Shown: one piece after another, positions 1 to 64,000 of the stretch | Layout: each line of letters begins with the position of its first letter | How positions within the stretch are numbered: position 1 is the first letter of the stretch | Notes under the pieces: model-generated | Seen by the model: the letters and a program-made list of their open reading frames with translations, nothing else | Told to the model about the DNA's origin: nothing | Databases searched by the model: none | Source: Candidatus Omnitrophota bacterium | GTDB lineage: Bacteria; Omnitrophota; Gorgyraeia; 2-01-FULL-45-10 | Length of the DNA: 64,000 nt | NCBI GenBank assembly: GCA_030695905.1 | Contig: JAUYOL010000043.1 | Location: forward strand, 128,998-192,997 | Reading direction: 5' to 3' | Program-made: the position numbers and the translations under genes

Positions 1-251
1 TAACTGTATAATCCCGGATCGCCTGAAACAAGGACGGCTATCCTCTCTTTATCTTTATTCTTTTTTATATATGAGACCGCTTTTTTAAAATGCCCTTCGA
101 GCCGAATCTTTTTTTTATTCCGATACAAAAAAAGTGATAACAGGCGCTCTGCTCCAATCAGGCAATCCGCTCTTTTTATCTCTTTTCTTGCCACGGGCAA
201 TAAATAGTCGATTGCGCCCGGCCCCACTCCGATTATATATACTTTGTTCAT
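1..251 (-). CDS. cbiE: Precorrin-6Y C5,15-methyltransferase subunit CbiE, N-terminal part (gene continues beyond window start)
   Basis: Reverse-complement translation of bases 1-251 gives MNKVYIIGVGPGAIDYLLPVARKEI...VLVSGDPGLYS, typical of the CbiE/CobL tetrapyrrole methylase N-terminus. Its ATG overlaps the cbiD stop in an ATGA arrangement. Confidence 0.6.
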   Translation of the reverse strand, partial: MNKVYIIGVGPGAIDYLLPVARKEIKRADCLIGAERLLSLFLYRNKKKIRLEGHFKKAVSYIKKNKDKERIAVLVSGDPGLYS

Positions 252-1339
252 TTCTTTATTCTTTTTTTTGGATACACTGACAACGCCTTCCCGTGCAGGG
301 AAAGCAGTATGCAACTAACAGAAAGCTGATCATCTACAAATTCATTTATCGCATCCACTGTTCTTTTTGCAATCATATCGAAAACCTGTGTAAGATTATA
401 TTTCATCAATATATCGATAGTGGCTTCTGCACAGGCCTGCTCCATTATATCTTCTAAGATCGGTTTTTTCGCGCCGCAAAGCCTGGCATATCTTGCAATT
501 GTTTTAATGCGATGATCTCCAAATTTGATATTGGTATCAAGCTGGCCATTAGCAACCTTTACCAATTTACCGATATGGCCTATAAGAAGGACTTTATTTA
601 TATTCTTTTTTGCACACTCGGAGAGCATAAACCCGATGTGGTCGCCTATCTTGACCACTGAATCCGGTTTAAGCCCAAGAACTTCTTTGCAAAACTTTTC
701 TCCCACATATCCCAGGATCAGGGTAGCATTTTTATATCCTGCGGCCTTCAAAACATCGAGCTGAAGGGATAAAGATTTCTTGTAAGCGTCCGTTGATTTA
801 GGTTCGACTATGCCCGTAGTGCCGATGATGGAAATGCCGCCTTCTATGCCAAGCCGCCCGTTAAAAGTATGCCTGGCCATCTTCCTTCCCTGCGGGACAC
901 TTATTATTACTTTTATCCCCTTATGCTGTTTCATAAACCGGAGCGAGGCTAAGCAGGGCTTGGTCTCTTTAACAATCATCTGCCTTGGCACTGGATTAAT
1001 CGCATATTCGCCGACGCTTACCGCAAGACCCGGCTTGGTAACTACTCCCACGCCCTCTGCGCCTGTTATTAAAATCCCTTTCTTATCGCAATATTTCACT
1101 TTTGCATATATCCTGGCGCCGTCAGTTACATCAGGGTCATCGCCCGCGTCTTTAACTACCGCGCACCGGGCGAAATCTCTCCCTATCTTTTGGTCGATAA
1201 CCCTTAGATTAAGATGTACGCCCTTAGGGGTTTCTACGTCGACACTTTTTACCACTCTTTTATTGATGAGCATAATACCGGCGGCTTTCGCAGCAGCCTG
1301 GGCACAAGTGCCTGTAGTAAATCCTTTTCTAAGATTCAT
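248..1339 (-). CDS. cbiD: Cobalt-precorrin-5B C1-methyltransferase CbiD
   Basis: 363 aa with the N-terminal GFTTGTCAQAAAKAA motif and overall CbiD-like sequence, inside a cbi operon. Confidence 0.85.
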   Translation of the reverse strand: MNLRKGFTTGTCAQAAAKAAGIMLINKRVVKSVDVETPKGVHLNLRVIDQKIGRDFARCAVVKDAGDDPDVTDGARIYAKVKYCDKKGILITGAEGVGVVTKPGLAVSVGEYAINPVPRQMIVKETKPCLASLRFMKQHKGIKVIISVPQGRKMARHTFNGRLGIEGGISIIGTTGIVEPKSTDAYKKSLSLQLDVLKAAGYKNATLILGYVGEKFCKEVLGLKPDSVVKIGDHIGFMLSECAKKNINKVLLIGHIGKLVKVANGQLDTNIKFGDHRIKTIARYARLCGAKKPILEDIMEQACAEATIDILMKYNLTQVFDMIAKRTVDAINEFVDDQLSVSCILLSLHGKALSVYPKKRIKK

Positions 1340-2172
1340 TTGGATAATATGTTTTTAATCTCTTCCCGCGCCTCGCCTATAGTAAGCGGGAGGCCGTCAA
1401 AATTAATCGCATCGTCCCTTCTTAAGGTCTCGAATAGCTGCCCAATGCGCGGCAATCTCAATTTAGCGTCCCTTATGGCATCGGCATGTGAGAAGACTTC
1501 TTCGGGATCACCATCAAGCACGACCGTTCCTTTATTTAATATAACTACGCGGTCAATAAACACAGGCACCAGATCCACAGAGTGCGTGGTCATGATCATG
1601 GTTATTCCTTTTTCTTTGTTCAATTTTTTTAGTAGCTGCATAATAGAATTAACCCCCATCGGGTCCAGGCACGAGGTCGGCTCATCCAATAACATCACCT
1701 CGGGACCCATGGCTAAAACGCCGGCCAAGCAGATCTTTTTCTTTTCGCCAAAACTTAAATTATGTATAGGTTTTTCGGCAAATGCCGGCATGCCTACAGC
1801 ATCAAGCGCGTGCCCTATTCTTTTGCAGACTTCGTCTTTTTTAAGCCCCATATTCGTCGGACCATAGGCGATATCTTCACCTACTGTGGAAGCAAATAGC
1901 TGGTCATCCGGATTCTGAAACATGGTACAGACTTTGCTGAACAGGATATTCCTGTTGCTAGCCCTGACGTTCTCTCCCTCTAAATAAATTTCACCTTTTG
2001 CAGTTTTTAAGAGGCCGTTGAGTATTTTTAATAGCGTCGTTTTGCCGGAGCCATTGGCGCCTAATATACCCAAAAACTCGCCCTTTTTGATCGAGAGGTC
2101 GATACCCTGTAAAGCAGGCAAGCCGTCAGGATAGCTGAAGTGTAGATTTTTAGTTTCTAAAATGTTGGCCAT
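1336..2172 (-). CDS. cbiO: Cobalt ECF/ABC transporter ATP-binding protein CbiO
   Basis: Walker A GANGSGKTT, ABC signature and Walker B LLDEPTS; located next to cbiQ and cbiMN. Confidence 0.85.
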   Translation of the reverse strand: MANILETKNLHFSYPDGLPALQGIDLSIKKGEFLGILGANGSGKTTLLKILNGLLKTAKGEIYLEGENVRASNRNILFSKVCTMFQNPDDQLFASTVGEDIAYGPTNMGLKKDEVCKRIGHALDAVGMPAFAEKPIHNLSFGEKKKICLAGVLAMGPEVMLLDEPTSCLDPMGVNSIMQLLKKLNKEKGITMIMTTHSVDLVPVFIDRVVILNKGTVVLDGDPEEVFSHADAIRDAKLRLPRIGQLFETLRRDDAINFDGLPLTIGEAREEIKNILSK

Positions 2173-2181
2173 AAACTACCT

Positions 2182-2964
2182 CTAATAAAGTAATATATTT
2201 AATGCCAAAAGCGACGTTAATATTGTAATGAATATGATAACCGCGACAGCATCTTTAATTTTAAAACCTTCTTCCCAAACGATATTCTGCGTCGTTCCGT
2301 TATATCCGCGCAGCACCATAGATTCATAAACCGCTATAGAACGGTCATATGTCCTGATAACGGTTGACCCAATCAATTCGCCAAAAGATTTTAAACTTCG
2401 CGCTAAGCCGCTATACCCAAGGCGAACTCGTTGCGCATCTCTAATAGTTAGCGCATCTTCCAGTAAAACAAATATATAGCGGTAAGTAAGCATGGCTACC
2501 TCGATCCAGGTATCAGGCACTTTAAACCACCGGGCTGCGTTAAGCAGCCTATTTACAGGCGTAGTCATGGACAAGAATACGATTAAAGATACGGCCCCGA
2601 GTGCCTTAGCCACGATTAAAAAACCCTGCATCAGGGGCATGGCAAAAAAGAAAACCTGTATAAGAAAAATCGTACCGGCTATGCTTAAGGGAGTGGCTAA
2701 TCTCCATAGAATAATTTTTACCGGAATCCTGATGCCTAAAAGGAAAACTACGGATAAACAAAGCGCGGTTAGCGGCGCGTAAAACTGGCGTGATGAGATT
2801 ACTATAATTATCGCCGCGGCCACATAAAGCATCTTTACTCTGGCATCCGCTTCCGTCAAATAGTTTTTCTTCTGTGCAAAAGAATCACTAAATATATCAG
2901 CGCGCATTGTCAGTCCTTTTTTCAACGAAAAGTTGACGCCAATAAAAACCCAAAACAAATCCAC
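2182..2964 (-). CDS. cbiQ: Cobalt ECF transporter transmembrane (T) component CbiQ; true start probably the internal Met near 2910
   Basis: Polytopic membrane protein between cbiO and cbiMN. The track ORF overlaps cbiMN by 68 nt, and the internal MRADIFSD start reduces that overlap. Confidence 0.75.
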   Translation of the reverse strand: MDLFWVFIGVNFSLKKGLTMRADIFSDSFAQKKNYLTEADARVKMLYVAAAIIIVISSRQFYAPLTALCLSVVFLLGIRIPVKIILWRLATPLSIAGTIFLIQVFFFAMPLMQGFLIVAKALGAVSLIVFLSMTTPVNRLLNAARWFKVPDTWIEVAMLTYRYIFVLLEDALTIRDAQRVRLGYSGLARSLKSFGELIGSTVIRTYDRSIAVYESMVLRGYNGTTQNIVWEEGFKIKDAVAVIIFITILTSLLALNILLY

Positions 2965-3934
2965 CCGCTATTCCTGCTAAAAGAAAAACAAAAAGCAATA
3001 AATCGCCCTGGTCGGTATTGATAAAAGGCGTCCAGGCGGCCCTTCCATGTTCTTTGGCAACCTTCTCTACCACGCTCTCATCTACGCCGCCCCACTTAGT
3101 TTCTTGCGCAAGCGCAAGGTGGCTATTTGCGGACAAAAGTAATGATATCAACAGAATGCCAACGATCTTCGCCCCGGTTTGCGTGATATGTTTTACATTC
3201 TTTTTTATCACTCCCAGGGAAATTAAAATATCCGGCCTTCTTTTGGCTACAAAAACTATCATACCCCCGGTCAAGAACCCCTCAAGTATACCCAGGGGGA
3301 GTTGAGTAGGAATAAATGCGGTAAGTATAGCGCAAAAAAGAGGGAACATCGGTTTCGTTCCATGAAGAGCCGAGGCTAATTCAAATGAAGTTATAGTATA
3401 GGTGGCCCAATCAGCCAATAGCCCGGCTATAAACCCAGAAATAAATAAAGAAACCCTAAATTTTCTTAATATCTTAAATGCGGCGAAAGCGGCAAAAGAG
3501 CCGGCTATGCCCATAGATACGATATCCGCGCCCCAGGTAGTTATCCCGCCATGTGCCAAAAATAGGGCCTGGATAAGAAGCGCGATAGAAGTTATAAATA
3601 TGCTCATGATCGGCCCGATTAAAATCGCCGATATGCCTGTTCCCGCAGGATGGGAACAGGTCCCTGCGGTTGGTACCGGTACCGGCATACATGAGATAAC
3701 AAAAATAAGCGCTCCCATCATGCCTAAAAGAGGTTTAAAGCTTGGGATCATTTTTGATTTCTTTTTTATATCAACAATACCTTTTATGAGGAAGGGAATC
3801 GCTGCCAGGCACCAAACAGTTGCCCATTTAAGAGGCAGAATCCCTTCTGAAATATGCATTGCCCAGGCCGGACGTGTAAATACGAATAAATACCCAATGG
3901 CAATTAAAACTAAGACCGATATTATTTTACGCAT
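2897..3934 (-). CDS. cbiMN: Cobalt transporter CbiM-CbiN fusion protein
   Basis: N-terminal CbiM-like sequence (signal sequence, HISEG motif, multiple TM segments). The C-terminal roughly 90 aa match CbiN (KWGGVDE...AWTPFI...GDLLLF..LAGIAGGFVLGFYW). 345 aa is too long for CbiM alone. Confidence 0.8.
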   Translation of the reverse strand: MRKIISVLVLIAIGYLFVFTRPAWAMHISEGILPLKWATVWCLAAIPFLIKGIVDIKKKSKMIPSFKPLLGMMGALIFVISCMPVPVPTAGTCSHPAGTGISAILIGPIMSIFITSIALLIQALFLAHGGITTWGADIVSMGIAGSFAAFAAFKILRKFRVSLFISGFIAGLLADWATYTITSFELASALHGTKPMFPLFCAILTAFIPTQLPLGILEGFLTGGMIVFVAKRRPDILISLGVIKKNVKHITQTGAKIVGILLISLLLSANSHLALAQETKWGGVDESVVEKVAKEHGRAAWTPFINTDQGDLLLFVFLLAGIAGGFVLGFYWRQLFVEKRTDNAR

Positions 3935-3935
3935 C

Positions 3936-4568
3936 TTACTCCTTCTCTCTTTTGGCTATCTTTAACAACGCATTAACGCAGGCCGCGGCTGCGCTGGATC
4001 CTCCATACCTGCTCCGATTGGTAATATACGGGATCTTTAAAGTACGTAATTTTTTCTTGGACTCTTTGGCTCCCACAAATCCTACGGGCAGCCCTATTAT
4101 CAAGGAAGGTTCTGCTCTTCCTTTACTGACCATGTCGCAAACTTCGAATAACGCAGTCGGGGCATTGCCTATAACCACGATCCCGCCGTTAATCGATTTA
4201 CAGGCTTTTCTCATGGCCAATATGGAGCGGGTGATATTCAACCGGGAAGCCTGCTTTGCGACACCCTTGTTATCGATAAAACAGATAACCCTGCCTCCGA
4301 AACCGGATAATATTTTTTTATTTATACCGGCTTTGACCATGTTTGCGTCCGCAACAATATTCTTTCCCTTCTTTATCGCTGTCACGGCGGCCCGTATCGC
4401 TTTTGGGTGGAAGAGAATGTCTTTTGCGTAATTAAGGTCACTCGTAGCGTGGATCACTCTAGCCGTGACCTCTTTCTGGGGTCGCGCTAATTTTACATCC
4501 GCCAAATACTTGTCGACTATCCGGAAGCTTTTTAATTCAATCTCTTTAGGGCTGGTGATTATCTGCAC
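3936..4568 (-). CDS. cbiC: Cobalt-precorrin-8 methylmutase CbiC
   Basis: 210 aa with the VIGNAPTALFEV motif typical of CbiC/CobH. Confidence 0.85.
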   Translation of the reverse strand: MQIITSPKEIELKSFRIVDKYLADVKLARPQKEVTARVIHATSDLNYAKDILFHPKAIRAAVTAIKKGKNIVADANMVKAGINKKILSGFGGRVICFIDNKGVAKQASRLNITRSILAMRKACKSINGGIVVIGNAPTALFEVCDMVSKGRAEPSLIIGLPVGFVGAKESKKKLRTLKIPYITNRSRYGGSSAAAACVNALLKIAKREKE

Positions 4569-5185
4569 TATGCAAGGGTCTCCTCTATTATATCCGCAAC
4601 AATATCGGCGATTCTTATATCCTCGCCCAGGTTTTTAGTATATATGAATTTGGTTTTAGGATATTTAGTTTTTTCTTTTTTGATTAAACGGGGAATATCC
4701 CGGGTTACATGGTTGCCGTTAAAAAGGAAAAAAGGGATTATGATCAGCGTTTGACAACCCCGCGCTATCAGATTTTTTATGCTCTGTGCCAGGTCGGGCC
4801 TGAAAGATTGAAGATAGGCGGGGACTATGGTGTTCACCCCCGTCTTCTGCCTGATCGCCCTGACGGTCCTATCCAGGCTGGCATTCGCCTTTTTTAATTT
4901 ACTTCCGTGACTAAGCACTATGACGCCTTTCTTCCCGCTTTGCAACACTCGCCTCCGATATTTACTCTTACTGATCAAATTAAATATATCGTCTGTAACT
5001 TTTCTTTTATGGATCCAATTACAGGATTCGCAGGACCATATGCCCTTCTTGTATTTAGATGAATATACATGGTTACCTTTCTTTTCATCCAGACACGGAT
5101 AAAACGGACAATAGCAGAATGTGCAATCTTCCAACCCTGTATGGCACGGAAAAAACTTACAAGCCTTGTTTAATCTTTTAACCAT
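4568..5185 (-). CDS. cbiX: Sirohydrochlorin cobaltochelatase CbiX (short form) with an N-terminal cysteine-rich small domain
   Basis: C-terminal half is a CbiX-like chelatase fold (VLSHGS...). The N-terminal approximately 60 aa carry CKFFPCH..CTFCYCPFYPC..CESC, a cysteine-rich small domain often fused to CbiX. Confidence 0.7.
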   Translation of the reverse strand: MVKRLNKACKFFPCHTGLEDCTFCYCPFYPCLDEKKGNHVYSSKYKKGIWSCESCNWIHKRKVTDDIFNLISKSKYRRRVLQSGKKGVIVLSHGSKLKKANASLDRTVRAIRQKTGVNTIVPAYLQSFRPDLAQSIKNLIARGCQTLIIIPFFLFNGNHVTRDIPRLIKKEKTKYPKTKFIYTKNLGEDIRIADIVADIIEETLA

Positions 5186-6623
5186 GGCTTACCCCGTTGG
5201 GAAGCCCATTATTTCTAACGGGGTTCATTTTAAATTGTCTGCAACGATCGATAAAATTTTTAGCAAATTCCCTATTGGCGGCAAAATGCAGATGCGCATA
5301 GCTGGCCAATACGTTTCTTCCTATCAAGCCGTCATAAAACACATTATTTTTATCTTTTATTATTTTATAGGCAAAAGGCAGGTCCTTGGGGACATCCGTA
5401 AGACGCGACCAGTGAAACATATGAGCCCTGGACCTGTCGCCTTGTTTACCTAATATATTATCTTTAATAACCCGGACATTCACATAGCCCATCCTATGGA
5501 GCCTGTCACCCATGCTCACCGAACACTTGAATACACCGACCATAGAAAATATTCTCTTTTTGAAATCCATAATACTCTCAACCAGGTACATCAATCCGCC
5601 GCATTCGGCATAAATGGGCAGCCCTGATTCTGCTTTATGATAAATCGACCACCTGAGGCTCTTATTCTTCGATAGGCCGGAAGCAAAAATCTCCGGGAAT
5701 CCGCCTCCTATATATAAACCATCAACACCTTTCGGTAGCTCCCTGTCTTTTAAGGGACTGAATGCGACTATATCTGCCCCCAAGTGACTTAATATATCCA
5801 GGTTATCCTGATAATAGAAATTAAAGGCCGCATCCTTTGCAATGGCTATCCTCACGCGGCTTTTAAGCGGTTCTTTTTTAAATATTACCTCTTTTGCGCA
5901 TGAAATCGACTTTGCCTGCTGTCCTATCTTAAGCAGTCTTGTTAAATTTATATTGGCCTCGACGAGTTTCGATAGCTTTTGGCAAAAACCATGTTGCAGT
6001 TTCTTCTCCTCAAGAGGGACCAGCCCTAAGTGCCTTTCGGATAATTTTAGATTAGCGTCTCTGGGCAAATAACCAAGTACCGATATTCCCGCCTTTTTCT
6101 CAATAGCCGCTTTTATATAATTATAATGATTTATACTCGCTATATTATTCAAAATAATACCCGCTATGTTTACATTTTTATCAAATTTCTTATAGCCCAA
6201 GGCTGTGGCTGCGGCGCTTCTCGATAAAGAGCGCGCATCTAATACAAGGATAACCGGACAATTAAGTATCTTCGCCAAATGAGCAGTTGAACCAAGTTCG
6301 GTATCTTTTAAGCCGTCGTATAAGCCCATGACGCCTTCTATGACAGAAAGGTCGGCATCTTCGGCCCGCCTTTTAAATAACTCTATAATTGTGTTTTTAG
6401 AGAGCAGCCAGCTATCGAGATTTCCACACATCTTACCGGAAGCCTCGGAATGATACGTAGGATCGATATAATCGGGACCGGCCTTGAAAGCCTGCACATT
6501 CACGCCCCTCTTCTTCAAGGCTGAAATTATCCCCAGGGTTAAGGTTGTCTTCCCTACCCCGCTATGAGTACCCGCAATGATAATTCTCGGTAGATTCATC
6601 TTCCCAGCGCGCTTCCTGCGCAA
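5178..6623 (-). CDS. cbiA: Cobyrinate a,c-diamide synthase CbiA
   Basis: 481 aa with an N-terminal P-loop (AGTHSGVGKTT) and a C-terminal glutamine amidotransferase domain; positioned in the cbi operon. Confidence 0.85.
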   Translation of the reverse strand: MRRKRAGKMNLPRIIIAGTHSGVGKTTLTLGIISALKKRGVNVQAFKAGPDYIDPTYHSEASGKMCGNLDSWLLSKNTIIELFKRRAEDADLSVIEGVMGLYDGLKDTELGSTAHLAKILNCPVILVLDARSLSRSAAATALGYKKFDKNVNIAGIILNNIASINHYNYIKAAIEKKAGISVLGYLPRDANLKLSERHLGLVPLEEKKLQHGFCQKLSKLVEANINLTRLLKIGQQAKSISCAKEVIFKKEPLKSRVRIAIAKDAAFNFYYQDNLDILSHLGADIVAFSPLKDRELPKGVDGLYIGGGFPEIFASGLSKNKSLRWSIYHKAESGLPIYAECGGLMYLVESIMDFKKRIFSMVGVFKCSVSMGDRLHRMGYVNVRVIKDNILGKQGDRSRAHMFHWSRLTDVPKDLPFAYKIIKDKNNVFYDGLIGRNVLASYAHLHFAANREFAKNFIDRCRQFKMNPVRNNGLPNGVSHG

Positions 6624-7549
6624 GCCATTAAAAGCACTCCGACAATTAAAAATAATGCCGATGAAATATAAGAGATTTTTATGCTATCTTTAATATGGCC
6701 GATCTCCAATGCATTGATATTATCGCCTATAAATGGTTTTTCAACGGGCCTGGAGTTATAAAAATTTAAACCGCCTAATCGGACTCCCAGCGCCCCTGCA
6801 ACAGCGGCCTCAGGTATTCCGCTGTTCAGGCTGGGATTCTTCCTGCCGTCCCTTCTGGCTATCTTCCATGAATTTAACATGTTCTTGCCCGCAAATAGAC
6901 TGGCAAGCGGCAAGAACAGTATAGACAGTCTTGCCGGTATGAAATTAACTAAAGTATCTATCTTTGCACAGGCCCAGCCGAAATCCTTATATTTGTCGTT
7001 TTTGTACCCGACCATTGAGTCTAAAGTGTTTACCGCCTTATATGCTAATGCTAAAGGAGCTCCGCCAATAAATGCATAAAAAAGAGGAGAGATTACGCCA
7101 TCCACAATATTCTCGGCTACCGTCTCAACCGTAGCGCGGACAACCTCTTGATCTTCCAAATTATCCGTATCTCTCCCGACAATTAAACTTAATTTTATCC
7201 GCGCTGAAATTATATCTTTTTTCTCCAGTGAATGATAAACATCCGCACTTTCTATATCCAGGTCTTTGGCAGCCAGCGAACTATAGATAATAAGGATAGA
7301 AATTATCGAGCCCAAGTATCTGTTAACGGAATATGCTCCCCTGATAATAATAAAGCCGAGGCACCAGGTCACACCAATGACCGATATGGCAAGAATGACC
7401 CCTCCTATCCGCTCATTCCTGAATACTTTCCTTAAAACAGGCTCCAGCTTTTTTATCATCCAGCCTATGCCTTTTACAGGATGCGGGAGCCATCGTGGAT
7501 CACCCAAAATCAAATCTAAAATATAGGCAAGCGCGATTTCAATGGCCAC
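6596..7549 (-). CDS. cbiB: Adenosylcobinamide-phosphate synthase CbiB/CobD
   Basis: 317-aa membrane protein with the characteristic N-terminus LDLILGDPRWLPHPV. Confidence 0.85.
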   Translation of the reverse strand: MAIEIALAYILDLILGDPRWLPHPVKGIGWMIKKLEPVLRKVFRNERIGGVILAISVIGVTWCLGFIIIRGAYSVNRYLGSIISILIIYSSLAAKDLDIESADVYHSLEKKDIISARIKLSLIVGRDTDNLEDQEVVRATVETVAENIVDGVISPLFYAFIGGAPLALAYKAVNTLDSMVGYKNDKYKDFGWACAKIDTLVNFIPARLSILFLPLASLFAGKNMLNSWKIARRDGRKNPSLNSGIPEAAVAGALGVRLGGLNFYNSRPVEKPFIGDNINALEIGHIKDSIKISYISSALFLIVGVLLMACAGSALGR

Positions 7550-7553
7550 CAGA

Positions 7554-9065
7554 TCAAACCTTTACTATATCGTATAGTGATTTCATATTAATATTTCCCC
7601 GTAACAGTTGGGCGAGCTTATCAAATTCCCCATCCGGATCAAAATAAATATTTTGAGGCAATTTCTGCCAACCCTTACTTTGCCGTATTGTATTTAAAAA
7701 TTCTCTTCTGAAAACGTCCGCATCAAACAAGCCATGAATATATGTCCCTAAAACACGGTTGTCTTTACGGCGGAAGCCGTCAAAGCATTTTATTTTCTTA
7801 CCGTTACGCTCTAAAATCTCGAAAAACGGCCTGGGGCTCCCTTTACAGCCGGAAAGACCGTGATGGATCTCATATCCGGAGATTTCTGCTCCTGAAGACA
7901 TATCCTTTGCTTTTACCCTGCTTAAAACCTTATCTTTAGCAAGGTAAGTATTAACCGGTAATAATCCCAGTCCCTCTATATTCCTGCCATTTGATTCCAA
8001 ATGATGCTTATCGGATATATTTTTGCCCAGCATCTGGTAACCGCCGCATATTCCCAGTAAAAATGCCGAAATGTTGGAACTGATGTGCGAAATGATCTTT
8101 TCCGCGAGACCGCTCACTTTAAGATAACGCAGATCTGAAATGGTATTCTTTGTGCCTGGTATGATAATTAAGTCCGGGGCATTCAGTTGTGCCGAATTTT
8201 TTACATACCGCAGCATCACATCGCCTTCTTTTTCTATAGCGTCGAAATCAGTAAAATTTGATATGTGCGGCAGCTGGATCACGGCTATATCCATATATTT
8301 ACCATTTGTACCGCGTCTGCCCCCCGGCAGCCTTTCGTCAAGAGAAACGGAGTCTTCCTCCGGTATCCTTATATCTTTAAAATACGGGACAACTCCCAGG
8401 ACTTTAATGCCAAGACGCCTTTCTAAAAATTTTACGGCCGGCAATAGAAGCGATTTATCGCCGCGGAATTTATTGATAATGATACCTTTAATCATTTTTC
8501 TCTCTTCTTTATTCAATAATTCTAATGTGCCTACAAGCCAGGCAAAGACGCCCCCTTTATCGATATCGCCTACTAAGATTACAGGCGCGTTGGCATGTCT
8601 GGCCATCTTCATGTTTACAAGATCGTGTCTCTTTAAATTTATTTCTGCAGGGCTGCCGGCTCCTTCGATAACAACAATATCATACGCGCGACTAAGTCTC
8701 GCAAAAGATTGCTTTACCACATTTTTAAACTTCTTTTTATGCTTTATATACTCCGCGGCCTTCATATTCCCATAGGGCTTACCTCTGACGATGATTTGTG
8801 AACCAATATCGCTTGTAGGCTTGATCAGGATCGGATTCATATCTACGCTGGGTTCTATCCGGCAGGCCGCAGCCTGGCTTGCCTGGGCGCGGCCGATCTC
8901 GCCCTCTTCTTTTGTTACAAAAGAATTTAACGCCATATTCTGGGCTTTAAAGGGGCATACCCTGTAGCCATCCTGTAAAAATATCCTGCACAGGGCGCTG
9001 ACTATAACGCTTTTTCCTACCCCAGAGCCCGTTCCGCAGATTTGCAGCGTTTTTGCTCTCTTCAT
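7554..9065 (-). CDS. cobQ: Cobyric acid synthase CobQ/CbiP
   Basis: 503 aa with an N-terminal GTGSGVGKS P-loop and a C-terminal GATase domain. Confidence 0.85.
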   Translation of the reverse strand: MKRAKTLQICGTGSGVGKSVIVSALCRIFLQDGYRVCPFKAQNMALNSFVTKEEGEIGRAQASQAAACRIEPSVDMNPILIKPTSDIGSQIIVRGKPYGNMKAAEYIKHKKKFKNVVKQSFARLSRAYDIVVIEGAGSPAEINLKRHDLVNMKMARHANAPVILVGDIDKGGVFAWLVGTLELLNKEERKMIKGIIINKFRGDKSLLLPAVKFLERRLGIKVLGVVPYFKDIRIPEEDSVSLDERLPGGRRGTNGKYMDIAVIQLPHISNFTDFDAIEKEGDVMLRYVKNSAQLNAPDLIIIPGTKNTISDLRYLKVSGLAEKIISHISSNISAFLLGICGGYQMLGKNISDKHHLESNGRNIEGLGLLPVNTYLAKDKVLSRVKAKDMSSGAEISGYEIHHGLSGCKGSPRPFFEILERNGKKIKCFDGFRRKDNRVLGTYIHGLFDADVFRREFLNTIRQSKGWQKLPQNIYFDPDGEFDKLAQLLRGNINMKSLYDIVKV

Positions 9066-10129
9066 CGAATGGCCTTTTTGATACTGCTTATAAGACGATT
9101 GTTATCCATTCTTCTTCTTACCGCCACGCGGAAGAATCTGCCGTTTAAGCCCCTGAAGTTGCCGCAGTCTCTGATATAAATGCCATCTCGCAATAACCGC
9201 CGTTTTAATCCTCCGCAATCACGGATAGACGCATCCTGAAGCTTGCATAAAATAAAATTCGCGGATGACGGGTAGGCCTTCAGCCCTTTTATATTGTTTA
9301 ATGCTTCTGACATGTACCGCCGTTCTTCGGAAATAAATACAGGTGTTTTTTTCATATAGGCTCTATCCTTGATGGCTTCTTTTCCCGCAAGCTGTGCCAG
9401 GATATTCACGTTCCAGGGGTATTGAAAACCGGCTATTTTCTTTATAATATTTTTATGAGCTACGGCATATCCCAGCCTCAAGCCCGGCATGGCAAAGAAT
9501 TTGGTCAGAGATCTTAATACTATTAAATATCCGCTCTTTACCGCCTCTTTTACGATACCTGATGCCGCCGCTTCTTTTGTAAATTCGATAAATGCCTCGT
9601 CGAGTATCAGCGTGGTTTTACGTTTTTTGCACAAGTACGCAATGCGCAGGACTTCATCGGCATTCAGCAAAGAGCCCGTAGGATTATTCGGGTTGCACAG
9701 GAAAAGGGCGCAGCATTGTTTTAATGCGTCGGCTATTTTTGCCGGATCAACTTTAAAATTATCTCTTTCATCTGTATTTAAAAAAACTATTTTCGAATTA
9801 TTTGCCTTTAACGCAAGTTCATACTCGCTGAATGTCGGCACAGGGATAATGGCCCTTTTTATTTTAATCGCCCTGGGAATAAGGTGGATCAACTCTATAG
9901 AACCATTCCCAATAACAACATTCTCCGGCTTTACATTATTAAGCAGGGCCAGCCTGTTTTTCAATCTTTCCGATGAGGGGTCAGGATAGGACAATACGGC
10001 GTCTGTGCTTTTGGAAATAATGCTTGCTACCCTCCCAGGCAGACCCATAGGATTTATGTTGACACTAAAATCGAGTATATTCGATCTTAAACAGTCGCCG
10101 CCGTGATTTCCATGTGTCATATATTGCAA
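9062..10129 (-). CDS. cobD: L-threonine-O-3-phosphate decarboxylase CobD (class I/II aminotransferase fold)
   Basis: PLP aminotransferase-like protein (SLTKFFAMPGLRLGY) sitting between cobQ and cobS. Confidence 0.75.
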   Translation of the reverse strand: MQYMTHGNHGGDCLRSNILDFSVNINPMGLPGRVASIISKSTDAVLSYPDPSSERLKNRLALLNNVKPENVVIGNGSIELIHLIPRAIKIKRAIIPVPTFSEYELALKANNSKIVFLNTDERDNFKVDPAKIADALKQCCALFLCNPNNPTGSLLNADEVLRIAYLCKKRKTTLILDEAFIEFTKEAAASGIVKEAVKSGYLIVLRSLTKFFAMPGLRLGYAVAHKNIIKKIAGFQYPWNVNILAQLAGKEAIKDRAYMKKTPVFISEERRYMSEALNNIKGLKAYPSSANFILCKLQDASIRDCGGLKRRLLRDGIYIRDCGNFRGLNGRFFRVAVRRRMDNNRLISSIKKAIR

Positions 10130-10863
10130 TTGACCAATATCAAGCAGAACAAAAGTGCCGAGACCTCGGCAATTTCGTTTGCCGCGCCGATTGTGTCCCC
10201 TGTCATCCCGCCGATTTTTCTTTTCGCATATTGTATAAATAAAAATATAGTAACTGATAAAAGAGCCGTCAGGACAATGCCTTTTATGCCCATTAAAAAC
10301 CAGTTTAAAATCAGTGTAAATACGGCTCCTGCAAATATATCGGCCCTCTTCGCGTATTTTACAAAATATTTTGCCTTACCTTCGTCACGCGCATACTTGG
10401 ACACAGAGCACGCAAATGCCTGGAGCCATCTGGCGGATACGGCCGCCGCCAACAAAATCTTCCATAAGTCTTCCGGATGGATACTCGCTATTATCGCAAA
10501 TTTAAAGAGCAAAAGCAGCGCAATACCTGCCGCGCCCATCGTTCCAATGCGGCTGTCGCGCATTATTTTTAAAATATCCTCTTTAGAGCGCTTCCCGTAA
10601 AAACCATCGCAGGTATCCGCAAAACCGTCCAGATGGATTGCGCCGGTTATCACTACCCACACAATAAGAATCAGGGCGCTTCCGACTAAAGGCGGAAAAG
10701 ATGTTGAAATAAAAGCTATGCCTGCAAGAAGGGTGCCCAATAAGAGGCCTATGACAGGAAAATAAACGAGGGATCTGCCAAAATCCCCGTCTTCTATCTT
10801 TCCTTTAATGCTAACGGGAAGGATGGTCAGAAACTGCAAGGCTATCAGAAATCGCGTCTTCAT
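10117..10863 (-). CDS. cobS: Adenosylcobinamide-GDP ribazoletransferase (cobalamin synthase) CobS
   Basis: 248-aa polytopic membrane protein with the CobS-like N-terminus ALQFLTILP. Confidence 0.85.
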   Translation of the reverse strand: MKTRFLIALQFLTILPVSIKGKIEDGDFGRSLVYFPVIGLLLGTLLAGIAFISTSFPPLVGSALILIVWVVITGAIHLDGFADTCDGFYGKRSKEDILKIMRDSRIGTMGAAGIALLLLFKFAIIASIHPEDLWKILLAAAVSARWLQAFACSVSKYARDEGKAKYFVKYAKRADIFAGAVFTLILNWFLMGIKGIVLTALLSVTIFLFIQYAKRKIGGMTGDTIGAANEIAEVSALLFCLILVNCNI

Positions 10864-11915
10864 TTTTTTTCGGAAACACCGGCATTCTCAAAAGTCGCCA
10901 TCTCATTCAATATCTTGGTGCCGGCCTCGATAATATTCATAGCCAGTGCGGCACCGGTCCCTTCCCCCAAACGTAAGCTTAAATCAAGGATGGGCTTAAG
11001 CCCTAAAAATTCAAGCGCTTTTTTATGCCCCTGCTCTACAGAGCAATGCGCGGCTATCATATAGTCTTTTGTCTTAGGCTCTATTTTATATGCTATCAAT
11101 GCGGCCGCTCCGGAAATAAATCCATCTATAACCACGGGTATCCTGTGCTCCGCGGCAGCCAGTATTACTCCCGCCAATCCGCCTATCTCAAATCCGCCCA
11201 CTTTAGATAAGATATCTATGCCATCTTCCGGATTTGGCTTATTTACTTTTAGAGCCTCTTTTATAGCGTTGATTTTACTCTTTAGGGTTTTATCATCGAC
11301 CCCGGTACCCCTGCCTGTCACATCTTCCACATCCCTGCCGGTAATAACAGAGACTATGGCGCTTGAGGGAGTAGTATTGCCGATCCCCATGTCTCCCGTT
11401 CCAACAATATCGATTCCATTTATCAGCTCTGCTTTGAACGCCTCTATACCATTTTCAATGGATTTAACAGCCTCGTCTTTTGACATCGCGGGACCTTTTG
11501 TCATATTCTTTGTACCGCGATTTACCTTTTTTATAATGAGAGCCGGATCATTTTTAAGATCGCAAGCAACTCCCATATCGATGACAACAACTCTCGCGCC
11601 CGCGTGCCTGGCGAGCACGTTTATGCCCGCTGTGCCATTTAGAAAATTATATACCATCTGAGGGGTAACTTCCTTGGGAAACGCGCTAACATTATTTTCA
11701 ACAACGCCATGATCCCCGGCCATCGTAAATATAACCTTGCGTGCCAGCTTCGGGTTTCTGGTTTTGGTTATTTCCACAACCTGCTTGGCCAGATCTTCCA
11801 GCCTTCCAAGGCTTCCTTGGGGCTTCGTCAGATTATCTAATCTCTTCTGTGTTTCTTCAGATAACGAATCATCAATTTTCTTAATTCTCGATATTGTTTC
11901 ATTCAATAATTTCAT
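10860..11915 (-). CDS. cobT: Nicotinate-nucleotide--dimethylbenzimidazole phosphoribosyltransferase CobT
   Basis: 351 aa with a CobT-like fold, including GEGTGAALA near the C-terminus. Confidence 0.85.
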   Translation of the reverse strand: MKLLNETISRIKKIDDSLSEETQKRLDNLTKPQGSLGRLEDLAKQVVEITKTRNPKLARKVIFTMAGDHGVVENNVSAFPKEVTPQMVYNFLNGTAGINVLARHAGARVVVIDMGVACDLKNDPALIIKKVNRGTKNMTKGPAMSKDEAVKSIENGIEAFKAELINGIDIVGTGDMGIGNTTPSSAIVSVITGRDVEDVTGRGTGVDDKTLKSKINAIKEALKVNKPNPEDGIDILSKVGGFEIGGLAGVILAAAEHRIPVVIDGFISGAAALIAYKIEPKTKDYMIAAHCSVEQGHKKALEFLGLKPILDLSLRLGEGTGAALAMNIIEAGTKILNEMATFENAGVSEKK

Positions 11916-11923
11916 ATGCCCGC

Positions 11924-12445
11924 CTATTTTATGCTTACCGGTATCCCTGCATGCATCATAATAACCTCATCGGCCCGTGCCGCTATTACCTGATTCGCCA
12001 TTCCGATCAGGTCGCGGAATCTCCTCGATAGCGCGTCGCCGGGTACTATGCCTTCTCCCACCTCGTTTGATACTATGATAACGATGCCTGCTTTAGCTTT
12101 GGATACACTGTCGCAGAGCTTTTTTATTCTTTTTTCTATCGCGCTATCATTCATATTGGTCATTAAAAGATTAGAGATCCATAACCCGAGACAATCGATT
12201 AGCGCTACGCGATATACCGGCTTCAGCCCGTCAAGGATATCGCATATGTTTACAGGCTCCTCAATGAGATCCCAGCCCTTCGGCCTTGAAGTCTTATGCA
12301 GCCGGATTCTATTCTTCATCTCCTCATCTGACGCGGTAGCAGTCGCGATAAATACAGTCTTTTTATTAATAGTTTTTGCAAGCGCAACAGCATGCTGGCT
12401 CTTACCGCTTCGCGCACCGCCTAAAATAAAGGTCATATTACTCAT
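11924..12445 (-). CDS. cobU: Adenosylcobinamide kinase / adenosylcobinamide-phosphate guanylyltransferase CobU
   Basis: 173 aa with P-loop GGARSGKS. Confidence 0.85.
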   Translation of the reverse strand: MSNMTFILGGARSGKSQHAVALAKTINKKTVFIATATASDEEMKNRIRLHKTSRPKGWDLIEEPVNICDILDGLKPVYRVALIDCLGLWISNLLMTNMNDSAIEKRIKKLCDSVSKAKAGIVIIVSNEVGEGIVPGDALSRRFRDLIGMANQVIAARADEVIMMHAGIPVSIK

Positions 12446-13043
12446 CGCTGCCCCTAAGATGCCCGATGTCGTTGAATTTTATCAATCTGAGTTTTCCTCT
12501 TTTATGTTCTACCATGGTAACGCTCGCAGGCGATGGGACACAGCTCCAAAAGTTCCCGCTCCTTGATATACCGTTCACAAATATACCTATCACTCCGCCG
12601 TGGCAAACAACGGCAATCGTCTTATCGGGATTAGATTTTACTATCTTCCGCAGGGCATTCCCGACCCTCTTTTTAAAAACACCCATAGGCTCTGCGTTAG
12701 GAATTCTATTTTTGAAAGAATTTTTTATCCATTTCTTGTAGATAATCGTATATCTTTCCATGATGTCTTGATGGCGCAACCCTTCAAGAACGCCGAAATT
12801 AATTTCACGCAACCCCCGGTCTATAATTATTTTTCTTTCTTTAAAAAGTATGCGAGCGGTTTGTGTAGCGCGTTTTTGATTACTGCAATATATTTTATCG
12901 AACCTATCGATATCGAGCCCTTTGGATAGCAGCTTAACCTGAGACTTGCCTTCATTGCTTAATCCTATATCTTTGTGGCCGCAGTAACGCTTTTGTTTAT
13001 TCCACCTGGTTACGCCATGACGTATCAAAATCAACCTTGTCAT
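12438..13043 (-). CDS. cobC: Alpha-ribazole phosphatase CobC (histidine phosphatase family)
   Basis: The N-terminus contains the RHG motif (LILIRHGVTRWN); located in the cob operon. Confidence 0.8.
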   Translation of the reverse strand: MTRLILIRHGVTRWNKQKRYCGHKDIGLSNEGKSQVKLLSKGLDIDRFDKIYCSNQKRATQTARILFKERKIIIDRGLREINFGVLEGLRHQDIMERYTIIYKKWIKNSFKNRIPNAEPMGVFKKRVGNALRKIVKSNPDKTIAVVCHGGVIGIFVNGISRSGNFWSCVPSPASVTMVEHKRGKLRLIKFNDIGHLRGSDE

Positions 13044-13067
13044 AAATATTTTCTTAAAATATTCCTG

Positions 13068-14447
13068 TTATTTTATTGCGAGATCAAGCGTCGTAAGCGT
13101 GCCTTTATCCCATTTGTCCCACAAATACGCGTCTTCTTTATTATCGGCGATTAATCTAAACGCGTATTTGACCTGCTCTTCATAGAGTCCGCAAAACGCG
13201 CCTCTTGAAGCCATCGAGCCGTTTATAGCCCACGCTTCGGCAGGGCACGGCGAACCGCAAAAATGACGGATAGCGCAGCGAGAACATGGCTCAATATCCT
13301 CAACGCGCCTGCCTGTAACAGATTTGAATGGCGCGGTTTTTAGGACGTTTCGGACATTATCCCTGAAGATATTGCCGCCCATAAATTTCTTTATCCCTAT
13401 AAATTCGCTGCAAGGAAACATGTCTCCTCTGCTCGAAATCGCAAAAAAACATCTGCCGCCCCCGCATGGCGAAATATCACACATAAGCCGCCGTGCCGTG
13501 GGCGCGAGAATGCTTATCAAGATATTCGCGAAATTAGCGATTACCAGTTTGCGGCCGGTCTGCTGATAAAGCTCGTAAGCGCGATCCAGGGCTTTCAGGT
13601 AAAATTTCGCCGATTCCTCGTCCGACGGTTTTTGTCTGCGTCCGCCGGGAAGAGTACATCGGACAGGGTTAAGCATGCAAGTGGGCACTTCCAGGCCATG
13701 AAAAAACTCGACTATCTTTGCCTGGTAGGGCATATTTTCTTTCGTTACGGTGCATATGACCGAATAATTATGATACCCTTTAAGCCTGTCTATCGCCTGT
13801 AAAACTTTTTGGGAAACGCCTTTACCGCTCCAGTCCCGGCGTAATCTGTCGGCTACACCATCTACGTGGCCGTCCAGAGAAAGGCCTATGCTTATGCCTC
13901 TTGAAGTCAAAAATTCTGTCGTTTCAGCGTCCAAAAGCGTTCCATTGGTTTGAACACCAAAACGAAAGTCCTTCTTAAATTTGTCTATCGCGGTAAAAAC
14001 GGCTTCTTTATTAAGCAGGGGTTCCGCCCCATGAAAAATAATCTGAGGCATCTGGCCCTTTAATAAAGTGGATTTAAAATAATCCTTAAGAATCCCCAGG
14101 GCTTTCAAAATCTTTTGGACGGGCATATTTGAGCCGCTTTTACGCAGATCTGCGGGAATGTAGCAATAAGAACAATTCAAATTACATTTGTCTGTAGGAT
14201 TAAAATATACGGCTGAGGGATTTAATCCAAACCGTAAGGTGTTCATTTCGGCATAAAAAGCCTTCGCCTTCTTGCGGTATCCGTTTAAAACAGAAGAATT
14301 TTCCAGCGCGGCGGATAGCTTATCTTTTCTTACCAATGCCCAAAATGCCGTATCGGCGGAAACTAAACAAGCATAGTCCCTATGGCCGATGTCTATGGGC
14401 TGAATAGTATCTCCCTCGCCCATATTAAAATTAGTCTGAGTCTTCAT
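13068..14447 (-). CDS. Radical SAM / SPASM-domain enzyme with an approximately 95-aa N-terminal extension; function unknown. Candidate peptide maturase or AhbD/NirJ-like tetrapyrrole-modifying enzyme
   Basis: The CNLNCSYC radical SAM motif starts near residue 97. The C-terminal SPASM/twitch cysteine motifs are CGGGRC...C and CSRCAIRHFCGSPC. It is the first large cistron after the B12 riboswitch and is preceded by a 38-aa peptide ORF. Confidence 0.8.
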   Translation of the reverse strand: MKTQTNFNMGEGDTIQPIDIGHRDYACLVSADTAFWALVRKDKLSAALENSSVLNGYRKKAKAFYAEMNTLRFGLNPSAVYFNPTDKCNLNCSYCYIPADLRKSGSNMPVQKILKALGILKDYFKSTLLKGQMPQIIFHGAEPLLNKEAVFTAIDKFKKDFRFGVQTNGTLLDAETTEFLTSRGISIGLSLDGHVDGVADRLRRDWSGKGVSQKVLQAIDRLKGYHNYSVICTVTKENMPYQAKIVEFFHGLEVPTCMLNPVRCTLPGGRRQKPSDEESAKFYLKALDRAYELYQQTGRKLVIANFANILISILAPTARRLMCDISPCGGGRCFFAISSRGDMFPCSEFIGIKKFMGGNIFRDNVRNVLKTAPFKSVTGRRVEDIEPCSRCAIRHFCGSPCPAEAWAINGSMASRGAFCGLYEEQVKYAFRLIADNKEDAYLWDKWDKGTLTTLDLAIK

Positions 14448-14466
14448 GGTGTTTTATCTTTGTGAA

Positions 14467-14583
14467 TTAAGACTTGCTCCCTTTATTCAATAACACATAA
14501 TGCGACAAACCTGTGCCGTTAGCTTTACATTTCTTACGGCTGGCTATAATGCTTTTCTTTATTTTGCTCGCCTTTTTCTCCAT
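14467..14583 (-). CDS. 38-aa Lys-rich peptide (MEKKASKIKKSIIASRKKCKANGTGLSHYVLLNKGSKS); candidate precursor peptide or partner of the downstream rSAM-SPASM enzyme. Below the 60-aa ORF-track cutoff
   Basis: Minus-strand ATG preceded by AAGGAGG with 8-nt spacing. A TAA stop lies about 20 nt upstream of the rSAM start. It sits between the riboswitch terminator and the rSAM gene. Confidence 0.45.
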   Translation of the reverse strand: MEKKASKIKKSIIASRKKCKANGTGLSHYVLLNKGSKS

Positions 14584-14616
14584 ATCATTCACCTCCTTTA
14601 TATTTTATGGTTCCAT

Positions 14617-14656
14617 GAAATAAAAAGCCCCGCGACTGAAAAACAGTGCGGGGTAT
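14617..14656 (-). terminator. Riboswitch expression-platform intrinsic terminator (GC-rich hairpin plus U-tract)
   Basis: The minus strand reads CCCCGCACTG-TTTTT-CAGTCGCGGGG followed by CTTTTTATTT, immediately downstream of the cobalamin aptamer. Confidence 0.6.
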
Positions 14657-14757
14657 GTTCCCTGGTTTTACAAAACCCGTATACAGCGGCATTATTCACG
14701 ATGCCTTGATATATAGGTAGGTCTTCTGACTGCCCAGCCCTTTTTAACTGCCTTCCC

Positions 14758-14908
14758 ATTCCAGAAATAATAGAATAGTGGCTTTATTGTTAAAAAGGCT
14801 CCTTTTCTAAAAACAAGAAAAGGGCTGAGCTACAGCGGCGGGACCGTTTCCGTTTTCCCGCCAGATTCGCTCAAACAAATCTAAGCGGCGGGACTGGAAT
14901 TCCCTTTT
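14758..14908 (-). promoter_or_regulatory. Cobalamin (AdoCbl) riboswitch aptamer
   Basis: Minus strand contains GGCGGGAAAACGGAAACGGTCCCGCCGCTGTAGC (GGGAA...CCCGCC.CTGTA core) and the B12 box AAGCCACTA...GGGAAGGCAG, located 5' of the cob operon. Confidence 0.8.
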
Positions 14909-14957
14909 AAGCTCTCTCGAGCACCTATACAGTTCAATGTGTCAAAGAATAAATTAG

Positions 14958-14985
14958 ATTATAGCGCATTGCTCTAAAACGTCAA
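14958..14985 (-). promoter_or_regulatory. Sigma70-type promoter for the riboswitch-controlled cob transcript
   Basis: Minus strand has TTGACG, a 16-nt spacer, then TATAAT, about 45 nt upstream of the aptamer. Confidence 0.55.
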
Positions 14986-14997
14986 GTAAAATTTTTC

Positions 14998-15753
14998 CTA
15001 CGCCTTTTCGATCTCCTTCAAGAATTCTACGGATTTGAGGCGGCGTTCGATGTGGTAATCTAAGAATTTTCGCAGGATAGACTCGAGCTCTTTGCCGACA
15101 ACGTTTGCGACCTTGATACGCTCAACTTTCTCAAACGGAAGTTCGCGTATATGCTCGATGAACTTAACGGTTCCCGCCATTATCGGCAGCGCGTTTTTGT
15201 CTTTATCTATGCAGGTTTTACATATAAGCCCTCCATGCGCGACGCTGAATTTAGCTCCCGGTTCGGGCTTGCTGCCGCAATACGCGCAAGCATTAAGCGT
15301 GGGCATAAGGCCTATAAGACCCAGCAATTTGATCTCGAATATTCTTGCGACTCTTTTGGCGCTTGCCTGGCTCGACAAAAGCGTTAAACTATTCAGGAGA
15401 AGCCCGAAGATTTCTTGGCTTTTTTCTCCCAGGCCCGTTACGGAATCAAGAAGCTCTATTATGTAATTAGCGTACGCGAGACGCTCCAAAGATTGCCTTA
15501 CCGGATAGAAAAATTCAAGCAGGTCGCACTGGGATATCGTAAAGACATCCGCCTTTTTTCTCTCATAGAACACTATCTCATCATGCGCGAATACCTCAAG
15601 GCTTCCCCCGCCATACTGCGCGTGCGGACCGCGCACACCACGCACTATCCCTTTTATCTTGCCGAAATCTTTTGTAAATAAAGTGACTATCAGGCTGGTT
15701 TCTCTTAGGTCCTGCCGCCTTATTACTATGGCTTCAGATTTCTGGATAGGCAT
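14998..15753 (-). CDS. recO: DNA repair protein RecO
   Basis: 251 aa with an N-terminal OB-fold region and a C4 zinc motif (CAYCG...CKTC). Confidence 0.8.
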   Translation of the reverse strand: MPIQKSEAIVIRRQDLRETSLIVTLFTKDFGKIKGIVRGVRGPHAQYGGGSLEVFAHDEIVFYERKKADVFTISQCDLLEFFYPVRQSLERLAYANYIIELLDSVTGLGEKSQEIFGLLLNSLTLLSSQASAKRVARIFEIKLLGLIGLMPTLNACAYCGSKPEPGAKFSVAHGGLICKTCIDKDKNALPIMAGTVKFIEHIRELPFEKVERIKVANVVGKELESILRKFLDYHIERRLKSVEFLKEIEKA

Positions 15754-15756
15754 AAT

Positions 15757-16458
15757 TTAACGCAGCAGCTGAAATACGAGCGTCGTTACCAATACACCCA
15801 ATATACCGCCCGCGACAACTTCCCGTATTGTGTGGATAGAAGATTTTATCCTGTGGCGCGCTATCAGGAACGCCATCACAAAAGCCAGTATTATGACTAT
15901 CGCGTTGTGGGTAAGAAACGCTATGATAGTCCACATTGAAAATGCTATGGCCGTGTGACCCGACGGCATGCCTCCGCGCATCGGCGTCCCGCTATGCAAT
16001 ACTATCTTGCCGAATATAGTAACGGCCAGCACAACTATAATCGAAATAAATGTAAGATGCCAGGGACTCCTGCCTATCCTCATTATTCCATCTTCCACGC
16101 TAAACGGAAGCCTGCCCGCGAATAACAGGTAGCCAACTATCGCAGCGTTTATAGCGGTCAACAATACCGCGCCCGCCGAAACGTCTTTTATGATCCTCGC
16201 GATGGGGTGGTATTCCATCTGCACTATAATATCTACAACCAGTTCCACCGCCGTATTGATCATCTCCGCCGATAGGACCAGTGTGATCGTAAGAGCGAGT
16301 ATCATCAATTCATTGGGCGTAAAATTAAAGAATATTCCCAAGAGCAAAATCAATATAGCCAAAAGGAAATGGATGCGCATATTCCTCTGGGTCTTGATAA
16401 CGTAGAAAAAACCTTCTATCGCGGCGTTAAAACTTTCGAAAAGCTTGACTTGGCGCAT
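15757..16458 (-). CDS. dgkA: Fusion protein: DgkA-family lipid kinase (undecaprenol/diacylglycerol kinase) N-domain plus PAP2 phosphatase (undecaprenyl-diphosphatase-like) C-domain
   Basis: The N-terminal approximately 115 aa are DgkA-like (FFYVIKTQRNMRIH...EMINTAVE). The C-terminal part has the PAP2 motifs PSGHT and ARHR. Confidence 0.7.
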   Translation of the reverse strand: MRQVKLFESFNAAIEGFFYVIKTQRNMRIHFLLAILILLLGIFFNFTPNELMILALTITLVLSAEMINTAVELVVDIIVQMEYHPIARIIKDVSAGAVLLTAINAAIVGYLLFAGRLPFSVEDGIMRIGRSPWHLTFISIIVVLAVTIFGKIVLHSGTPMRGGMPSGHTAIAFSMWTIIAFLTHNAIVIILAFVMAFLIARHRIKSSIHTIREVVAGGILGVLVTTLVFQLLR

Positions 16459-16886
16459 AGTATTTTTAATATCCTGTTCTCTTTTGCCGACATCTTCTTC
16501 TTTTCGCGCGCAGTCTCATCATCGTAGCCGAAAAGATGCAGAATGCCGTGTATTACGTACAAAATTATCTCTTCTTCGAATAATGTGCCGAAGACTTTTG
16601 AATTCTTAAGCGCGGTATCGGACGATATTAATATCTGTCCGCACTCTCCAAGATCAAAACTTAACACATCCGTAGCCCTGTCGCTATGCTTATACTTCTT
16701 ATTAACCGGTTTTATAGCTTTATCGCTTAAAAAAACTATATCCAGCTTTGTATCGCGCGGTTTACCTAAAATCTCCAGAATTTCTACACCGATTCTTTTT
16801 ATAAGCGGCTCGTTAAGGCTGAACTTTTTATTCGCATTTTTTACAACAACCCCAGACACCCTGTGCCCGGTCCTGTTCTTACTCAT
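16416..16886 (-). CDS. ybeY: rRNA maturation endoribonuclease YbeY
   Basis: Contains the HGILHLFGYDDE zinc-binding motif. Confidence 0.85.
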   Translation of the reverse strand: MSKNRTGHRVSGVVVKNANKKFSLNEPLIKRIGVEILEILGKPRDTKLDIVFLSDKAIKPVNKKYKHSDRATDVLSFDLGECGQILISSDTALKNSKVFGTLFEEEIILYVIHGILHLFGYDDETAREKKKMSAKENRILKILCAKSSFSKVLTPR

Positions 16887-16932
16887 GCCCTTGACCGCTC
16901 GTATGCCTTTATTATCTTTATGGTCTTTTCCA

Positions 16933-18696
16933 TTATCGCTTTATCTTGATACCCAGCTCATTCAGCTGTTTTTCATCTACTACAGAAGGAGCGCTTGTCA
17001 CAGGACAAAATGCCTTCTGTGTCTTCGGGAAGGCAATGACATCCCTTATCGAGTCGCTTCCGGTAAATATCGCCATCAGCCGGTCGAGTCCGAACGCCAC
17101 GCCGCCATGCGGAGGCGCGCCGTATTTGAACGCGTCCAGCAGGAAGCCGAACCTTGATTTCGCGTCTTCATCGCTTATGCCTATGGTCTTAAATATCAGT
17201 TCCTGCATCTTTCTGTCGTGTATCCTTATGCTCCCTGAACCGAGTTCCATACCATTCAAAACCAAATCATATGATCTTGACCGCGCGAAGTGCAGGTCTT
17301 TACCTTTTTCCAGAAGAGGTATATCTTCAGAGTGGCATGAAGTAAACGGATGATGCTCCGACTCCCATCTCTTCTCTTCATCATTGTATTTAAATAGCGG
17401 GAAGTCCACTACCCACAGGAATTCAAACCGCTTTTCATCGATAAGTCCCAGCTTTTTTCCCAGGAATTTTCTCAAATTTGCCATTGAGTCGAACACCGTT
17501 TTTTCGGAATCGGCGACTATGAATATCATGTCTCCGTCTTCCGCGCAGAGCACCTCTTTTATTGAAGATAACTCCTCTTTTGTGAAAAATTTATCGATCT
17601 GCGATGCCAGGGCGCCTTTTTCGGCTTTGAAATTAGCCAGCCCTTTAGCGCCGTATTTTTTCACAAGCTCTATCAATTCATCGACCTGGCCCCTGGAATA
17701 AGAGCCGCATCCCTTGGCATTTATGGCTATTACCTTGCCGCCCTTCTTTATAACTTCGTGGAATATTTTGAACTGACAATTCTTCACGATATTGGTTATC
17801 TCCACGAGTTCCAGTCCGAATCTTGTATCGGGCTTATCACAGCCAAACCTCGCCATCGCTTCGGAATAGCTCATTCGCGTGAATGGAGTCTTTAGATCAA
17901 CCCCTATCGCGCCTTTGAATATCTTTTTCATCAATCCTTCGGATAGCTCGAATATGTCCTCTTCGGTAACGAATGACATTTCAATATCGAACTGCGTAAA
18001 CTCGGGCTGCCTATCCGCCCTCAAATCTTCATCGCGGAAACATTTCGCTATCTGAAAATACCTATCCAGCGACGATACCATAAGCAGCTGTTTAAATAGC
18101 TGCGGCGATTGAGGAAGAGCGTAGAACATGCCGGGATTAAGCCTTGACGGGACAAGATAGTCGCGCGCGCCTTCTGGTGTTGATTTGGTAAGTATAGGTG
18201 TCTCTATTTCTACAAAATTCCTTTCGTCAAAATAGTCACGGGCAAGTTTACAGACCTTGTGTCTTAATCTTAAATTCTTCTGCATAGAAGGCCGTCTTAT
18301 GTCAAGGTATCTGTATTTTAATCTCGCTTCTTCGGATATATTTATCGCGTCCGTGATCTCAAACGGCGTGGTCAATGATTTATTGAGTATCTCCAGCGAT
18401 TGTGCCCGGATCTCTATCTTGCCGGTAGGTATCTTGTCGTTATTTGTGCCTTCGGGCCTTGACTCAACAATCCCTTCGACCATTATCACGAATTCAGAGC
18501 GTAGATTTTCCGCTTCTTTATGGACCGCGGGATGTGTTTTAGGGTCGAATACTATCTGGGTTATACCGTAGCCATCCCTTAGATCTATAAATATCAGGCT
18601 TCCATGATCCCTGCGGCTTCCTACCCATCCGCAGAGCCTGGCGGTCTTGCCTATAGTTTTTTCATTCAATTCACAGCACGTATGCGTTCTTAACAT
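16933..18696 (-). CDS. aspS: Aspartate--tRNA ligase
   Basis: 587 aa with class II aaRS motifs and the bacterial AspRS N-terminal OB fold (LRTHTCGELN-like). Confidence 0.9.
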   Translation of the reverse strand: MLRTHTCCELNEKTIGKTARLCGWVGSRRDHGSLIFIDLRDGYGITQIVFDPKTHPAVHKEAENLRSEFVIMVEGIVESRPEGTNNDKIPTGKIEIRAQSLEILNKSLTTPFEITDAINISEEARLKYRYLDIRRPSMQKNLRLRHKVCKLARDYFDERNFVEIETPILTKSTPEGARDYLVPSRLNPGMFYALPQSPQLFKQLLMVSSLDRYFQIAKCFRDEDLRADRQPEFTQFDIEMSFVTEEDIFELSEGLMKKIFKGAIGVDLKTPFTRMSYSEAMARFGCDKPDTRFGLELVEITNIVKNCQFKIFHEVIKKGGKVIAINAKGCGSYSRGQVDELIELVKKYGAKGLANFKAEKGALASQIDKFFTKEELSSIKEVLCAEDGDMIFIVADSEKTVFDSMANLRKFLGKKLGLIDEKRFEFLWVVDFPLFKYNDEEKRWESEHHPFTSCHSEDIPLLEKGKDLHFARSRSYDLVLNGMELGSGSIRIHDRKMQELIFKTIGISDEDAKSRFGFLLDAFKYGAPPHGGVAFGLDRLMAIFTGSDSIRDVIAFPKTQKAFCPVTSAPSVVDEKQLNELGIKIKR

Positions 18697-18698
18697 TT

Positions 18699-19952
18699 CT
18701 ATTCCTTTACCTTTTCCTTTATTGTAGTTATGATTTCGTCAAACTTTACCGCGGTCTGCTCTTTCGTATTCATATTCCTTAAGGCGGCTTCGCCTTTGGC
18801 TATCTCGTCTTCGCCGACTATCAGGACAAATTTCGCGCCCGCTCCATCGGCGGCCCTCATCTGCGCTTTCAGCGACTTGCCCTCAAAATCCATATCGCAG
18901 GAGACGCCGTCCTTTCTCAAATCATTTAAAAGTTCGAATGCTTTTGAATGAGCGGCCTCACCTATTGTAGCGATAAAAACATTTAACTCTTTCTTTGCCG
19001 CGGCCTCTTTAAGGACTATCATCATCCTGTCTACACCCAACGCGAACCCGCATGAGCCGACATCCGGTCCGCCCATATCTAAAGATAAGTTGTCATATCT
19101 TCCACCCGCGCCTATCGCGTCTTTGGAACCTAAGCCTTCGTGTGTTATCTCAAAAACGGTCCTTGTGTAGTAATCCAACCCTCTTACAATATAAGGATCC
19201 AGTTCATAATTTATCCCTAAGCCACTTACAAGTTTTATAGCCTTATCAAAATGCGCTCTGCAATCGCTGCATATAAAGTCGGCCTCTTTGAATATTTTCC
19301 TGACAGATTCTCTGCAACCGTCATTTTTGCAATCAAGTACCCTTAAGGGGTTCATCTTTATCCTATTTTTACAATCATCACAAAGGTGCGCGCCCTTAGC
19401 GTCATCGAATGCGGATTTAAGCATCTTTGACAAATTCTTCTTATCTTCCTTACATCCAAGGTTATTTAATTTTATCTTATATCCGCTTATACCCGCACTA
19501 TCCAACAGTCTGGCTGCAAGCGAAATGACTTCAGCGTCTATTGCAGGGCTTAGTGAACCTATGGCCTCGACGCCTATTTGATGAAACTGCCTTAAGCGTC
19601 CTGCCTGCGGCCTTTCAGCCCTGAAAAATGGGCCTATGTAATACAATTTCTGGAACTGTGATGCTTTATCAAGATTATTTTCAATATACGAGCGCATAAT
19701 AGGCGCAGTGCCTTCGGGACGAAGAGATATATTCCTTTCTCCTCTATCCACAAAAGAGAACATCTCCTTACTCACTATATCGGTATCCTGTCCGATATTC
19801 TTTATAAATAGCGCGGTCTCTTCGATTATCGGCGTCCTGATCTCTTCGTAATTATAGAGATGCAATACGGCGCGCGCGGCTTTTTCTGTCTGCTGCCAAA
19901 GCGGCGCCTGGGACGGTAATATATCCTTGGTCCCGCGGATCGCTTTTATCAC
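18699..19952 (-). CDS. hisS: Histidine--tRNA ligase
   Basis: 417 aa with HisRS class II motifs (GGRYD, MGIER-like). Confidence 0.9.
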   Translation of the reverse strand: MIKAIRGTKDILPSQAPLWQQTEKAARAVLHLYNYEEIRTPIIEETALFIKNIGQDTDIVSKEMFSFVDRGERNISLRPEGTAPIMRSYIENNLDKASQFQKLYYIGPFFRAERPQAGRLRQFHQIGVEAIGSLSPAIDAEVISLAARLLDSAGISGYKIKLNNLGCKEDKKNLSKMLKSAFDDAKGAHLCDDCKNRIKMNPLRVLDCKNDGCRESVRKIFKEADFICSDCRAHFDKAIKLVSGLGINYELDPYIVRGLDYYTRTVFEITHEGLGSKDAIGAGGRYDNLSLDMGGPDVGSCGFALGVDRMMIVLKEAAAKKELNVFIATIGEAAHSKAFELLNDLRKDGVSCDMDFEGKSLKAQMRAADGAGAKFVLIVGEDEIAKGEAALRNMNTKEQTAVKFDEIITTIKEKVKE

Positions 19953-20224
19953 TTCATCACCTTCTTCTTCATTATCATTCCGGACTTAAAGGTAACTATT
20001 CTCTTTTCAGGAATCGGCACGGTTACGCCCGTCTTGGGATTTCTGCCCACCCTGGCCTTTCTCGTCTTCACTTTAAATATACCGAAATTACGCAATTCAA
20101 CAGTCTCGCCCTTGGTAAGGGCCAGAACTATCTGGTCCAGCGTTTTCTGCACGACCTTCTTCACATCTATCTGTTTAATGCCGGTCTCTTCCGCTATCTT
20201 AAGTACTATCTCTTTTTTTGTCAT
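19949..20224 (-). CDS. hup: DNA-binding protein HU
   Basis: 91 aa of the HU/IHF family (RNPKTGVTV arm). Confidence 0.85.
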   Translation of the reverse strand: MTKKEIVLKIAEETGIKQIDVKKVVQKTLDQIVLALTKGETVELRNFGIFKVKTRKARVGRNPKTGVTVPIPEKRIVTFKSGMIMKKKVMK

Positions 20225-20667
20225 TTAAAACCTCCCCGTAGCTTGTCTATAAAATTTTGCTCAAAAAACCTTTTGAAATACACGCCCGCAGGGCTGAACT
20301 GCTCCAGTCTTCTTTTATTATTCTTAAGCCTCTCCAGGATGCTGTTTAAAAAAACATACGAATCTCTCCAATCGGCTTCGACTTTTTTAAGATTATTTTC
20401 CGCCATAAAACGCACATTATCTATCTGTAATATGTCACTGACCGGATCGGTAAGTCTGGAATATGGGGCATACTTAAAATCGAGGCCGTTCTTCAATTCA
20501 TCATACTTATTTTTTATCAGCCCTTTTGTTTCTAAAAATTTCGTCTCCTCTTCTTTGCTGATAGTATCTTTTGATACCACGCCTGAATATATGGAATGAA
20601 ATTTCACCCAAAATTCGAGAAAGCCGCCTACTACCTTTATATCGGATTCGATTTTTTTATCAATCAT
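20221..20667 (-). CDS. Hypothetical protein (148 aa), co-transcribed between dnaE and hup
   Basis: Tight 4-nt overlap with hup in a minus-strand housekeeping operon. No recognisable motif. Confidence 0.5.
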   Translation of the reverse strand: MIDKKIESDIKVVGGFLEFWVKFHSIYSGVVSKDTISKEEETKFLETKGLIKNKYDELKNGLDFKYAPYSRLTDPVSDILQIDNVRFMAENNLKKVEADWRDSYVFLNSILERLKNNKRRLEQFSPAGVYFKRFFEQNFIDKLRGGFK

Positions 20668-20726
20668 AAGATATTGTTCTATAAGGAGTTATGATAACAT
20701 TGCGAGGCAGCGATTGTCAATAAGAT

Positions 20727-23700
20727 TTAGACCTTGAAATTCACTACGTCTCTACCCAGGACTTTTTCTATATCCCTGACCAAACCTTCATGAGGCTCTA
20801 CCAACAACCCCTGGCTTGCGGATACCGTCGTGCGCTTCCCGTCCGGTTTTACAAAATTTAAATATACAGGAACGCGTCCAGGGTAGCGCGACAGGACTTT
20901 TTTCAAGTTCTCGAGGCTGTTTTTCTCCAGGCCCGCGGTCAATACATTAACAAGTATGGCTTTGGTATACTTTGCCCGGACGGAGTCGAGCGTAACTATT
21001 TCATTCGCTATTATCTTGGGCTCTTCCTCCCGCAGGCTTAGCCGTCCTTTGACAAACACTATCGCGTCCGGCTTGACAAGTCCGCCATGCTTCGCGAATG
21101 TCACGGGAAAGACCAGCACCCCTACCGTGCCGTTTAGATCTTCCAGCGTAACTATGGCCATCTTTTCATTGGTCTTTTTCGTTGTGGTAAATTTCGCGCT
21201 TGAAATTATCCCGCCTATAAGCACTTCATCGCCGTCATGCATATTTCTAAGCTGAGTGGTATTGCATGTAGAATAAGTATTGAGCATCTTCTCGAATCTG
21301 GCTAGCGGATGTTTTGTTATATAAAAGCCTATCATCTCTTTTTCCTGGGCGAGCAGCTGATTTTCCGGCCATTCCGGTATATTGGGTGTGTCTTGGAATG
21401 TCTTTTTAAAATTTTCCTGGTCCTCGAACTTTTCGAAGAATGACAACTGCCCATTGAGCCTGTCTTTATGCACATCTCCGGCCGCTTCAAGAGCCTTGTC
21501 CACCATCGCTGAAAGCTGTGACCTGAAGAGCCCCAGGGAATCCATCGCTCCGCACTTTATCAGGCTCTCTACAACCTTCCTATTAACGAGCCGCGGGTCC
21601 ACCTTTCCGCTGAAGTCATATATAGATTTAAATTTTCCGTTCTTCTCGCGCATTTTGATTATCGATTCTATCGCGCCGTCTCCCACGTTCTTGATAGCGG
21701 CAAGGCCAAAACGAATAGAATCGCCCACTACTGTAAAGTTGGCGTAACTTTCGTTTATGTCCGGAGGCAGAATCTTTATTCCCATCCTGCCGGCCTCATT
21801 TATATAGATAGCTATCTTATCGAGGTTATCTTTTTCACTCGTTAGAAGTGCCGCCATGAACTCCACTGAATAATTAGCTTTCAGGTAAGCTGTCCTGAAA
21901 CTTATCAGGGCATACGCCGTAGAATGGGATTTATTAAACCCGTAACCGGCAAAGTACTCTATAAGATTAAATACTTTTTCTGCGGTCCGCCTCTCTATTC
22001 TATTTTTTAGGCACCCTTCCACAAAGTGCTGCCTCATCTGAGCCATTACTTCGGGCGTCTTTTTAGCCATAGCACGCCTTAAGTTATCGGCTTGAGCCAG
22101 TGTAAACCCGGCAAGACTTGAGGCTATCCTCATCGCCTGTTCCTGATATAATATGACCCCGTATGTCTCTTTTAATATCGGCTCCAAGAGTTTATGGTCA
22201 TATTTCATTTCAACTTCGCCGTGCTTTCTCTTCATGAAGTCATCCAGCATACCTGAACCTATAGGCCCGGGCCTGAAAAGCGCCAGAAGCGCTATTATAT
22301 CCTCGAATTTTTCCGGTTTTAATTTCTTTAAAAGATCTCTCATCCCGGAACTTTCAAGCTGGAACACGCCTATAGACTCGGCATTGGCGAGCAACTTGTA
22401 TGTCTTCCTGTCATCCGATGTAATCTTTGAAAAATCTATATCGGTATTTTTTGTGCGTTTTATTATCTTTATCGCTTCACTTATTACCGTAAGAGTCCTT
22501 AAACCCAATAGGTCCATCTTAAGCAGTCCTATCTTCTCAAGGGAAGTCATTGGATATCCGGTAGAGATCTGCCCATCCTGGGTTTTGTAAAGAGGCGCGT
22601 GATTAACCAGGCCCTTTTCGCTTATTACGACTCCGGCGGCATGGGTGGAAGCATGGCGGGTAAGCCCCTCGAGGACTAAAGACGCGTCTATCAACCGGGT
22701 TATCTTAGGATCAGTCCTATATAAAGTCTTTAGCTCCGGTTCCTGTTCTATAGCGTGTTCTAAAGTTATATTAAGTTCGGTCGGGACCAGCTTCGCTATT
22801 CTGTCAACATCTCCATAAGCCATGCCCAGCGCCCTGCCCACGTCCCTGATAACCGCCTTTGCCATCATCGTTCCGAATGTTATTATCTGAGCGACATTTT
22901 CCTTGGAATATTTCTTTACGACGTAATCTATTACCTCGCCGCGCCTTTCATAGCAGAAGTCTATATCTATATCCGGCAGGCTTATCCTTTCGGGGTTTAA
23001 GAACCTTTCGAAGAGAAGGTCGTATTTTAGAGGATCTATATCGGTAATGCCCAGCGCGTAACTTACTACGCTGCCCGCGGCGCTGCCCCTTCCCGGCCCG
23101 ACAGGTATGGAGTGCTCTTTAGCGTAATTTACAAGATCCCAGACTATCAAGAAGTAGCTTGGATAACCGAAGTTTTCTATAATCTTTAGTTCGTGTTCAA
23201 CGCGGTGAATTATGGCTTTGTCTATATTCTCATAGCGCCTCTTTAAACCTTCCTGCACAAGATCCCGAAGATATGATTCGCGCGTCTTTCCTTCCGGCAC
23301 TTTATATTGAGGCAGGTGCACCGATTTAAAATTCAATTCGAGGTTACATTTTTCCGCTATCGCAACCGTATTCTTCAGCGCTTCAGGGATCGTACTGCCG
23401 AATGTCCGGGCCATATCATTATAGGATTTAAAATAAAATTCGTCAGTCTGCAACCTCATCCTGTTAGGATCATCGATGTTTGTTTGTGTCTGTATACACA
23501 AAAGAAGGTCGTGCGCTCTCGAATGATCCCTTTCTATATAATGGACATCGTTTGTGGCAACGAGCCCTAAAGACAATTCTTTGGACATCTTTACAAGCTC
23601 TGTATTGACCGCATCCTGTTCGGGTATGCCATTGTCCTGGACCTCAAGATAAAAATTATCTTTGCCGAAGATACTTTTGTACTCGTCGGCTGTCTTCCTG

Positions 23701-24173
23701 GCCTGGTCAAGCTGATTGGTATGTATAAGATGGGGTATCTCTCCTTTAAGACAGCTGGAGAGGCACACGAGACCGTCCTTATGCTGTGACAATATCTCTT
23801 TATCTATGCGGGGGCGATAATAGAATCCTTCGAGAAATCCCGCGGATGTAAGTTTTAGAAGATTTTTATATCCGGTTTCATTTCTGGCGAGCAATATAAG
23901 ATGGTATGACGCTTCCTGAATACCGCGGCTTGTTTTGTCAAACCTTGAGTCCGGAGCTATGTAGACTTCGCATCCTATGATGGGCTTCACTCCGACCTTC
24001 ATAGCCATATCATAGAACTCTATCGCGCCGAACATATTGCCGTGATCCGTTATCGCGCAGGCAGGCATCCTATGTTCGCGTACTTTATGCAGAAGTTTTT
24101 CCAACAGGCATGCGCCATCTAAAAGGCTATACTGCGTGTGGACGTGCAGGTGCACGAAATCGGAGTGATTCAT
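20727..24173 (-). CDS. dnaE: DNA polymerase III alpha subunit DnaE
   Basis: 1148 aa with an N-terminal PHP domain (HLHVHTQYSLLDGA), polymerase core and OB fold. Confidence 0.9.
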   Translation of the reverse strand: MNHSDFVHLHVHTQYSLLDGACLLEKLLHKVREHRMPACAITDHGNMFGAIEFYDMAMKVGVKPIIGCEVYIAPDSRFDKTSRGIQEASYHLILLARNETGYKNLLKLTSAGFLEGFYYRPRIDKEILSQHKDGLVCLSSCLKGEIPHLIHTNQLDQARKTADEYKSIFGKDNFYLEVQDNGIPEQDAVNTELVKMSKELSLGLVATNDVHYIERDHSRAHDLLLCIQTQTNIDDPNRMRLQTDEFYFKSYNDMARTFGSTIPEALKNTVAIAEKCNLELNFKSVHLPQYKVPEGKTRESYLRDLVQEGLKRRYENIDKAIIHRVEHELKIIENFGYPSYFLIVWDLVNYAKEHSIPVGPGRGSAAGSVVSYALGITDIDPLKYDLLFERFLNPERISLPDIDIDFCYERRGEVIDYVVKKYSKENVAQIITFGTMMAKAVIRDVGRALGMAYGDVDRIAKLVPTELNITLEHAIEQEPELKTLYRTDPKITRLIDASLVLEGLTRHASTHAAGVVISEKGLVNHAPLYKTQDGQISTGYPMTSLEKIGLLKMDLLGLRTLTVISEAIKIIKRTKNTDIDFSKITSDDRKTYKLLANAESIGVFQLESSGMRDLLKKLKPEKFEDIIALLALFRPGPIGSGMLDDFMKRKHGEVEMKYDHKLLEPILKETYGVILYQEQAMRIASSLAGFTLAQADNLRRAMAKKTPEVMAQMRQHFVEGCLKNRIERRTAEKVFNLIEYFAGYGFNKSHSTAYALISFRTAYLKANYSVEFMAALLTSEKDNLDKIAIYINEAGRMGIKILPPDINESYANFTVVGDSIRFGLAAIKNVGDGAIESIIKMREKNGKFKSIYDFSGKVDPRLVNRKVVESLIKCGAMDSLGLFRSQLSAMVDKALEAAGDVHKDRLNGQLSFFEKFEDQENFKKTFQDTPNIPEWPENQLLAQEKEMIGFYITKHPLARFEKMLNTYSTCNTTQLRNMHDGDEVLIGGIISSAKFTTTKKTNEKMAIVTLEDLNGTVGVLVFPVTFAKHGGLVKPDAIVFVKGRLSLREEEPKIIANEIVTLDSVRAKYTKAILVNVLTAGLEKNSLENLKKVLSRYPGRVPVYLNFVKPDGKRTTVSASQGLLVEPHEGLVRDIEKVLGRDVVNFKV

Positions 24174-24195
24174 CGTGAGTCTTTACTTATGCGAG

Positions 24196-25359
24196 TTATT
24201 TACCCATTCCAACCCGCTGAGCGACTTGGAATACTTTTCCTTCTGTCTGTATGGACGGTGCTATAATTATTTCGGCCTTGTGCATCTGGTCGATATTTTT
24301 TGCGCCTACGTTGCCCATAGATGTCTGCAGCGCCCCCATAAGATTCTGTGAGCCGTCATCTACTTTCGCGGGGCCGAACAATATCTCTTCGAGTGTTCCC
24401 GTTACGCCCACCTTCACCCGTGTGCCGCGCGGAAGATTCGCGTGCGGCGTTGCCATGCCCCAGTGATTGCCTTTGCCCGGAGCCTCTTTTGATCTTGCGA
24501 ATGCCGAGCCGACCATTACAGCGTCCGCTCCACAGGCGAAAGCTTTGCATATATCTCCGCCGGTTGTCATTCCACCGTCGGTAATAATGGGGATATATCG
24601 TTTCGATTTTTTATAGTACGTGTCCCTGGCCGCGGCGCAATCTATAGTGGTAGTAACCTGGGGAACTCCTATGCCTAAGACTCCGCGCGTGGTACACGCG
24701 GCGCCCGGGCCAACGCCTACTAAAAGCCCGCTGACGCCTGTCTGCATAAGGTCCAAAGCGACTTCATAGGTGACGCAGTTGCCGACTACTATCGGCATCT
24801 TCATCTTTTTGCAGAATTTCTTGAAATCGAGCGCTTTATACTTTGAGGAGTAATGTTTGACCGTGGAAACCGTGGATTGAACTACGAATATATCGGCGCC
24901 CGCTTCCTGCGCGATCTCCGCGCAACGTTCGGCTCTCTGTGGAATCGCGCTGACGGCGACCGGCACGCCGGCTTGCTTAATCTGATCTATCCTCTTTGCT
25001 ATTAAACTCTCTTTTATAGGCTCGGCATATACACCCTGCACCAACTCCGTGGCTTTTCCAAGTTCTGCGGACGCTATTTTATCAAGGACTTCATCGGGAT
25101 TTTCATAACGTGTCTGTACGCCTTCGAGATTTAATACGGCTAAACCGCCTAATTTACCCATCGCTATCGCGAATCTAACATCGACAACCCCATCCATAGC
25201 AGCCGCGATTATAGGGACACGAAATTTTTTGCCTCCGATCGACCAGGATATGTCAACATCGGTTGGATCTATAGTTACCCTTCCCGGAACAAGGGCTATC
25301 TCATCAAAGCCGTAACAACGCCTTGCTTTTCTCTCAACTCCTATATAAAATTGCGCCAT
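24196..25359 (-). CDS. IMP dehydrogenase/GMP reductase family protein (no CBS pair)
   Basis: 387 aa with an IMPDH-type TIM barrel and the GVGPGAACTTR catalytic loop. Confidence 0.7.
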   Translation of the reverse strand: MAQFYIGVERKARRCYGFDEIALVPGRVTIDPTDVDISWSIGGKKFRVPIIAAAMDGVVDVRFAIAMGKLGGLAVLNLEGVQTRYENPDEVLDKIASAELGKATELVQGVYAEPIKESLIAKRIDQIKQAGVPVAVSAIPQRAERCAEIAQEAGADIFVVQSTVSTVKHYSSKYKALDFKKFCKKMKMPIVVGNCVTYEVALDLMQTGVSGLLVGVGPGAACTTRGVLGIGVPQVTTTIDCAAARDTYYKKSKRYIPIITDGGMTTGGDICKAFACGADAVMVGSAFARSKEAPGKGNHWGMATPHANLPRGTRVKVGVTGTLEEILFGPAKVDDGSQNLMGALQTSMGNVGAKNIDQMHKAEIIIAPSIQTEGKVFQVAQRVGMGK

Positions 25360-25433
25360 GATTCTCCTCTCAATTTTGTTTTGGGAGTATTATAATATAG
25401 AATTAACTTGGTTTTGTCAAGTTAATCTAATAA

Positions 25434-25469
25434 AATTGGGGCTTTAGGATATCACCCAAAGCCCCAATT
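25434..25469 (-). terminator. Intrinsic terminator downstream of groEL (12-bp perfect stem)
   Basis: AATTGGGGCTTT-(12 nt loop)-AAAGCCCCAATT, followed by a U-rich tract on the minus strand. Confidence 0.6.
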
Positions 25470-25514
25470 TCTTTAACTATAACCCTAAGATCTTACGAGC
25501 CTAAGGCCTTATTC

Positions 25515-27469
<1,955 letters not shown>

Positions 27470-27494
27470 ATTGCCACCCTCCTTTTTATTTTGA

Positions 27495-27522
27495 TATAGT
27501 TCAAATTAGCACTCACCAAAAT
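27495..27522 (-). promoter_or_regulatory. CIRCE (HrcA operator) inverted repeat upstream of groES
   Basis: Perfect TTAGCACTC-N9-GAGTGCTAA. Confidence 0.85.
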
Positions 27523-27531
27523 CGAGTGCTA

Positions 27532-27560
27532 ACAAAGTAGTATTATACAGACTAACGAAA
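27532..27560 (-). promoter_or_regulatory. Sigma70 promoter of groESL
   Basis: Minus strand has TTGACA, a 17-nt spacer, then TATAAT, immediately 5' of CIRCE. Confidence 0.7.
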
Positions 27561-27629
27561 TTTTGTCAAGAATTTTTGTAATTTTTTTATTCGCTTCTGG
27601 CTTATGACCGGAATTCACTAATGGCAGGA

Positions 27630-27658
27630 TTGACAAAAACGCAGTGTGGTGATATTAT
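27630..27658 (+). promoter_or_regulatory. Sigma70 promoter for tRNA-Gly
   Basis: Plus strand has TTGACA, a 17-nt spacer, then TATTAT, about 15 nt before the tRNA 5' end. Confidence 0.55.
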
Positions 27659-27673
27659 TTATGAACCTTTGGC

Positions 27674-27747
27674 GCGGGAGTAGTTCAATGGTAGAACACG
27701 AGCCTTCCAAGCTCGTTGCGTGGGTTCGATTCCCATCTCCCGCTCCA
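27674..27747 (+). tRNA. tRNA-Gly (anticodon UCC)
   Basis: Cloverleaf GCGGGAG...GTTCGATTCCCAT..CTCCCGC-T-CCA with anticodon loop CTTCCAA. Confidence 0.85.
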
Positions 27748-27848
27748 CATCGCCTACCTCTCTCCCGACCCACTCTTCAAGCTATTCCTTACAGCTAGGA
27801 TTTATTAATACTGGTGGTGAGGGTTCGTCATGAACCGAACATACGAAA

Positions 27849-28040
27849 TTATTTTATCGAAAAAGGAACGTCAACGCGCATGACAAGTTCATCCTTTTTT
27901 GATAGCTTGTTTTTATGAAAATATTTATGGGTGAAATTTACAAATTCGATGTAATCATTCATCGATAACCATTTATGCTGTTCCGGAATACATTTTCCAA
28001 CCGGTAAATTTAGTTTCTCCATATCTAATCGAGATTTCAT
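27849..28040 (-). CDS. Hypothetical 63-aa protein, translationally coupled (ATGA overlap) to the upstream nucleotidyltransferase gene
   Basis: ORF inside the AT-rich islet with a 4-nt overlap to the 181-aa gene. No recognisable motif. Confidence 0.4.
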   Translation of the reverse strand: MKSRLDMEKLNLPVGKCIPEQHKWLSMNDYIEFVNFTHKYFHKNKLSKKDELVMRVDVPFSIK

Positions 28041-28582
28041 ACATTACCACCCATGGCCTTTAATATAGTTTGATACATCTCTTCACTACTATATTTTAAA
28101 CACATTTCTTTAAACCGTTTATCGCTATAATCGACTTTGTTCATTTTAATTAAATTTATAATATCCGGCAAGTCTTTCCACATTCTATTCTTTTGATTGT
28201 TCTTTATAGCATGAAGCTTTAAAGCTATCAAATGATTGACGGATGGAATGACCAACTTCTCTCCGACAACGTCAATCTCTTTCCCGTCTTTTATTATCTT
28301 CTCTCGCGTCGCTTGATCAACAATCATAAAATCGACATCTAAATTTTCCTTTTTGTTCGAGAACCGCACCGTTACCTCTGTCGCAAACTCTTTCGCATAG
28401 CCCGCATTAATCAGCGCGTCTTTTATCTTTGTGAAATCTTCCTTAGTGGTTAAAAAATCGACATCGAGGGTATCGCGTGTAACCTTATAGAAATTTACAG
28501 CAAAACCGCCTATAAGTATGCACGGTACGGCCGATCTCTTCGACGCTTCAGCAACAAGGTGAAACACTTTTGAATAATCCAT
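28037..28582 (-). CDS. Minimal Pol-beta-superfamily nucleotidyltransferase (ANT(2'')/AbiEii-like small NTase)
   Basis: The N-terminus ILIGGFAVNFYKVTRDTLDVDFL matches the GG...[DE]xD nucleotidyltransferase signature. It resembles the small ANT(2'') aminoglycoside/antitoxin-type NTases in size (181 aa) and pattern. Confidence 0.5.
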   Translation of the reverse strand: MDYSKVFHLVAEASKRSAVPCILIGGFAVNFYKVTRDTLDVDFLTTKEDFTKIKDALINAGYAKEFATEVTVRFSNKKENLDVDFMIVDQATREKIIKDGKEIDVVGEKLVIPSVNHLIALKLHAIKNNQKNRMWKDLPDIINLIKMNKVDYSDKRFKEMCLKYSSEEMYQTILKAMGGNV

Positions 28583-28852
28583 GTAGCGTATTATACAGAA
28601 AAAAGTCCGGAAACGGAAGAAGATTAATCAGATGGAATTTTTCTTTTTTATAGCGCTGTGGCAACGGCCTCTTGGGATTTCTGCCAATCTGTAATTGTTC
28701 TGTAATCTATGGTCTTTGATGTCGCAAGAGTTAAAAATACTTGAGTAAAGTTGGCCTGCCATGAACCTGAGCTTTGCCCCGTACCAGTCGCAGCCCTTTC
28801 AGGGCTCCTCCGGTACAGGGCATGAACCCTACAAGGCAAAGCGAATGGTTCA

Positions 28853-28938
28853 TGGTGGTGAGAGGTGGATTCGAACCACCGAAGGCTTGCGCCGTCAGAT
28901 TTACAGTCTGATCCATTTGGCCGCTTTGGTATCTCACC
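28853..28938 (-). tRNA. tRNA-Tyr (anticodon GUA), long variable arm
   Basis: Reverse complement reads GGTGAGATACC...CAGACTGTAAATCTG...GGTTCGAATCCACCTCTCACCACCA. Confidence 0.85.
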
Positions 28939-28955
28939 GCAATTACTTGAAGAAC

Positions 28956-29031
28956 TGGAGCTAGCAGAGGGGATCGAACCCCCGACCTATGGTTTACAAA
29001 ACCATTGCTCTACCAGCTGAGCTATGCTAGC
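28956..29031 (-). tRNA. tRNA-Thr (anticodon UGU)
   Basis: Reverse complement reads GCTAGCATAGCTCAGCTGGTAGAGCAATGGTTTTGTAAACCAT...GGTTCGATCCCCTCTGCTAGCTCCA. Confidence 0.85.
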
Positions 29032-29885
29032 TTTCTTAAAACTTCCGGTAATTTATTTAAAAGATCGGTCGCTGTTAAACTTAAAATGCCTTTTTCTTTT
29101 GCCGCTATATCGCCTGCCAGGCCGTGAAAATATACAGCCGTTATCGACGCGTCAAATGGTTCCAGGCCCTGGCCTATGAACGAAGCTATCATGCCTGTTA
29201 GACAATCTCCCGTCCCGCCCGTCGCCATACCGACATTTCCTGTTTCATTGATGTAATAATCACCGCTCGGTTTTGCGACTATAGTCTGATGGCCCTTAAG
29301 AACCAGGACGATATTATACGCAGCAGCGAAGCTTAATGCAATATCTTTTCTATTATTCTGTACTTCCGAAACATCTTTACCGAGCAACCTCGCCATTTCA
29401 CCCGGATGCGGAGTAAGTACCATAGAGCTGTGATTCTTCTGCAGCGTATCAACATGTCCAACAACCGCGTTTATGCCATCCGCGTCCAACACGATAGGCC
29501 TCTCTATCTTACCTATCAGGCTCCTGACAAGCGATTGGGTCTCTCTATTCTGCGAGATTCCCGGACCGATGACGACGCAATCGCAATGCTGTGCAAAACT
29601 AAGGATCTCCTTCTCCGCCAAAAGGCTTAAGGAGCAGTCCTTGGTCTCAAAAAACGGCTTTACCATTACCTCTGTTAACTTTGTCGCCATTATAGGATAT
29701 ATACTCTTGCCCACCGCAAGAGTAACGAGTCCGCTTCCGGAAAGAAGGGCCGATTGACTGGCCAAGTACGCGGCTCCGGTATAACCGGATGAGCCGGCGA
29801 TCACTAACACATGGCCGAAATCTTTTTTATTCGCTTCCGGTTTTCTTTTTGGAAAACCCGCCAGGACATCCTCTATCTTTCTCAT
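29022..29885 (-). CDS. nnr: ADP-dependent NAD(P)H-hydrate dehydratase (YjeF C-terminal/Nnr2 family)
   Basis: 287 aa with the carbohydrate-kinase-like fold (VLVIAGSSGYTGAAYLAS...GTGD). The 3' end overlaps the tRNA-Thr 5' end by a few nt. Confidence 0.75.
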   Translation of the reverse strand: MRKIEDVLAGFPKRKPEANKKDFGHVLVIAGSSGYTGAAYLASQSALLSGSGLVTLAVGKSIYPIMATKLTEVMVKPFFETKDCSLSLLAEKEILSFAQHCDCVVIGPGISQNRETQSLVRSLIGKIERPIVLDADGINAVVGHVDTLQKNHSSMVLTPHPGEMARLLGKDVSEVQNNRKDIALSFAAAYNIVLVLKGHQTIVAKPSGDYYINETGNVGMATGGTGDCLTGMIASFIGQGLEPFDASITAVYFHGLAGDIAAKEKGILSLTATDLLNKLPEVLRKLA

Positions 29886-30292
29886 CTCTTCCCCGTCAGT
29901 CTGCAGGCAGGCCTGCCTTTAAGAAGAATCACGTTGGCCACCGCATAGTTTTTAGAATGAGACATACTCACTACCACCTCATCCACCTTCTTCTTTTTCT
30001 TTAATTTCAGCGCGGAGTTATTGAAAGATATTATCGGTTTACCTTCCTGGTCATTGAATATCTCTATATCCGTCCAGTTAAGAGGGTACTTTCTCGCTAC
30101 GCCGAAAGCTTTAACCACAGCCTCTTTAGCCGCGAATCTTGCCGCGAAGTGCTGCGGCGCGAAACGCTTAGAACTGGAATACTTTATCTCTTTTTCCGTA
30201 AATACTTTTGTAAGAAAATTATCTCCCCACTTATTTATCGCGTCGCGCATCCTGAATACTTCTACTATGTCTATACCTGTCCCGACTATCAT
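29882..30292 (-). CDS. acpS: Holo-[acyl-carrier-protein] synthase
   Basis: MIVGTGIDIVEV N-terminus of the 4'-phosphopantetheinyl transferase family. Confidence 0.85.
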   Translation of the reverse strand: MIVGTGIDIVEVFRMRDAINKWGDNFLTKVFTEKEIKYSSSKRFAPQHFAARFAAKEAVVKAFGVARKYPLNWTDIEIFNDQEGKPIISFNNSALKLKKKKKVDEVVVSMSHSKNYAVANVILLKGRPACRLTGKR

Positions 30293-31002
30293 TTTATCAG
30301 CTCCAACATGTCTTCCACCGCCTGTCTTAAACCAATCAATACGGCTCTCGCAACTATAGAATGCCCTATATTAAGCTCATTTATTCCTTCGATAGAAGCG
30401 ACTTCTCGGACATTATCATAATTCAACCCATGGCCCGCGTTAACTTCAATGTCAAGGGCTAAAGCATGCTCCGCCGCATTGGCTATCCTTTTAAGTTCCC
30501 CTTTAGCCGCGGCAGCGCTTTTGGCATTAGCGTATTCACCTGTATGAAGTTCTATTATCTTTGCCCCCGCTTTTTTGGAAGCCTCTATCTGTTTTTTCGA
30601 AGGATCTATAAAAAGACTTGTCTGAATGCCATTCTTTTCAAATCTTCTAATAACAGATGCTATCTTCTTCTCGTATTTTACCACGTCCAGGCCGCCTTCC
30701 GTAGTAAGCTCTTTTCGTTTTTCCGGAACAAGTGTGGCCTGGTCGGGTTTAACTGCGCAGGCAATATTAACTATTTCTTCAGCTATCGACATCTCAAGAT
30801 TAAGCCGCGTGATTACCGTGGCCCGCAACCTCTTAACATCAGCATCTTTTATATGCCGCCTGTCTTCACGCAGATGGCAGACTATCGAATCACAGCCCGC
30901 CTCTTCGCATATAGCGGCGGCTTCTACAGGATCGGGATAAAATATCCGCCTGGCCTCCCTTATCGTGGCGACATGATCTATATTAACGCCTAATTTTGCC
31001 AT
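30289..31002 (-). CDS. pdxJ: Pyridoxine 5'-phosphate synthase
   Basis: 237 aa; LGVNIDHVATIR N-terminus. Confidence 0.9.
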   Translation of the reverse strand: MAKLGVNIDHVATIREARRIFYPDPVEAAAICEEAGCDSIVCHLREDRRHIKDADVKRLRATVITRLNLEMSIAEEIVNIACAVKPDQATLVPEKRKELTTEGGLDVVKYEKKIASVIRRFEKNGIQTSLFIDPSKKQIEASKKAGAKIIELHTGEYANAKSAAAAKGELKRIANAAEHALALDIEVNAGHGLNYDNVREVASIEGINELNIGHSIVARAVLIGLRQAVEDMLELIK

Positions 31003-31162
31003 TATTTAATTTTTCGGTCTTGGCCTGCAAGATCTTGCGCAGAGCCTGCAGCTCTTCTTGTGAACCCCTGTTCAATTCATTTACTATATAAAACCATATC
31101 AAAAGCGCCAAAATAAATGAAAGGATCTTCAGCGGTAAATTCTTAGTAAAAAAACTTTTCAT
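30983..31162 (-). CDS. Putative small (59 aa) single-TM coiled-coil protein (FtsB/DivIC-like?), below ORF-track cutoff
   Basis: Minus-strand ORF MKSFFTKNLPLKILSFILALLIWFYIVNELNRGSQEELQALRKILQAKTEKLNNGKIRR lies in the cdaA-pdxJ gap and overlaps the pdxJ start by about 20 nt. A TM helix is followed by a leucine-zipper-like heptad. Confidence 0.3.
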   Translation of the reverse strand: MKSFFTKNLPLKILSFILALLIWFYIVNELNRGSQEELQALRKILQAKTEKLNNGKIRR

Positions 31163-31188
31163 AAAACCGGACGCCCGATTCGCCTTCC

Positions 31189-31980
31189 TTATTTGATAGT
31201 AGGAGAAAGCTTAGACAATACGCTCAAAAGCTTCTTCCCTTTAAGCTGTTGTGGATTATGAAATACTTCTTTTAGTAACTTTACAAGATCATCTTCGGAG
31301 ATCTTATGTATGAGCTTCCCGCCCATACAGACCGATATAGCTCCGGTCTCTTCGCTGACTACAACGCATATGGCGTCGGTCTCCTCGCTTAAACCTATTG
31401 CCGCTCTATGCCGGGTACCAAAAGATTTCGATATATTAGTTTCCTGTGAAAGCGGTAATAGGCACCCTGCCGCGATTATCCTGCCGTGCTGTATTATGAC
31501 AGCGCCGTCGTGAAGCGGAGCTTTTGAGCTGAATATGGATATTATAAGCTCCTTCGTCACTTTTCCATCTATCGGCACGCCGCTTTCTATATAAGTCTTG
31601 AGGCCGCCTTCCCGCTCGATAGCTATAAGCGCGCCTGTACGATTTTGCGAAAGATATGAAGCGGCCCTCGAAATCTCATCGACAATACCTTCTTCCTCCT
31701 GGTATATCCCGAATTGGCCAAGCCTCGCGAGCCCCTGCCTCAATTCCGGCTGGAATATTATTATAAGCGCTATTACCGAAAGTGGAAAGAGGCTCATCAT
31801 GACCCACGATATAGCCTCGAGCCTTAACTGTCTTGCCGCGACGAAGATAGCTCCTATTATTACAAGCCCTTTGAGAAGTTGTTCTGTGCGGGTTCCCTTT
31901 ATAAAGAGGAGTATCATGTAGATAACATACCAAAGTATGATTATCTCTATGCCTATTTTTATATATGACCAAAGATACAT
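31189..31980 (-). CDS. cdaA: Diadenylate cyclase CdaA (c-di-AMP synthase), membrane-anchored
   Basis: N-terminal TM helices plus a DAC domain with the DGA and RHR motifs (HDGAVII...TRHRAAIG). Confidence 0.85.
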   Translation of the reverse strand: MYLWSYIKIGIEIIILWYVIYMILLFIKGTRTEQLLKGLVIIGAIFVAARQLRLEAISWVMMSLFPLSVIALIIIFQPELRQGLARLGQFGIYQEEEGIVDEISRAASYLSQNRTGALIAIEREGGLKTYIESGVPIDGKVTKELIISIFSSKAPLHDGAVIIQHGRIIAAGCLLPLSQETNISKSFGTRHRAAIGLSEETDAICVVVSEETGAISVCMGGKLIHKISEDDLVKLLKEVFHNPQQLKGKKLLSVLSKLSPTIK

Positions 31981-31993
31981 TGGCGGTATCTTT

Positions 31994-32818
31994 CTATTTT
32001 ACAATGCTATCCACGACGCGCACTGCCTGTGAAACCTCTTTAACATCATGGACTCTCAATATATCAGCGCCATTTGTTATCGCAACGGCGCAGCTTGCTA
32101 TAGTGCCGAACAATCTGTCGCCAGGGTCATCCGATCCCAATATCTTTCCGATAAAAGATTTGCGTGAAGTCCCTATGCATATCGGACAACCGAGAGATTT
32201 AAATTCACCCAAATGCCTTAAGATTTCTAAGTTATGAAATAAGGTCTTGCCAAATCCTATGCCGGGATCCACTACGATATTATCTTTTTTTACTCCGCAT
32301 GCGACGGCGATCTTTATTGACTCTTTTAAATGGGCGGATATTTCTTTGATGACATTCTCGTAGCGGGGCGATCTCTGCATCGTTTGGGGTGTGCCTTTCA
32401 TATGCATCAAGACTAAAGCGGCGCTATGGGCCGCCACAACATCTGCCATTGAAAGATCGTATCTTAGGGCGGAAATATCATTTACTATACTGGCGCCTGC
32501 CTTCAGGGCTTGGTCAGCGACATTTGCCTTACGGGTATCTATCGAGATAGGTTTTTTTATTCTGCCTGATAGAGCCTTTATTACAGGAATCACTCTATCT
32601 AATTCCTCATCAGCGCTTACCTCTTTTGCGCCGGGCCGTGTCGACTCCCCGCCTACATCTATTATATCTGCGCCACACGCCGCCATGTCTATTGCGTGGC
32701 TTACGGCTTTCTTCCTATCAAAGAATCTTCCCTTATCAAAAAAGGAGTCGGGCGTTACATTAAGAACGCCCATAATTAATGTCTTTGAGCCTATTTTAGG
32801 CAGTAACCGGCGAAGCAT
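31994..32818 (-). CDS. folP: Dihydropteroate synthase
   Basis: Pterin-binding barrel (IMGVLNVTPDSF..). Confidence 0.85.
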   Translation of the reverse strand: MLRRLLPKIGSKTLIMGVLNVTPDSFFDKGRFFDRKKAVSHAIDMAACGADIIDVGGESTRPGAKEVSADEELDRVIPVIKALSGRIKKPISIDTRKANVADQALKAGASIVNDISALRYDLSMADVVAAHSAALVLMHMKGTPQTMQRSPRYENVIKEISAHLKESIKIAVACGVKKDNIVVDPGIGFGKTLFHNLEILRHLGEFKSLGCPICIGTSRKSFIGKILGSDDPGDRLFGTIASCAVAITNGADILRVHDVKEVSQAVRVVDSIVK

Positions 32819-34670
32819 CGTTACCTAATCCAAGCAACGCTTTCACTTGCTCAACATCCATTACTTCTTTATCGAGTAATTTCTCAGCTAAAATTTTCAG
32901 CTTATCTTTGTGCTTAGTAAGTTCTTCTTTGGCTTTGTTATAACAGTTATCGACTATATTGCGCACTTCCTGGTCAATAACCTGCGCGGTCTGGTCGCTA
33001 TAGTTCTGCTCTTCCACTATATCCCTGCCCAAAAATACCTGTTCTTCTCTGCGTCCAAATGTAAGATGGCCTAACTTATCGCTCATGCCGAATCGCATCA
33101 CCATCTTCCTCGCAAGCTCGGTCGCCTCTTTAAGGTCCTGGCTGGCGCCTGTAGTGATTTCATTAAACATTATCTCTTCAGCTACTCTTCCGCCCATCGA
33201 ACATATTATCTTTACGGTTAAATCTGTCTTGGAATAGTAATATTTATCTTCGACAGGTATCTGGATAGTATATCCGCCCGCCATTCCGCGCGGCAGTATA
33301 GTAACTTTATGCAGAGGGTCAGCGCCTTTGATAACGAGAGCGAGTATCGCGTGACCTGATTCATGATAGGCCGTCAACTCCTTATCCTTCTTGGACATTA
33401 CCTTGGACTTCTTCTCCGGGCCAGCGATAACTCTTTCCATCGATTCCTGCAGTTCTTTGAGCGTAACACTCTCCTTATCGTGCCTTGCCGCGAGAAGCGC
33501 CGCTTCATTCACGAGATTCGCGAGGTCTGCGCCCGAGAATCCCGGGGTCTGTCTCGCTATAATAGTCAAGTCTACGCTCTTATCCACTTTAACATTTTTA
33601 GTGTGCACTTTAAGTATCGCTTCGCGCCCTTTTATATCTGGCCTATCTACAACTATTTGTCTATCAAAACGCCCGGGCCTCAAAAGCGCGGGGTCAAGAA
33701 CATCGGGCCTGTTGGTCGCGGCAATCAATATTACGCCTTCCTGAGTGTTAAATCCATCCATCTCGGCTAAAAGAGCGTTTAAAGTCTGCTCTCTTTCATC
33801 ATGCCCGCCGCCGATACCGGCAAACCTTAATCTGCCTACAGCATCTATCTCGTCGATAAATATTATGGCTCCTCGACCCGACTGTTTTGCCGATTTCTTT
33901 GCCTGTTCAAACAAGTCCCTGACCCTTGAAGCGCCCACGCCTACGAACATTTCGACAAAGTCGGAACCTGATATCGAAAAGAATGGCACGTTTGCTTCGC
34001 CGGCTACCGCCTTGGCAAGAAGAGTCTTTCCCGTTCCCGGAGGCCCCATTAAAAGAACGCCTTTTGGTATCTTTCCGCCAAGTTTCTGGAATTTTTTAGG
34101 GTCTTTTAAAAACTCTATTACTTCTTTTAATTCTTCCTTGGCCTCATCGACGCCCGCGACATTCTCAAATGTTATTTTAAGACTGTCCCCGGACGCGAGA
34201 ATAGCGCGCGATTTGCCGAACGACCATATCCTGCCGGCACCGCCGCCCCCGCCAGGGCCCGCGCGATATGCAAAGAGCCACAGGAACAATATCAATAATA
34301 CTGTCGGGCCAAGATAATAAAAAATATTCGACCAAAAAGTCTTTAACGGCTTAATGTCGAAGTCCTTGACATTGTCGCGTAATAGCTGCAATAGCTGCTG
34401 ATCGTTCTCGGGTATGTTTACAATAAACCCCTGGCCGGCCTTTAGTTCTCCCCTCAAAATACTATCCGTCTTATAACATGACGCTATAGCCTGGGGATTC
34501 TCTTTTACCATTGCGTAGAACTTTGAATACGTGATCTCCTGTACAGGCTTTGCCCCGCCCTGAAACCACGGATGAAATAGCGTAAATAATCCAATTGCTA
34601 TCAAAAACCATATTATAAGATTCGAACCGCTTTTCTGTGGAACCTGTTTCTTTAAACTTTTCTTTTCCAT
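32796..34670 (-). CDS. ftsH: ATP-dependent zinc metalloprotease FtsH
   Basis: 624 aa with AAA Walker A GPPGTGKT and the zinc-binding HESGH. Confidence 0.95.
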
Positions 34671-34745
34671 TTAGATTACTCCATTTTGGTGGCTATTGTA
34701 ACAGATCGTAATGAATATATCAAGAAGAACACCGCGGCGGTGAAA

Positions 34746-35747
34746 TTAAGCTCTCTTCATAAAAACCAAAGACGTTGCAGTTCTTGTTATGCGTATGTCT
34801 CCGGGTAGATCCAGGGCCTTACCCTTGCCCCTATAAGCTATCAACTGTTCCAGCTCCTTCCAGTGCCTGAATGAGAGCCTCTTCACTTCCCCTCCGCTTT
34901 TTTCGAGTGAATCTCTCAATATCTCTTTCTGAAGCGCTTTTGGCTGAACAACTATATCCTTAAGCTTTATCTCAACGCTGCCGCCTTTACCCTTTGCGCC
35001 TTGGACTCTGGCACTGCCCTTTGCCTCATTTATGAACTCAAAGTCTTCTCTTAAATGTTCTGCGAGACTACACAGAGCTCTTTTTAACCGCGGATTATGC
35101 TTTTCAAGATATGGCACGATCTCGCTACGGACAACGTTTCTGAAATATATAGATTCCAGATTAGAGCTGTCCACTCTGTAAGCAATGCCTCTTTCATCAA
35201 GGTACTTCTCTATCTCTTTCTTCTCTAATTCAAAAAGCGGCCTGACTATGTTTAAGTCGCCTTCCTGCCTGACCGGAGAAATACCGACAAGACCTTTTAA
35301 AGAAGCGCCCTTAATTATACGCATTAATACAGTCTCGGCCTGATCATCCAGCGTATGGCCTGTAGCAATGACATTCGCCTTTACAGCCTTTGCGGCGTCA
35401 TTAAAAAATTTATACCGCTCTTCACGCGCCGCTTCTTCGGTGGAAATGTTTTTAGATTTTTTTTCGGGCAAATTAATCATTTTGTGGATAAATTCCAGAT
35501 CGGAGTCTTCCGCTAATTTTTTCACAAATAATGAATCTTCACTCGATTCCTTGCCGCGAATACCATGATCGAGATTGCAGACCACAAGCTTCTTTAGTTT
35601 TAATTTTGATTGCAGAAATTTAAGCGCAAGCATTAAAAATACAGAATCAGGCCCGCCGGATACCGCGACAAGCACCGTATCGCCCGGTTTAAACATATCG
35701 TAGTTACGCGTGGTCTTTAAAACACGCTCTATCAGATTATTCTTCAA
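34746..35747 (-). CDS. tilS: tRNA(Ile)-lysidine synthetase
   Basis: PP-loop VAVSGGPDS; 333 aa. Confidence 0.85.
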   Translation of the reverse strand: MKNNLIERVLKTTRNYDMFKPGDTVLVAVSGGPDSVFLMLALKFLQSKLKLKKLVVCNLDHGIRGKESSEDSLFVKKLAEDSDLEFIHKMINLPEKKSKNISTEEAAREERYKFFNDAAKAVKANVIATGHTLDDQAETVLMRIIKGASLKGLVGISPVRQEGDLNIVRPLFELEKKEIEKYLDERGIAYRVDSSNLESIYFRNVVRSEIVPYLEKHNPRLKRALCSLAEHLREDFEFINEAKGSARVQGAKGKGGSVEIKLKDIVVQPKALQKEILRDSLEKSGGEVKRLSFRHWKELEQLIAYRGKGKALDLPGDIRITRTATSLVFMKRA

Positions 35748-35761
35748 TTGTAGGTTTTTGT

Positions 35762-35838
35762 TGGTAGCGGGAGTAGGATTTGAACCTACGACACGCCGGG
35801 TATGAGCCGACTGCTCTGCCAGACTGAGCTATCCCGCC
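35762..35838 (-). tRNA. tRNA with anticodon CAU (elongator Met or lysidine-modified Ile2)
   Basis: Reverse complement reads GGCGGGATAGCTCAG...GTCGGCTCATACCCGGC...GGTTCAAATCCTACTCCCGCTACCA. It lies immediately downstream of tilS. Confidence 0.8.
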
Positions 35839-35860
35839 AAATGATGAAAGACGCTATATA

Positions 35861-36769
35861 TTATACTTCTACCAGGTTTTTGTCAATACTTTGGGCCTCA
35901 TGCATACTGCCTGTCCTGTATCCGCCGAGATCCAAAGTCACATACACAAAACCAATATCTTTTAACTTCTTTACAATATCTTCTTTTAATTTCAATCCCA
36001 GACTCATCCGGTCTTGAGGGATTTCTATGCGCGCCATTGAGCCATGCATGCGCACTCTCACCTGCCCAAAACCTATCCTGCGCAAAAAATCCTCGGCCTC
36101 GCCTATCCTCAAAAGCCCGTCTTTGGTTATAGGATCGTTAAAAGGAAACCGCGACGCAAGGCATGCTCCGGACGGTTTATTCCATGTTGGAAGTCCCAAC
36201 TTTTTTGAGAACACCGATATATTGCGCTTTGTTATGCCGGCCTCAAGCATGGGTCTCTTTACATCTAACTCTTTTGCCGCCAAACTACCATATCGAATGT
36301 CTTTAAGGTCGTCGAAATTCGTTCCGTCTATGACATGATCCATCTTATACTTATTGCGGATCTTCGTTAACTTATTGAATAATTCTTTTTTGCAATAGTA
36401 GCACCTATTGACCGGATTCGCCCGGAATTTATTTGACCGCAGTTCATTTGTACGGATAACGATATGCCGCGCGCCTATAGATTTTGCGACTGTAACAGCG
36501 TCTCTATACTCAGATAAAGTATAGGTCTCGGACCGGGCGGTAACAGCGATGACATTATCCTTGCCTAAAGCGTCTATCGCGGCTTTAAGCAAAAAAGTAC
36601 TGTCTCTACCGCCGGAATAGGCGACAACTACCCGCCTAAGATCTCTTAAGATATTTTTTAGCTTGTCTATCTTCTTCACTAAGTCTATTTCTTTGCTTCT
36701 TTTAAATCCAACACTATCCAGACTATGCTTATCACTGAGATTATCAGATAAGCATACATGGTCTGCCAC
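35861..36769 (-). CDS. PP-loop ATP pyrophosphatase of the LarE / TIGR00268 family (sacrificial sulfur transferase-like). True start likely downstream of the track start, at a non-ATG codon
   Basis: Contains VVVAYSGGRDS and the conserved Cys (GACLASR). The track ORF overlaps the upstream gene by 85 nt. Confidence 0.65.
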   Translation of the reverse strand: MADHVCLSDNLSDKHSLDSVGFKRSKEIDLVKKIDKLKNILRDLRRVVVAYSGGRDSTFLLKAAIDALGKDNVIAVTARSETYTLSEYRDAVTVAKSIGARHIVIRTNELRSNKFRANPVNRCYYCKKELFNKLTKIRNKYKMDHVIDGTNFDDLKDIRYGSLAAKELDVKRPMLEAGITKRNISVFSKKLGLPTWNKPSGACLASRFPFNDPITKDGLLRIGEAEDFLRRIGFGQVRVRMHGSMARIEIPQDRMSLGLKLKEDIVKKLKDIGFVYVTLDLGGYRTGSMHEAQSIDKNLVEV

Positions 36770-37302
36770 AGCCCCTGCTCTATCGATATCTGGATGGGTA
36801 GACTGGAAAGATCTACAGTCATCATATTATATAATCCGCCAACCGCTATGCCGCCGCTTGATACCGCCATGCCTATAACGGCTATCTTATTTTTAAGGCC
36901 GACTATAGCTAAGCCGATACACACAAGCGCCAATAACGGCAGTAAATATACAAGCATGCTCTTCTTGTCCAGATCTTTCGCGTCCTTAAACATGACCGAT
37001 GCTATAGCGATAGCTATCTGGGAACTCTTCTTGTTTATAAGAGTCGGTATGTCATAACCGCTTACGACTGTTTTTATCCTGATATCGCCTAAATCCGATA
37101 TTTTATCCGTAGCTTTGTCGAGGCCTCTAATAAATTTTCCGGCAAAAGGGGTATTTTCAAGCATACCTCCTGTGGCTGATTCCGTCAGGCCCTTGGCGAC
37201 TTTGGTAGCCGACACACTTGCCTTAGCCCACGGCATAAAAAAACCGTGTATAATAGCTATCGCGCATATGACTATTAATGACAACAAAACCACTTTCCTC
37301 AT
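36685..37302 (-). CDS. Hypothetical membrane-anchored protein (205 aa)
   Basis: N-terminal signal/TM segment plus C-terminal TM helices. No recognisable motif. Confidence 0.5.
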   Translation of the reverse strand: MRKVVLLSLIVICAIAIIHGFFMPWAKASVSATKVAKGLTESATGGMLENTPFAGKFIRGLDKATDKISDLGDIRIKTVVSGYDIPTLINKKSSQIAIAIASVMFKDAKDLDKKSMLVYLLPLLALVCIGLAIVGLKNKIAVIGMAVSSGGIAVGGLYNMMTVDLSSLPIQISIEQGLWQTMYAYLIISVISIVWIVLDLKEAKK

Positions 37303-37321
37303 ACGCCCTCCCTGCCCGCCG

Positions 37322-37957
37322 TTAAGCAGGCTTTTTTTGTTTCAATCCGTCCACATACCTTTTTACCGCTGCGCCTATGCTGGCGAAGTCCTTCTTCGCA
37401 AGCCACTCTTTCTTAAACACACCGGCACCGAAGGCTATAGCCGCGGCGCCATTGGCGAAATAATCATTCATATTTTCGGGCGTCACACCTCCGCAAGCAA
37501 GTAATTCGATCTCATTAAACGGCCCTTTTATCTCTTTAAAATACTTCGCGCCGAAACAGCTCGACGGAAACACCTTGACCATTGTTGCCCCGGCATCCCA
37601 TGCGTTATATATTTCCGAAGGTGCTAGGGCTCCCGGGAAAACCGGTATTTTATTTCTTACGCAATATTTCACAACATCCTCCACCATGACCGGCGTTACT
37701 ATGAATGTGGCGCCCGCGTCCAATGCTGATTTTAACGAATCTTTTTTTAATACCGTACCTGCTCCTACGGCAATCCGGCCTTTCGCGCATCGAGCCATTT
37801 TAGCTATAAGGGCCGCGGCGCCATTGGTATTCATCGTTATCTCTATCGCGCCCAAGCCCGCGAAAATAACCGTTTCGGTCAGCTCCTCGATAACATCGGG
37901 TTCGATTCCGCGCAATATGCCTATAACGGGTTTTTTCTTAAACCTGGCTATGTCCAT
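37322..37957 (-). CDS. eda: KDPG / 4-hydroxy-2-oxoglutarate aldolase (Eda family)
   Basis: 211-aa TIM barrel with Eda-like GAGTV and GATFIVTP. Confidence 0.75.
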   Translation of the reverse strand: MDIARFKKKPVIGILRGIEPDVIEELTETVIFAGLGAIEITMNTNGAAALIAKMARCAKGRIAVGAGTVLKKDSLKSALDAGATFIVTPVMVEDVVKYCVRNKIPVFPGALAPSEIYNAWDAGATMVKVFPSSCFGAKYFKEIKGPFNEIELLACGGVTPENMNDYFANGAAAIAFGAGVFKKEWLAKKDFASIGAAVKRYVDGLKQKKPA

Positions 37958-38907
37958 TAATCCGATTCTTCTCCCATAAAACTATCATAAAATTCTCTGT
38001 AATTTTCTTTTTTGGCGCTCTCCCTTAAAGCTATGGCCGTCTTAGGATGCTCGTCTAATATGCCCGTTATGGCGTATGGTATAACATAGCCCCATTCCAG
38101 CTTTTCTCTCAAAGGAATGAACTCTTTTGATATAACATCCAGTATGGGCCTGATATCGTATTTAGGATTCTTCAAGAAACCCAACAATAATTCCGTCGGG
38201 CAATTGCCAGCTGCCCTCCCCAAGCCGTATATGCTTCCATCGACATAGTTAGCGTCATGAATTATCGCTTCTATGGTATTGCCGAAAGCGAGCTGCTGAT
38301 TATTATGCGCGTGCATACCTATCTCTTTGGTCTTAAGTATGCTCTTAAACTTCTTTACCAAAAATTCTACCGACTCCTGATAAAGCGCGCCGTTGGAATC
38401 TACGACATAAATTATCGGCGCCTTACACTCTTCCTCAAGCTGATGAAGAGCTTCGATTAGCTCATTATCAAGAGCGCGCGAGATTGCCATTATGTTCACG
38501 GTAGTCTCATACCCCTTATCCGCGAAATGGTTTACCAGGTATATCGCCTTGTCGATGTCTTTAACATACGAAGCGACGCGCACCATAGATATTACGGAAT
38601 CTTTCTTCTGCGGGACATCGTCAAGGTCTACACGGTCAACGTCAACCATTATGGAAAGCTTTGTCTTTGACGGGATCCCTTCAATGGCCTTCTTTATATC
38701 ATCCTCGTCGCAGAACTTCCATTTGCCGTAATCCTTTGGCGAGAATAATCTTCTGGAGTTCTTATACCCTATCTCCATATAATCTATCCCGGCCTCGGAT
38801 ATGGCTTTGTACACTTCCCTTACAAACCTGGGCTCAAAATTATGGTTATTCATGAGCCCGCCGTCTCTTATTGTGCAATCCAGTACCTTTATCTTTTCTC
38901 TAAACAT
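37957..38907 (-). CDS. HMGL-like (DRE-TIM metallolyase) aldolase domain protein
   Basis: LDCTIRDGG N-terminal motif of the pyruvate carboxyltransferase / 4-hydroxy-2-oxovalerate aldolase family. 316 aa, catalytic barrel only. Confidence 0.65.
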   Translation of the reverse strand: MFREKIKVLDCTIRDGGLMNNHNFEPRFVREVYKAISEAGIDYMEIGYKNSRRLFSPKDYGKWKFCDEDDIKKAIEGIPSKTKLSIMVDVDRVDLDDVPQKKDSVISMVRVASYVKDIDKAIYLVNHFADKGYETTVNIMAISRALDNELIEALHQLEEECKAPIIYVVDSNGALYQESVEFLVKKFKSILKTKEIGMHAHNNQQLAFGNTIEAIIHDANYVDGSIYGLGRAAGNCPTELLLGFLKNPKYDIRPILDVISKEFIPLREKLEWGYVIPYAITGILDEHPKTAIALRESAKKENYREFYDSFMGEESD

Positions 38908-39307
38908 CTCTAATCTCCACCTTCCTGCGTAATTCTTTCTTTTCAGAATGAATTTTCTTGTTATGAAGCATCTTATCCTTCGCCCTTTTGGACCTCTTCC
39001 TTTTCTGCCTTCTTATCTTCTCTATCCTCTTTCTCTCTTCCGACTCACGGCCCAAAACGGCCGATTCTATCTTTCCGACGAGGACCTTCCTTGCCATATA
39101 TCTATTTAACGGCTGTGAACGTTCGCTGAATGCTTTTACCTCAATGCCGGTAGGAATATGCTTTAAATATACGCCTGTCGAGGTCTTATTTACATTCTGC
39201 CCGCCGGGTCCGCGTGAACGTATAAAGTGTTCTTCGAGGTCGCTTTCCCATATAGAGAAACGCCGCATCTTATCCGCAAGTGCTTTTGCCTTCTTTTCTG
39301 ATATCAT
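38900..39307 (-). CDS. arfB: Alternative ribosome-rescue factor ArfB (peptidyl-tRNA hydrolase, RF-like)
   Basis: GGQ motif (RSRGPGGQNVNKT) plus a basic C-terminal tail; 135 aa. Confidence 0.8.
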   Translation of the reverse strand: MISEKKAKALADKMRRFSIWESDLEEHFIRSRGPGGQNVNKTSTGVYLKHIPTGIEVKAFSERSQPLNRYMARKVLVGKIESAVLGRESEERKRIEKIRRQKRKRSKRAKDKMLHNKKIHSEKKELRRKVEIRDV

Positions 39308-39332
39308 ACTGCACTACCAACTTTTAGCCGGC

Positions 39333-40439
39333 TCATACCACTTCCTTTATCCAGCCGCCACCGACAACTATCTCCTTGTCGTAGAAGACTACCGCCTGTC
39401 CGGGGGTAGGCGCTTCTTGAGGAGATTCAAAATCGACTCTAACCATATCTGTATCTACCGGAGTAACCAGCGCGTTTGCGGCCTTATGATTGTACCTTAT
39501 CTTAGCCTTGACCTTAATCGGTTTATCGATGCCATCTATAGCTATCCAGTTAAGGCTATGCGCTACCAGGCTCTTCTTTAACACATCTTTCTTGGTTCCC
39601 ACGATAACTTTATTATCGAGCCTGTCTATAGCAACAACGTATAGCGGCTCCTTATACGCTACGCCAAGCCCGCGGCGCTGGCCTATCGTATAAAATGGTA
39701 TACCCTTATGCCTGCCAAGCACTTTACCGGACAGATCAACGATGCTGCCCTCTTTGATCTCAACGCCGGTCTTCTTCTTTATATACTCCGCGTAATTTTG
39801 GTCCTGGATAAAACATATATCCTGGCTCGAAGCGGTATTAAAAGTTATCAATTTAAATTTTTTAGCGAGAATTCTCGTCTTCTCTTTCGTGTAACCGGCA
39901 AGCGGAAATATTGTATATTTAAGCTGGTTCTGTGACAGGCTGAACAAAAAATATGTCTGGTCTCTCTCGCCGCCTTTGCCTACTTTCAAAATAAATCTAC
40001 CTCTCTTTTTATTGTAATCCAGCCTGGCGTAATGTCCCGTAGCCACCAAATCAGCGTCCAGCGCAAGCGCCTTTTCATGCAAAAGCCCGAATTTTATCTT
40101 TTCATTGCATACAACACAAGGATTGGGAGTAAAACCTTTTAAATACTGGTCACAGAAATAATCTATCACCTTCTTCTTGAATTCTTCGCTAAAATCAAAT
40201 ACATAATAAGGTATGCCCAGATCTCCGGCAACAGCACGCGCTCTTGTAACAGCTTCGAGATTACAGCATGAGCGCCCTACGCTGGCGCCGCATTCTTCCT
40301 TTGGCCACATCCTGAAGGTTATGCCTATGACCTGATAACCTTCTTTCTTTAAAAGCGCCGCGGCAAGCGATGAGTCAACACCGCCGCTCATCGCGACAGC
40401 TATTCTCTTTCTTTCTTTTTTGAGTTTTTTTTGGTTCAC
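39333..40439 (-). CDS. mnmA: tRNA-specific 2-thiouridylase MnmA
   Basis: PP-loop AMSGGVDSS; 368 aa. Confidence 0.9.
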   Translation of the reverse strand: MNQKKLKKERKRIAVAMSGGVDSSLAAALLKKEGYQVIGITFRMWPKEECGASVGRSCCNLEAVTRARAVAGDLGIPYYVFDFSEEFKKKVIDYFCDQYLKGFTPNPCVVCNEKIKFGLLHEKALALDADLVATGHYARLDYNKKRGRFILKVGKGGERDQTYFLFSLSQNQLKYTIFPLAGYTKEKTRILAKKFKLITFNTASSQDICFIQDQNYAEYIKKKTGVEIKEGSIVDLSGKVLGRHKGIPFYTIGQRRGLGVAYKEPLYVVAIDRLDNKVIVGTKKDVLKKSLVAHSLNWIAIDGIDKPIKVKAKIRYNHKAANALVTPVDTDMVRVDFESPQEAPTPGQAVVFYDKEIVVGGGWIKEVV

Positions 40440-41530
40440 TTTATATGCTCGAGGACATTATCGATATCAACATGTTTTTCTACCATGTCGATTATTATCT
40501 TTATTTTATGAGAATCCTGTGGCTTTAATTTAACTATCATATTATTAACTCTCGAGGCTATAGTGTATGTCTCCTCGTCTGTAACCAGTGTGGGTATGAG
40601 TGCCTGTTCAAGTAAATTTAGCGCTCTTTTCTTAGGCAATAGGCCGCCGCTTAAAATAACGCCCGATATAGAGCACCCTTTCTTAAGCTTGCCCCAATGC
40701 ACATCGCATGTGGCCGCGACCATATCGTCCCTGTCGCCGGGTATTATCATTAGGGAATTATTCTGAATATACGGCAAGGCGTCACGGACATGCATGGCGC
40801 CGATGAGGATCTTTTCCGCCGGAGCATCTAAATTATGCCCTTCATACAAAGGCTTAAGTTTAAGCTCTTCCATTATCTCCCGCATCGTCGGTATATCTAA
40901 TATAATATGATGAGGTAATACACCGCACACATTAAGGCCCTTTTGCACCATACCTTTCGTAACAAGGCGCGATATCCTGTCATATTTTTCCATCAGGACC
41001 TTATTGACTATAACGCCGGCAAGTTTAACTTTTTCCTTGTCGAGCAGGGCCTTATTAAGCATTATCTCGTCTATCGGTTTTCCTACACCTCCGGATGAAA
41101 TCATTATCACATTAGCGTTGAGCAGATGAGCTACCGTAGCGTTTGAAAGTCCGAAGACAGACCCGACTCCGGCGTGGCCCGTTCCCTCTATTATCACAAG
41201 GTCGTTATCTTTCGCTACCCTGTCATAAGACTCTTTAATGAGTTTGGCATAGTCCTCGGCCGCGCCTTTCTCTATATAGCGCTCGGTAAATCCGCGCTCT
41301 ATTGCCACGGGAGACATGTCCTTTATGCTACATTTTATTCCGAAGATATGCTCTATGAGGACCGAGTCTTCATCTACCTGATAACCCTGTTCCATAAGGT
41401 AGCGCTGGCCTATTGGCTTGATAAAACCTATGCGAGGGAATTCCTTCTTGAGGGCCGCTATGAGGCCCAAGGATACGGTCGTCTTGCCGTCATTCTGCTG
41501 CGTCGCCGCTACAAATATCTTCTTCGCCAT
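40436..41530 (-). CDS. P-loop NTPase (BioD/CobQ-like) plus DRTGG domain protein (Pta N-terminal-domain-like)
   Basis: N-terminus ATQQNDGKTTVSLGL with a DRTGG-type C-terminal region. No phosphotransacetylase catalytic domain. Confidence 0.6.
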   Translation of the reverse strand: MAKKIFVAATQQNDGKTTVSLGLIAALKKEFPRIGFIKPIGQRYLMEQGYQVDEDSVLIEHIFGIKCSIKDMSPVAIERGFTERYIEKGAAEDYAKLIKESYDRVAKDNDLVIIEGTGHAGVGSVFGLSNATVAHLLNANVIMISSGGVGKPIDEIMLNKALLDKEKVKLAGVIVNKVLMEKYDRISRLVTKGMVQKGLNVCGVLPHHIILDIPTMREIMEELKLKPLYEGHNLDAPAEKILIGAMHVRDALPYIQNNSLMIIPGDRDDMVAATCDVHWGKLKKGCSISGVILSGGLLPKKRALNLLEQALIPTLVTDEETYTIASRVNNMIVKLKPQDSHKIKIIIDMVEKHVDIDNVLEHIK

Positions 41531-41940
41531 AAAATTTACCCACCATGCTGGCCGTAAGGCCAGGGGGCCTCGCCTAATTTTGCTATCAAGCTACTTAATG
41601 TTATCTTAATTATATATTTCAAATTGTATCTTATGGCTTAGCCTATAAATACGTTGGGGAATAATAAACCGTTAGCAAAATTTACGGCTCAACCCCCATG
41701 GCCTCACGGCCTACAACATGATATAAATTTTATAGCTCATGTTGCAGGCGGGCCTCGCTGGCCCAGCCTGACGCTGCTGTCAAAAATTATGACACCTTAT
41801 AGCGATTTAGCAAAAAATTTAAATTCCTGAAAGAAGTTAAATTTTTGTCAGAATTTTTCCAGAATAAATTGGTATGCTTAATACCAATTTATGTCAGCGG
41901 AAGGCGGTCAGCGAGGCCCGCCGTCCTCTGAAAAAAAGCT

Positions 41941-42201
41941 TTACTCCCCGAACCTACGATACCATAGCACTACTGCTGTAACCGCTGTGAAGAGGATCAG
42001 ATTGACGATGTTAAACGCGCGCCAGACGATATCGGGAGAGTGTAACGCCTCGGGCGCCATCAAAACAAAGCATGTCCACACTCCGACCGCCCACGGGATA
42101 CTAAGATCTTTTGAAGACCTTCTTTTTATGACTCTCACTATCAGGGGAATATTCCACAGGGGTAATACTATAGCCGCTATCAGCGCGATAGTCTTTGTCA
42201 T
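41941..42201 (-). CDS. SemiSWEET-like PQ-loop small transporter (86 aa, 3 TM)
   Basis: PLIVRVIKRRSSKDLS matches the PQ-loop motif (PQfiKvlKtRSardiS) of bacterial SemiSWEETs, with the same length and TM topology. It abuts the acsE stop. Confidence 0.55.
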   Translation of the reverse strand: MTKTIALIAAIVLPLWNIPLIVRVIKRRSSKDLSIPWAVGVWTCFVLMAPEALHSPDIVWRAFNIVNLILFTAVTAVVLWYRRFGE

Positions 42202-42202
42202 T

Positions 42203-43000
42203 TTATATCAGCCTCCCTTCGCGGAACGCTTTTATGTATTCGGCGCAGTATTCATCCTCACAAAGTAATGCCTTTGAAACAACTATGGAAGACATGATAT
42301 ATTTTTCCGTAGGGTCAAGTATGGCCGCGTCCAATCCCGCCTGCATAGCCATGGATAAAAATACTGAATTGATCAATTTTCTGTTCGGCAGTCCGAACGA
42401 TACGTTCGACAATCCGCATACGGTTTTCGCTCCGAGAGATTTTATCATCGGTATCGACCTCAAGAATTCTTTCACTTGTTCAGGCTCTGTCGATATGGGG
42501 CGGATCAACGGATCGAAATAAATATTTTCCGGCTTAAAACCTTTTGCGCAGACCTTCACCAGCATATCTTTGGCAATATTAAACCTGTCCTCTGCGCTAT
42601 GTGGCATACCCTCTCCGCCCATAGTAAGGGCTATGAGCTTCGTATTATATTTAACCGCCAGCGGAACTATATGCTCCATCCTTGAGTCCTCGCCTGTAAT
42701 TGAATTAATAAATGTTTCGCCGCCTGCTTTATATATTTTGAGAGCGCTTTCAATGGCGATGTGGCTGGGACTATCGATACAGATATTGACATCTTTTATT
42801 TCGCTCTGGATTACGCTTATCATCCAATCGATATCCTGGATCTCGTCTCCGAGGCTCATCGCGCAATTGATATCCAAAAATTTTGCGCCTGCTTCGATCT
42901 GCTTCTTCGCTTCTTTTAATATGAAAGCTGCATCCTTATTCTTCATCGCTTCCTGAATATGCGCTCTCGTAGAATTTATACGCTCACCGATTATCAACAT
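42203..43000 (-). CDS. acsE: Methyltetrahydrofolate:corrinoid/iron-sulfur protein methyltransferase AcsE (pterin-binding)
   Basis: 265-aa pterin-binding barrel (IIGERIN...DINCA...GLSNVSFG), in the acs cluster. Confidence 0.8.
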   Translation of the reverse strand: MLIIGERINSTRAHIQEAMKNKDAAFILKEAKKQIEAGAKFLDINCAMSLGDEIQDIDWMISVIQSEIKDVNICIDSPSHIAIESALKIYKAGGETFINSITGEDSRMEHIVPLAVKYNTKLIALTMGGEGMPHSAEDRFNIAKDMLVKVCAKGFKPENIYFDPLIRPISTEPEQVKEFLRSIPMIKSLGAKTVCGLSNVSFGLPNRKLINSVFLSMAMQAGLDAAILDPTEKYIMSSIVVSKALLCEDEYCAEYIKAFREGRLI

Positions 43001-43014
43001 TCTATTACTACCTC

Positions 43015-43941
43015 CTAAACTATACCGTAAGCCGCTTCTATCGTTTTAATAAGCGCGGTCAACACTTCATTAACAGGCGTCGGTATGCCTAATGCCTTCC
43101 CCTGCCGCATGATCGCGCCATTTATAAAATCTATTTCGGTGCGTTTATTATTAAGGACATCCTGCAGCATGCTTGAGACATTAGCGGCCGTCGCCTTGCA
43201 TACCGATTCGACCTTCTGGATAGGATCGTCGTAGGCCAGCTTTATCCTTTTTCTTTTTACTATCTTCACGGCTTCCTGCACGGCGCTTCTTAGAATTTCC
43301 CTTGTACCGCTGTGCTCTGTAAGCATCCCATTTTTTAGACGTGTTATGCCTGTCAGGGCATTTATTCCCACATTTATAACGAGCTTACTCCACACCACAG
43401 AATCTATGTCCTTAGATACTTTTGTCTCCAGGCCGGCTTTTGACAAGATACCCGCGATCTCTTTAATCGGCCCCAATACCTTACCGTTAGAAATCCCTAT
43501 AATGGTATCGCCCTTACCCGCATGCCGGACATGGCCGGTGCCAAGTAAAGTCACACCGTGATTTGTAATACCGGCAATAACTCTATCCGAACCAAAATAA
43601 TCGTTTAACACCTGGACATTACCAATGCCGTTTTGTAAAGTCAGGACAAATGTTTCTTTCGAGACAAGATCCTTAATGTCTTTGCACGCGTCCTCGGTAG
43701 AATAACTCTTAACGCAGAGTATAACGAGGCCGCACGGTCCGACCTCTTTAGGATCCGCCGAAATATTTACCTGCGCCTGAATGGAACCGCTCAAGCCTTC
43801 TATCTTTATCCCATCGGCTCTTATGCGCTTGGCGCGCTCGGGAGATCTGTCAATAAGCCATATCTCCTCCTTGGTCCTTGCCTTCAATAATACGGCTATA
43901 AGACAGCCGAGGGCTCCGGGGCCTACGACCGCTACCTTCAT
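43015..43941 (-). CDS. panE: 2-dehydropantoate 2-reductase (PanE/ApbA family)
   Basis: N-terminal Rossmann VAVVGPGALG and the ApbA C-terminal domain (EIDFINGAI). Confidence 0.75.
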   Translation of the reverse strand: MKVAVVGPGALGCLIAVLLKARTKEEIWLIDRSPERAKRIRADGIKIEGLSGSIQAQVNISADPKEVGPCGLVILCVKSYSTEDACKDIKDLVSKETFVLTLQNGIGNVQVLNDYFGSDRVIAGITNHGVTLLGTGHVRHAGKGDTIIGISNGKVLGPIKEIAGILSKAGLETKVSKDIDSVVWSKLVINVGINALTGITRLKNGMLTEHSGTREILRSAVQEAVKIVKRKRIKLAYDDPIQKVESVCKATAANVSSMLQDVLNNKRTEIDFINGAIMRQGKALGIPTPVNEVLTALIKTIEAAYGIV

Positions 43942-44813
43942 TATTTCTTCCTCATCTTTCTTATCTCTTCGTCTTTTATCGTAAAACAGTGCGCGGCATC
44001 CGGAAACAGCCCTTTCTCGACCTCGTCTTTATATTTCTTTACGCCGTCCGTTATAAGCGAGGAGAGCTTCACATATTGCTTTACAAATTTTGGGACAAAT
44101 CTGTCGAATAGCCCGACCATATCATAAGTTACAAGCACCTGGCCGTCACAATGCGGGCCGGCACCGCAACTTATCGTCGGTATCGACACTTTGCTTGTAA
44201 TCAATTTAGCTACTTTATCGGGGATGCATTCGAGTACTACGCCGAAGCATCCGGCACGTTCCAATTTTATCGCCTGCTCCAATATTTTATACGCGCCGTC
44301 AGCGTCTTTACCCTGAACTTTAAAACCGCCCAACTTCGACGCGGTCTGAGGGGTAAGCCCAAGATGGCCCAATACGGGAATGCCAGCGCTGACTATCGCC
44401 ATCGTTACATCCAGCGCGTCATTTCCGCCTTCGAGCTTCACGGCGTCGCAACCGGCCTCCTTCATGAAACGGCCCGCGTTGCGCACCGCTTCTTCATTCG
44501 AGATCTGGTACGACATAAACGGCATATCGCCTATTAAAAACGCGTATTTCGTGCCGCGCCTCACCGCTTTCGCGTGATGTATCATCTCATCCATGGTTAC
44601 AGGCACAGTTGATTCGTATCCGAGCACCACCATGCCCAACGAATCGCCGACCAGTATTGAATCTATGCCCGCGTCATCAATTATCCTCGCCATAGGATAG
44701 TCATATGCCGTAAGCATAGTAATCTTTTTCCCTTCGTGCTTCTTATTCTGCAGATCTATTATCGTTACCTTTTTCCTATCCATATTCTCTCCTTTATTTC
44801 TTCCTATACGCAT
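43941..44813 (-). CDS. panB: 3-methyl-2-oxobutanoate hydroxymethyltransferase (ketopantoate hydroxymethyltransferase)
   Basis: ITMLTAYDYP...ILVGDSLGMV canonical PanB motifs. Confidence 0.9.
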   Translation of the reverse strand: MRIGRNKGENMDRKKVTIIDLQNKKHEGKKITMLTAYDYPMARIIDDAGIDSILVGDSLGMVVLGYESTVPVTMDEMIHHAKAVRRGTKYAFLIGDMPFMSYQISNEEAVRNAGRFMKEAGCDAVKLEGGNDALDVTMAIVSAGIPVLGHLGLTPQTASKLGGFKVQGKDADGAYKILEQAIKLERAGCFGVVLECIPDKVAKLITSKVSIPTISCGAGPHCDGQVLVTYDMVGLFDRFVPKFVKQYVKLSSLITDGVKKYKDEVEKGLFPDAAHCFTIKDEEIRKMRKK

Positions 44814-45582
44814 CCAAGAACGAGTCGCAGTAAATATTTTTATTCAATACAAGTTCCGCTGTGATCACGGCGTCCATAAGATCCTTGTCGAGCGGATCCA
44901 ATATCGCCGAAGTCAGGCCATTCGCTATAGCCATCGTGACAAATGTCCGGTTTATCAGGGGCCTGAATTTTGTGCCTTGTGACACGTTAGATAAGCCCAC
45001 TGTCGTCTGCGGCGCGGGATCGCATAGCATCCTGAATTCACGAAGCGACTCGAGAACCTCCCTGCCTTGAGTCTGCGCGACATTTACCGGCAGTACTATG
45101 GGGTCGATATATAGATCCTCGGTATTGATGCCATATTCTATGGCCTTCGCCACTATCGTCGCAGCTAACTCCAGCCTCTTGTCCTTTGAATTCGGCACTC
45201 CGGACTTATCCATGGCAAGCCCTATCACCTGCGCATTATACCTCTTTGCAAGGTCAAAGATCTTCGCCATCTTATCTTCATCCGCGCTTGTAGAATTTAT
45301 AATGGCTCTCTTCTTTACCAGCTTCAAGCCCTCTTCTATAACATCCGCTTTCGTCGAGTCAAGCGCGAGCGACACATCGGTAACAGCCTGGATGGATTCG
45401 ACCAGCCACTTCATATCATCTTTAGGATTTTTTGAATAAGGCCCTGCATTGACATCTAAAACGGACGCGCCCGAATTGACCTGGTCGACAGCCAGATGCT
45501 GTATTATATCCGCCTCCTTATTTACGATAGCCTTGCCGACATCCTTATACATTCCATTTATCAACTCGCCTATTATTATCAC
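44794..45582 (-). CDS. Second methyl-THF:corrinoid methyltransferase paralog (AcsE/MtrH-like pterin-binding protein)
   Basis: 262 aa (IIGELIN...DVNAG...GLSNVSQG); paralogous to the acsE at 42203-43000. Confidence 0.75.
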   Translation of the reverse strand: MIIIGELINGMYKDVGKAIVNKEADIIQHLAVDQVNSGASVLDVNAGPYSKNPKDDMKWLVESIQAVTDVSLALDSTKADVIEEGLKLVKKRAIINSTSADEDKMAKIFDLAKRYNAQVIGLAMDKSGVPNSKDKRLELAATIVAKAIEYGINTEDLYIDPIVLPVNVAQTQGREVLESLREFRMLCDPAPQTTVGLSNVSQGTKFRPLINRTFVTMAIANGLTSAILDPLDKDLMDAVITAELVLNKNIYCDSFLDAYRKK

Positions 45583-45595
45583 TTTTTCTTCCCCC

Positions 45596-46516
45596 TTATC
45601 TCTTCATCATGGTTTCAACATATCCGGTAATTTCTCTGGAGCTATCGGGATGCCTGACTACTAAAATGTCGGCTCCTGCCTGCAGCATCGATATCGACGT
45701 TGCTATCTCCCAATTTACGCCCTGCACCATCGAATCCTTCGCTTCCTTGACCTTCCAAACCTCCTGACCCGCAAATAAGATAAACGGCATCGAGAGCATC
45801 TTGTCGCCTATAAACGCGGCGAGCCGGGCCCGCTCCATTATCGAATAAACGTATTCCATGCCATAACCTAAAGATGTAGTAGTTGGATGCATCACTATCT
45901 TTTTAGGGTCGAAGCCCATATCGCTTACCAGTATATTTACCTGCTTCGCGATATTAATATCTATTGGCGATTCCGCTATAAGAGAGTGTCCGTCGGCAAG
46001 ACAGGTCGCGGTAAGCGTCTTGTAATTTTCCTGGCTGGCGACTCCGAAAAGGCTGTTCGTCCCTTTAAGCGCATTACTCGCTTTAGGCAGAAGGTCATTA
46101 TCTTTATCATCGTCCCCAGACCCCACTACTATTAACGGCACTTTTACCTCTTTGGCGATCTGTTTTAAAATAGAGACCGAATGATCCGAGCTTTTATTGC
46201 CCCAATCAGGGTGAACACTCTGCAGCCTCACACACAATAACTTCGCACCGAACTTTTCCACCGCGGTCTTCGCCCATCTTACAGGGTCTTTTATATCCGC
46301 GCCGAAAGCGTCTTTAAGAGGCTGCGGCCATTCCACCGGTTCGCAATCCATCACTTCGATAGCCGTTATGGGCGCGTTGGGCATCTGGCCTTCTTCAAAT
46401 AAGAAAGGAAGCATCGTCTCACCGCCGATTTTTACCGTCGAACCGGATTGCGGGCCACCTATCTCAACAATATTTATCGCGTTATTATACTTTTCTTTTA
46501 CTAATTCCACGGCCAT
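45596..46516 (-). CDS. acsD: Corrinoid iron-sulfur protein small subunit AcsD (CdhD homolog)
   Basis: 306-aa TIM barrel of the CFeSP delta subunit, adjacent to acsC and acsE. Confidence 0.8.
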   Translation of the reverse strand: MAVELVKEKYNNAINIVEIGGPQSGSTVKIGGETMLPFLFEEGQMPNAPITAIEVMDCEPVEWPQPLKDAFGADIKDPVRWAKTAVEKFGAKLLCVRLQSVHPDWGNKSSDHSVSILKQIAKEVKVPLIVVGSGDDDKDNDLLPKASNALKGTNSLFGVASQENYKTLTATCLADGHSLIAESPIDINIAKQVNILVSDMGFDPKKIVMHPTTTSLGYGMEYVYSIMERARLAAFIGDKMLSMPFILFAGQEVWKVKEAKDSMVQGVNWEIATSISMLQAGADILVVRHPDSSREITGYVETMMKR

Positions 46517-46517
46517 C

Positions 46518-47268
46518 TTATTTCTCCATTAATTTTGTGAATATCTCTTTTATCCTGTCCTTAATATCGGCATCTTCAAATTCAAATATCGGCTTATTCG
46601 ATATGCTCCACTTGTCGACATTCTCGTCAAAAGGTATCGTTCCGATAAAATTCGCGCCGACAGCGCGTATTTCGGCCTGAAGCGGCTCCAAAAATCCGGT
46701 TACCTTATTTATTATAAACGCGCTCGACCCCATCCTTATGCCAAGGTCTTTTGCAAGTTCGAATATCCTTTTTGCCGAGCGTATCCCTACTATGGAATAG
46801 TCGCTGACGAGCAAAAGCCTGTCGATAACTCGCATGGTGCGGCGCGATATATGCTCCATGCCGGCCGCATTATCGATAACTACAAAATCATAATTTTTTA
46901 TCACACGCGCCATCATGTCGCGCAAAAGGTTATTAACATAGCAGTAACATCCCGGGCCTTCAGGCCTACCCATGACCAATAGGTCAAACCCCTCTTCTTC
47001 GACTAAAGCTTCCTGCACTCTCATTTCTATAAAACGCTCTTTCGTCATACCGCCGGGAATGTTGCCCATCTGCTTAGAAACTTCATCACAAATTCCGGCT
47101 ATAGTCTGGTGGCCCGCGATACCTAAAGCTTCCGGTAAAGTTGAATTAGGATCGGCGTCGATAGCCAGTATCAAGCCTTTTTTATTGGATACGAGAAAAT
47201 CCACCAAGAGCGCCGCTACGGTGGTCTTACCAGTGCCGCCTTTTCCATTAACAGCTATAACTGTACCG
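46518..47268 (-). CDS. cooC: CODH/ACS nickel-insertion accessory ATPase CooC/AcsF. The P-loop is encoded upstream of the first ATG, so the start is non-canonical or unresolved
   Basis: The track ORF starts at MVDFLV, but the in-frame upstream sequence encodes IGTVIAVNGKGGTGKTTVAALL (Walker A). It is preceded by AGGGAGG, and the only candidate start is ATC/ATA. Confidence 0.7.
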
Positions 47269-49069
47269 ATGGGAACCTCCCTAAATCAGTGTGCGGAAAA
47301 AATAATGACGCCACATATTCATCCATATAGTTATTCTCCGCGCTCAAATCTATATATGTGATGTTCTTATATATATCGTCCGTCTTCTTAAAAGCGTCCG
47401 CAGACAATAGCGACATTCTCGCGCCGGCAAGCGATGAATTCCCTATAAATTCATACCTCGACCTCTGGGCGTCGGGCAGAAGACCTATAAAGATAGAGTT
47501 TTCTATATTCAGATAATTACCGAAGCCGCCGGCAATATATATCTTTTTTATGTCCTCTAATTTTTTATCGACCTTATTAAGCAGCGATATTATAGCGCTG
47601 TATATCGCGCCTTTCGAGCGCTTAAGATTTTCTATGTCATCGTCGCTAATGATAACTTTATCCGCGACGATAAATTCATAACCTGTATCTGTCTTCCTGA
47701 TCCTTTTGGATTTCAACTCACGGTTTATTTTTCCATTTTTTCCAATAACACCTCTTTTTAACATCTGGCACAATAGGTCTATATAGCCGGAGCCGCATAT
47801 CCCCTTCGGCTTTTCATCCGCTATTGTTAAAACTTTTACATTAAGGTCTTTATCTATCTCTACTTTCTGAATCGCGCCTTTTACCGCCTTCATGCCGCTC
47901 GTCAGCCCGCTTCCTTCAAAAGCAGGACCAGCGCTCGCCGCGGCACTTATCATCCATTCGGAATTACCAAGTACAATTTCGCCGTTAGTGCCTATATCTA
48001 CGAGCAATGATATCTCGCCGCTTTCCGACAGCCCGCATGCCAGCACACCCGAGACGATATCGCCTCCCACATATGTGGTTACGCCTGGTATAAAAGATAC
48101 TATGCCTTTAGGATTTGCATCTATCCCCACTTCGGGAGAGTGTACCGTCTCAAACACAGTTGTCGTAGGTATATAAGGCGCCTTCCTTATATTTGTCGGG
48201 TCAACTTTTAGCAAAAGATGCATCATCGTCATGTTGCCCGCGCATACTATAGCGTATATATCAGCCATGTTGACATTGTGCGCCTTCGTAAGGTCTTCTA
48301 TTATTTCATTGACATTATCAAGCACCGCCTCATTAAGCACCTTTAGGCCTTCCGGATTTGAGGCGTAAATTATCCTCGTAATAATATCGGCTCCGTAGCT
48401 CGCTTGCTTATTAAACGCTATTCTTGTGCCTAAAATATTTCCTGTATTAAGGTCTATCAGCTGGCCGACAACGGTAGTCGTTCCTATGTCAAACGCAAAC
48501 CCGAAATTTACCTTCTTCGTATCGCCGGGCTCTATCGAGATTATGTCTATAGCATCGTCTTTATGTCCGATACAGGCGGTAACCTTAAAATCGCTGTCCC
48601 GCAGGACTTCGCTCAAATGTTTTAGATTTGCGAGGTTCGTCGATATGTGGACATTGTGAAACTTGTGCTCTATGTCCCTACATACTCTGTCAAGATCGCT
48701 TAAATTGTCGTCCTGTGTAGGCGCGGAAAGTTCCAGATACTCTTTTTTGACAAGCGGTGAAAAGGCAAACGCCTTTTCTCTTTCAAGCACTACGCCTTTC
48801 GTGAATTCTTCCGATTCGTGCTTGAACTTAGCGTGGACTTCGAGCGACTCTTTAGGTATCTTTACTTCGAGGTCGCTTTCCACTATAGTCTGGCAGGCAA
48901 GGACCTCTTTTTTGCCTGTTACAACCTTACACTTGCCGCAGAGGCCTTCTCCGCCGCAGGATGCATGCATCGCTATGCCGGCTTTTATGGCGGCGGTAAG
49001 CAGATCCGTACCTTGCGGAACTTTTATCGTTTTCTTCAGCGATGTAAAATTTACTGTGAACTCTTTCAT
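47255..49069 (-). CDS. Reductive activator of corrinoid Fe-S protein (RACo; 2Fe-2S ferredoxin plus ASKHA ATPase)
   Basis: N-terminal 2Fe-2S ferredoxin (CGGEGLCGKC...C) followed by an ASKHA/acetate-kinase-like ATPase domain (DIGTTT, DIGTNGE). 604 aa, in the acs cluster. Confidence 0.8.
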   Translation of the reverse strand: MKEFTVNFTSLKKTIKVPQGTDLLTAAIKAGIAMHASCGGEGLCGKCKVVTGKKEVLACQTIVESDLEVKIPKESLEVHAKFKHESEEFTKGVVLEREKAFAFSPLVKKEYLELSAPTQDDNLSDLDRVCRDIEHKFHNVHISTNLANLKHLSEVLRDSDFKVTACIGHKDDAIDIISIEPGDTKKVNFGFAFDIGTTTVVGQLIDLNTGNILGTRIAFNKQASYGADIITRIIYASNPEGLKVLNEAVLDNVNEIIEDLTKAHNVNMADIYAIVCAGNMTMMHLLLKVDPTNIRKAPYIPTTTVFETVHSPEVGIDANPKGIVSFIPGVTTYVGGDIVSGVLACGLSESGEISLLVDIGTNGEIVLGNSEWMISAAASAGPAFEGSGLTSGMKAVKGAIQKVEIDKDLNVKVLTIADEKPKGICGSGYIDLLCQMLKRGVIGKNGKINRELKSKRIRKTDTGYEFIVADKVIISDDDIENLKRSKGAIYSAIISLLNKVDKKLEDIKKIYIAGGFGNYLNIENSIFIGLLPDAQRSRYEFIGNSSLAGARMSLLSADAFKKTDDIYKNITYIDLSAENNYMDEYVASLFFPHTDLGRFPSVQL

Positions 49070-50404
49070 CTATTTTAGGTTTCTCAAATAATTCGGTAAC
49101 CCGGATGCCTCACGCGGCCCCACCGATATCTTCCAGCCGGTTACCTCTTCTAATTTTCCGCTCATAACCGAAACATACCCCGGAATGATAAGGCGCTTAT
49201 GAGAGACTATCTTTTCAACTCCGGCCTTCTTCATCGTTTCATCTATTTTTTCCGGAGTAAATTTTTCGGCGGCCCACGCGGTAAGTACAGACATACCCTC
49301 CGAATCGCAGCAAAGTATATATGAAGGGACCTTGCTCGACTCAACTTCGCCCGCGACAGTAAAGTACGTTATGGAGAAATTGGTGGTTATAAGGACAGGT
49401 GAAGAAGGGCTGACTTTACCTATCTCGTAAATTTTGGGCTCTACCTGCACCGGTTTCTGCGGATCAGAGTAAATATCCTGGCGCGCGACCAAAAGCGGCA
49501 GAACAAACTCTTTATCCGTATTTTTTATTATCACAAGTCCGGCGTATTTAGCTACATATGAAATCGCCTCGGCCAATTCCGCATGGGGCTTGGCTTCAGA
49601 GGTAAGTGCCATCAAAGGATACCCAAGCGGCCTGAAATTTTTCTTTAATGCCGCTCTTCTTATAAATGTAAAGTTCTGTATCAGGCCGCCTTGAGCTTTG
49701 CCCTTTAGGCTTATCACAATCTCTTCGACTCCGCCCTGCTTTACCTTATCCGCGATGCTCGCCGCTTCATCAATATCTTTGCATGTAATGGCAAGCGGCG
49801 TCTTGTATTCTTTAGCTAAAGCTATGAAGGCATCTATATTGCCGGAGCCGTCCCAGATTATAAGAGGCCTCCTATCCTTACATATCTTCAACGCTTCCGC
49901 CATGGCATCGGCGCTGCCGCTATAAAGCGCTATATTTAATCCTGTCGAACCCGCTACTTTACTGACAAGTCCAATAAACGCGTCTTTACTGCCGGATGTA
50001 TTCTTCAGGCAAACAAGACTTACGGATATATTCTGTCCGGCACGCTCAAATGACAAAGCGTTTATAGCAGAAACTTTCTTAGAAATCTCTTCGTCATTTA
50101 ACGAATCTTCTATGAGTATACCGATGCCTGTGGGATGGAAAAATTTCTGCTCATGCCTATACATAACGGTCTCATTGCCCATCTCCAGCTTCTTATCGCC
50201 GGTGCCTACCGTGACGAGCTTTATAGGCGGCTGGCTGGCGCTCTCTAACGCTGACTTCGCCTGCGCGGTAACATGGGGGCACTTATCGAGCGACACCTTC
50301 TTCTGGGCAAGCGCCATCGCAAAGGCAAGACACGTAGCGAAACCGCATTCCTTGCAGTTTGTCTTCGGGAGTAACTTATAAATATCTAATCCTGTTAACG
50401 CCAT
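49070..50404 (-). CDS. acsC: Corrinoid iron-sulfur protein large subunit AcsC (CdhE homolog)
   Basis: N-terminal 4Fe-4S binding CKECGFATC...C followed by a TIM barrel and a B12-binding domain. Confidence 0.85.
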   Translation of the reverse strand: MALTGLDIYKLLPKTNCKECGFATCLAFAMALAQKKVSLDKCPHVTAQAKSALESASQPPIKLVTVGTGDKKLEMGNETVMYRHEQKFFHPTGIGILIEDSLNDEEISKKVSAINALSFERAGQNISVSLVCLKNTSGSKDAFIGLVSKVAGSTGLNIALYSGSADAMAEALKICKDRRPLIIWDGSGNIDAFIALAKEYKTPLAITCKDIDEAASIADKVKQGGVEEIVISLKGKAQGGLIQNFTFIRRAALKKNFRPLGYPLMALTSEAKPHAELAEAISYVAKYAGLVIIKNTDKEFVLPLLVARQDIYSDPQKPVQVEPKIYEIGKVSPSSPVLITTNFSITYFTVAGEVESSKVPSYILCCDSEGMSVLTAWAAEKFTPEKIDETMKKAGVEKIVSHKRLIIPGYVSVMSGKLEEVTGWKISVGPREASGLPNYLRNLK

Positions 50405-50417
50405 TTTAATCCCTTTC

Positions 50418-51614
50418 TTACATTCTTAATATGAATTTTTCCCAGCTGCCTATTAAATTACCTGTTATAGTATCGTAAAATACCGTATTCCTGACATAAA
50501 AGCTGTAGAAGATGTAGAAATCCAAACACACTATCAATAAAATCGGGGCGCTGACTATTAATGCCCTTTTAGCTTTTGATTTTGACGCCAAGCCATATAC
50601 CGTGATGGCCGTAAATACCCTTATCGGAAAATCGAGCGCTATCACATACCGCGCATTCTTTATGTATAAGCTGTTCGCGAGATAATATACTATGAAAAAT
50701 AGCACCAGATATGAGCATGGCTCCGTCCAGAGGTTCTTATCTCTAAAATACCAGATAAAGAATGCCGCCGCGGCGATAACTGTAAGCGGCGATATGAGAA
50801 AAAAATCCAGCCCGTAGCGCGTTATTGGACCCGTTAAATACATTCTGGCCCATTTGTTGGTCAATGGCGACGTTATTATGATTTCAATAAGCCTTGCCAG
50901 ATTGGCTAAACTTCCCGTAACGATAAGCCATGACATAACAACAGCCGCTAAGGATAAAATAAGATATACCAATAATGAAAATCTTCTCTTCCAGAAAATA
51001 ACAATGAGAAAGAACGGCACGATCAGCAGATTCGACTCTTTTACCATAATTGCCGAGAATAGCGACAACGCAAACGCTATCCTTAACGCTATATTATCTT
51101 TCTTAAGCGCTTCGTAAAAGATCCATAACGTCAATATGATGAAGAAATACAGCATGCTTTCAGGCTGCGCCCTTCTTGAAAAAGCAAGATTCATAGGAGA
51201 GAAAGCAAGCAATGAAAGACTGATCAGCGCTATCTTTTCATCAAAGAGCCTTTTTGTAAAAAAATATCCGACAAAAAGCGACATAATACTGAAAAACGCC
51301 GACATATAAGAAAGAGCCTGGTAATTAAACTGCGCTATAAGCCGCATCCAATAACTGGCGATAACAATATAACCTGCCCGTAATGGGCTTGGGAATATAT
51401 GAAAAAAATCGCCGTTAATATAATCTACCACCAGCGCCTGTATAGACGCATCCTTAGCTACCGCCATATAGGACGCGTATTTCAGGTAAAACTTTTCGTC
51501 CGGCACAGAGCCTGAATAGTCTATGTCTTTCAGAAACGCTATTCTTAAAAATATCCCTACCGCAAAAACAAGGATTACAAGCAGGATAAAATATTTTCTC
51601 GACCCTTGTTCCAT
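50418..51614 (-). CDS. GT-C fold membrane glycosyltransferase (family 39/PMT_2, ArnT-like), embedded between acsB and acsC
   Basis: 398 aa with at least 10 TM segments and the periplasmic-loop DE motif (SVPDEKFYLKY) typical of ArnT/PMT-type GT-C enzymes. Confidence 0.6.
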   Translation of the reverse strand: MEQGSRKYFILLVILVFAVGIFLRIAFLKDIDYSGSVPDEKFYLKYASYMAVAKDASIQALVVDYINGDFFHIFPSPLRAGYIVIASYWMRLIAQFNYQALSYMSAFFSIMSLFVGYFFTKRLFDEKIALISLSLLAFSPMNLAFSRRAQPESMLYFFIILTLWIFYEALKKDNIALRIAFALSLFSAIMVKESNLLIVPFFLIVIFWKRRFSLLVYLILSLAAVVMSWLIVTGSLANLARLIEIIITSPLTNKWARMYLTGPITRYGLDFFLISPLTVIAAAAFFIWYFRDKNLWTEPCSYLVLFFIVYYLANSLYIKNARYVIALDFPIRVFTAITVYGLASKSKAKRALIVSAPILLIVCLDFYIFYSFYVRNTVFYDTITGNLIGSWEKFILRM

Positions 51615-51627
51615 GAGCCTTGTCCTT

Positions 51628-53805
51628 TTACATCATTGAAGGCATTGTAAGAGCAGGGTGCCCGACTTTTTCCATGAACTGTACAAGATTTACCACATCG
51701 GTCGCCACGGTCTCATCGGCGATCTTGTTTAAAAAGTCGGGGTCGCCTATCTCTTCGCAACGTTTCTTTAATTTATCGCCTAATGCTTCCTTTAATTCCT
51801 TAGGCATCCATACGATACGCTTTAACCCGCCTTCGGCTAAAATAAATTTTTTACTGGTTATATACAAACGTCCTACCCCTAAAAATCCGGGCGTTTGATT
51901 TCCCCCGCCTACGGAGCTTGCCAGCGTAGTAAACTTCATCCCTGCCGGTGTTTCGCCGGCGTATTCTCTATTCACAATCATTACACCGTTAGCTTCCGGC
52001 ACTATTGCCACTATGCACTCAAAGCATCCGCATGATGTCATTGGTGATTCCATGATCGAATATGTGGACATCTGGCTTACATGCTGGTGGGACGCATTGT
52101 GAACAAAAGTGTTTATTCCTTCCCAGATACCTTTTACAGCATCAATAGCGTTACCCTTCTTTATAGGCTGATTACCACCCGTCGGCGTGATTTCGTGCGC
52201 TGCCTTGGCATCGAGCCATGAGTAGGCGCCGCAAAGTCCGAGCCTCTCAGGGCTCACGACGCAGATATGATCAGGCGCAAAGCTTTGACAAAGCGCGCAG
52301 CTATAGAAGGTATCTACTGATTCATCAGTCATGCCCGCAAGACGCGCGTCGCGCGCTTCATAGGTTTTGCGAGCTTCAGGCAAAATATTATTTACCCCTT
52401 TTTCATCCGTAATAAGTTTAACCTGAACTTTGTCTATAATCGCTCCATATTCGTCATGGAATTTTGTAATCAGCAGATCGCCGAAATGGCGGATCTTAAA
52501 TCCTGCATTCTTGGCGTCCTTGGAGATCCTTACCCAGTTCATGTCACGCTGGCCCATATGAAATATGCCCATCGCGTAATTCAGGAACTTATGTATTTGA
52601 CGCTCCAGTATGGGTTCAAAATCCTGTATCATCTTACGTCCGGCTACTTCTATCAGTATACCGAGGGGCGCAGACGATCCCTCCGCCATTTTATCGATCT
52701 CAGGCCCTATAACCTCTATGCGGCCATTCTCTATCTCTTCAGGCTTTCCCATCTTCAAATACTCAAAGGCCGGCGAGTATTTACCGCCGAACTGAACGAA
52801 CATATTCTCTTTTCTGACGCGCTCGCCCTCAAAGGCCGCTGAACACGGGACAGGTATCGGCACTTTTGTAACTTTTATCTTGATCCCCCTTACCTCGATG
52901 CAGCGCTGCACTATTTTCTTGTGATCCAGTTCTTTCACCAAAGCCTCATACGTCGTAATACCGGATGGTTTTATCTCAGGTATATCTGTATCAGCTATGA
53001 TCGGAAAGCCCATGTTTATAGCGCCGGCGCCCGTAGCATATTTTATGTCGTCAAGCTCACCAAGAACGAGGCCGAACGCGAATACTCTCTCTTTCGTGTA
53101 CATGAGGCATTTCGACGCGTCTCCGGACTTAATTCCACCAAATGTCAACGCCGCCCTTATCGCCCAGTTGAGGGCGTAGATACCGGATATGGTATCTCTG
53201 CCGTAAGGAACGATATAATTTTCCCAGCCCATCTGTATCTTCTCTTCTATCAGTTGGTCTATGATGGAACGCCCCTTGACCGATGAGCCGACAAATATCA
53301 ATATGCTTCTTTCCTGGAGCTGCCGGATTATATCGACGGCTGTTTTATTGTCCGGCGCCGCGCCCAGAACCGCCGCGAAACCGGCCATTCGGCCGTCGAC
53401 CAATTGTATCCCAAGCGTGCGCAGGATCGTATCCGAAAAGAAGCCATTACAATCTTTTTGAGGCTCCTTGTTATATAAATAGCGTAATGCGACGATAATC
53501 TCTTCATTAAACAACGTTGCCATGCCGGCATTAAGCGCATCACCCAAATAAGGCAGCCACACTTTCTCCGAAGGCATTTCAGGAAGAAGAGACTTGGCGT
53601 GTTCGAGTATCGGCACCATATCCTTCAACGTCTCAACCTTCGCGCCTAAAAGGGCATTCGCCATAGGCAGATAAAATGCTGTATCCGGGAAATTGACCTT
53701 CTCGGATGTCCCCTTCTCCTTTATCGCTTTATCTAAAAATTCGGACGCCTGTTTATATATCTCACGAGCACCGCGAATTACAGATTCTGCAACAACTTTA
53801 GACAT
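51628..53805 (-). CDS. acsB: Acetyl-CoA synthase (CODH/ACS alpha subunit) AcsB
   Basis: 725 aa with the A-cluster Cys-Gly-Cys motif (SCGCFECIV) and ACS signature sequences. Confidence 0.9.
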   Translation of the reverse strand: MSKVVAESVIRGAREIYKQASEFLDKAIKEKGTSEKVNFPDTAFYLPMANALLGAKVETLKDMVPILEHAKSLLPEMPSEKVWLPYLGDALNAGMATLFNEEIIVALRYLYNKEPQKDCNGFFSDTILRTLGIQLVDGRMAGFAAVLGAAPDNKTAVDIIRQLQERSILIFVGSSVKGRSIIDQLIEEKIQMGWENYIVPYGRDTISGIYALNWAIRAALTFGGIKSGDASKCLMYTKERVFAFGLVLGELDDIKYATGAGAINMGFPIIADTDIPEIKPSGITTYEALVKELDHKKIVQRCIEVRGIKIKVTKVPIPVPCSAAFEGERVRKENMFVQFGGKYSPAFEYLKMGKPEEIENGRIEVIGPEIDKMAEGSSAPLGILIEVAGRKMIQDFEPILERQIHKFLNYAMGIFHMGQRDMNWVRISKDAKNAGFKIRHFGDLLITKFHDEYGAIIDKVQVKLITDEKGVNNILPEARKTYEARDARLAGMTDESVDTFYSCALCQSFAPDHICVVSPERLGLCGAYSWLDAKAAHEITPTGGNQPIKKGNAIDAVKGIWEGINTFVHNASHQHVSQMSTYSIMESPMTSCGCFECIVAIVPEANGVMIVNREYAGETPAGMKFTTLASSVGGGNQTPGFLGVGRLYITSKKFILAEGGLKRIVWMPKELKEALGDKLKKRCEEIGDPDFLNKIADETVATDVVNLVQFMEKVGHPALTMPSMM

Positions 53806-55066
53806 ACATATTCTCCTTATCTTTACCTTTAATATGTTCTATAATATCAGGATAGCCGAAGCTCTCCTCTGTCAGTCTATCCCTGAACGGTACAATGTCT
53901 ATCCCGTCTTTTATTAATCTTAAAAATATACCGCCATTAGCCACCTTTCCAGCCAGTACTACCCCAACCAGGCGGTTATTTTTAATAACAAATTTTTTAT
54001 ACGTCCCGGCTTTTGCATTCTTTAATTTTATCTCTTCGAACCCCTGTCCATCCTTTACCTTAAATATTCCAAAAGACATCGTCGGCAACCCGAAAAACTC
54101 CAGAGAATTCATCCCAAGCGAACCTTCATATTTAACCTTTTCTCCCGCCATATTCGCGCCTGCAACTCTTCCCTGCCATACGGCAATAGGCCAGAGCGCG
54201 TTCACACACCCCGCCTTCAGAGTAATATCATAAGCCTCGCATACATCTCCAGCCGCATAGATATTGGGAACTGCTGTGCGCAACGTGTTATCTGCTATTA
54301 TACCTTCGTTCACTTTAATGTCTGTTCCGCTTACCATATCAATATTAGGCGCAACTCCTTTACTGACTATCAGTATTGAAGCCTCTATTGTCTTGCCGGA
54401 ATCTAACTTTAACGCCTTAATATTGTCTTCACCAACTACCTCAGCCACATCGTGGCCGAAGATAAGTTCGACACCGTTTGATTCCAGCTTATTCTGGACA
54501 AGCTGGGCAGCCTCCCGGTCGAGCACCTGCGATAAAACCTGCCCGGATTTGACTATGACCTTTACTTTGAGGCCTCTCTTCTTCAAGGCATAAGCAGCCT
54601 TCAGCCCGACCAGGCCCCCGCCGGAAATACAGGCTGGCTTGCTCGCCGCGACAAGCGTATTAAGTTCTTTAGCATCCCGGATCGTCCTGAATCCATAAAC
54701 GCCTTTTTTGTCTATGCCTTTTATCTCCGGCATCTTGGGCGAAGAGCCTGTAGCAATAAGGAGGCTGTCGAATTCATGTTTCGTCTTGTCCTCAAAGTAG
54801 ACCGCGTTCTTCTTCGGTTCAACGCGCGTGATCTTTTTATTCAGGATTAGTTCAATATTATTCTCTTTATAAAAACTGTCTGCCCTGTATAATATTTCTT
54901 TCTCCTTAATGTCCCCGGCGAGATAGTACGAAATGAGACAGCGACAATAAGACGGGTAATCTTCATCCGAAATCATAGCTATCCGTGACTCTTTATCTTT
55001 CTTACGGATAGCTTCCGCCGCCGATATGCCCGCTGCTGAATTCCCTATAATAATATAGCGCTTCAT
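53798..55066 (-). CDS. FAD/NAD(P)-dependent pyridine nucleotide-disulfide oxidoreductase (CooS/CooF-associated)
   Basis: GxGxxG Rossmann folds (IIGNSAAG, GGGLVG) in the cooS-cooF-oxidoreductase arrangement common in acetogens. Confidence 0.7.
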   Translation of the reverse strand: MKRYIIIGNSAAGISAAEAIRKKDKESRIAMISDEDYPSYCRCLISYYLAGDIKEKEILYRADSFYKENNIELILNKKITRVEPKKNAVYFEDKTKHEFDSLLIATGSSPKMPEIKGIDKKGVYGFRTIRDAKELNTLVAASKPACISGGGLVGLKAAYALKKRGLKVKVIVKSGQVLSQVLDREAAQLVQNKLESNGVELIFGHDVAEVVGEDNIKALKLDSGKTIEASILIVSKGVAPNIDMVSGTDIKVNEGIIADNTLRTAVPNIYAAGDVCEAYDITLKAGCVNALWPIAVWQGRVAGANMAGEKVKYEGSLGMNSLEFFGLPTMSFGIFKVKDGQGFEEIKLKNAKAGTYKKFVIKNNRLVGVVLAGKVANGGIFLRLIKDGIDIVPFRDRLTEESFGYPDIIEHIKGKDKENMYV

Positions 55067-55506
55067 TTAAACACCTCTTCCTGCCATATAACTGCGCCTG
55101 TAGGGCATGCTTTTACACAAGCCGGTTCGTCTTTATCGGCACATTTATCGCAGCGCACCGGCATCTTCTTTTTTAAATTGGGGCGGACAGCGCCGTATGG
55201 GCATACCATGACGCACATCCAGCAGCCGACACAGCGCTTCTCATCGTGCAGGACCATCCCCTTCGTCTTATCAAAGATAAGCGCTGAGGCCATGCAGGCG
55301 TCAACACATTTTGCGTCCTTGCAATGCCTGCATGAAACAGGATAATTTTTCCCGCGCGAACATAGCACTTTTTTTCGCGGCAGAGAGGGCATCTCTTCTT
55401 TTATTGCCTTAAAGAGATCCCCGCTCGCTGAATGAGCCACCGCGCAGGCAATCTCGCAGGACTTGCACCCTAAACATTTTTTTACTCCATAATATAACGT
55501 CTTCAC
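55063..55506 (-). CDS. cooF: 4Fe-4S ferredoxin-type electron transfer protein CooF
   Basis: Multiple CxxCxxCxxxCP clusters (CLGCKSCEIAC..., CVGCWMCVMVCP). Confidence 0.85.
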   Translation of the reverse strand: MKTLYYGVKKCLGCKSCEIACAVAHSASGDLFKAIKEEMPSLPRKKVLCSRGKNYPVSCRHCKDAKCVDACMASALIFDKTKGMVLHDEKRCVGCWMCVMVCPYGAVRPNLKKKMPVRCDKCADKDEPACVKACPTGAVIWQEEVFK

Positions 55507-57446
55507 TTTTGGTACATCCAGGGTTTAAGATTAAGCGCTTTACGCTTCTTGTCTATGTGAGCTATCATCAGGTCGGCCATCTTTATTGGGTCATCGCAGA
55601 ACTCAAACCTTCCTCCGACGGCACTCTCAATACCCTTCGTCAGATACTCCGTCAGATTAGCGCTTCCCAGAGTGGCAAAAGGAAGTGAGCCAAATACGGT
55701 GTATACTCCCGAGGCGACAAAATAAAAACCGATCGTTATCGCTTTCTCTGACATCCATTCGGGCGCGCAGCCTGCGGCCGGTATATCCGACAAATCCTGG
55801 CCCAGTCCGCCTTCCTCTATAATATGAGACGCGGCTGTCAGTATACGTGAATTATCGACACATGCGCCCATGTGCAGTACCGGCGGTATGCCGACCGCCT
55901 CGCATATCTCCTGCAATCCCTTGCCGGCATAAGTCTTGGCCGCTTCCGGCACCAGCAACCCCTGTTTCGCGCAGGCTATCGCGGCGCATCCGGTCTGAAG
56001 TACCAGCACATCGTTCTTTATTAATTCCTTCACAAGCGTCGTATGATAATAATCGTGAGTCTGCTTCGGGTTGTTGCATCCTACCACGCCGGCCAATCCC
56101 CTAAGGCGTCCGGATATGATAGCCTCATTCAAAGGCTTATATGTTGAACGATATTTGCCTCCCAATATCTGGAAAACTATCTCTTTCGTAAAACCTGCCA
56201 CCAGATCCATCTCGTGTTTTGGGATGTTGACCCTTCCCTTATTTCTATTGGAAAAATTTTCCACGCCTATCCTTACTATCTGCTTGGCCACATCATAAGC
56301 ATTGTCAGGGGTAAATTCTATATGTTGTACGCCGGGGAAACGGGCCTTCGTGCTTGTCGTAATGAGTTTCGTATGAAAACAACTCGCTACCTCATGGAGG
56401 GCCGGCATTATACATTGGACATCTACCATCATAACTTCCACCGCGCCGGTTATTATGGCCAACTCCTGCTGAAGAAAATTACCCGCGACCGGAATACCGT
56501 TACGCATCAGGACTTCGTTAGCGCTGCAGCAGATACCGGCAAGATTGATACCTTCGGCGCCTTTTACCTTAGCAAGCTTTACCAATTCAGGATCTTTGCA
56601 GGCCTTGACCGCCATATCCGACAGGACTGGTTCATGGCCATGCACTACGATGTTGACAAAACCTTCCCTCAGAACTCCGAGATTCACTTTTCCCCTTACA
56701 GGCATCGGACTGCCAAGAATGGCATCCTGAACTTCGGTCGCGATCATCGATCCGCCCCAACCGTCCGAAAGCGCACATCGCATACCGTTTTTTATCATAT
56801 TCTTATAATCGTTGTCCACGCCCATAGTTGTGGTATGTAAAAGCTCTACGACTTCCCTGTCTATACCGCGCGGTGTAATGCCAAGATCCTTCCATATCTT
56901 CTGCCGTTTTTTAGGGGCCCTTTTGCAAAATACCAGTTCGCCATCCTGTTTCCCGAACTCTTCGAGGAGTTTTTTGGAAAGTTCTCTGGTAATATCGGAT
57001 ATCGGCTTTGAGCTGTCGATGCCAAATTCTTCCGCAAGCTTCTTAAATTTATCGACGTCGAGTATTTCGTAATTGTGTGTATGAGAATCCTTGCCATGCC
57101 CATGCTCATGCATGCGAACGTCCGAGATAAGCGATAACATATGCGCGACATCCCTGCCGTGATCGGAATGAGCGGACGCGCCAACCGCTATTTTCCTGAC
57201 AAGGTTTCTCGCCGCTATGGTATCGGCGTTTGCGCCGCACACACCGGTGTTAGCGCCCTCTCCAAACGGATCTATGCGGCACGGTCCCATGTTACAGACT
57301 GTGCAGCATGCTCCGAGTTGACCAAAACCGCATTGAGGTTGCTGTTCTCCAAGCCTATCCCAAACAGTCTCGATGCTCTCACATCTTGCCTTTTCAAGCA
57401 TCTCCTGCGTAGCTAAATCTATGGATTTTTTCTTCACATCTGACAT
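55503..57446 (-). CDS. cooS: Anaerobic carbon-monoxide dehydrogenase catalytic subunit CooS/AcsA
   Basis: 647 aa with N-terminal B/D-cluster cysteines (CGFGQLGACCTVCNMGPCRI) and C-cluster ligand regions. Confidence 0.9.
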   Translation of the reverse strand: MSDVKKKSIDLATQEMLEKARCESIETVWDRLGEQQPQCGFGQLGACCTVCNMGPCRIDPFGEGANTGVCGANADTIAARNLVRKIAVGASAHSDHGRDVAHMLSLISDVRMHEHGHGKDSHTHNYEILDVDKFKKLAEEFGIDSSKPISDITRELSKKLLEEFGKQDGELVFCKRAPKKRQKIWKDLGITPRGIDREVVELLHTTTMGVDNDYKNMIKNGMRCALSDGWGGSMIATEVQDAILGSPMPVRGKVNLGVLREGFVNIVVHGHEPVLSDMAVKACKDPELVKLAKVKGAEGINLAGICCSANEVLMRNGIPVAGNFLQQELAIITGAVEVMMVDVQCIMPALHEVASCFHTKLITTSTKARFPGVQHIEFTPDNAYDVAKQIVRIGVENFSNRNKGRVNIPKHEMDLVAGFTKEIVFQILGGKYRSTYKPLNEAIISGRLRGLAGVVGCNNPKQTHDYYHTTLVKELIKNDVLVLQTGCAAIACAKQGLLVPEAAKTYAGKGLQEICEAVGIPPVLHMGACVDNSRILTAASHIIEEGGLGQDLSDIPAAGCAPEWMSEKAITIGFYFVASGVYTVFGSLPFATLGSANLTEYLTKGIESAVGGRFEFCDDPIKMADLMIAHIDKKRKALNLKPWMYQK

Positions 57447-57460
57447 TTATTTTCTCTCCT

Positions 57461-58327
57461 TTACAATCCCGCTGTCTCTAAAACAAGCGGGACCTTCTTA
57501 TCCCAGCCTATCGGCATGATATGTATGCCCTGACACAACGGCTTAAGCTCTCTAATAAGCCGCGCAGCTATCTCTATCGATTTTGCACTCTTATCTTTCG
57601 TCTCTTCCATCTCTTTAATAAGATTGTCGGGCACGAAGACTCCCGCGACATTCTTATTCATATATCTTGCCATTCCCGCGGATTTCAGCAATACTATGCC
57701 GCCCAATATCTTTGTCTTTAAATGCCGCGTGGCGTCCAAGAATCTTTTGAATAACTCCATATCGTAGATAGCCTGCGTCTGGAAAAATAGCGCGCCGGAT
57801 TCTATCTTTTTCTCCATCTTTATGATTTCCGGCTCGAGCGGATCCGCGCCCGGGTTTACTACCGCGCCTACACAGAATTTTGGCGCCCCCTTTAACGCGT
57901 TGCCTTTCATGTCCTTGCCTTCCTGCAAAAGTTTTATCGCGTCCAGAAGCTCAATAGAGCCTAAATCAAATACAGGCTTAGCCTCGGGATGATCGCCGAG
58001 CGTCGGATAATCCCCCGTAAGGGCAAGCACATTTTCTATGCCGAGTATGGCGGCGGATAATAGATCGGACTGTAACGCAAGCCTGTTCCTGTCACGGCAT
58101 GTCATCTGCAATATAGGCTCGATGCCCCTATCCTTTAAAAGATGGCACACCGCAAGCGAACCGACCCTTAATACGGAACTTTGCAGGTCCGTAACATTTA
58201 TTGCGTCGACCTTGCCCTTTATAAGATCCGCATCTTCGAGCATCTCTTTGATATCGGTCCCTTTTGGGGGACCTATCTCGCTTGTAACTAAAAATTTGCC
58301 GGCTTTAATCTTATCGCAGAATGTCAT
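57461..58327 (-). CDS. metF: Methylenetetrahydrofolate reductase MetF (acetogen-type)
   Basis: 288-aa TIM barrel of the MTHFR family. Confidence 0.8.
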   Translation of the reverse strand: MTFCDKIKAGKFLVTSEIGPPKGTDIKEMLEDADLIKGKVDAINVTDLQSSVLRVGSLAVCHLLKDRGIEPILQMTCRDRNRLALQSDLLSAAILGIENVLALTGDYPTLGDHPEAKPVFDLGSIELLDAIKLLQEGKDMKGNALKGAPKFCVGAVVNPGADPLEPEIIKMEKKIESGALFFQTQAIYDMELFKRFLDATRHLKTKILGGIVLLKSAGMARYMNKNVAGVFVPDNLIKEMEETKDKSAKSIEIAARLIRELKPLCQGIHIMPIGWDKKVPLVLETAGL

Positions 58328-58401
58328 CCCGTATTCCTATCCCACCGCCGCGGTGGGAATGTAGCTAACTACACGACACCGCGGCGGTGCAATTCATGAG
58401 T

Positions 58402-59283
58402 TTAAAACATAAAACTATTCTTAAACAATTCAACAGTATTACGCATAAGTATAGTAGTTGTGATCGGCCCTACACCGCCGGGAACAGGCGTGATGAAAGA
58501 CGCTTTTGCTGAAGCGGCCTCAAACTCCACATCGCCGACTATCTTGTCCGCTACTCTATTTATCCCTACGTCTACAACAATAGCGCCTTCTTTTATCCAA
58601 TCACCTTTTATTATACCTGCCCTGCCTACCGCAACGACCAGCACCTCGGCTCTTTTTACATGATCGGCAAGCACGCCTCTTTCGCCGGTGGCTATGTGAC
58701 AAACTGTCGTCGTCGCGAATTTATTTAGTAGCATCATGGCAAGCGGTTTGCCCACAATCTCTGAGTGGCCGACTATAACCGCCTCTTTCCCGTATAGATT
58801 TACTTTTGATGATTCCAATAATTCCATTACAGCCATGGCCGTACACGGGCCTATCCTGTACTGGCCCAGCAATATTTTCCCGAGGTTTTCCGGATGCATG
58901 CCCTCGGCATCTTTTGCGGGCGATATAAGATTAACTATCCTTTTTGCGTCTATACCCTTTGGCACCGGAAGCTGTAATATTATCGCCGATACGGCCGAAT
59001 TACTATTTAACTCTTTAACAATATCTTCCGCTTCGGCCTGTGTAATCGTCGCTGGTAAGACTTTAAGTTCATACTCTATTCCAAGATTTTCCGCCGCCTT
59101 CTTCTGCGCTTTGACATACACGGCGCTCGACGCGTTATCTCCCATCTGCAAAGCAACCAGCTTAGGCGTCTTGCCGCTTTTAGCTTTAAGCGCTTCGACA
59201 TCTGATTTTATCGACGTTCTAAGTCCTTCCGCTATTACTTTACCCTCTAAAAGTGCCGCACTCACCTGATTACCTCCTCGCAT
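58402..59283 (-). CDS. folD: Bifunctional methylene-THF dehydrogenase / methenyl-THF cyclohydrolase
   Basis: 293 aa with FolD motifs (YxxK, PGGVGPIT). Confidence 0.9.
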   Translation of the reverse strand: MRGGNQVSAALLEGKVIAEGLRTSIKSDVEALKAKSGKTPKLVALQMGDNASSAVYVKAQKKAAENLGIEYELKVLPATITQAEAEDIVKELNSNSAVSAIILQLPVPKGIDAKRIVNLISPAKDAEGMHPENLGKILLGQYRIGPCTAMAVMELLESSKVNLYGKEAVIVGHSEIVGKPLAMMLLNKFATTTVCHIATGERGVLADHVKRAEVLVVAVGRAGIIKGDWIKEGAIVVDVGINRVADKIVGDVEFEAASAKASFITPVPGGVGPITTTILMRNTVELFKNSFMF

Positions 59284-59864
59284 TTTTCCAAGAACTCTTC
59301 TTTTAACTTCGGCAGCTGCTCCTCCATCGGCTGCAGGATATTGTGGATACTGCCGATAAAATCCATATCCTTTATATATCTCATATTTATGTAGACGTTG
59401 TACTTCGCGGCAAAGAACGCGCCCTCCAGAAATATAACCGCTATCGCCGTATCCGTTATTAAATTTTTATTGCCGCATTCGATCAATCCATCGCATAATT
59501 TTAAACATTCCGCGGATATTCTGCATATATCGCAGGGAGGTTTTATGGCTTCTTTGTAGGCCATCTCCAGTTTCGAAGCGTCCTTAGTCTCCTTCATGAT
59601 CTTCGACAATTTACTATAAGCTTCTACATCCATATCGATAAGGGCTTCGAGTTCTTTGCGCGCTTCAAGCGTCCTATTTAATATTTTCTTCGCATTCTCT
59701 TCGCCGGATTTATATTTCGGATTGCCTATAGTGTAATTTGCGACCATAGACATCAGCGCTACCCCTGCAGCCGCAGTAAGCGCGGCCGCGCTTCCGCCGC
59801 CAGGTGCCGGTTTTCGGGCAGCAAGATCACTTAAATAGGCTTCTACAGATCCTTTAATGTACAT
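59262..59864 (-). CDS. fchA: Methenyl-THF cyclohydrolase / formiminotransferase-cyclodeaminase-like protein (FchA family). Likely start at the internal Met (MYIKGS)
   Basis: PAPGGGSAAALTAA motif of the FTCD_C cyclodeaminase/cyclohydrolase domain. Confidence 0.7.
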   Translation of the reverse strand: MYIKGSVEAYLSDLAARKPAPGGGSAAALTAAAGVALMSMVANYTIGNPKYKSGEENAKKILNRTLEARKELEALIDMDVEAYSKLSKIMKETKDASKLEMAYKEAIKPPCDICRISAECLKLCDGLIECGNKNLITDTAIAVIFLEGAFFAAKYNVYINMRYIKDMDFIGSIHNILQPMEEQLPKLKEEFLEKCEEVIR

Positions 59865-61522
59865 ATCTTCGACCTCCCTTTGGCGTCGACATCCATGCAC
59901 TCGCCCACCGGATGAGACGGCAGGCTCGGCATGGTAAGAATATTACCGCACAGCGCATATAAAAATCCCGCCCCGGCTGATGGGCGCACCTCGCGTATAG
60001 GCAATACAAAATCTTTCGGAGCGCCTTTAAGTTCCGGGTCATGCGACAAGGATAATGGCGTCTTTGCCATGCATATGGGCAATTTTGCCAAACCCAGTTT
60101 TTCAAAAATCTCTATATTTGCCTGGGCATGCGGCTCGAAATTCACATCTTTTGCGCCGTAAATTTTAGTGGCAATAATACGCATCTTCTCTTTTATGGAT
60201 ACACCGGACGGATACAGGCGCCTGAAATTACTCTTTACGGAAGCGGCCTTTACCACCGCCCTCGCGAGATCCTTACCGCCTGCCGAGCCTTTTTTATAAA
60301 CTTCGCTTGCCACGCAGTCAAACGCGCCGGAGCTTAAAGCTATCTTTTTAACCAAATCTATCTCTTTGTCGGTGTCTGTGGCAAATCTGTTGACGGCGAC
60401 AACGCAAGGCACGCCGTAAATGAGCACATTCTCTATCTGTTTTTTTAGGTTCTCGCAACCTGATTCAACTGCCTTTAAATCTTCTTTTTCGATCTCTTTG
60501 CCCAGCGCCTTACCCACGGTCATTTTGAACATTCCGGAATGTACTTTAAGCGCTCTTATCGAACATACCAGGACTGCGGCATCGGGCTTGAGTCCACTCT
60601 GGGCGCACTTTATATTAACAAATTTCTCCATCCCGCAGTCCGCTCCGAATCCGGATTCCGTAACCACAAAATCCGCCAATTTCAGCCCGACACGGTCGGC
60701 CAGAATGGAGCTGCTCCCATGCGTTATATTCGCGAATGGCCCTGTATGTATAATGCACGGCGTATTCTCGCCTGTCTGCACAAGGTTTGGCTTTATAGCG
60801 TCCTTTAATAACAGCGCCATGGCTCCCGCGACATGGATATCTTCGCACGTAACGGCCTTGCCTTCTTTGGTAAGGGCAAGGACTATCCTTGAAAGACGCC
60901 TCCTTAAATCCGGTATAGACTCGCATAATGCAAGGATAGCCATTATTTCGCTTGCCGCTGTTATGCAAAATCCGGTCTTCCTTTCGACGCCATGCTCACC
61001 GCCGCCTAAGGCTATCATGACGTTACGCAGCGCCCTGTCATTTACATCGACTACCCTGCGCCAGTATATCCTATCCGTATCTATGCCTAATCCATTGCCT
61101 CTATATAGATGATTGTCTATAAATGACGCACAAAGGTTATGAGCCTGGCTTACCGCGTGTATATCGCCTGTTAAGTGCAGATTGATATCGTCTTCCGGCA
61201 GTACCATAGCCTTACCACCGCCAACTCCTCCGCCTTTAACACCGAAGAACGGCCCGATAGAGGGCTGTCTTATGCAGGCAACCGTTTTCTTGCCGAGCTT
61301 ATTCAGGGCCATCGATAGGCCTATCGTAGTAACGGTCTTTCCCTCACCCAAATGCGTCGGGGTGATGCCCGTTACAACGATATATTTGCCCTTTGACCGT
61401 AAATTCTTTTTAGACTTGAGGATGTCCAGGGATATCTTGGCCTTATGGTAACCATATGGCTCCAGATATCTGTTTGATATACCGAGCTTTGTGGCAATTG
61501 AATTGATTGGCTTTAGCGTCAT
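59843..61522 (-). CDS. fhs: Formate--tetrahydrofolate ligase
   Basis: 559 aa with the canonical FTHFS sequence (TPTHLGEGKTVTTIGL). Confidence 0.95.
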   Translation of the reverse strand: MTLKPINSIATKLGISNRYLEPYGYHKAKISLDILKSKKNLRSKGKYIVVTGITPTHLGEGKTVTTIGLSMALNKLGKKTVACIRQPSIGPFFGVKGGGVGGGKAMVLPEDDINLHLTGDIHAVSQAHNLCASFIDNHLYRGNGLGIDTDRIYWRRVVDVNDRALRNVMIALGGGEHGVERKTGFCITAASEIMAILALCESIPDLRRRLSRIVLALTKEGKAVTCEDIHVAGAMALLLKDAIKPNLVQTGENTPCIIHTGPFANITHGSSSILADRVGLKLADFVVTESGFGADCGMEKFVNIKCAQSGLKPDAAVLVCSIRALKVHSGMFKMTVGKALGKEIEKEDLKAVESGCENLKKQIENVLIYGVPCVVAVNRFATDTDKEIDLVKKIALSSGAFDCVASEVYKKGSAGGKDLARAVVKAASVKSNFRRLYPSGVSIKEKMRIIATKIYGAKDVNFEPHAQANIEIFEKLGLAKLPICMAKTPLSLSHDPELKGAPKDFVLPIREVRPSAGAGFLYALCGNILTMPSLPSHPVGECMDVDAKGRSKICTLKDL

Positions 61523-61548
61523 TATATTAAAATAATTATGAGATAATC

Positions 61549-61577
61549 ATTCTAATATAAGTGGGCGGGCAGGTCAA
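61549..61577 (-). promoter_or_regulatory. Sigma70 promoter of the Wood-Ljungdahl operon (upstream of fhs)
   Basis: Minus strand has TTGACC, a 17-nt spacer, then TAGAAT, about 25 nt 5' of the fhs ATG. Confidence 0.55.
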
Positions 61578-61587
61578 TAGAATTTAC

Positions 61588-62358
61588 CTATTTTTCAGCA
61601 CAGGCTGCAGAAATAAGGTAAAGGCCTTTTAATGTCAGATCTTCGTCCGCCATCTGTATGGATTTAGCGTATTTTTTGATGAGTTTGGAGTTTCCGCCTG
61701 TGGCTATAATTTTCGCATCTTTACCCAGGATCTTCCTGTATTTGGCCGCCAAACCGTCGATCATAGCGCCAAAACCGAATAAGATGCCGCCTCTCATGCT
61801 ATTTACAGTATCCTTGCCTATGATAGATGGGGCATCTTTTAACTCTACTTTTGGCAACAACGCCGTTCTTCTGTAAAGACTTGATAACGATAATTCTATT
61901 CCCGGCAATATAAGCCCGCCCAGATAATCGCCCTTTTTTGAGATTATATCGAAGGTTATAGCGGTCCCCGAATCAACCACTACTGCGGGAGCGCCGTAAA
62001 GCATCTTGGCCGCATAAGCATTCACAAGCCTATCCTGCCCCACCTCTTTCTTTATCCTGTATAAATTTTTTATCGGGACTATCTTGTCTTTGCCTAAAAC
62101 GGTTATCTTTATATCAGATGATAGCTTACGGAGTTCCACTATAAACCGCGCTAATGACAAAGGAACGACGCTCGATATTACCGCCTCGCTCACATCGCCT
62201 ATTTCGAAATGCGCCCGCGCTATAAGAGCTTTTATGCTACGGGCGTATAAGGAATATGAATTGGTCGGAATCTTCGTCTTCCTGGACAGCTTATTGCCTT
62301 TAAATAATCCAACTGTTATATTTGTATTTCCTATATCTACCGCTAATATATTTTTCAT
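61588..62358 (-). CDS. coaX: Type III pantothenate kinase
   Basis: ILAVDIGNTNITVGL N-terminus of the ASKHA fold. Confidence 0.9.
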   Translation of the reverse strand: MKNILAVDIGNTNITVGLFKGNKLSRKTKIPTNSYSLYARSIKALIARAHFEIGDVSEAVISSVVPLSLARFIVELRKLSSDIKITVLGKDKIVPIKNLYRIKKEVGQDRLVNAYAAKMLYGAPAVVVDSGTAITFDIISKKGDYLGGLILPGIELSLSSLYRRTALLPKVELKDAPSIIGKDTVNSMRGGILFGFGAMIDGLAAKYRKILGKDAKIIATGGNSKLIKKYAKSIQMADEDLTLKGLYLISAACAEK

Positions 62359-63332
62359 CTCGCTATCACCACGTCTCCAGAGGAAACTTTTTCCAGCACT
62401 CCTGAATCCAGCCGCACAACAAGCGCTCCGTCCGGATCTATATCATGAGCCAGCCCTTCGAATGTCCTGCCTGGCAGGCTTATCTTTACCCTCGATCCAA
62501 GCATGTCGGATAGATTCTTCCACGCTTCTACTATAGGCTCAAATCCTTTGCTGGCCAATAAATTATAACATCCTTCAAGTCTTTCCAGGATATTTTTTGT
62601 CAGTTCAACTCTTGATACCGCGCCTTTTATGCTGCGCCTGACAAGCCCTTCTTTTAATGAGGTGCCGGTTTTGGGCAACTGCTTAGATGGCGTATTCACG
62701 TTAATTCCTATGCCTAAAATAACAAAATCTACACAGTCTTGCTGGGCTTTCATCTCCGTTAAGATACCGCATATCTTCTTACCGTCTAACATTATATCGT
62801 TGGGCCACTTTATAGAAACATCAAGCGATGTAACTTCTCTGATCGCCCTAGTCACCGCCACTGCCGCCAGAAGAGTTATTCTCGGTATTTCATTCGGGGC
62901 TATCCTGGGTTTCAATATGCATGACATGTACACACCACCCTTCGGCGGAGAAGCCCAGCGCCTTCCGTGCCTGCCTTTACCTTTGGACTGTTCTTCCGCG
63001 AGAATTATCGTGCCCTCCTTTATTCCTTTTTCCGCCAATTGATAGGCTAAATCATTTGTTGAATCGACTTTTTTATACGATATTATCTCTTTGCCGAAAA
63101 CTTTTGTTTTCAGTTTCCATTTTATCTCGGAAGATATGAGCGCGTCGGGTACTGTTATAAGTTTATAGCCCAGATGAGGCACGGCTTCTATTTCATAACC
63201 TGCCTTGCGCAAGTCCTCTATGTGTTTCCATATAGCCGCCCTGGAGATGCCGGCATACTTACACAGCTCTTCGCCGGAAACATAGGAATCCCTGCTATGG
63301 CGCAGTACGTTTAATATCTTCTCGTCCAACAT
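62355..63332 (-). CDS. birA: Bifunctional biotin--[acetyl-CoA-carboxylase] ligase / biotin operon repressor
   Basis: N-terminal wHTH plus a BPL catalytic domain (GRGRHGRRW). Confidence 0.9.
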
Positions 63333-64000
63333 TCTCTTTTAACTCCTTTATCTGGTCGCGAAGGATGGCGGCGCGTTCAAACTGCAGATTCCTTGCCGCG
63401 ACTTCCATATCGTGCTGTAATTCTCCGATCAATGACGTAACATCATACTCGTCGTCATTCTCCTCGACGACACTCTCAATAACTTCACGCGCTTTCTTAT
63501 ATGACTCGATGCCCTCCCTGACAGCCTTCTCTATCGAGCGCGGAGTTATATTATTTTTCTTATTAAATTCGATCTGTATCTCCCGGCGGCGGCTGGTCTC
63601 ATCCATGGCTCTCTTCATGGATTTTGTAACGGTGTCCGCGTACATCAGCACTTCGCCGTTTATATGGCGTGCCGCGCGGCCCGCCACCTGTATAAGGCTT
63701 GTGCCGGAACGCAAGAATCCTTCTTTATCAGCGTCGAGTATCGCCACCAGTGAAACTTCCGGCAGATCCAGCCCTTCTCTTAATAAATTTATTCCAACGA
63801 GACAATCGAACTTTCCTAACCTAAGGTCTCTTAGTATCTCTACCCTTTCTATAGCGTCGATTTCAGAGTGCAGATATTTCACTCTCAAGCCCATATCTTT
63901 TAAATAGCGCGCCAGGTCCTCTGAGAGCCGCTTTGTAAGAGTGGTGACCAGAATTCGTTCTTTTTTCTCGGCGCGCTTTTTTATCTCACCGACAAGATCG
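63295..64000 (-). CDS. uvrB: Excinuclease ABC subunit B, C-terminal part (gene continues beyond window end)
   Basis: Helicase C-terminal motifs and the UVR domain ([12 protein letters not shown]). The frame stays open to the window edge. Confidence 0.85.

Follow-up and report, generated by a model that had tools for sequence, protein, structure and literature searches.

A candidate CbpA/CbpB peptide-modification module at the head of a riboswitch-linked cobamide operon in Candidatus Omnitrophota

We analysed a stretch of 64,000 nucleotides from a Candidatus Omnitrophota contig (hereafter the window) and find on its minus strand a module that sequence comparison assigns to cbpA-cbpB, the system described by the NCBIfam models TIGR04164 and TIGR04163, heading a cobamide operon. 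This pair is already catalogued and annotated in public databases and is not new. We show that the two genes, together with their tie to B12 riboswitches or to cob, cbi and btu genes, are conserved over at least a dozen phyla. The best explanation of the locus, to which we assign as a whole a probability of about 0.8, is a CbpAB module in which the radical SAM enzyme CbpB would modify the small peptide CbpA and the product would act inside the cell in cobamide supply.

The module and its catalogued identity

Reading along the minus strand, the locus starts with a promoter and a cobalamin riboswitch that carries an intrinsic terminator, followed by cbpA, cbpB and then cobC-cobU-cobT-cobS-cobD-cobQ-cbiB-cbiA-cbiX-cbiC-cbiM-cbiQ-cbiO-cbiD. 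The features are as follows.

14958..14985, minus strand: putative sigma-70-type promoter, TTGACG-16 nt-TATAAT, directly 5' of the riboswitch, assigned by consensus match only (11/12 consensus matches)
14699..14943, minus strand: cobalamin riboswitch aptamer RF00174 (61.9 bits against a gathering score of 31.5, E 6.8e-13, full model 1-189)
about 14618..14653, minus strand: predicted intrinsic terminator forming the riboswitch expression platform, with stem CCCCGCACUG / CAGUCGCGGGG followed by the U-tract CUUUUUAUUU (sequence and RNA fold)
14592..14598, minus strand: Shine-Dalgarno sequence AAGGAGG, read from the sequence, 8 nt before the cbpA ATG at 14583
14467..14583, minus strand: cbpA, 38-aa modified-peptide precursor MEKKASKIKKSIIASRKKCKANGTGLSHYVLLNKGSKS (TIGR04164, exact GenBank match, conservation)
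13068..14447, minus strand: cbpB, 459-aa radical SAM/SPASM enzyme, predicted to be peptide-modifying (TIGR04163, PF04055, PF13186)
14208..14447, minus strand: family-specific N-terminal domain of CbpB, aa 1-80, with conserved DIGHxDY...DTAFW...LRF; a candidate peptide-binding domain
14163..14186, minus strand: radical SAM motif C88-x3-C92-x2-C95 of CbpB, from the translation and invariant in a 21-sequence alignment
13191..13481, minus strand: SPASM auxiliary-cluster region, C323, C328, (C333), C346, C388-x2-C391-x5-C397-x3-C401, C419 (PF13186 and alignment)
248..13043, minus strand: 14 downstream cob/cbi genes for cobamide synthesis, from cobC (phosphatase) to cbiD, in tightly spaced or overlapping ORFs (Pfam and NCBIfam)

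All elements of the locus described in an earlier note on this DNA were recovered where it had placed them, all on the minus strand, and the riboswitch that it named scored well above the Rfam gathering score. The terminator hairpin, which appears in the minimum free energy and centroid structures alike, sits with its U-tract downstream of the aptamer and ahead of the ribosome binding site. Given a terminator-bearing riboswitch behind a promoter, plentiful corrinoid is expected to halt transcription before it reaches cbpA, cbpB and the cob genes that follow. The gap between cbpA and cbpB is 19 nt, and the first genes 3' of cbpB encode, by Pfam, a His_Phos_1 phosphatase (cobC), CobU and CobT.

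Assignment of the pair to a known family follows from both of its members. The 459-aa enzyme scored 699.3 bits (E 1.6e-210, cutoff 375) against TIGR04163, the 'rSAM_cobopep' or CbpB model, over model positions 2-428 of 428, and the 38-aa peptide scored 48.7 bits (cutoff 35) against TIGR04164, the 'cobo_pep' or CbpA model. The reading of the pair as a RiPP-like precursor with a radical SAM/SPASM maturase, put forward in the earlier note, is thus borne out by curated models for both genes. The same note had described the peptide ORF as unannotated and had held that no such system was wired into a B12 riboswitch or a cob operon. Neither statement stands: the exact peptide sequence stands in GenBank as MDP3791990.1, under the name 'modified peptide precursor CbpA' and from a Candidatus Omnitrophota MAG, and a protein 100% identical to the enzyme, also from a Candidatus Omnitrophota MAG, carries the name CbpB in NCBI/GenBank. 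The model names 'cobopep' and 'cobo_pep' would themselves seem to point to a cobalamin-operon context. A full-text literature search found no experimental study of any member of the CbpA/CbpB family.

Conservation of CbpA and linkage of the family to B12

CbpA is a Lys-rich, very basic peptide of 38 aa (MEKKASK...GSKS), whose core IIASRKKCKANGTGLSHYVL fits the family consensus [VI]IAxRKxCxAxG[T/A]GLSHY[IV][LM]. Among 70 distinct peptide sequences the R, C, G, G, L and H of this core are invariant. The third codon position of cbpA is by far the most variable, with an entropy of 1.58 bits against 0.54 for the first and 0.33 for the second, and the invariant Leu and Arg are each encoded by six different codons. 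The 20-residue core is therefore under strong purifying selection at the protein level. Together with the presence of a peptide gene within 400 nt upstream of the enzyme gene, on the same strand, in 73 of 75 assessable loci, this sets the small ORF well apart from a chance reading frame. We also considered whether the small ORF merely belongs to the expression platform of the riboswitch or serves as a regulatory uORF, and rejected this: what is conserved is the amino-acid sequence, while synonymous change is free. A GTG in frame at 14592 would extend the peptide to 41 aa; we likewise rejected it as the start, given its overlap with the Shine-Dalgarno sequence and the absence of the 41-aa form from the public collection, in which the 38-aa ATG form is present.

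A relative is encoded in at least 594 species genomes from a dozen or more phyla, and CbpB is 62-82% identical across phyla. The carriers that the scan returned were all MAGs and include, for instance, Anaeromyxobacter, Desulfomonile and Acidobacteriaceae/Koribacter-type lineages. Of 48 assessable loci, 36 have a B12 riboswitch immediately upstream of the pair and 44 have a riboswitch and/or cob genes nearby, so that the linkage on which the earlier note had remarked at this locus is a property of the whole family. At about half of 80 loci the neighbours are cob, cbi or btu genes in varied orders, including cobD-(asnB-like)-cbpAB-...-btuFC, cbiC-cbpAB-cbiX/cbiM and cbpAB-cobCUTS; some of these loci lack a separate riboswitch, and there the pair is evidently transcribed together with its neighbours. 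Other copies are stand-alone riboswitch-cbpA-cbpB units in otherwise unrelated contexts, where the adjoining genes include a sigma-54 activator, Lon, aconitase and an SSF transporter. The copy in the window stands first in a long cob operon, right behind the riboswitch, whereas those of other lineages are stand-alone or internal to cob/cbi/btu clusters; nothing about it differs in kind from the CbpA/CbpB system at large.

Beyond the two genes themselves, the surroundings of the pair vary. The 72 downstream neighbours are heterogeneous and contain no recurrent protease, exporter or tailoring enzyme, and no conserved third gene was found upstream, where the ten genes checked, all beside stand-alone or uptake-linked copies, are unrelated or encode TonB-dependent receptors. 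AsnB-like and Dph6-like ATP-dependent enzymes flank cbpAB in one sub-clade. In several lineages the pair adjoins the cobalt transporter genes cbiMNQO, cbiX, btuF/btuC or TonB-dependent receptors.

CbpB and its relation to characterised maturases

CbpB contains a radical SAM domain (PF04055, 62.3 bits) and a SPASM domain (PF13186, 24.7 bits, cutoff 21.5, aa 328-391). In the 21-sequence alignment eight cysteines of the SPASM region are invariant (C323, C328, C346, C388, C391, C397, C401 and C419) and C333 is nearly so; the region aligns with the SPASM domains of CteB and anSME. The models of characterised maturases gave scores close to one another and far under their cutoffs: 139.5 bits for the PapB ranthipeptide maturase (NF047865, cutoff 340), 124 for DynA, 112.8 for anSME (TIGR03942, cutoff 349), 112 for HxsB and 109.1 for the SCIFF maturase (TIGR03974, cutoff 425). 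AhbD/NirJ, anSME, SCIFF, PapB, DynA and cyclophane-maturase families were accordingly rejected as the identity of CbpB, with scores of 60-140 bits against cutoffs of 310-500, and we keep them merely as possible mechanistic analogies.

The SCIFF maturase CteB is the best-scoring solved structure for CbpB (5wgg, E 1.4e-23, from residue 82 onward) and likewise has an N-terminal domain followed by the radical SAM core and then SPASM. Residues 82-412 of CbpB align to 101-427 of CteB, which places residues 1-81 where CteB has its RRE (PMC8326336). The earlier note had described an N-terminal extension of about 95 aa; the extension is present, at a length of about 80-87 aa. Its predicted secondary structure is beta-beta-beta-alpha-alpha; the winged helix-turn-helix of an RRE consists of three beta strands and then three helices. 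The proposal that it resembles an RRE or PqqD domain found no counterpart in sequence or fold searches: ten N-terminal domains of the CbpB family gave no match to PF05402 or another RRE at E<=10 in Pfam and NCBIfam, a profile search of the PDB returned nothing relevant, fold comparison gave no significant RRE match, and no similarity to the RRE of CteB was detectable.

A Cys32-Thr37 link has been reported for the SCIFF peptides Tte1186a and CteA (PMC8326336). The Cys-to-Thr spacing in CbpA, from C19 to T24 of the 38-aa peptide, is also five residues, and the Thr, a candidate acceptor, is replaced by Ala, Val or Ile in 10 of the 70 peptides. The two systems share wide spread, which for SCIFF in its own clade has been taken as an argument against an antimicrobial role (PMC8326336). 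They differ in that the SCIFF peptide has six Cys, whereas CbpA has one conserved Cys, and in that CbpB keeps C323 where CteB has no cysteine. The anSME cysteine with which C323 aligns presumably completes auxiliary cluster I, and CteB-style direct ligation of a substrate Cys to the cluster may therefore not apply to CbpB. We know of no link between SCIFF and B12. The resemblance of CbpB to the SCIFF and PapB maturases is limited to architecture and the Cys-Thr spacing.

Other known systems share different parts of the arrangement. The second-best solved structure for CbpB is anSME (4k36, E 8e-20), for which the whole SPASM aligns, including the upstream cysteine. The sulfatase motif on which anSMEs act is C/S-x-P/A-x-R, and the C-x-(A/P)-x-G of CbpA resembles its start, but an invariant Gly takes the position of the Arg. 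Moreover, anSME has no N-terminal extension, and its substrate is a sulfatase, whereas CbpA is a 38-aa peptide. PQQ and mycofactocin are cases in which a short, highly conserved precursor lies beside a radical SAM/SPASM enzyme in a cofactor or housekeeping context (PMC10114670). CbpAB shares this precursor-enzyme arrangement and the non-antibiotic context with PqqA/PqqD/PqqE and MftA/MftB/MftC. Those systems have a separate RRE protein and several more tailoring genes, whereas CbpAB is a two-gene unit, and the PqqE and MftC models are outside the top NCBIfam matches of CbpB. AhbD and NirJ have in common with CbpB the radical SAM and SPASM architecture and a tetrapyrrole-pathway context, but lack a partner peptide.

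Proposed function and alternative explanations

We propose that CbpB would bind CbpA, with the VIAxRK segment of the peptide and the N-terminal domain of the enzyme as the probable contacts, and would cleave SAM to a 5'-deoxyadenosyl radical, which would take a hydrogen atom from the CxAxG(T/A)GLSHY core and so lead to one intramolecular modification. The specific chemistry is a guess. By analogy with SCIFF and CteB, our tentative choice, at somewhat under even odds, is a thioether that joins the invariant Cys to another residue, such as the one five positions further along; a C-C or C-O cross-link at His28 or Tyr29 has a smaller though still appreciable chance, and oxidation of the Cys in the manner of anSME, again an analogy, seems doubtful. 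Modified CbpA would remain intracellular, with no dedicated removal of a leader, and would serve cobamide supply (assembly, salvage, or cobalt or corrinoid handling) under B12 limitation. Riboswitch control fits a role in coping without B12 equally well as one in making it.

This last point underlies one of the alternatives that we weighed, namely that CbpAB is needed when B12 is absent and contributes nothing to its supply, as with metE and the B12-independent ribonucleotide reductases that lie under B12 riboswitches. The riboswitch OFF-switch says just that the pair is needed at low B12, and many stand-alone units adjoin genes as unrelated as those for the sigma-54 activator, Lon, aconitase and the SSF transporter. 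However, about half of the loci embed the pair among cob/cbi/btu genes in several orders, in some cases with no separate riboswitch, and it is unusual for B12-independent isozymes to lie inside cob operons. As we also know of no B12-dependent process that a peptide-maturase pair could replace, we hold this explanation to be decidedly unlikely. Slightly less so, though unlikely, is that CbpA, like PqqA and MftA, is consumed to yield a small-molecule cofactor or ligand, with CbpB making the first cross-link and housekeeping enzymes excising part of GTGLSHY. Conservation of the core across phyla is typical of cofactor precursors and not of antibiotics, CbpB too keeps 62-82% identity between phyla, the pair belongs to a cofactor regulon, and AsnB-like and Dph6-like enzymes flank it in one sub-clade. 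Against this, no tailoring enzyme, protease or oxidase recurs downstream, many units consist of riboswitch, cbpA and cbpB alone in unrelated surroundings, and no excised product is known. PQQ and mycofactocin systems require several dedicated genes, and to our knowledge cobamide biosynthesis has no gap that calls for a building block derived from Cys, Thr, His or Tyr.

The chances are slim that CbpB acts, as the earlier note had offered as an alternative, like AhbD or NirJ on a corrinoid or tetrapyrrole intermediate, with CbpA as partner, scaffold or chaperone. SPASM enzymes that act on tetrapyrroles do exist, the operon context is corrinoid metabolism, and corrinoid binding by a basic peptide with an invariant Cys and His is conceivable; yet TIGR04545 scored 60.3 bits against a cutoff of 500 and ranked 25th, all better-scoring families being peptide- or protein-modifying, CteB and anSME are the nearest matches among solved structures, and peptide and enzyme are found together at 73 of 75 loci, in the manner of precursor-maturase pairs. 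Least probable is a secreted product, whether a cobalt- or corrinoid-scavenging peptide comparable to methanobactin for copper or an antimicrobial released at B12 starvation. The cbiMNQO, cbiX, btuF/btuC or TonB-dependent receptor genes beside the pair in several lineages would suit scavenging, as would the invariant Cys and His as possible metal ligands, but these are just two potential ligand residues, the window contains no signal peptide, double-glycine leader, peptidase, ABC exporter or immunity gene, and none of these turns up repeatedly in the genes downstream of the pair. The near-invariant core of CbpA also argues against an antimicrobial arms race. We retain intracellular action of modified CbpA in cobamide supply as the preferred reading.

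As a discovery, this is the re-finding of a catalogued family, whose genes are already named CbpA and CbpB for the same contig. The level of conservation of CbpAB resembles that of cofactor-type peptides (PQQ, mycofactocin) and SCIFF, unlike that of antibiotics. The invariant R, C and G-x-G-L-x-H, the fixed Cys-Thr spacing, the apparent lack of partner genes and the riboswitch statistics provide a basis for experiments. We suggest, as a possibility more apt to fail than to hold, that cobamide supply has in CbpB-modified CbpA a so far unrecognised accessory factor, widespread in lineages that are mostly uncultured and in many cases probably anaerobic, with undescribed chemistry and a role missing from the textbook pathway. 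It might, for instance, be a cofactor derived from the peptide, or else a cross-linked Cys/His peptide acting as a chaperone for cobalt or corrinoid intermediates. If the product does act in cobamide assembly, salvage, or cobalt or corrinoid handling, it would be an added component in a pathway usually deemed complete, and the role of CbpAB would also matter for predicting B12 makers among uncultured bacteria.

Identity and layout of the cbpAB locus

The first two genes behind the cobalamin riboswitch belong to a catalogued family for which automatic annotation already exists. Against NCBIfam models, the radical SAM/SPASM enzyme scores 699 bits with TIGR04163 (rSAM_cobopep, 'peptide-modifying radical SAM enzyme CbpB'; cutoff 375), and the small Lys-rich ORF scores 48.7 bits with TIGR04164 (cobo_pep, 'modified peptide precursor CbpA'; cutoff 35); the short names appear to encode 'cobalamin operon peptide'. 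These matches support the earlier note's reading of a RiPP precursor/maturase pair. Together with the exact 38-aa peptide in GenBank (MDP3791990.1, 'modified peptide precursor CbpA') and a 100% identical copy of the enzyme in NCBI, they also overturn that note's view that the ORF lacked annotation and that no such pair was known from a cobalamin operon. Scores of CbpB against other radical SAM/SPASM families were all far lower and below cutoff (PapB 139, DynA 124, anSME 113, HxsB 112 and SCIFF maturase 109 bits), including that for AhbD (60 bits), which had been offered as an alternative identity. A full-text literature search found no paper describing or testing CbpA or CbpB, although absence there is no proof of absence, and neither is mentioned in reviews and surveys of radical SAM/SPASM RiPP enzymes or in the TIGRFAMs 2013 paper.

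Apart from details, the elements described earlier were all located, from riboswitch and terminator to the cob genes:

14985..14958, minus: near-consensus promoter, TTGACG-16-TATAAT (consensus match)
14699-14943, minus: full-length cobalamin riboswitch aptamer (RF00174, 61.9 bits; gathering score 31.5)
~14653-14618, minus: intrinsic terminator, GC-rich hairpin CCCCGCACUG...CAGUCGCGGGG then CUUUUUAUUU (RNA fold)
14598-14592, minus: AAGGAGG, 8 nt before the cbpA ATG (sequence)
ATG 14583, end 14467, minus: cbpA, 38 codons (ORF)
14447-13068, minus: cbpB, 459 codons, starting 19 nt after cbpA (ORF)

The terminator hairpin separates the aptamer from the ribosome binding site of cbpA. Downstream of cbpB follow genes for a histidine-phosphatase-family CobC, CobU, CobT, CobS, the threonine-phosphate decarboxylase CobD, CobQ and CbiB, and then CbiA, a small CbiX-type chelatase, CbiC, CbiM, CbiQ, CbiO and CbiD. 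The cbpA-cbpB gap (14448-14466, minus; TTCACAAAGATAAAACACC) has no clear Shine-Dalgarno sequence for cbpB, which suggests that cbpB is translationally coupled to cbpA or weakly initiated independently; such a start could set a high peptide-to-enzyme ratio.

Two of the downstream ORFs are longer than expected from their models. Small CbiX/CfbA models match only residues 86-201 of the 205-aa CbiX-type ORF (4568-5185, minus), with ~85 N-terminal residues unexplained, and the CbiM match spans residues 26-247 of 345 (2897-3934, minus), with ~100 C-terminal residues left over. A fused CbiN might account for these stretches, or the ORF ends may need re-examination. Unrelated to the finding are recO (14998-15753, minus), which ends ~13 nt upstream of the promoter -35 element, and four tRNA genes elsewhere in the window (27674-27744, plus; 28856-29031, minus; 35765-35838, minus).

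Conservation of CbpA and linkage to B12 regulation

With each GTDB species represented by one genome, a scan detected a CbpB relative in at least 594 species. The best 80 of these loci include Omnitrophota, Planctomycetota, Elusimicrobiota, Nitrospirota, Chloroflexota/Dehalococcoidia, Verrucomicrobiota, Kiritimatiellota, Acidobacteriota, Armatimonadota, Bacillota, several deltaproteobacterial lineages and others. The check for a short conserved ORF just upstream of the enzyme, suggested earlier, was positive: among the 75 loci with >250 nt upstream of cbpB, 73 have a CbpA-like ORF on the same strand ending within 400 nt of cbpB, and one further locus has such an ORF ~600 nt upstream. Register is constant in all 70 distinct peptides, with R(-7), C(-4), G(0), G(+2), L(+3) and H(+5) invariant (positions counted from G(0)), and V, I, A, K, S and Y conserved at 89-99% at their own positions. 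Thr separates the two glycines in 60 peptides, Ala in eight, and Val and Ile in one each.

What is conserved is the protein sequence: mean entropies at codon positions 1, 2 and 3 of cbpA are 0.54, 0.33 and 1.58 bits, and six different codons are used for the invariant Leu as well as for the invariant Arg. An RNA-level or chance explanation is thereby ruled out. Two variants of the peptide were observed. One ORF in a MAG labelled Rickettsiales (L077:4753-4950, plus) carries the whole conserved core twice in tandem (...VIAYRSKCDAKGTGLSHYILPEDKKEVVAFRRKCDSKGTGLSHYILPEDK...), and in four Verrucomicrobia loci (L025, L026, L034 and L058, ~4585-4717) a second Cys adjoins the invariant Cys (RRKCCQAEGTGLSHY).

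Linkage to B12 riboswitches extends across the family. Rfam gathering thresholds were applied to 52 loci, of which four had too little upstream sequence; RF00174 lies directly upstream of cbpA on the same strand in 36 of the 48 assessable loci and further upstream in the same operon in two more. Most of the remainder are located inside cob clusters, and only L016, L017, L020 and L023, two of which are contigs <3 kb, have neither riboswitch nor cob genes in the available sequence. A BLAST search with the window's Cob proteins and a few neighbours, covering 5 kb around each of the 80 loci, located cob, cbi or btu-type genes at 43 of them, in several different orders (e.g. cbpAB-cobCUTS-cobD-cobQ; cobTS-cbiB-cobD-x-cbpAB-x-btuFC(D); cobQ-cbiB-cbiA-cbiC-cbpAB-cbiX/cbiMNQO-cbiD; btuCD-cobQ-TonB receptor-cbpAB). 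Elsewhere riboswitch-cbpA-cbpB forms an autonomous unit beside unrelated genes (e.g. sigma-54 activator, Lon, aconitase, tRNA). Among 72 genes immediately downstream, none that encodes a protease, an exporter with a peptidase domain or another tailoring enzyme recurs. Thus, within the B12 regulon cbpAB forms a minimal module of two genes.

Several loci differ in their RNA elements. Riboswitch matches in the same four Verrucomicrobia loci cover only Rfam model positions 47-167 and may represent a shorter aptamer variant. Divergent cobalamin riboswitches stand back to back at L040, L043, L051 and L057 (~4100-4750), one serving cbpAB and the opposite-strand one controlling divergent genes (e.g. 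cbiM/cbiO in L051). Adjacent to cbpB are a TPP riboswitch ~60 nt after the gene (L053:5159-5256, plus), a group II intron fragment just downstream (L049:6388-6493, minus) and a 6S RNA (L032:3145-3318, plus).

Two extra genes flank cbpAB in a sub-clade of Omnitrophota, Planctomycetia, Elusimicrobia and Nitrospirae MAGs. One (L005-L009 and L011-L013; e.g. L005:3831-4769, plus) encodes an AsnB-like protein of ~310 aa with the C-terminal asparagine-synthetase domain only and weak similarity to lasso-peptide cyclases; the other (L005-L008, L010-L013 and L061; e.g. L005:6393-7061, plus) encodes a Dph6-like PP-loop ATPase of ~220 aa (diphthine-ammonia ligase family). A small radical-SAM-activase-like gene is sometimes also present. 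These genes are absent from the window. The AsnB-like and Dph6-like proteins could be extra CbpA-tailoring enzymes or unrelated enzymes of cobamide amidation or salvage.

Enzyme anatomy, candidate modification and role

CbpB identity across phyla is 62-82%, unusually high for a RiPP maturase. Besides the radical SAM motif, C323, C328, C346, C388, C391, C397, C401 and C419 are invariant and C333 nearly so; these fit the SPASM pattern CX9-15GX4C...CX2CX5CX3C...C plus one extra upstream cysteine, and would be enough to ligate two auxiliary clusters fully. Among solved structures, the best matches are the thioether-forming SCIFF maturase CteB (5wgg, E 1.4e-23; CbpB 82-412 aligned with CteB 101-427) and the sulfatase-maturating anSME (4k36, E 8e-20). 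Since the CteB alignment starts at CbpB residue 82, residues 1-81 occupy the position of the N-terminal RRE of CteB (PMC8326336). The N-terminal extension, previously put at ~95 aa and likened to extensions that are often RRE domains, measures ~80-87 residues before C88xxxC92xxC95 and contains conserved DIGHxDY, DTAFW and LRF motifs. AlphaFold2 predicts three strands then two helices in residues 1-95 (pLDDT 73-88 over residues 12-70). Position and secondary-structure content make an RRE a plausible candidate, whereas sequence searches gave no RRE match: in NCBIfam the domain is recognised only by the CbpB model itself, and it has no match in Pfam or among PDB sequences.

We propose that scarcity of corrinoid would keep the terminator from forming and so allow transcription of cbpA, cbpB and the cob genes. 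CbpB would then bind CbpA, generate a 5'-deoxyadenosyl radical and install a single modification in the C-x-A-x-G-T-G-L-S-H-Y core. Our first choice would be a thioether from the invariant Cys, because Cys thioethers are formed by the best-scoring characterised relatives and by the enzyme with the closest structure, and because the CbpA Cys and Thr are five residues apart, as in the Cys32-Thr37 link reported for SCIFF peptides, an assignment itself debated (PMC8326336). Alternatively, the invariant His/Tyr may be the site of a C-C or C-O cross-link. An anSME-like oxidation of the Cys is a further candidate; C-x-A/P in CbpA is similar to the beginning of the sulfatase motif.

Whether thioether or otherwise, the modified and very basic peptide is expected to act inside the cell, since no leader peptidase or exporter recurs among the downstream genes. 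The regulon and neighbouring genes point to the assembly or salvage of cobamides or to cobalt/corrinoid handling; the peptide may instead help the cell to manage when B12 is absent. The CbpA/CbpB family is an interesting, apparently uncharacterised component of the B12 regulon.

Follow-up and report, generated by a model that had tools for sequence, protein, structure and literature searches.

A probable one-carbon/acetyl-CoA super-operon in uncultured Omnitrophota, with conserved pantoate genes and a modular carbonyl block

The Wood-Ljungdahl pathway has already been described in Omnitrophota of the classes Gorgyraia and Velamenicoccia (Seymour et al. 2023, PMC10066038). That paper separates a version without AcsA and CooS/F, of the Velamenicoccus archaeovorus type, from a 'plus CooS/F' version of the Fontincolimonas calida type, and records formate dehydrogenase as frequently absent. 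In the passages searched, the reconstruction deals with which genes and modules are present, and no mention was found there of gene order, of a panB-panE-acsE2 linkage, of a MetF without MetV, or of co-variation between the AcsB N-terminal domain and CODH. Two other described systems are relevant here: the Ni-CODH-CooF-FNOR gene cluster, whose suggested role is to connect CO/CO2 conversion with pyridine nucleotides (Geelhoed et al. 2016, PMC4703632; Inoue et al. 2019, PMC6344411), and the methylene-tetrahydrofolate (THF) reductases, which comprise MetVF-type (type II) and MetF-only (type I) enzymes (Oppinger et al. 2021, PMC8760232).

The locus analysed here lies in a 64-kb stretch of Omnitrophota DNA (hereafter the window) and carries the same gene inventory as the published reconstruction for this phylum (PMC10066038), in the 'plus CooS/F' version; both versions occur among its nearest relatives. 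ORF calls, Pfam and NCBIfam place an intact Wood-Ljungdahl (acetyl-CoA pathway) string of 21 co-directional genes at 41941-61522 on the minus strand (Table 1). Every gene named at these coordinates in the first-pass annotation was recovered, although the PMT_2 membrane protein and the 86-aa membrane ORF had been overlooked. The full layout recurs in independent assemblies (L166, JGI, 573 kb; L168, NCBI GCA_041643015.1; L numbers denote related loci), which rules out an assembly chimera. No formate dehydrogenase candidate was found among ORFs of at least 500 aa in the 64-kb window, so the pathway as encoded there starts from formate.

Table 1. Features of the locus and its flanks, in window coordinates.
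Feature	Coordinates	Strand	Evidence and remarks
birA, biotin protein ligase with HTH	62355..63332	-	Pfam BPL_LplA_LipB, HTH_11, BPL_C
coaX, type III pantothenate kinase	61588..62358	-	PF03309 191 bits; TIGR00671 195 bits
Sigma-70-like promoter candidate, TTGACC-17 nt-TAGAAT	61549..61577	-	in the 65-nt coaX-fhs spacer; consensus match only
fhs, formate-tetrahydrofolate ligase	59843..61522	-	PF01268 790 bits; NF010030 747 bits (cutoff 652)
fchA, methenyl-THF cyclohydrolase, 200 aa	59262..59864	-	PF04961 164 bits; ATG with GGGAGG ahead
folD, bifunctional methylene-THF dehydrogenase/cyclohydrolase	58402..59265	-	PF02882 207 bits; PF00763 113 bits; GTG start, GAGGAGG ahead
metF, methylene-THF reductase, MetVF-type lineage	57461..58327	-	PF02219 131 bits
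cooS, Ni-CODH catalytic subunit	55503..57446	-	TIGR01702 650 bits (cutoff 478)
cooF, poly-ferredoxin electron-transfer subunit	55063..55506	-	Fer4_11, Fer4_7; PadI-like 76 bits
FNOR, FAD-dependent NAD(P) oxidoreductase	53798..55066	-	Pyr_redox_2 193 bits and Rubredoxin_C; PadH-like 311 bits
acsB, acetyl-CoA synthase	51628..53805	-	NF040764 1041 bits (cutoff 800)
PMT_2 (GT-C-like) membrane protein, 398 aa	50418..51614	-	PF13231 40 bits
acsC, corrinoid iron-sulfur protein large subunit	49070..50404	-	NF003195 555 bits (cutoff 306)
RACo/AcsV, reductive activase of corrinoid protein	47255..49069	-	RACo_C_ter 315 bits, Raco_middle, RACo_linker, Fer2
cooC-like Ni-insertion ATPase, 250 aa	46518..47270	-	ATC start; P-loop GKGGTGKT; CbiA 57 bits with extended start
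acsD, corrinoid iron-sulfur protein small subunit	45596..46516	-	NF003376 367 bits (cutoff 280)
acsE1, methyl-THF:corrinoid/Fe-S protein methyltransferase, canonical AcsE ortholog	44794..45582	-	NF005719 318 bits
panB, ketopantoate hydroxymethyltransferase	43941..44783	-	TIGR00222 345 bits (cutoff 208)
panE, ketopantoate reductase	43015..43941	-	TIGR00745 293 bits (cutoff 141)
acsE2, divergent pterin-binding methyltransferase paralog	42203..43000	-	34% identical to AcsE1
86-aa three-helix membrane ORF	41941..42201	-	no Pfam match; ortholog in L162 at 11237-11494
Terminator-like strong stem-loop directly after the last ORF	41850..41940	-	MFE -33 kcal/mol, z = -4.6, 0/200 shuffles as stable

The layout differs from that of the Moorella and Clostridium acs clusters, which bears out the earlier description of this one as non-canonical. 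AcsB, AcsC, AcsD, AcsE, CooC and a corrinoid activase are common to the locus and to the model acetogens Moorella thermoacetica, Clostridium ljungdahlii/autoethanogenum and Acetobacterium woodii, and Clostridium-type clusters likewise carry fhs-fchA-folD-metF on one strand (PMC8760232). Unlike in these organisms, the CODH of the window is CooS followed by CooF and FNOR rather than AcsA directly paired with AcsB; metV, hdr/mvhD, rnfC2, lpdA and gcvH are missing from the window, whereas a second AcsE paralog, embedded panB and panE, and an unrelated membrane glycosyltransferase-like gene are added. What remains once the pantoate genes are set aside is a known pathway in a modular variant.

We read the locus, with a probability of about 0.68, as a one-carbon/acetyl-CoA 'super-operon' of uncultured Omnitrophota, in which a folate backbone containing panB-panE-acsE2 carries a modular carbonyl block. 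The backbone would be a folate one-carbon operon, running from fhs-fchA-folD-metF through panB-panE-acsE2 to a ptaN-like gene and mnmA. It would convert formate to methylene-THF and methyl-THF, with co-expressed enzymes drawing on both pools: PanB would use methylene-THF to make ketopantoate, which PanE would reduce to pantoate, while methyl-THF would be consumed by the methyl-THF methyltransferases. The carbonyl branch, acsB-acsC-RACo-cooC-acsD-acsE1, lies as a modular block between metF and panB; in the window genome the CooS-CooF-FNOR module is added to it, and AcsB has an N-terminal, CODH-docking domain to match.

Spacing within the block is tight, from small overlaps to 74 nt, and Shine-Dalgarno motifs precede most starts. 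The most likely panB start is the ATG at 44783, 10 nt past the acsE1 stop and preceded by AGGAGA; panB and panE share a 1-nt overlap, and acsE2 follows panE after 14 nt that include GGAGG. For cooC, the non-canonical start behind GGGAGG was adopted, as a mechanical TTG start would cut off the P-loop; the extension raises the CbiA score from 28 bits to that tabulated. On the strength of this spacing, the block is probably co-transcribed. The first-pass annotation had set it behind one promoter with minimal gaps. The gaps are indeed minimal, but the single promoter is unproven: the candidate between coaX and fhs is a consensus match, and promoter-like sites inside the block occur at shuffle level (38 against 33.9 +/- 6.1), as do terminator-like sites (14 against 18.9 +/- 4.1). 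None of the spacers around panB-panE contains a terminator-like site; the only strong hairpin follows the last ORF and likely marks the operon end.

HMM scores and catalytic residues both mark PanB and PanE as genuine pantoate enzymes. PanB keeps the catalytic and Mg-binding motifs of 1m3u and 1oy0 (VGDS, the D in GDMPF, KLEGG, GHLGLTPQ, LECIP), and the PanE motifs QNG, WxKL..N, SSMLQD and TEID align with those of solved ketopantoate reductases. Both proteins align over their full length with canonical counterparts (E. coli panB and panE; the T. kodakarensis ketopantoate reductase, PDB 5hws) with catalytic residues conserved, although their genes here are embedded in a folate/Wood-Ljungdahl operon and not next to panC and panD, both of which are absent from the 64-kb window. 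The composition of panB and panE is native. The absence of panC and panD, together with the known occurrence of paralogs of uncertain specificity in the PanE/ApbA family and the fact that PanE clears only the subfamily-level model TIGR00745, its equivalog models staying below cutoff, might suggest repurposed paralogs acting outside pantothenate synthesis, for example in hydroxymethylation and reduction of another 2-oxoacid fed by methylene-THF. We consider this highly improbable, given that PanB clears the equivalog model TIGR00222 with its motifs kept, that PanE preserves the catalytic N/K/S/E motifs and can be aligned with characterised ketopantoate reductases along its whole length, and that a single panB was detected in 79 of 80 PanB-anchored loci (L039 has two), usually paired with panE.

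Within the lineage, the placing of true pantoate genes inside the operon is conserved and goes with folate one-carbon genes. The closest PanB loci are from Omnitrophota MAGs, and NCBI lists proteins identical to AcsE2 and AcsB under 'Candidatus Omnitrophota' names. The order acsE1-panB-panE-acsE2 is found, at 73-84% PanB identity, in L002-L004, L084, L088, L162, L164 and L166 (and through panB in L168), which are separate records in NCBI, JGI, ENA and GTDB. Two loci with no carbonyl block (L152/L153) read fhs-fchA-folD-metF-panB-panE-acsE2-ptaN-apbE-mnmA. Because metF there is followed directly by panB-panE-acsE2, the stretch from cooS to acsE1 is best seen as the variable insert, and the earlier description of panBE as inserted between two acsE paralogs is better inverted. 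Elsewhere the order is metF-panB-ptaN (L023/L027; likewise in L063, where a shorter MTHFR-like ORF replaces metF) or metV-metF-metH-panB-panE (L008-L010). The stable link across these variants, in which panB follows acsE1, metF or metH, is thus that of panB with folate one-carbon genes. In 15 of 24 Omnitrophota species loci, panB has one-carbon or acsE genes on the same strand within 6 kb; the other nine have no one-carbon neighbour. Outside the phylum, 5 of 48 Desulfobacterota loci show folD-panB-panE, and one Bacillota MAG has fhs-folD-panB-panE.

Such adjacency must be weighed against the character of these genomes. All annotated ORFs across the 64 kb lie on the minus strand, the only plus-strand feature seen being one tRNA, so that the single-strandedness of the acetyl-CoA block is not special to it. 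Unrelated genes are also freely interspersed in the relatives' clusters. Among them are a CDF transporter, greA (at the acsC-RACo junction), a TPR protein or small membrane proteins (at the acsB-acsC junction) and, in L004, L166 and L168, a secreted protein of ~195 aa that parts acsE1 from panB. The PMT_2 gene of the window occurs in none of the relatives, which have other unrelated ORFs at the acsB-acsC junction. Adjacency is therefore a weaker functional signal here than in most bacteria, and panB-panE could owe their place in the cluster to chance history alone, in a genome that is streamlined and strand-biased and whose gene order was inherited vertically without functional coupling; the demonstrably accidental placing of birA/coaX fits such a history. 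We nonetheless regard it as unlikely. The link between panB and one-carbon genes survives at least four different rearrangements, in which panB stands with acsE1, directly behind metF, behind metH or behind folD; it holds down to PanB identities of ~58-65%, and recurs in Desulfobacterota and a Bacillota MAG; moreover, the product of FolD is the substrate of PanB. The conserved adjacency fits the coupling through 5,10-methylene-THF that had been proposed from the window, and a shared methylene-THF pool would be the metabolic rationale of the super-operon.

The same annotation had also placed coaX and birA at the operon's head, a reading in which acetyl-CoA synthesis is physically tied to the supply of CoA and of biotin, and had named FNOR as a candidate for the missing electron donor of MetF. 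In the window, coaX and birA do sit immediately upstream. However, a promoter-like site parts coaX from fhs, and in more than 35 related loci covering this region the adjacency never occurs, trmD, rplS, rnhB, yraN, queA or tgt lying upstream of fhs instead (one relative has birA-coaX ~7 kb downstream); the two genes are neighbours only, outside the conserved unit. As for MetF, neither MetV nor an Hdr-type partner is present in the 64-kb window, as had been stated, and MetV was not found within 10 kb of metF in any relative with a MetF identity of at least 71%. A truncated, 289-aa FNOR-like gene lies directly between metF and acsB in another group of relatives, which lack cooS and cooF, so that a flavoprotein partner of MetF stays conceivable. 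The full-length FNOR, by contrast, is present or absent together with cooS-cooF across relatives, and the closest of these (MetF 81-88% identical) have acsB directly after metF with no FNOR, so that they lend no support to FNOR as a required donor. FNOR and CooF furthermore resemble PadH and PadI and match the published CODH-CooF-FNOR unit. Taken as a whole, the reading with a coaX/birA head and FNOR as donor is very doubtful.

MetF itself, a PF02219 protein of ~288 aa, fits neither type I nor type II (PMC8760232) cleanly. Its sequence stands far from the type I enzymes of E. coli and Thermus, with 41 bits to its best PDB match (1v93) and 74 bits to TIGR00676 against a cutoff of 294, and its best NCBIfam match is the MTHFR domain of PRK08645 (262 bits). 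Orthologs at 60-69% identity stand immediately after MetV (PF12225), as in type II, unlike the window gene and its relatives at 71% and above.

FNOR is part of the known CooS-CooF-FNOR module: as in the published clusters (PMC4703632, PMC6344411), three adjacent genes encode CooS, a poly-ferredoxin of the CooF type and an FAD-dependent NAD(P) oxidoreductase. Against PDB 6t7j CooS scores 705 bits, and against the CODH of the C. autoethanogenum CODH/ACS (6ytt_B) 628 bits. Whereas the published unit is usually described as a stand-alone one for CO oxidation, that of the window, in which cooF overlaps both neighbours by 4 nt, is translationally coupled to acsB through an 8-nt overlap with FNOR. 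This coupling and the pattern within AcsB indicate that CooS-CooF-FNOR appears to serve as the CODH of ACS.

AcsB is a mosaic, in which residues 1 to ~305 track the CODH module and residues 306-725 the backbone; this co-variation of the N-terminal ~305 residues with the CODH module is new. Identity over residues 1-305 (window ~52890-53805) is 85-91% with relatives bearing cooS-cooF-FNOR, 70-85% with a second CODH-bearing group and only 55-60% with relatives lacking CODH. Over residues 306-700, in turn, it is 81-85% with those CODH-less relatives and 64-67% with the second CODH-bearing group. The breakpoint lies past residue ~305; in both halves, bootstrap confidence intervals of the difference exclude 0. 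The pattern suggests exchange of a CODH cassette, which may have proceeded by homologous recombination; faster evolution of the N-terminal domain after CODH loss could account for it in part.

The two AcsE paralogs differ in standing. AcsE1 scores 269 bits to PDB 2yci and 265 bits to 1f6y, with residues D75, N96, D160, N199 and R207 present; AcsE2 represents an Omnitrophota-wide orthologous group, carried at NCBI under the name 'dihydropteroate synthase'. The 86-aa membrane ORF at the tail of the operon is conserved in at least one relative (L162).

All open reading frames of the block lie on the minus strand, and the identities assigned to them by Pfam and NCBIfam profiles bear out the gene list of the first-pass annotation, the interpretation of which found partial support. 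The HMM scores describe a bacterial CODH/ACS with AcsB, the corrinoid iron-sulfur protein subunits AcsC and AcsD, AcsE and the methyl branch. The cysteine motifs CALCQSF...C...C and SCGCFE, which we take to be the A-cluster ligands, are readable in the AcsB translation. The cooC-like protein matches only generic P-loop families (CbiA, 57 bits; AAA_31) and reached no CooC-specific model, and its place between RACo and acsD is kept in relatives. Two genes had been overlooked, one for a PMT_2-family membrane protein between acsB and acsC and one for an 86-aa membrane protein (orf86) at the 3' end of the block. Among the ORFs of at least 500 aa in the 64-kb window, none encodes a molybdopterin oxidoreductase; a formate dehydrogenase may be encoded elsewhere in the genome, or may be absent as in many Omnitrophota.

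Features of the window and of related loci (numbered L), with profile scores in bits; FolD, FchA and MetF pass Pfam gathering scores, with NCBIfam equivalog cutoffs not reached.
Feature	Locus	Coordinates	Strand	Profile match or description
Fhs	window		minus	790; NF010030 747 (cutoff 652)
FchA	window		minus	FTCD_C, 164
FolD	window		minus	Pfam domains, 207 and 113
folD-metF spacer	window	58330-58400	minus	74 nt
MetF	window		minus	PF02219, 131
CooS (Ni-CODH)	window		minus	TIGR01702, 650 (cutoff 478)
CooF	window		minus	poly-ferredoxin domains
FNOR	window		minus	Pyr_redox_2 + Rubredoxin_C; PadH-like, 311
AcsB	window		minus	NF040764, 1041 (cutoff 800)
PMT_2 protein	window	50418-51614	minus	GT-C-like (ArnT/PMT), 398 aa; 13-nt spacers
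AcsC	window		minus	NF003195, 555 (cutoff 306)
RACo	window		minus	Pfam RACo domains
cooC start codon	window	47268-47270	minus	ATC
AcsD	window		minus	NF003376, 367 (cutoff 280)
AcsE1	window		minus	NF005719, 318 (cutoff 259)
PanB	window	start 44783	minus	TIGR00222, 345 (cutoff 208)
PanE	window		minus	TIGR00745, 293 (cutoff 141)
AcsE2	window	42203-43000	minus	NF005719, 306
orf86	window	41941-42201	minus	three-helix membrane ORF, 86 aa; no Pfam match
orf86-ptaN spacer	window	41531-41940	minus	410 nt, non-coding
ptaN	window	40436-41530	minus	AAA_26 + DRTGG; no PTA_PTB catalytic domain
folP	window	31994-32818	minus	Pterin_bind, 307
Cobalamin operon	window	248-14943	minus	biosynthesis and cobalt transport
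Cobalamin riboswitch	window	14699-14943		
orf86 ortholog	L162	11237-11494		same place as in window
greA	L088	14507-14977		between acsC and RACo
Cation-diffusion-facilitator transporter	L006	2570-3433		between acsD and acsE1
Secreted protein, ~195 aa	L004	2886-3473		between acsE1 and panB
Secreted protein, ~195 aa	L166	18670-19272		between acsE1 and panB
Secreted protein, ~195 aa	L168	20972-21559		between acsE1 and panB
Truncated FNOR-like gene	L129	10867-11736		between metF and acsB
Truncated FNOR-like gene	L139	10867-11736		between metF and acsB

Across relatives, the constant element of the string is panB, alone or with panE, directly downstream of methyl-branch and folate genes, and the carbonyl block (cooS to acsE1) is a variable insert. 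The comparison covered 80 genome loci anchored on PanB, 80 metagenome loci anchored on MetF and six loci from exact-protein look-up, all annotated with the window's proteins. Four layouts recur in Omnitrophota. The full layout seen in the window, fhs-fchA-folD-metF-cooS-cooF-FNOR-acsB-(insert)-acsC-RACo-cooC-acsD-acsE1-(insert)-panB-panE-acsE2, where FNOR is an FAD-dependent NAD(P) oxidoreductase gene, is shared by L166 (JGI, 573-kb contig) and, through panB, by L168 (NCBI GCA_041643015.1). In the second layout cooS-cooF-FNOR is missing and acsB follows metF directly (L084, L086, L088, L142 and L164; the downstream part also in L162 and L002-L004). The third has no carbonyl block at all and reads either metF-panB-panE-acsE2-ptaN-apbE-mnmA (L152, L153), ptaN being a Pta-N-terminal-like gene, or metF-panB-ptaN (L023, L027; L063 is similar with a shorter MTHFR-like ORF). 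The fourth is a methionine-synthase version, metV-metF-(MetH activation-domain-like)-metH-panB-panE (L008-L010), in which Pfam supports the identity of both MetV and the activation domain. The pantoate genes had been described as inserted between the two acsE paralogs; panB and panE do lie there, and it is the carbonyl block that varies across relatives.

In 15 of 24 Omnitrophota loci, panB has a one-carbon gene or an acsE gene on the same strand within 6 kb. The order folD-panB-panE occurs in 5/48 Desulfobacterota loci, and fhs-folD-panB-panE in one Bacillota MAG. PanB consumes 5,10-methylene-THF, which is the product of FolD and the substrate of MetF. On the simplest reading, the operon would make one-carbon units from formate and co-express their consumers. 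The recurrent link of panB and panE to fhs-folD-metF provides a clean comparative-genomics argument, and the gene order suggests that in these ultra-small anaerobes the synthesis of pantoate, a CoA precursor, may draw on the methylene-THF pool derived from formate and be expressed together with it. Since unrelated genes are tolerated inside the string in this lineage, adjacency alone is weaker evidence here than elsewhere. The PMT_2 gene was found at the acsB-acsC junction in no relative; other unrelated ORFs (a TPR protein, small membrane proteins) occupy this junction in relatives, making it an apparent insertion hot spot. Further genes within the string in relatives are greA, a transporter gene and, in several loci though not in the window, a gene for a conserved secreted protein with a signal peptide and an SYEQLSPNGKY motif.

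PanB and PanE show no sign of being repurposed paralogs. PanB aligns end to end with the E. coli and M. tuberculosis enzymes (1m3u, 1oy0), and its metal-binding and catalytic motifs are intact, with VGDSLGM, GDMPF, VKLEGG, GHLGLTPQ and VLECIP all aligning; we take the E. coli catalytic residues to be D45/S46, D84, K112/E114, H136 and E181. PanE can likewise be aligned over its full length with ketopantoate reductases of known structure (3hwr and 5hws), keeping the Asn, Lys, Ser and Glu motifs (LQNG, WSKLVINVGIN, SSMLQD, TEIDFING). Its specificity for ketopantoate is predicted, the family model TIGR00745 being passed with all equivalog-level models below cutoff. GC and GC3 of both genes are typical of the window.

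The two methyl-THF methyltransferase paralogs that flank panB-panE are only 34% identical. AcsE1 is a canonical AcsE, scoring 269 bits against the C. hydrogenoformans MeTr (PDB 2yci) and 265 against that of M. thermoacetica, and AcsE2 is more distant (182 bits) and about as similar to methyltransferase 4o0q of D. hafniense (160 bits). Equivalents of MeTr Asp75, Asn96, Asp160, Asn199 and Arg207, the residues for pterin binding and catalysis, are present in both. AcsE2 forms an Omnitrophota-wide orthologous group, and its gene stays linked to panB-panE-ptaN also in loci that have no carbonyl block close by (L021, L152, L153). The position of acsE2 in the window, after panE, has a rough counterpart in L008-L010, where metH stands between metF and panB; by this analogy we hypothesise that AcsE2 may act in methionine synthesis. 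Our analysis also corrects the naming of the identical NCBI protein as 'dihydropteroate synthase', the true folP being a separate gene of the window.

The adjacent cooS, cooF and Pyr_redox_2-type oxidoreductase genes constitute a Ni-CODH-CooF-FNOR module, and the same triad occurs in L094, L097-L099, L106, L108, L117, L119, L128, L136, L166 and L168. CooF and FNOR match the published CODH-CooF-FNOR unit (Geelhoed et al. 2016, PMC4703632; Inoue et al. 2019, PMC6344411). Although cooF and FNOR separate cooS from acsB, residues 1-305 of AcsB co-vary with the presence of the module. Identity of the window's AcsB to its relatives, taken in 100-residue bins with a column-bootstrap of identity differences, changes pattern at about residue 305, where the N-terminal domain ends ahead of the Pfam CdhC domain. 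Over residues 1-305 the full-layout relatives are 85-91% identical, a second CODH-bearing group 70-85% and the CODH-less group 55-60%; over residues 306-700 the corresponding values are 77-84%, 64-67% and 81-85%, with the CODH-less L084 at the top of the range (85%) and P0122 at 84%. For acsC, RACo, cooC and the C-terminal part of AcsB, the CODH-less L084 and L162 resemble the window more closely than the full-layout L166 and L168 do. Among each other, the N-domains of the CODH-less group are consistently similar (76-84%).

This domain-wise switch implies different histories for the two halves of acsB. From the alignments, two alleles appear to have been exchanged by recombination within acsB, one carrying cooS-cooF-FNOR with a matching AcsB N-domain and the other lacking CODH and carrying a divergent N-domain. 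The signal for a left crossover, in or after metF, is ambiguous. Faster evolution of the N-domain after loss of CODH may contribute to the pattern. An assembly chimera, which could produce the same mosaic, is unlikely because independent assemblies share both the full layout and the AcsB type. We also considered a group of contigs with the order metF-cooS-cooF-FNOR-acsB-polA as the donor, and dropped it in view of the closer full-layout relatives with 85-91% N-domain identity. In the Moorella enzyme the N-terminal domain of AcsB contacts CODH. If that is the case, its co-variation with the module is indirect evidence that CooS is the functional ACS partner. Co-variation of the module with a swapped N-domain even among otherwise very close relatives offers a natural experiment on CO-source docking, and an example of how acetyl-CoA synthases lacking CODH arise or are rescued. 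Neither direct nor inverted repeats flanking cooS-cooF-FNOR or the PMT_2 gene were found in a repeat search of the window, and no gene is an outlier beyond 2 sd in GC or GC3; there is accordingly no sign of a mobile element at the CODH module or PMT_2, and base composition gives no hint that these or panB-panE were recently acquired from elsewhere. As a separate observation, an ORF of ~845 aa follows acsB in one contig group (L097, L106, L115, L118, L121, L129 and others), reading as DNA polymerase I in L106, where a TPR-like ORF precedes it; acsC and acsD were not found within the stretches fetched for this group.

MetF shows little similarity to the type I enzymes of E. coli and Thermus (TIGR00676, 74 bits against a cutoff of 294; NF006950, 31 bits), and the highest-scoring PDB entry is 1v93 with no more than 41 bits, placing it outside the type I family. 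As the first-pass annotation had stated, metV is missing: neither tblastn nor a profile built from 8 relatives detected MetV (PF12225) in the six-frame translation of the window. MetV is also absent within 10 kb of metF in relatives whose MetF is at least 71% identical, and MetF orthologs at 60-69% identity have MetV immediately before them. The two genes adjoin in L008-L010, L146, L147, L149 and L154-L157, and metV lies two genes upstream of metF in L160. In the scheme of Oppinger et al. 2021 (PMC8760232), this MetF would be 'type I' by gene content and of the MetVF lineage by sequence, which adds a case to the question of the electron donor of acetogen-type methylene-THF reductases. For the MetF of the window, FNOR had been put forward as a candidate donor. 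It resembles PadH, as CooF resembles PadI. It is present or absent jointly with cooS-cooF, and the closest relatives that have retained MetF lack it, giving no sign that MetF depends on it. Some sister contigs without cooS or cooF encode, directly between metF and acsB, a conserved FNOR-like protein of 289-321 aa that lacks the C-terminal domain (L129 and L139; also L120, L125, L133, L134, L137, L138, L140, L141, L144 and L151). This protein could be what is left of the CODH module, or else a flavoprotein that has its own role next to MetF; its presence makes a flavoprotein partner for MetF conceivable.

A broader reading of the locus would make CooS-CooF-FNOR and the matching AcsB N-domain a transferable cassette, giving a CODH/ACS whose carbonyl-branch electrons would pass via CooF and FNOR to NAD(P)(H) and not to free ferredoxin. 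Together with the MetV-less MetF, this would amount to an energetically different, pyridine-nucleotide-linked wiring of the Wood-Ljungdahl pathway, possibly oxidative or anabolic from formate, with pantoate synthesis hard-wired to the same methylene-THF pool. We give this reading a chance of about one in five. The accessible text of Seymour et al. 2023 (PMC10066038) already describes the pathway in Omnitrophota, in versions that have or lack CooS/F and in versions lacking FDH, and the CODH-CooF-FNOR module is likewise published, so that the locus by itself is no discovery. Our literature search on panB or ketopantoate hydroxymethyltransferase with Wood-Ljungdahl clusters returned nothing relevant, and we found no paper with this gene order, the panB-panE linkage, the MetV-less MetF or the co-varying AcsB N-domain. 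The gene order, the panB-panE linkage and the MetV-less MetF are organisational variants of known systems.

The limits of the block required some revision. Genes for CoaX and BirA lie directly upstream of it in the window and had been taken for the head of the operon. This adjacency is a coincidence, recurring in none of the related loci that cover the region upstream of fhs; the genes found there are rpsP, trmD, rplS, rnhB and yraN, or queA and tgt, and in L023 birA-coaX lies ~7 kb downstream. The single-strand arrangement emphasised in the first-pass annotation holds for every block gene, but the remaining coding sequence of the window lies on the minus strand as well, making it a trait of the wider region and not one peculiar to the operon. 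Spacers within the block range from small overlaps to 74 nt. The coaX-fhs spacer carries TTGACC-17 nt-TAGAAT, and a scan of 41500-61499 for promoter- and terminator-like patterns gave counts at shuffle level, with none in intergenic spacers. Just past the last ORF, the orf86-ptaN spacer contains a strong stem-loop (-33 kcal/mol, z = -4.6) and further GC-rich palindromes; the acsE2-ptaN spacer could not be aligned with those of relatives. An Rfam scan of the whole window matched neither the orf86-ptaN spacer nor that between folD and metF, and returned only four tRNAs and, distant from the block, one cobalamin riboswitch. The folD-metF spacer contains a perfect GC palindrome, CCCACCGCGGCGGTGGG, with no U-tract, which could be an mRNA processing or stability element.

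Several gene starts were also revised. The start of cooC is a non-canonical ATC, 5 nt after GGGAGG and overlapping the end of RACo. From this codon the P-loop GKGGTGKT is read in frame and the CbiA score doubles; the P-loop is lost in automatic gene calls, including the 228-aa Logan call, and mechanical ORF listing gave an apparently truncated gene. For PanB the most likely start is an ATG behind AGGAGA, 10 nt past the acsE1 stop. Shine-Dalgarno-supported starts for fchA and folD shorten their apparent overlaps. By eye, the orf86 product gives the impression of a PQ-loop/SemiSWEET-type protein.

A Logan contig from SRR13727529 carries the identical locus, and identical AcsE2 and AcsB have been deposited at NCBI from a Candidatus Omnitrophota MAG. 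Searching with BirA for sequence past the window recovered only the Logan contig, of 27.8 kb, which stops in uvrB. Omnitrophota MAGs also supply the closest PanB loci among species-representative genomes; one of the nearest, JABMQH01, is the namesake of a Gorgyraia family in the accessible text of Seymour et al. 2023 (PMC10066038). Other genes of the window are recO, ybeY, aspS, hisS, dnaE, groEL, acpS, pdxJ, dacA, folP, ftsH, tilS, eda, an HMGL-like gene, an arfB-like gene, mnmA and the stand-alone ptaN. The last is conserved downstream of panB-panE-acsE2 across Omnitrophota, and in most relatives an ApbE gene, absent from the window and from L073, separates it from mnmA. The cobalamin operon, behind its riboswitch, comprises cbiD, cbiO/Q/M, cbiC, cbiX, cobB, cbiB, cobQ, cobD, cobS, cobT, cobU, cobC and a radical SAM gene, and places genes for corrinoid supply ~27 kb from the corrinoid-dependent acs genes.

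Follow-up and report, generated by a model that had tools for sequence, protein, structure and literature searches.

Does a membrane glycosyltransferase whose gene lies between acsB and acsC take part in the Wood-Ljungdahl pathway, or is it a passenger among the genes of acetyl-CoA synthase? The question is raised by a 64-kb stretch of DNA from a Candidatus Omnitrophota genome (GCA_030695905.1, contig JAUYOL010000043.1), which we refer to below as the window. A preliminary description of the locus had proposed three possible roles for the inserted gene: that its product glycosylates a surface or periplasmic protein in step with autotrophic growth, that it anchors the acetyl-CoA synthase complex to the membrane, or that the gene is a selfish insertion kept by its operon context. 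Here we examine the gene and its junctions, the identity of the enzyme, its occurrence in other acs clusters, its relatives elsewhere and the age of the insertion, and we then weigh the possible explanations.

A gene for a membrane protein inside the acs cluster

The ORF between acsB and acsC encodes a protein of 398 aa, and its coordinates, its translation with the VPDEKFY motif and the 13-nt gaps on both sides are as first described. Its PMT_2 score, its full-length homologs and a confident all-helical membrane model (see below) confirm that it is a real gene, far from a chance ORF. Pfam matches likewise confirmed that its neighbors are acsB and acsC, and the gene therefore does lie inside the CODH/ACS core (Table 1). 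A full Wood-Ljungdahl cluster surrounds it, in which the expected acs and methyl-branch genes are all present and in order. The ORFs placed as fchA and folD by synteny are found between fhs and metF, and past acsE the cluster continues with panB, panE, a second pterin-binding protein and an AAA_26-DRTGG protein, as assigned by Pfam.

Table 1 Features of the acs cluster around the glycosyltransferase gene (positions in the window)
Feature	Position	Strand	Basis or remark
GT-C (PMT_2-type) membrane glycosyltransferase gene, ATG start, 398 aa	50418..51614	-	ORF, Pfam, AlphaFold2, homologs
VPDEKFY codons, residues 37-43, with putative catalytic D39-E40	51486..51506	-	Translation
acsB-glycosyltransferase junction, 13 nt, RBS-like AAGGA	51615..51627	-	Sequence read
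Glycosyltransferase-acsC junction, 13 nt, RBS-like GAAAGGG	50405..50417	-	Sequence read
acsB (acetyl-CoA synthase subunit), upstream neighbor	51628..53805	-	Pfam CODH_A_N, CdhC, ACS_CODH_B_C
acsC (corrinoid iron-sulfur protein, large subunit), downstream neighbor	49070..50404	-	Pfam FeS, CdhD
RACo	47255..49069	-	Pfam; downstream acs core (44794..49069)
CooC-like ATPase	46518..47207	-	Pfam; downstream acs core
acsD	45596..46516	-	Pfam; downstream acs core
acsE	44794..45582	-	Pfam; downstream acs core
Upstream Wood-Ljungdahl genes: FAD/NAD oxidoreductase, 4Fe-4S protein, CooS/AcsA, metF, fhs	within 53798..61522	-	Pfam
folD	58402..59283	-	Length and order matched to Pfam-annotated genes of L001
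fchA	59262..59900	-	Length and order matched to Pfam-annotated genes of L001

The upstream junction reads TAA-AAGGACAAGGCTC-ATG and the downstream junction TAA-GAAAGGGATTAAA-ATG, and both contain a purine-rich ribosome-binding tract. Because each junction has a separate Shine-Dalgarno-like tract, the arrangement points to co-transcription with independent translation starts and not, as had been suggested, to co-translation with the acetyl-CoA synthase machinery. Promoter-like and terminator-like sites near the ORF did not exceed their frequency in shuffled sequences. All real genes of the window lie on the minus strand with short gaps between them, so adjacency alone carries little functional weight in this genome.

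The product is a GT-C enzyme reduced to its membrane core

The protein matched PMT_2 (PF13231) over residues 86-228 with 40.0 bits, well above the gathering cut-off of 26.1, whereas PMT (PF02366), with its HMM aligned over residues 22-225, reached 22.3 bits and thus fell borderline below its cut-off of 22.7. Pfam gave no match to any other domain in the 398-aa protein; in particular, TPR repeats were absent and a MIR domain was not matched even at E<=10. The only NCBIfam match was to Agl23 (TIGR03663), far below threshold at 13.4 bits against a cut-off of 126.25.

We then turned to structure. An AlphaFold2 model, for which 14 sequences served as input, was all-helical from residue 2 to residue 397, with a pLDDT of 89.2 and a pTM of 0.90. 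In the model, TM1 comprises residues 2-26, and the next helix starts at residue 38 and is opened by D39-E40. In GT-C enzymes, as seen in the structures of PMT, ArnT and PglB, the catalytic acidic residues are located at the helix directly after TM1. We infer that D39-E40 faces outward, in the first external loop. A simple hydropathy scan merged TM2 and TM3 into one "loop"; such a scan is too crude for GT-C helices and was excluded from the topology. Foldseek searches against the PDB returned 26 matches at E<=0.001, all 26 of them GT-C enzymes (TM-scores of 0.52-0.65 on the query), and these included STT3, AglB, PglB, ArnT, Pmt4, ALG9/ALG12 and EmbA/B. At the sequence level the PDB gave zero matches, whether we searched with the protein alone or with profiles of 14 and 73 members, so residue-by-residue alignment to ArnT, PMT or PglB is not possible.

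With HMMER, searched exhaustively against 1.84 billion cluster representatives, we found 892 relatives at E<=1e-3 and 46 at E<=1e-30, mostly about 400 aa long and aligned end to end. In JGI metagenome contigs we found a single weak, partial match (L095, 31% identity over 97 residues), and when the alignment of the glycosyltransferase was used as a pattern against 185,579 species-representative genomes, it produced 269 matches, none of which was a true relative. We aligned 73 members, with a mean identity of ~25%, to assess conservation. D39, P77, E193, G262 and R322 were invariant in 73/73 sequences, and E40, Y43, P75, R79, S139, P140, R147, D270, K319, R332 and the triplet Y380-D381-P382 were conserved in at least 90% of them. 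The putative GT-C catalytic residues of the DE motif are thus present on alignment. A PMT_2 match was found in all 73 relatives and a PF02366 match at E<=0.001 in 23. Nine of the 73 carry fused TPR repeats as in TMTC enzymes, an analogy that hints that some family members may act on proteins.

We conclude that the ORF product is a true PMT_2-type GT-C enzyme, reduced to a membrane core of about a dozen helices and lacking a soluble domain. It is a member of the PMT_2/GT-C superfamily, but it stands outside GT39 and GT83 proper. It had initially been called an ArnT/PMT-like, family-39 GT-C glycosyltransferase. The polytopic GT-C character and the conserved DE motif of that description hold, but a strict GT39 or ArnT assignment does not: the PF02366 match is sub-threshold, the protein lacks both a MIR domain and a C-terminal domain in the periplasm, and the window genes that were scanned provide no arn context. 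By analogy with the family, the donor would be a polyprenyl-phosphate sugar. The previously uncharacterized family of ~400-aa "core-only" PMT_2 proteins, with its sharp invariant set (D39, E193, R322 and others), is now delimited, and it offers a compact target for structural and biochemical work on a minimal GT-C catalytic unit.

Distribution of the gene among acs clusters

Orthologs that are 43-57% identical to the window's protein occupy the acsB-acsC slot on at least four other contigs (L001, L004, L005 and L086). P0007 (43% identity), from the Omnitrophota MAG GCA_043808115.1, lies between acsB and acsC at L001, where the gene order is fhs-fchA-folD-metF-acsB-X-acsC-RACo-...-acsD-acsE-panB-panE. 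P0008 (43%) fills this slot on each of the contigs L004 and L005. P0001 (56%), the closest homolog, comes immediately after the C-terminus of an acsB that is 82% identical to the window's (L086), and P0002 (58%) groups with P0001. Among the ~11 members at 40% identity or more, 4 or 5 are embedded in acs clusters; the close homologs number ~14 and are mostly on short contigs.

We also approached the distribution from the side of acsB. The best matches of the window's acsB were Omnitrophota MAGs, at 72-75% identity. Among 46 loci with acsC downstream, acsC came directly after acsB in ~40, and the glycosyltransferase gene is indeed, as first noted, an extra gene relative to the usual adjacency. 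None of the 80 species-representative loci from the acsB search, sister lineages included, had a homolog of the glycosyltransferase within 7 kb of acsB. In the acsB tree, the window's own subclade combines three situations: carriers of the glycosyltransferase (the window, L001 and L004), direct acsB-acsC junctions (L017, L056, L042, L053, L029, L063 and L033) and junctions with a different insert (L038 and L060). No insert is present in L056, which is sister to L001/L004 in this tree. As to the source of these sequences, L033 is the isolate fen_1320 and L056 has the contig accession CAIMPC01... The glycosyltransferase is not a core component of the acs cluster, since it is not regularly present in related acs clusters.

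Several other loci carry unrelated genes at the same place. The junction at L045 contains an N6_N4 DNA methylase and a partner gene that has no assigned family, and that at L058 contains a methylase, an AAA_15/AAA_21 ATPase and an MNT-HepT toxin-antitoxin fusion. At L038 there are a PP-loop ATPase, a DMT_6 membrane protein and a secreted protein of no known family, a homolog of which is also found at the junction of L060. The acsB-acsC junction demonstrably tolerates foreign genes and is insertion-prone; accessory genes have landed there repeatedly, among them genes of restriction-modification and toxin-antitoxin systems and genes for envelope proteins. We considered the secreted protein of L038 and L060 as a partner or acceptor of the glycosyltransferase and rejected it, as the window contains no homolog.

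Relatives outside acs clusters

Relatives that are not embedded in acs clusters are equally close, with 40-45% identity, and their neighborhoods are either of an ordinary glycosylation type or unrelated. P0003 adjoins a B12-radical SAM enzyme, a methyltransferase, TPR proteins and another PMT_2-TPR protein; P0010 comes directly after a TMTC_DUF1736-TPR GT-C protein; P0011 is preceded by a GT2 and followed by a B12-radical SAM enzyme and methyltransferases; and P0005 precedes a UbiA-type prenyltransferase, as read from its translated sequence. The GT2 (L088) and the UbiA-like prenyltransferase (L093) beside relatives point only indirectly to a polyprenyl-phosphate-linked donor. P0004, P0009 and P0012 are in unrelated neighborhoods. 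Among the window genes scanned, we found neither a donor-synthesis partner (GT2, flippase) nor a TPR partner.

In a neighbor-joining (NJ) tree, the acs-embedded proteins formed two robust subclades, each with 200/200 bootstraps. The two subclades join in the best NJ tree with 58/200 bootstraps, a value at which a single old insertion followed by several losses is unproven against repeated insertion. No alignment column was fixed in the acs-embedded copies yet absent elsewhere, and the sequences thus give no sign of a changed job inside the acs cluster.

The insertion is old and maintained

To judge the age of the insertion, we considered selection, divergence and composition. For the L001/L004 pair, dN/dS was 0.16 for the glycosyltransferase, 0.08 for acsB and 0.09 for acsC, which shows that purifying selection acts on the glycosyltransferase in its embedded position. 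The ratio of amino-acid divergence between the glycosyltransferase and acsB was 1.9 for the window and L001 and 1.5 for L001 and L004; similar ratios at both depths are compatible with co-divergence of the enzyme with acsB.

With an overall GC content of 0.396, the gene is the lowest of the 51 genes of the window. This deficit sits in the first codon positions (GC1 0.382), and it arises from the amino-acid composition of a membrane protein rich in Phe, Ile, Leu and Tyr. At third positions, GC3 was 0.465 compared to 0.492+-0.039 in the other window genes, and the synonymous-codon fit to the rest of the window was +0.004 compared to -0.002+-0.026. Phage and plasmid collections contained no homologs, and no direct or inverted repeats bracket the gene; on these empty searches we rejected the idea of a mobile element carrying the glycosyltransferase. 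Its host-like synonymous composition, together with divergent orthologs in the same slot that are under purifying selection, indicates an old, maintained insertion and not a recent one. The test for recent insertion thus gave a split outcome: most related acs clusters lack the gene, as they would lack a recent arrival, but its synonymous composition and its same-slot orthologs speak otherwise.

Why does the gene lie between acsB and acsC?

On balance we think it probable, if by no means assured, that this envelope glycosyltransferase is an old passenger of the operon, kept for a function of its own, and we infer that it has no role in the Wood-Ljungdahl pathway. By analogy with solved GT-C enzymes, it would take a sugar from a polyprenyl-phosphate carrier on the external side of the cytoplasmic membrane. 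The D39-E40 pair and the conserved basic residues R79, R147, K319, R322 and R332 may bind the substrates, and the sugar would be passed to an acceptor in the envelope, either Ser/Thr of a protein or a glycolipid or glycan. The gene would have entered, by an old insertion, an acsB-acsC junction that is tolerant of foreign genes. Inside the Wood-Ljungdahl operon it would be co-transcribed by read-through from the acs promoter and translated via its own ribosome-binding site. Selection on its envelope function would have retained it in a few Omnitrophota lineages, with loss, or no gain at all, in most, and it would have no catalytic or structural share in the acetyl-CoA synthase machinery. For two of the roles proposed at the outset, that of a membrane anchor and that of glycosylation linked to autotrophy, we found no support. 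The third, a selfish insertion kept by operon context, comes closest of the three, but in its behavior the gene resembles a functional gene of the host rather than a selfish element.

An observation that runs against the passenger reading is the identical slot in two deeply diverged subclades (43% identity), which a functional link would also give. That the scanned window genes include no GT2, flippase or TPR partner for the enzyme likewise counts against it. Were the enzyme coupled to the Wood-Ljungdahl machinery, it would tether or organize acetyl-CoA synthase together with the corrinoid protein at the membrane, or else add sugars to a component of the envelope that is required specifically in acetogenic or autotrophic growth, and its operon position would be selected. 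Such coupling would agree with the shared acsB-acsC position, with the tight spacing and separate RBS of each gene, with purifying selection on the glycosyltransferase and with the embedding of 4 or 5 of the ~11 members at 40% identity or more. We nevertheless regard it as unlikely, in view of the 0/80 species-representative acs loci with a homolog (the carriers' sister lineages among them), the lack of residues specific to acs-embedded copies and the unrelated cargo at the same junction elsewhere. In addition, the conserved residues are the putative catalytic ones of relatives that occur in ordinary glycosylation contexts, and literature searches gave no membrane partner of acetyl-CoA synthase. 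We ourselves know of no such partner. The one observation that speaks for a link to acetyl-CoA synthase, which may exist, is the conserved position. A little more doubtful again is the proposal that a minimal GT-C protein was recruited into the acetyl-CoA synthase operon of some acetogenic Omnitrophota for a pathway-linked reason, be it membrane docking of the acetyl-CoA synthase/corrinoid-protein complex or envelope glycosylation in stoichiometric step with Wood-Ljungdahl expression. If true, the protein would be the first membrane-bound accessory factor of a bacterial acs system.

In a variant of the passenger account, the shared position could also be convergent, the result of repeated, independent capture at an acsB-acsC hotspot in the window/P0001 lineage and in the P0007/P0008 lineage. 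We consider this improbable, to about the same degree as functional coupling. Repeated capture would suit a junction shown to be a hotspot, the patchy spread of the gene over the acsB tree and the 58/200 bootstraps for joint monophyly of the acs-embedded proteins; but in the best NJ tree the two subclades form one group, the divergence ratios of 1.9 and 1.5 are as in co-divergence, mobile-element signatures were not found, and it would take a coincidence for the same rare subfamily to arrive twice at one site. Far less credible than either is a recent horizontal or selfish insertion that has no host function and is possibly decaying. The lowest GC of the 51 window genes and the absence from most related clusters would be expected of such an insertion. 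It is, however, essentially refuted by the confinement of the low GC to first codon positions with host-like GC3 and synonymous usage, by the intact reading frame with conserved putative catalytic residues, by the dN/dS of 0.16, by the divergence of same-site orthologs to 43% identity, and by the absence of plasmid or phage homologs and of terminal repeats.

Full-text literature searches for reports of acs clusters, or of Wood-Ljungdahl loci in Omnitrophota, that include a glycosyltransferase or a membrane protein gave nothing relevant, and the main text of the principal Omnitrophota genomics paper (PMC10066038) contains no word starting with "glycosyl". A glycosyltransferase inside an acs cluster has thus probably gone unreported so far. 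It is the neighborhood that is unusual; the enzyme itself belongs to a known superfamily. If the gene is a passenger, the locus serves chiefly as a caution and a description: where genomes are streamlined and single-stranded in gene order, as in Omnitrophota, gene neighborhood can put unrelated functions into core metabolic operons over long evolutionary times. The locus would have a bearing on the cellular organization of acetyl-CoA synthase only under coupling, the less likely reading.

Comparison with known systems

Among characterized GT-C enzymes, the oligosaccharyltransferases STT3, AglB and PglB matched the membrane core best in structure (E 2e-6; TM-score on the query 0.65). Sequence identity to them is 11-15%, however, and 398 aa are too few for the periplasmic catalytic domain with its WWDYG-type motifs. 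Three features link the ORF product to ArnT (GT83), the undecaprenyl-phosphate-L-Ara4N:lipid A transferase (PDB 5EZM/5F15): both have a GT-C fold (Foldseek E 4e-5 to 6e-5; TM-score on the query 0.52-0.55), both carry an acidic residue past TM1 in the first loop of the periplasmic side, and both belong to the PMT_2/PMT sequence superfamily. In contrast to the 398 aa of the ORF product, the matched ArnT chains have 537-541 residues; the last predicted helix of the ORF product ends at residue 397 and leaves no room for a periplasmic C-terminal domain. A sequence match to the ArnT chains was undetectable even with profiles, and there are no arn-type neighbors (ArnA/B/C/D-type) among the Pfam-scanned genes of the window.

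The protein O-mannosyltransferase-type PMT enzymes (GT39; Pmt1-Pmt2, 6P25; Pmt4, 9I5K) resemble the ORF product in the DE motif of loop 1 (D39-E40), and Pmt4 also matches it in fold (E 1.4e-4, TM-score 0.64). Unlike them, the ORF product has about half the PMT length (~700 aa), no MIR domain and a PF02366 score just below threshold. A likeness to the TMTC type is seen in the family, in the fused TPR repeats of 9/73 relatives and the TPR genes that adjoin several relatives, whereas the ORF product itself has no TPR.

The canonical bacterial acs cluster, of the Moorella and Carboxydothermus type, consists of acsA/cooS, acsB, acsC, RACo/orf7, cooC, acsD and acsE. An acs gene cluster with the canonical gene set has been reported for Omnitrophota (PMC10066038). 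The cluster in the window follows this plan: all the acs genes and methyl-branch genes that one would expect surround the ORF in an order that it has in common with L001. It departs from the plan at one point: acsB and acsC are here separated by an extra gene, that of the membrane glycosyltransferase.

Cargo at the acsB/acsC junction in other genomes

The junction between acsB and acsC, which holds the GT-C glycosyltransferase gene in the window, is a repeated landing site in other lineages. Four of the acsB-bearing loci found by acsB search carry other genes there (see the table). The methylase of L045 and its partner look like a restriction-modification pair. The signal-peptide protein of L038 belongs to no known family, and its homolog occupies the same junction in L060.

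In a large Omnitrophota clade whose acsB is 67-72% identical to that of the window, neither acsC nor RACo was found within 7 kb on either side of acsB; in these genomes the acs genes are differently organised, or the corrinoid protein is absent beside acsB. The acsB match at L084 is broken in two: query residues 1-592 align to one piece and 567-725 to another ~440 nt away, and 26 residues occur twice. Insertion or duplication of sequence within the gene could account for this, as could an error of assembly.

Coordinates of junction cargo, acsB loci and window features
Locus	Feature	Coordinates	Strand
L038	Diphthami_syn_2 PP-loop ATPase, DMT_6 membrane protein, 337-aa signal-peptide protein	3888-6092	
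L045	N6_N4 DNA methylase, unknown partner gene	9306-11092	
L058	Methylase, AAA_15/AAA_21 ATPase, MNT-HepT toxin-antitoxin fusion	9409-14341	
L060	Homolog of L038 337-aa protein (53% identity)	8735-9871	
L007-L016, L021-L025, L028, L032, L034, L037, L039, L062	acsB of the 67-72% clade	~7001-9178	
L084	Two-piece acsB	7001-9682	
L001	metF, acsB	6866-9968	
L001	panB to AAA_26-DRTGG set	16957-20645	
L004	metF, acsB	1900-4975	
Window	Cobalamin biosynthesis and cobalt transport cluster, 14 kb	248-14447	-
Window	Cobalamin riboswitch (Rfam RF00174, 61.9 bits)	14699-14943	-
Window	DAGK_prokar (prokaryotic diacylglycerol/undecaprenol kinase)-PAP2 phosphatase domain fusion	15757-16458	-
Window	tRNA-Gly	27674-27747	+
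Window	181-aa nucleotidyltransferase (AbiEii/DUF2204/NTP_transf_5 type), toxin-antitoxin-like	28037-28582	-
Window	tRNA-Tyr, tRNA-Thr	28853-29031	
Window	panB, panE, second pterin-binding protein, AAA_26-DRTGG protein	40436-44813	-
Window	cooS, 4Fe-4S protein, FAD/NAD oxidoreductase	53798-57446	-

Genomic surroundings and composition of the acs cluster

Throughout the window (1-64000) the identified protein-coding genes all lie on the minus strand, the sole plus-strand gene being tRNA-Gly, and GC skew is negative along its whole length. Inferences from gene adjacency are therefore weaker in this genome. The AbiEii-type nucleotidyltransferase sits in a gene-poor stretch and adjoins the tRNA cluster of tRNA-Tyr and tRNA-Thr.

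Of the window genes seen, the DAGK_prokar-PAP2 fusion, a possible polyprenyl-phosphate recycling enzyme, is the only one that might be connected with how a GT-C enzyme is supplied with its lipid carrier. The riboswitch stands at the head of the cobalamin/cobalt cluster (in order, radical SAM, CobC, CobU, CobT, CobS, aminotransferase, CobQ, CobD, CobB, CbiX, CbiC, CbiMQ-ABC, CbiD), which shares its strand with the corrinoid-dependent acs cluster.

Directly after acsE, the window and L001, an Omnitrophota contig with a glycosyltransferase homolog in the same slot, carry the same panB-panE-pterin-binding-AAA_26-DRTGG set; the pantothenate (CoA precursor) genes in it appear to be a stable appendage of the acs cluster in this lineage. 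Upstream the clusters differ: the window has cooS and its two companions between metF and acsB, whereas in L001 and another such contig, L004, metF is followed directly by acsB. Both CooS-containing and CooS-lacking clusters have been described in Omnitrophota (PMC10066038), and the glycosyltransferase insert is therefore present in both types.
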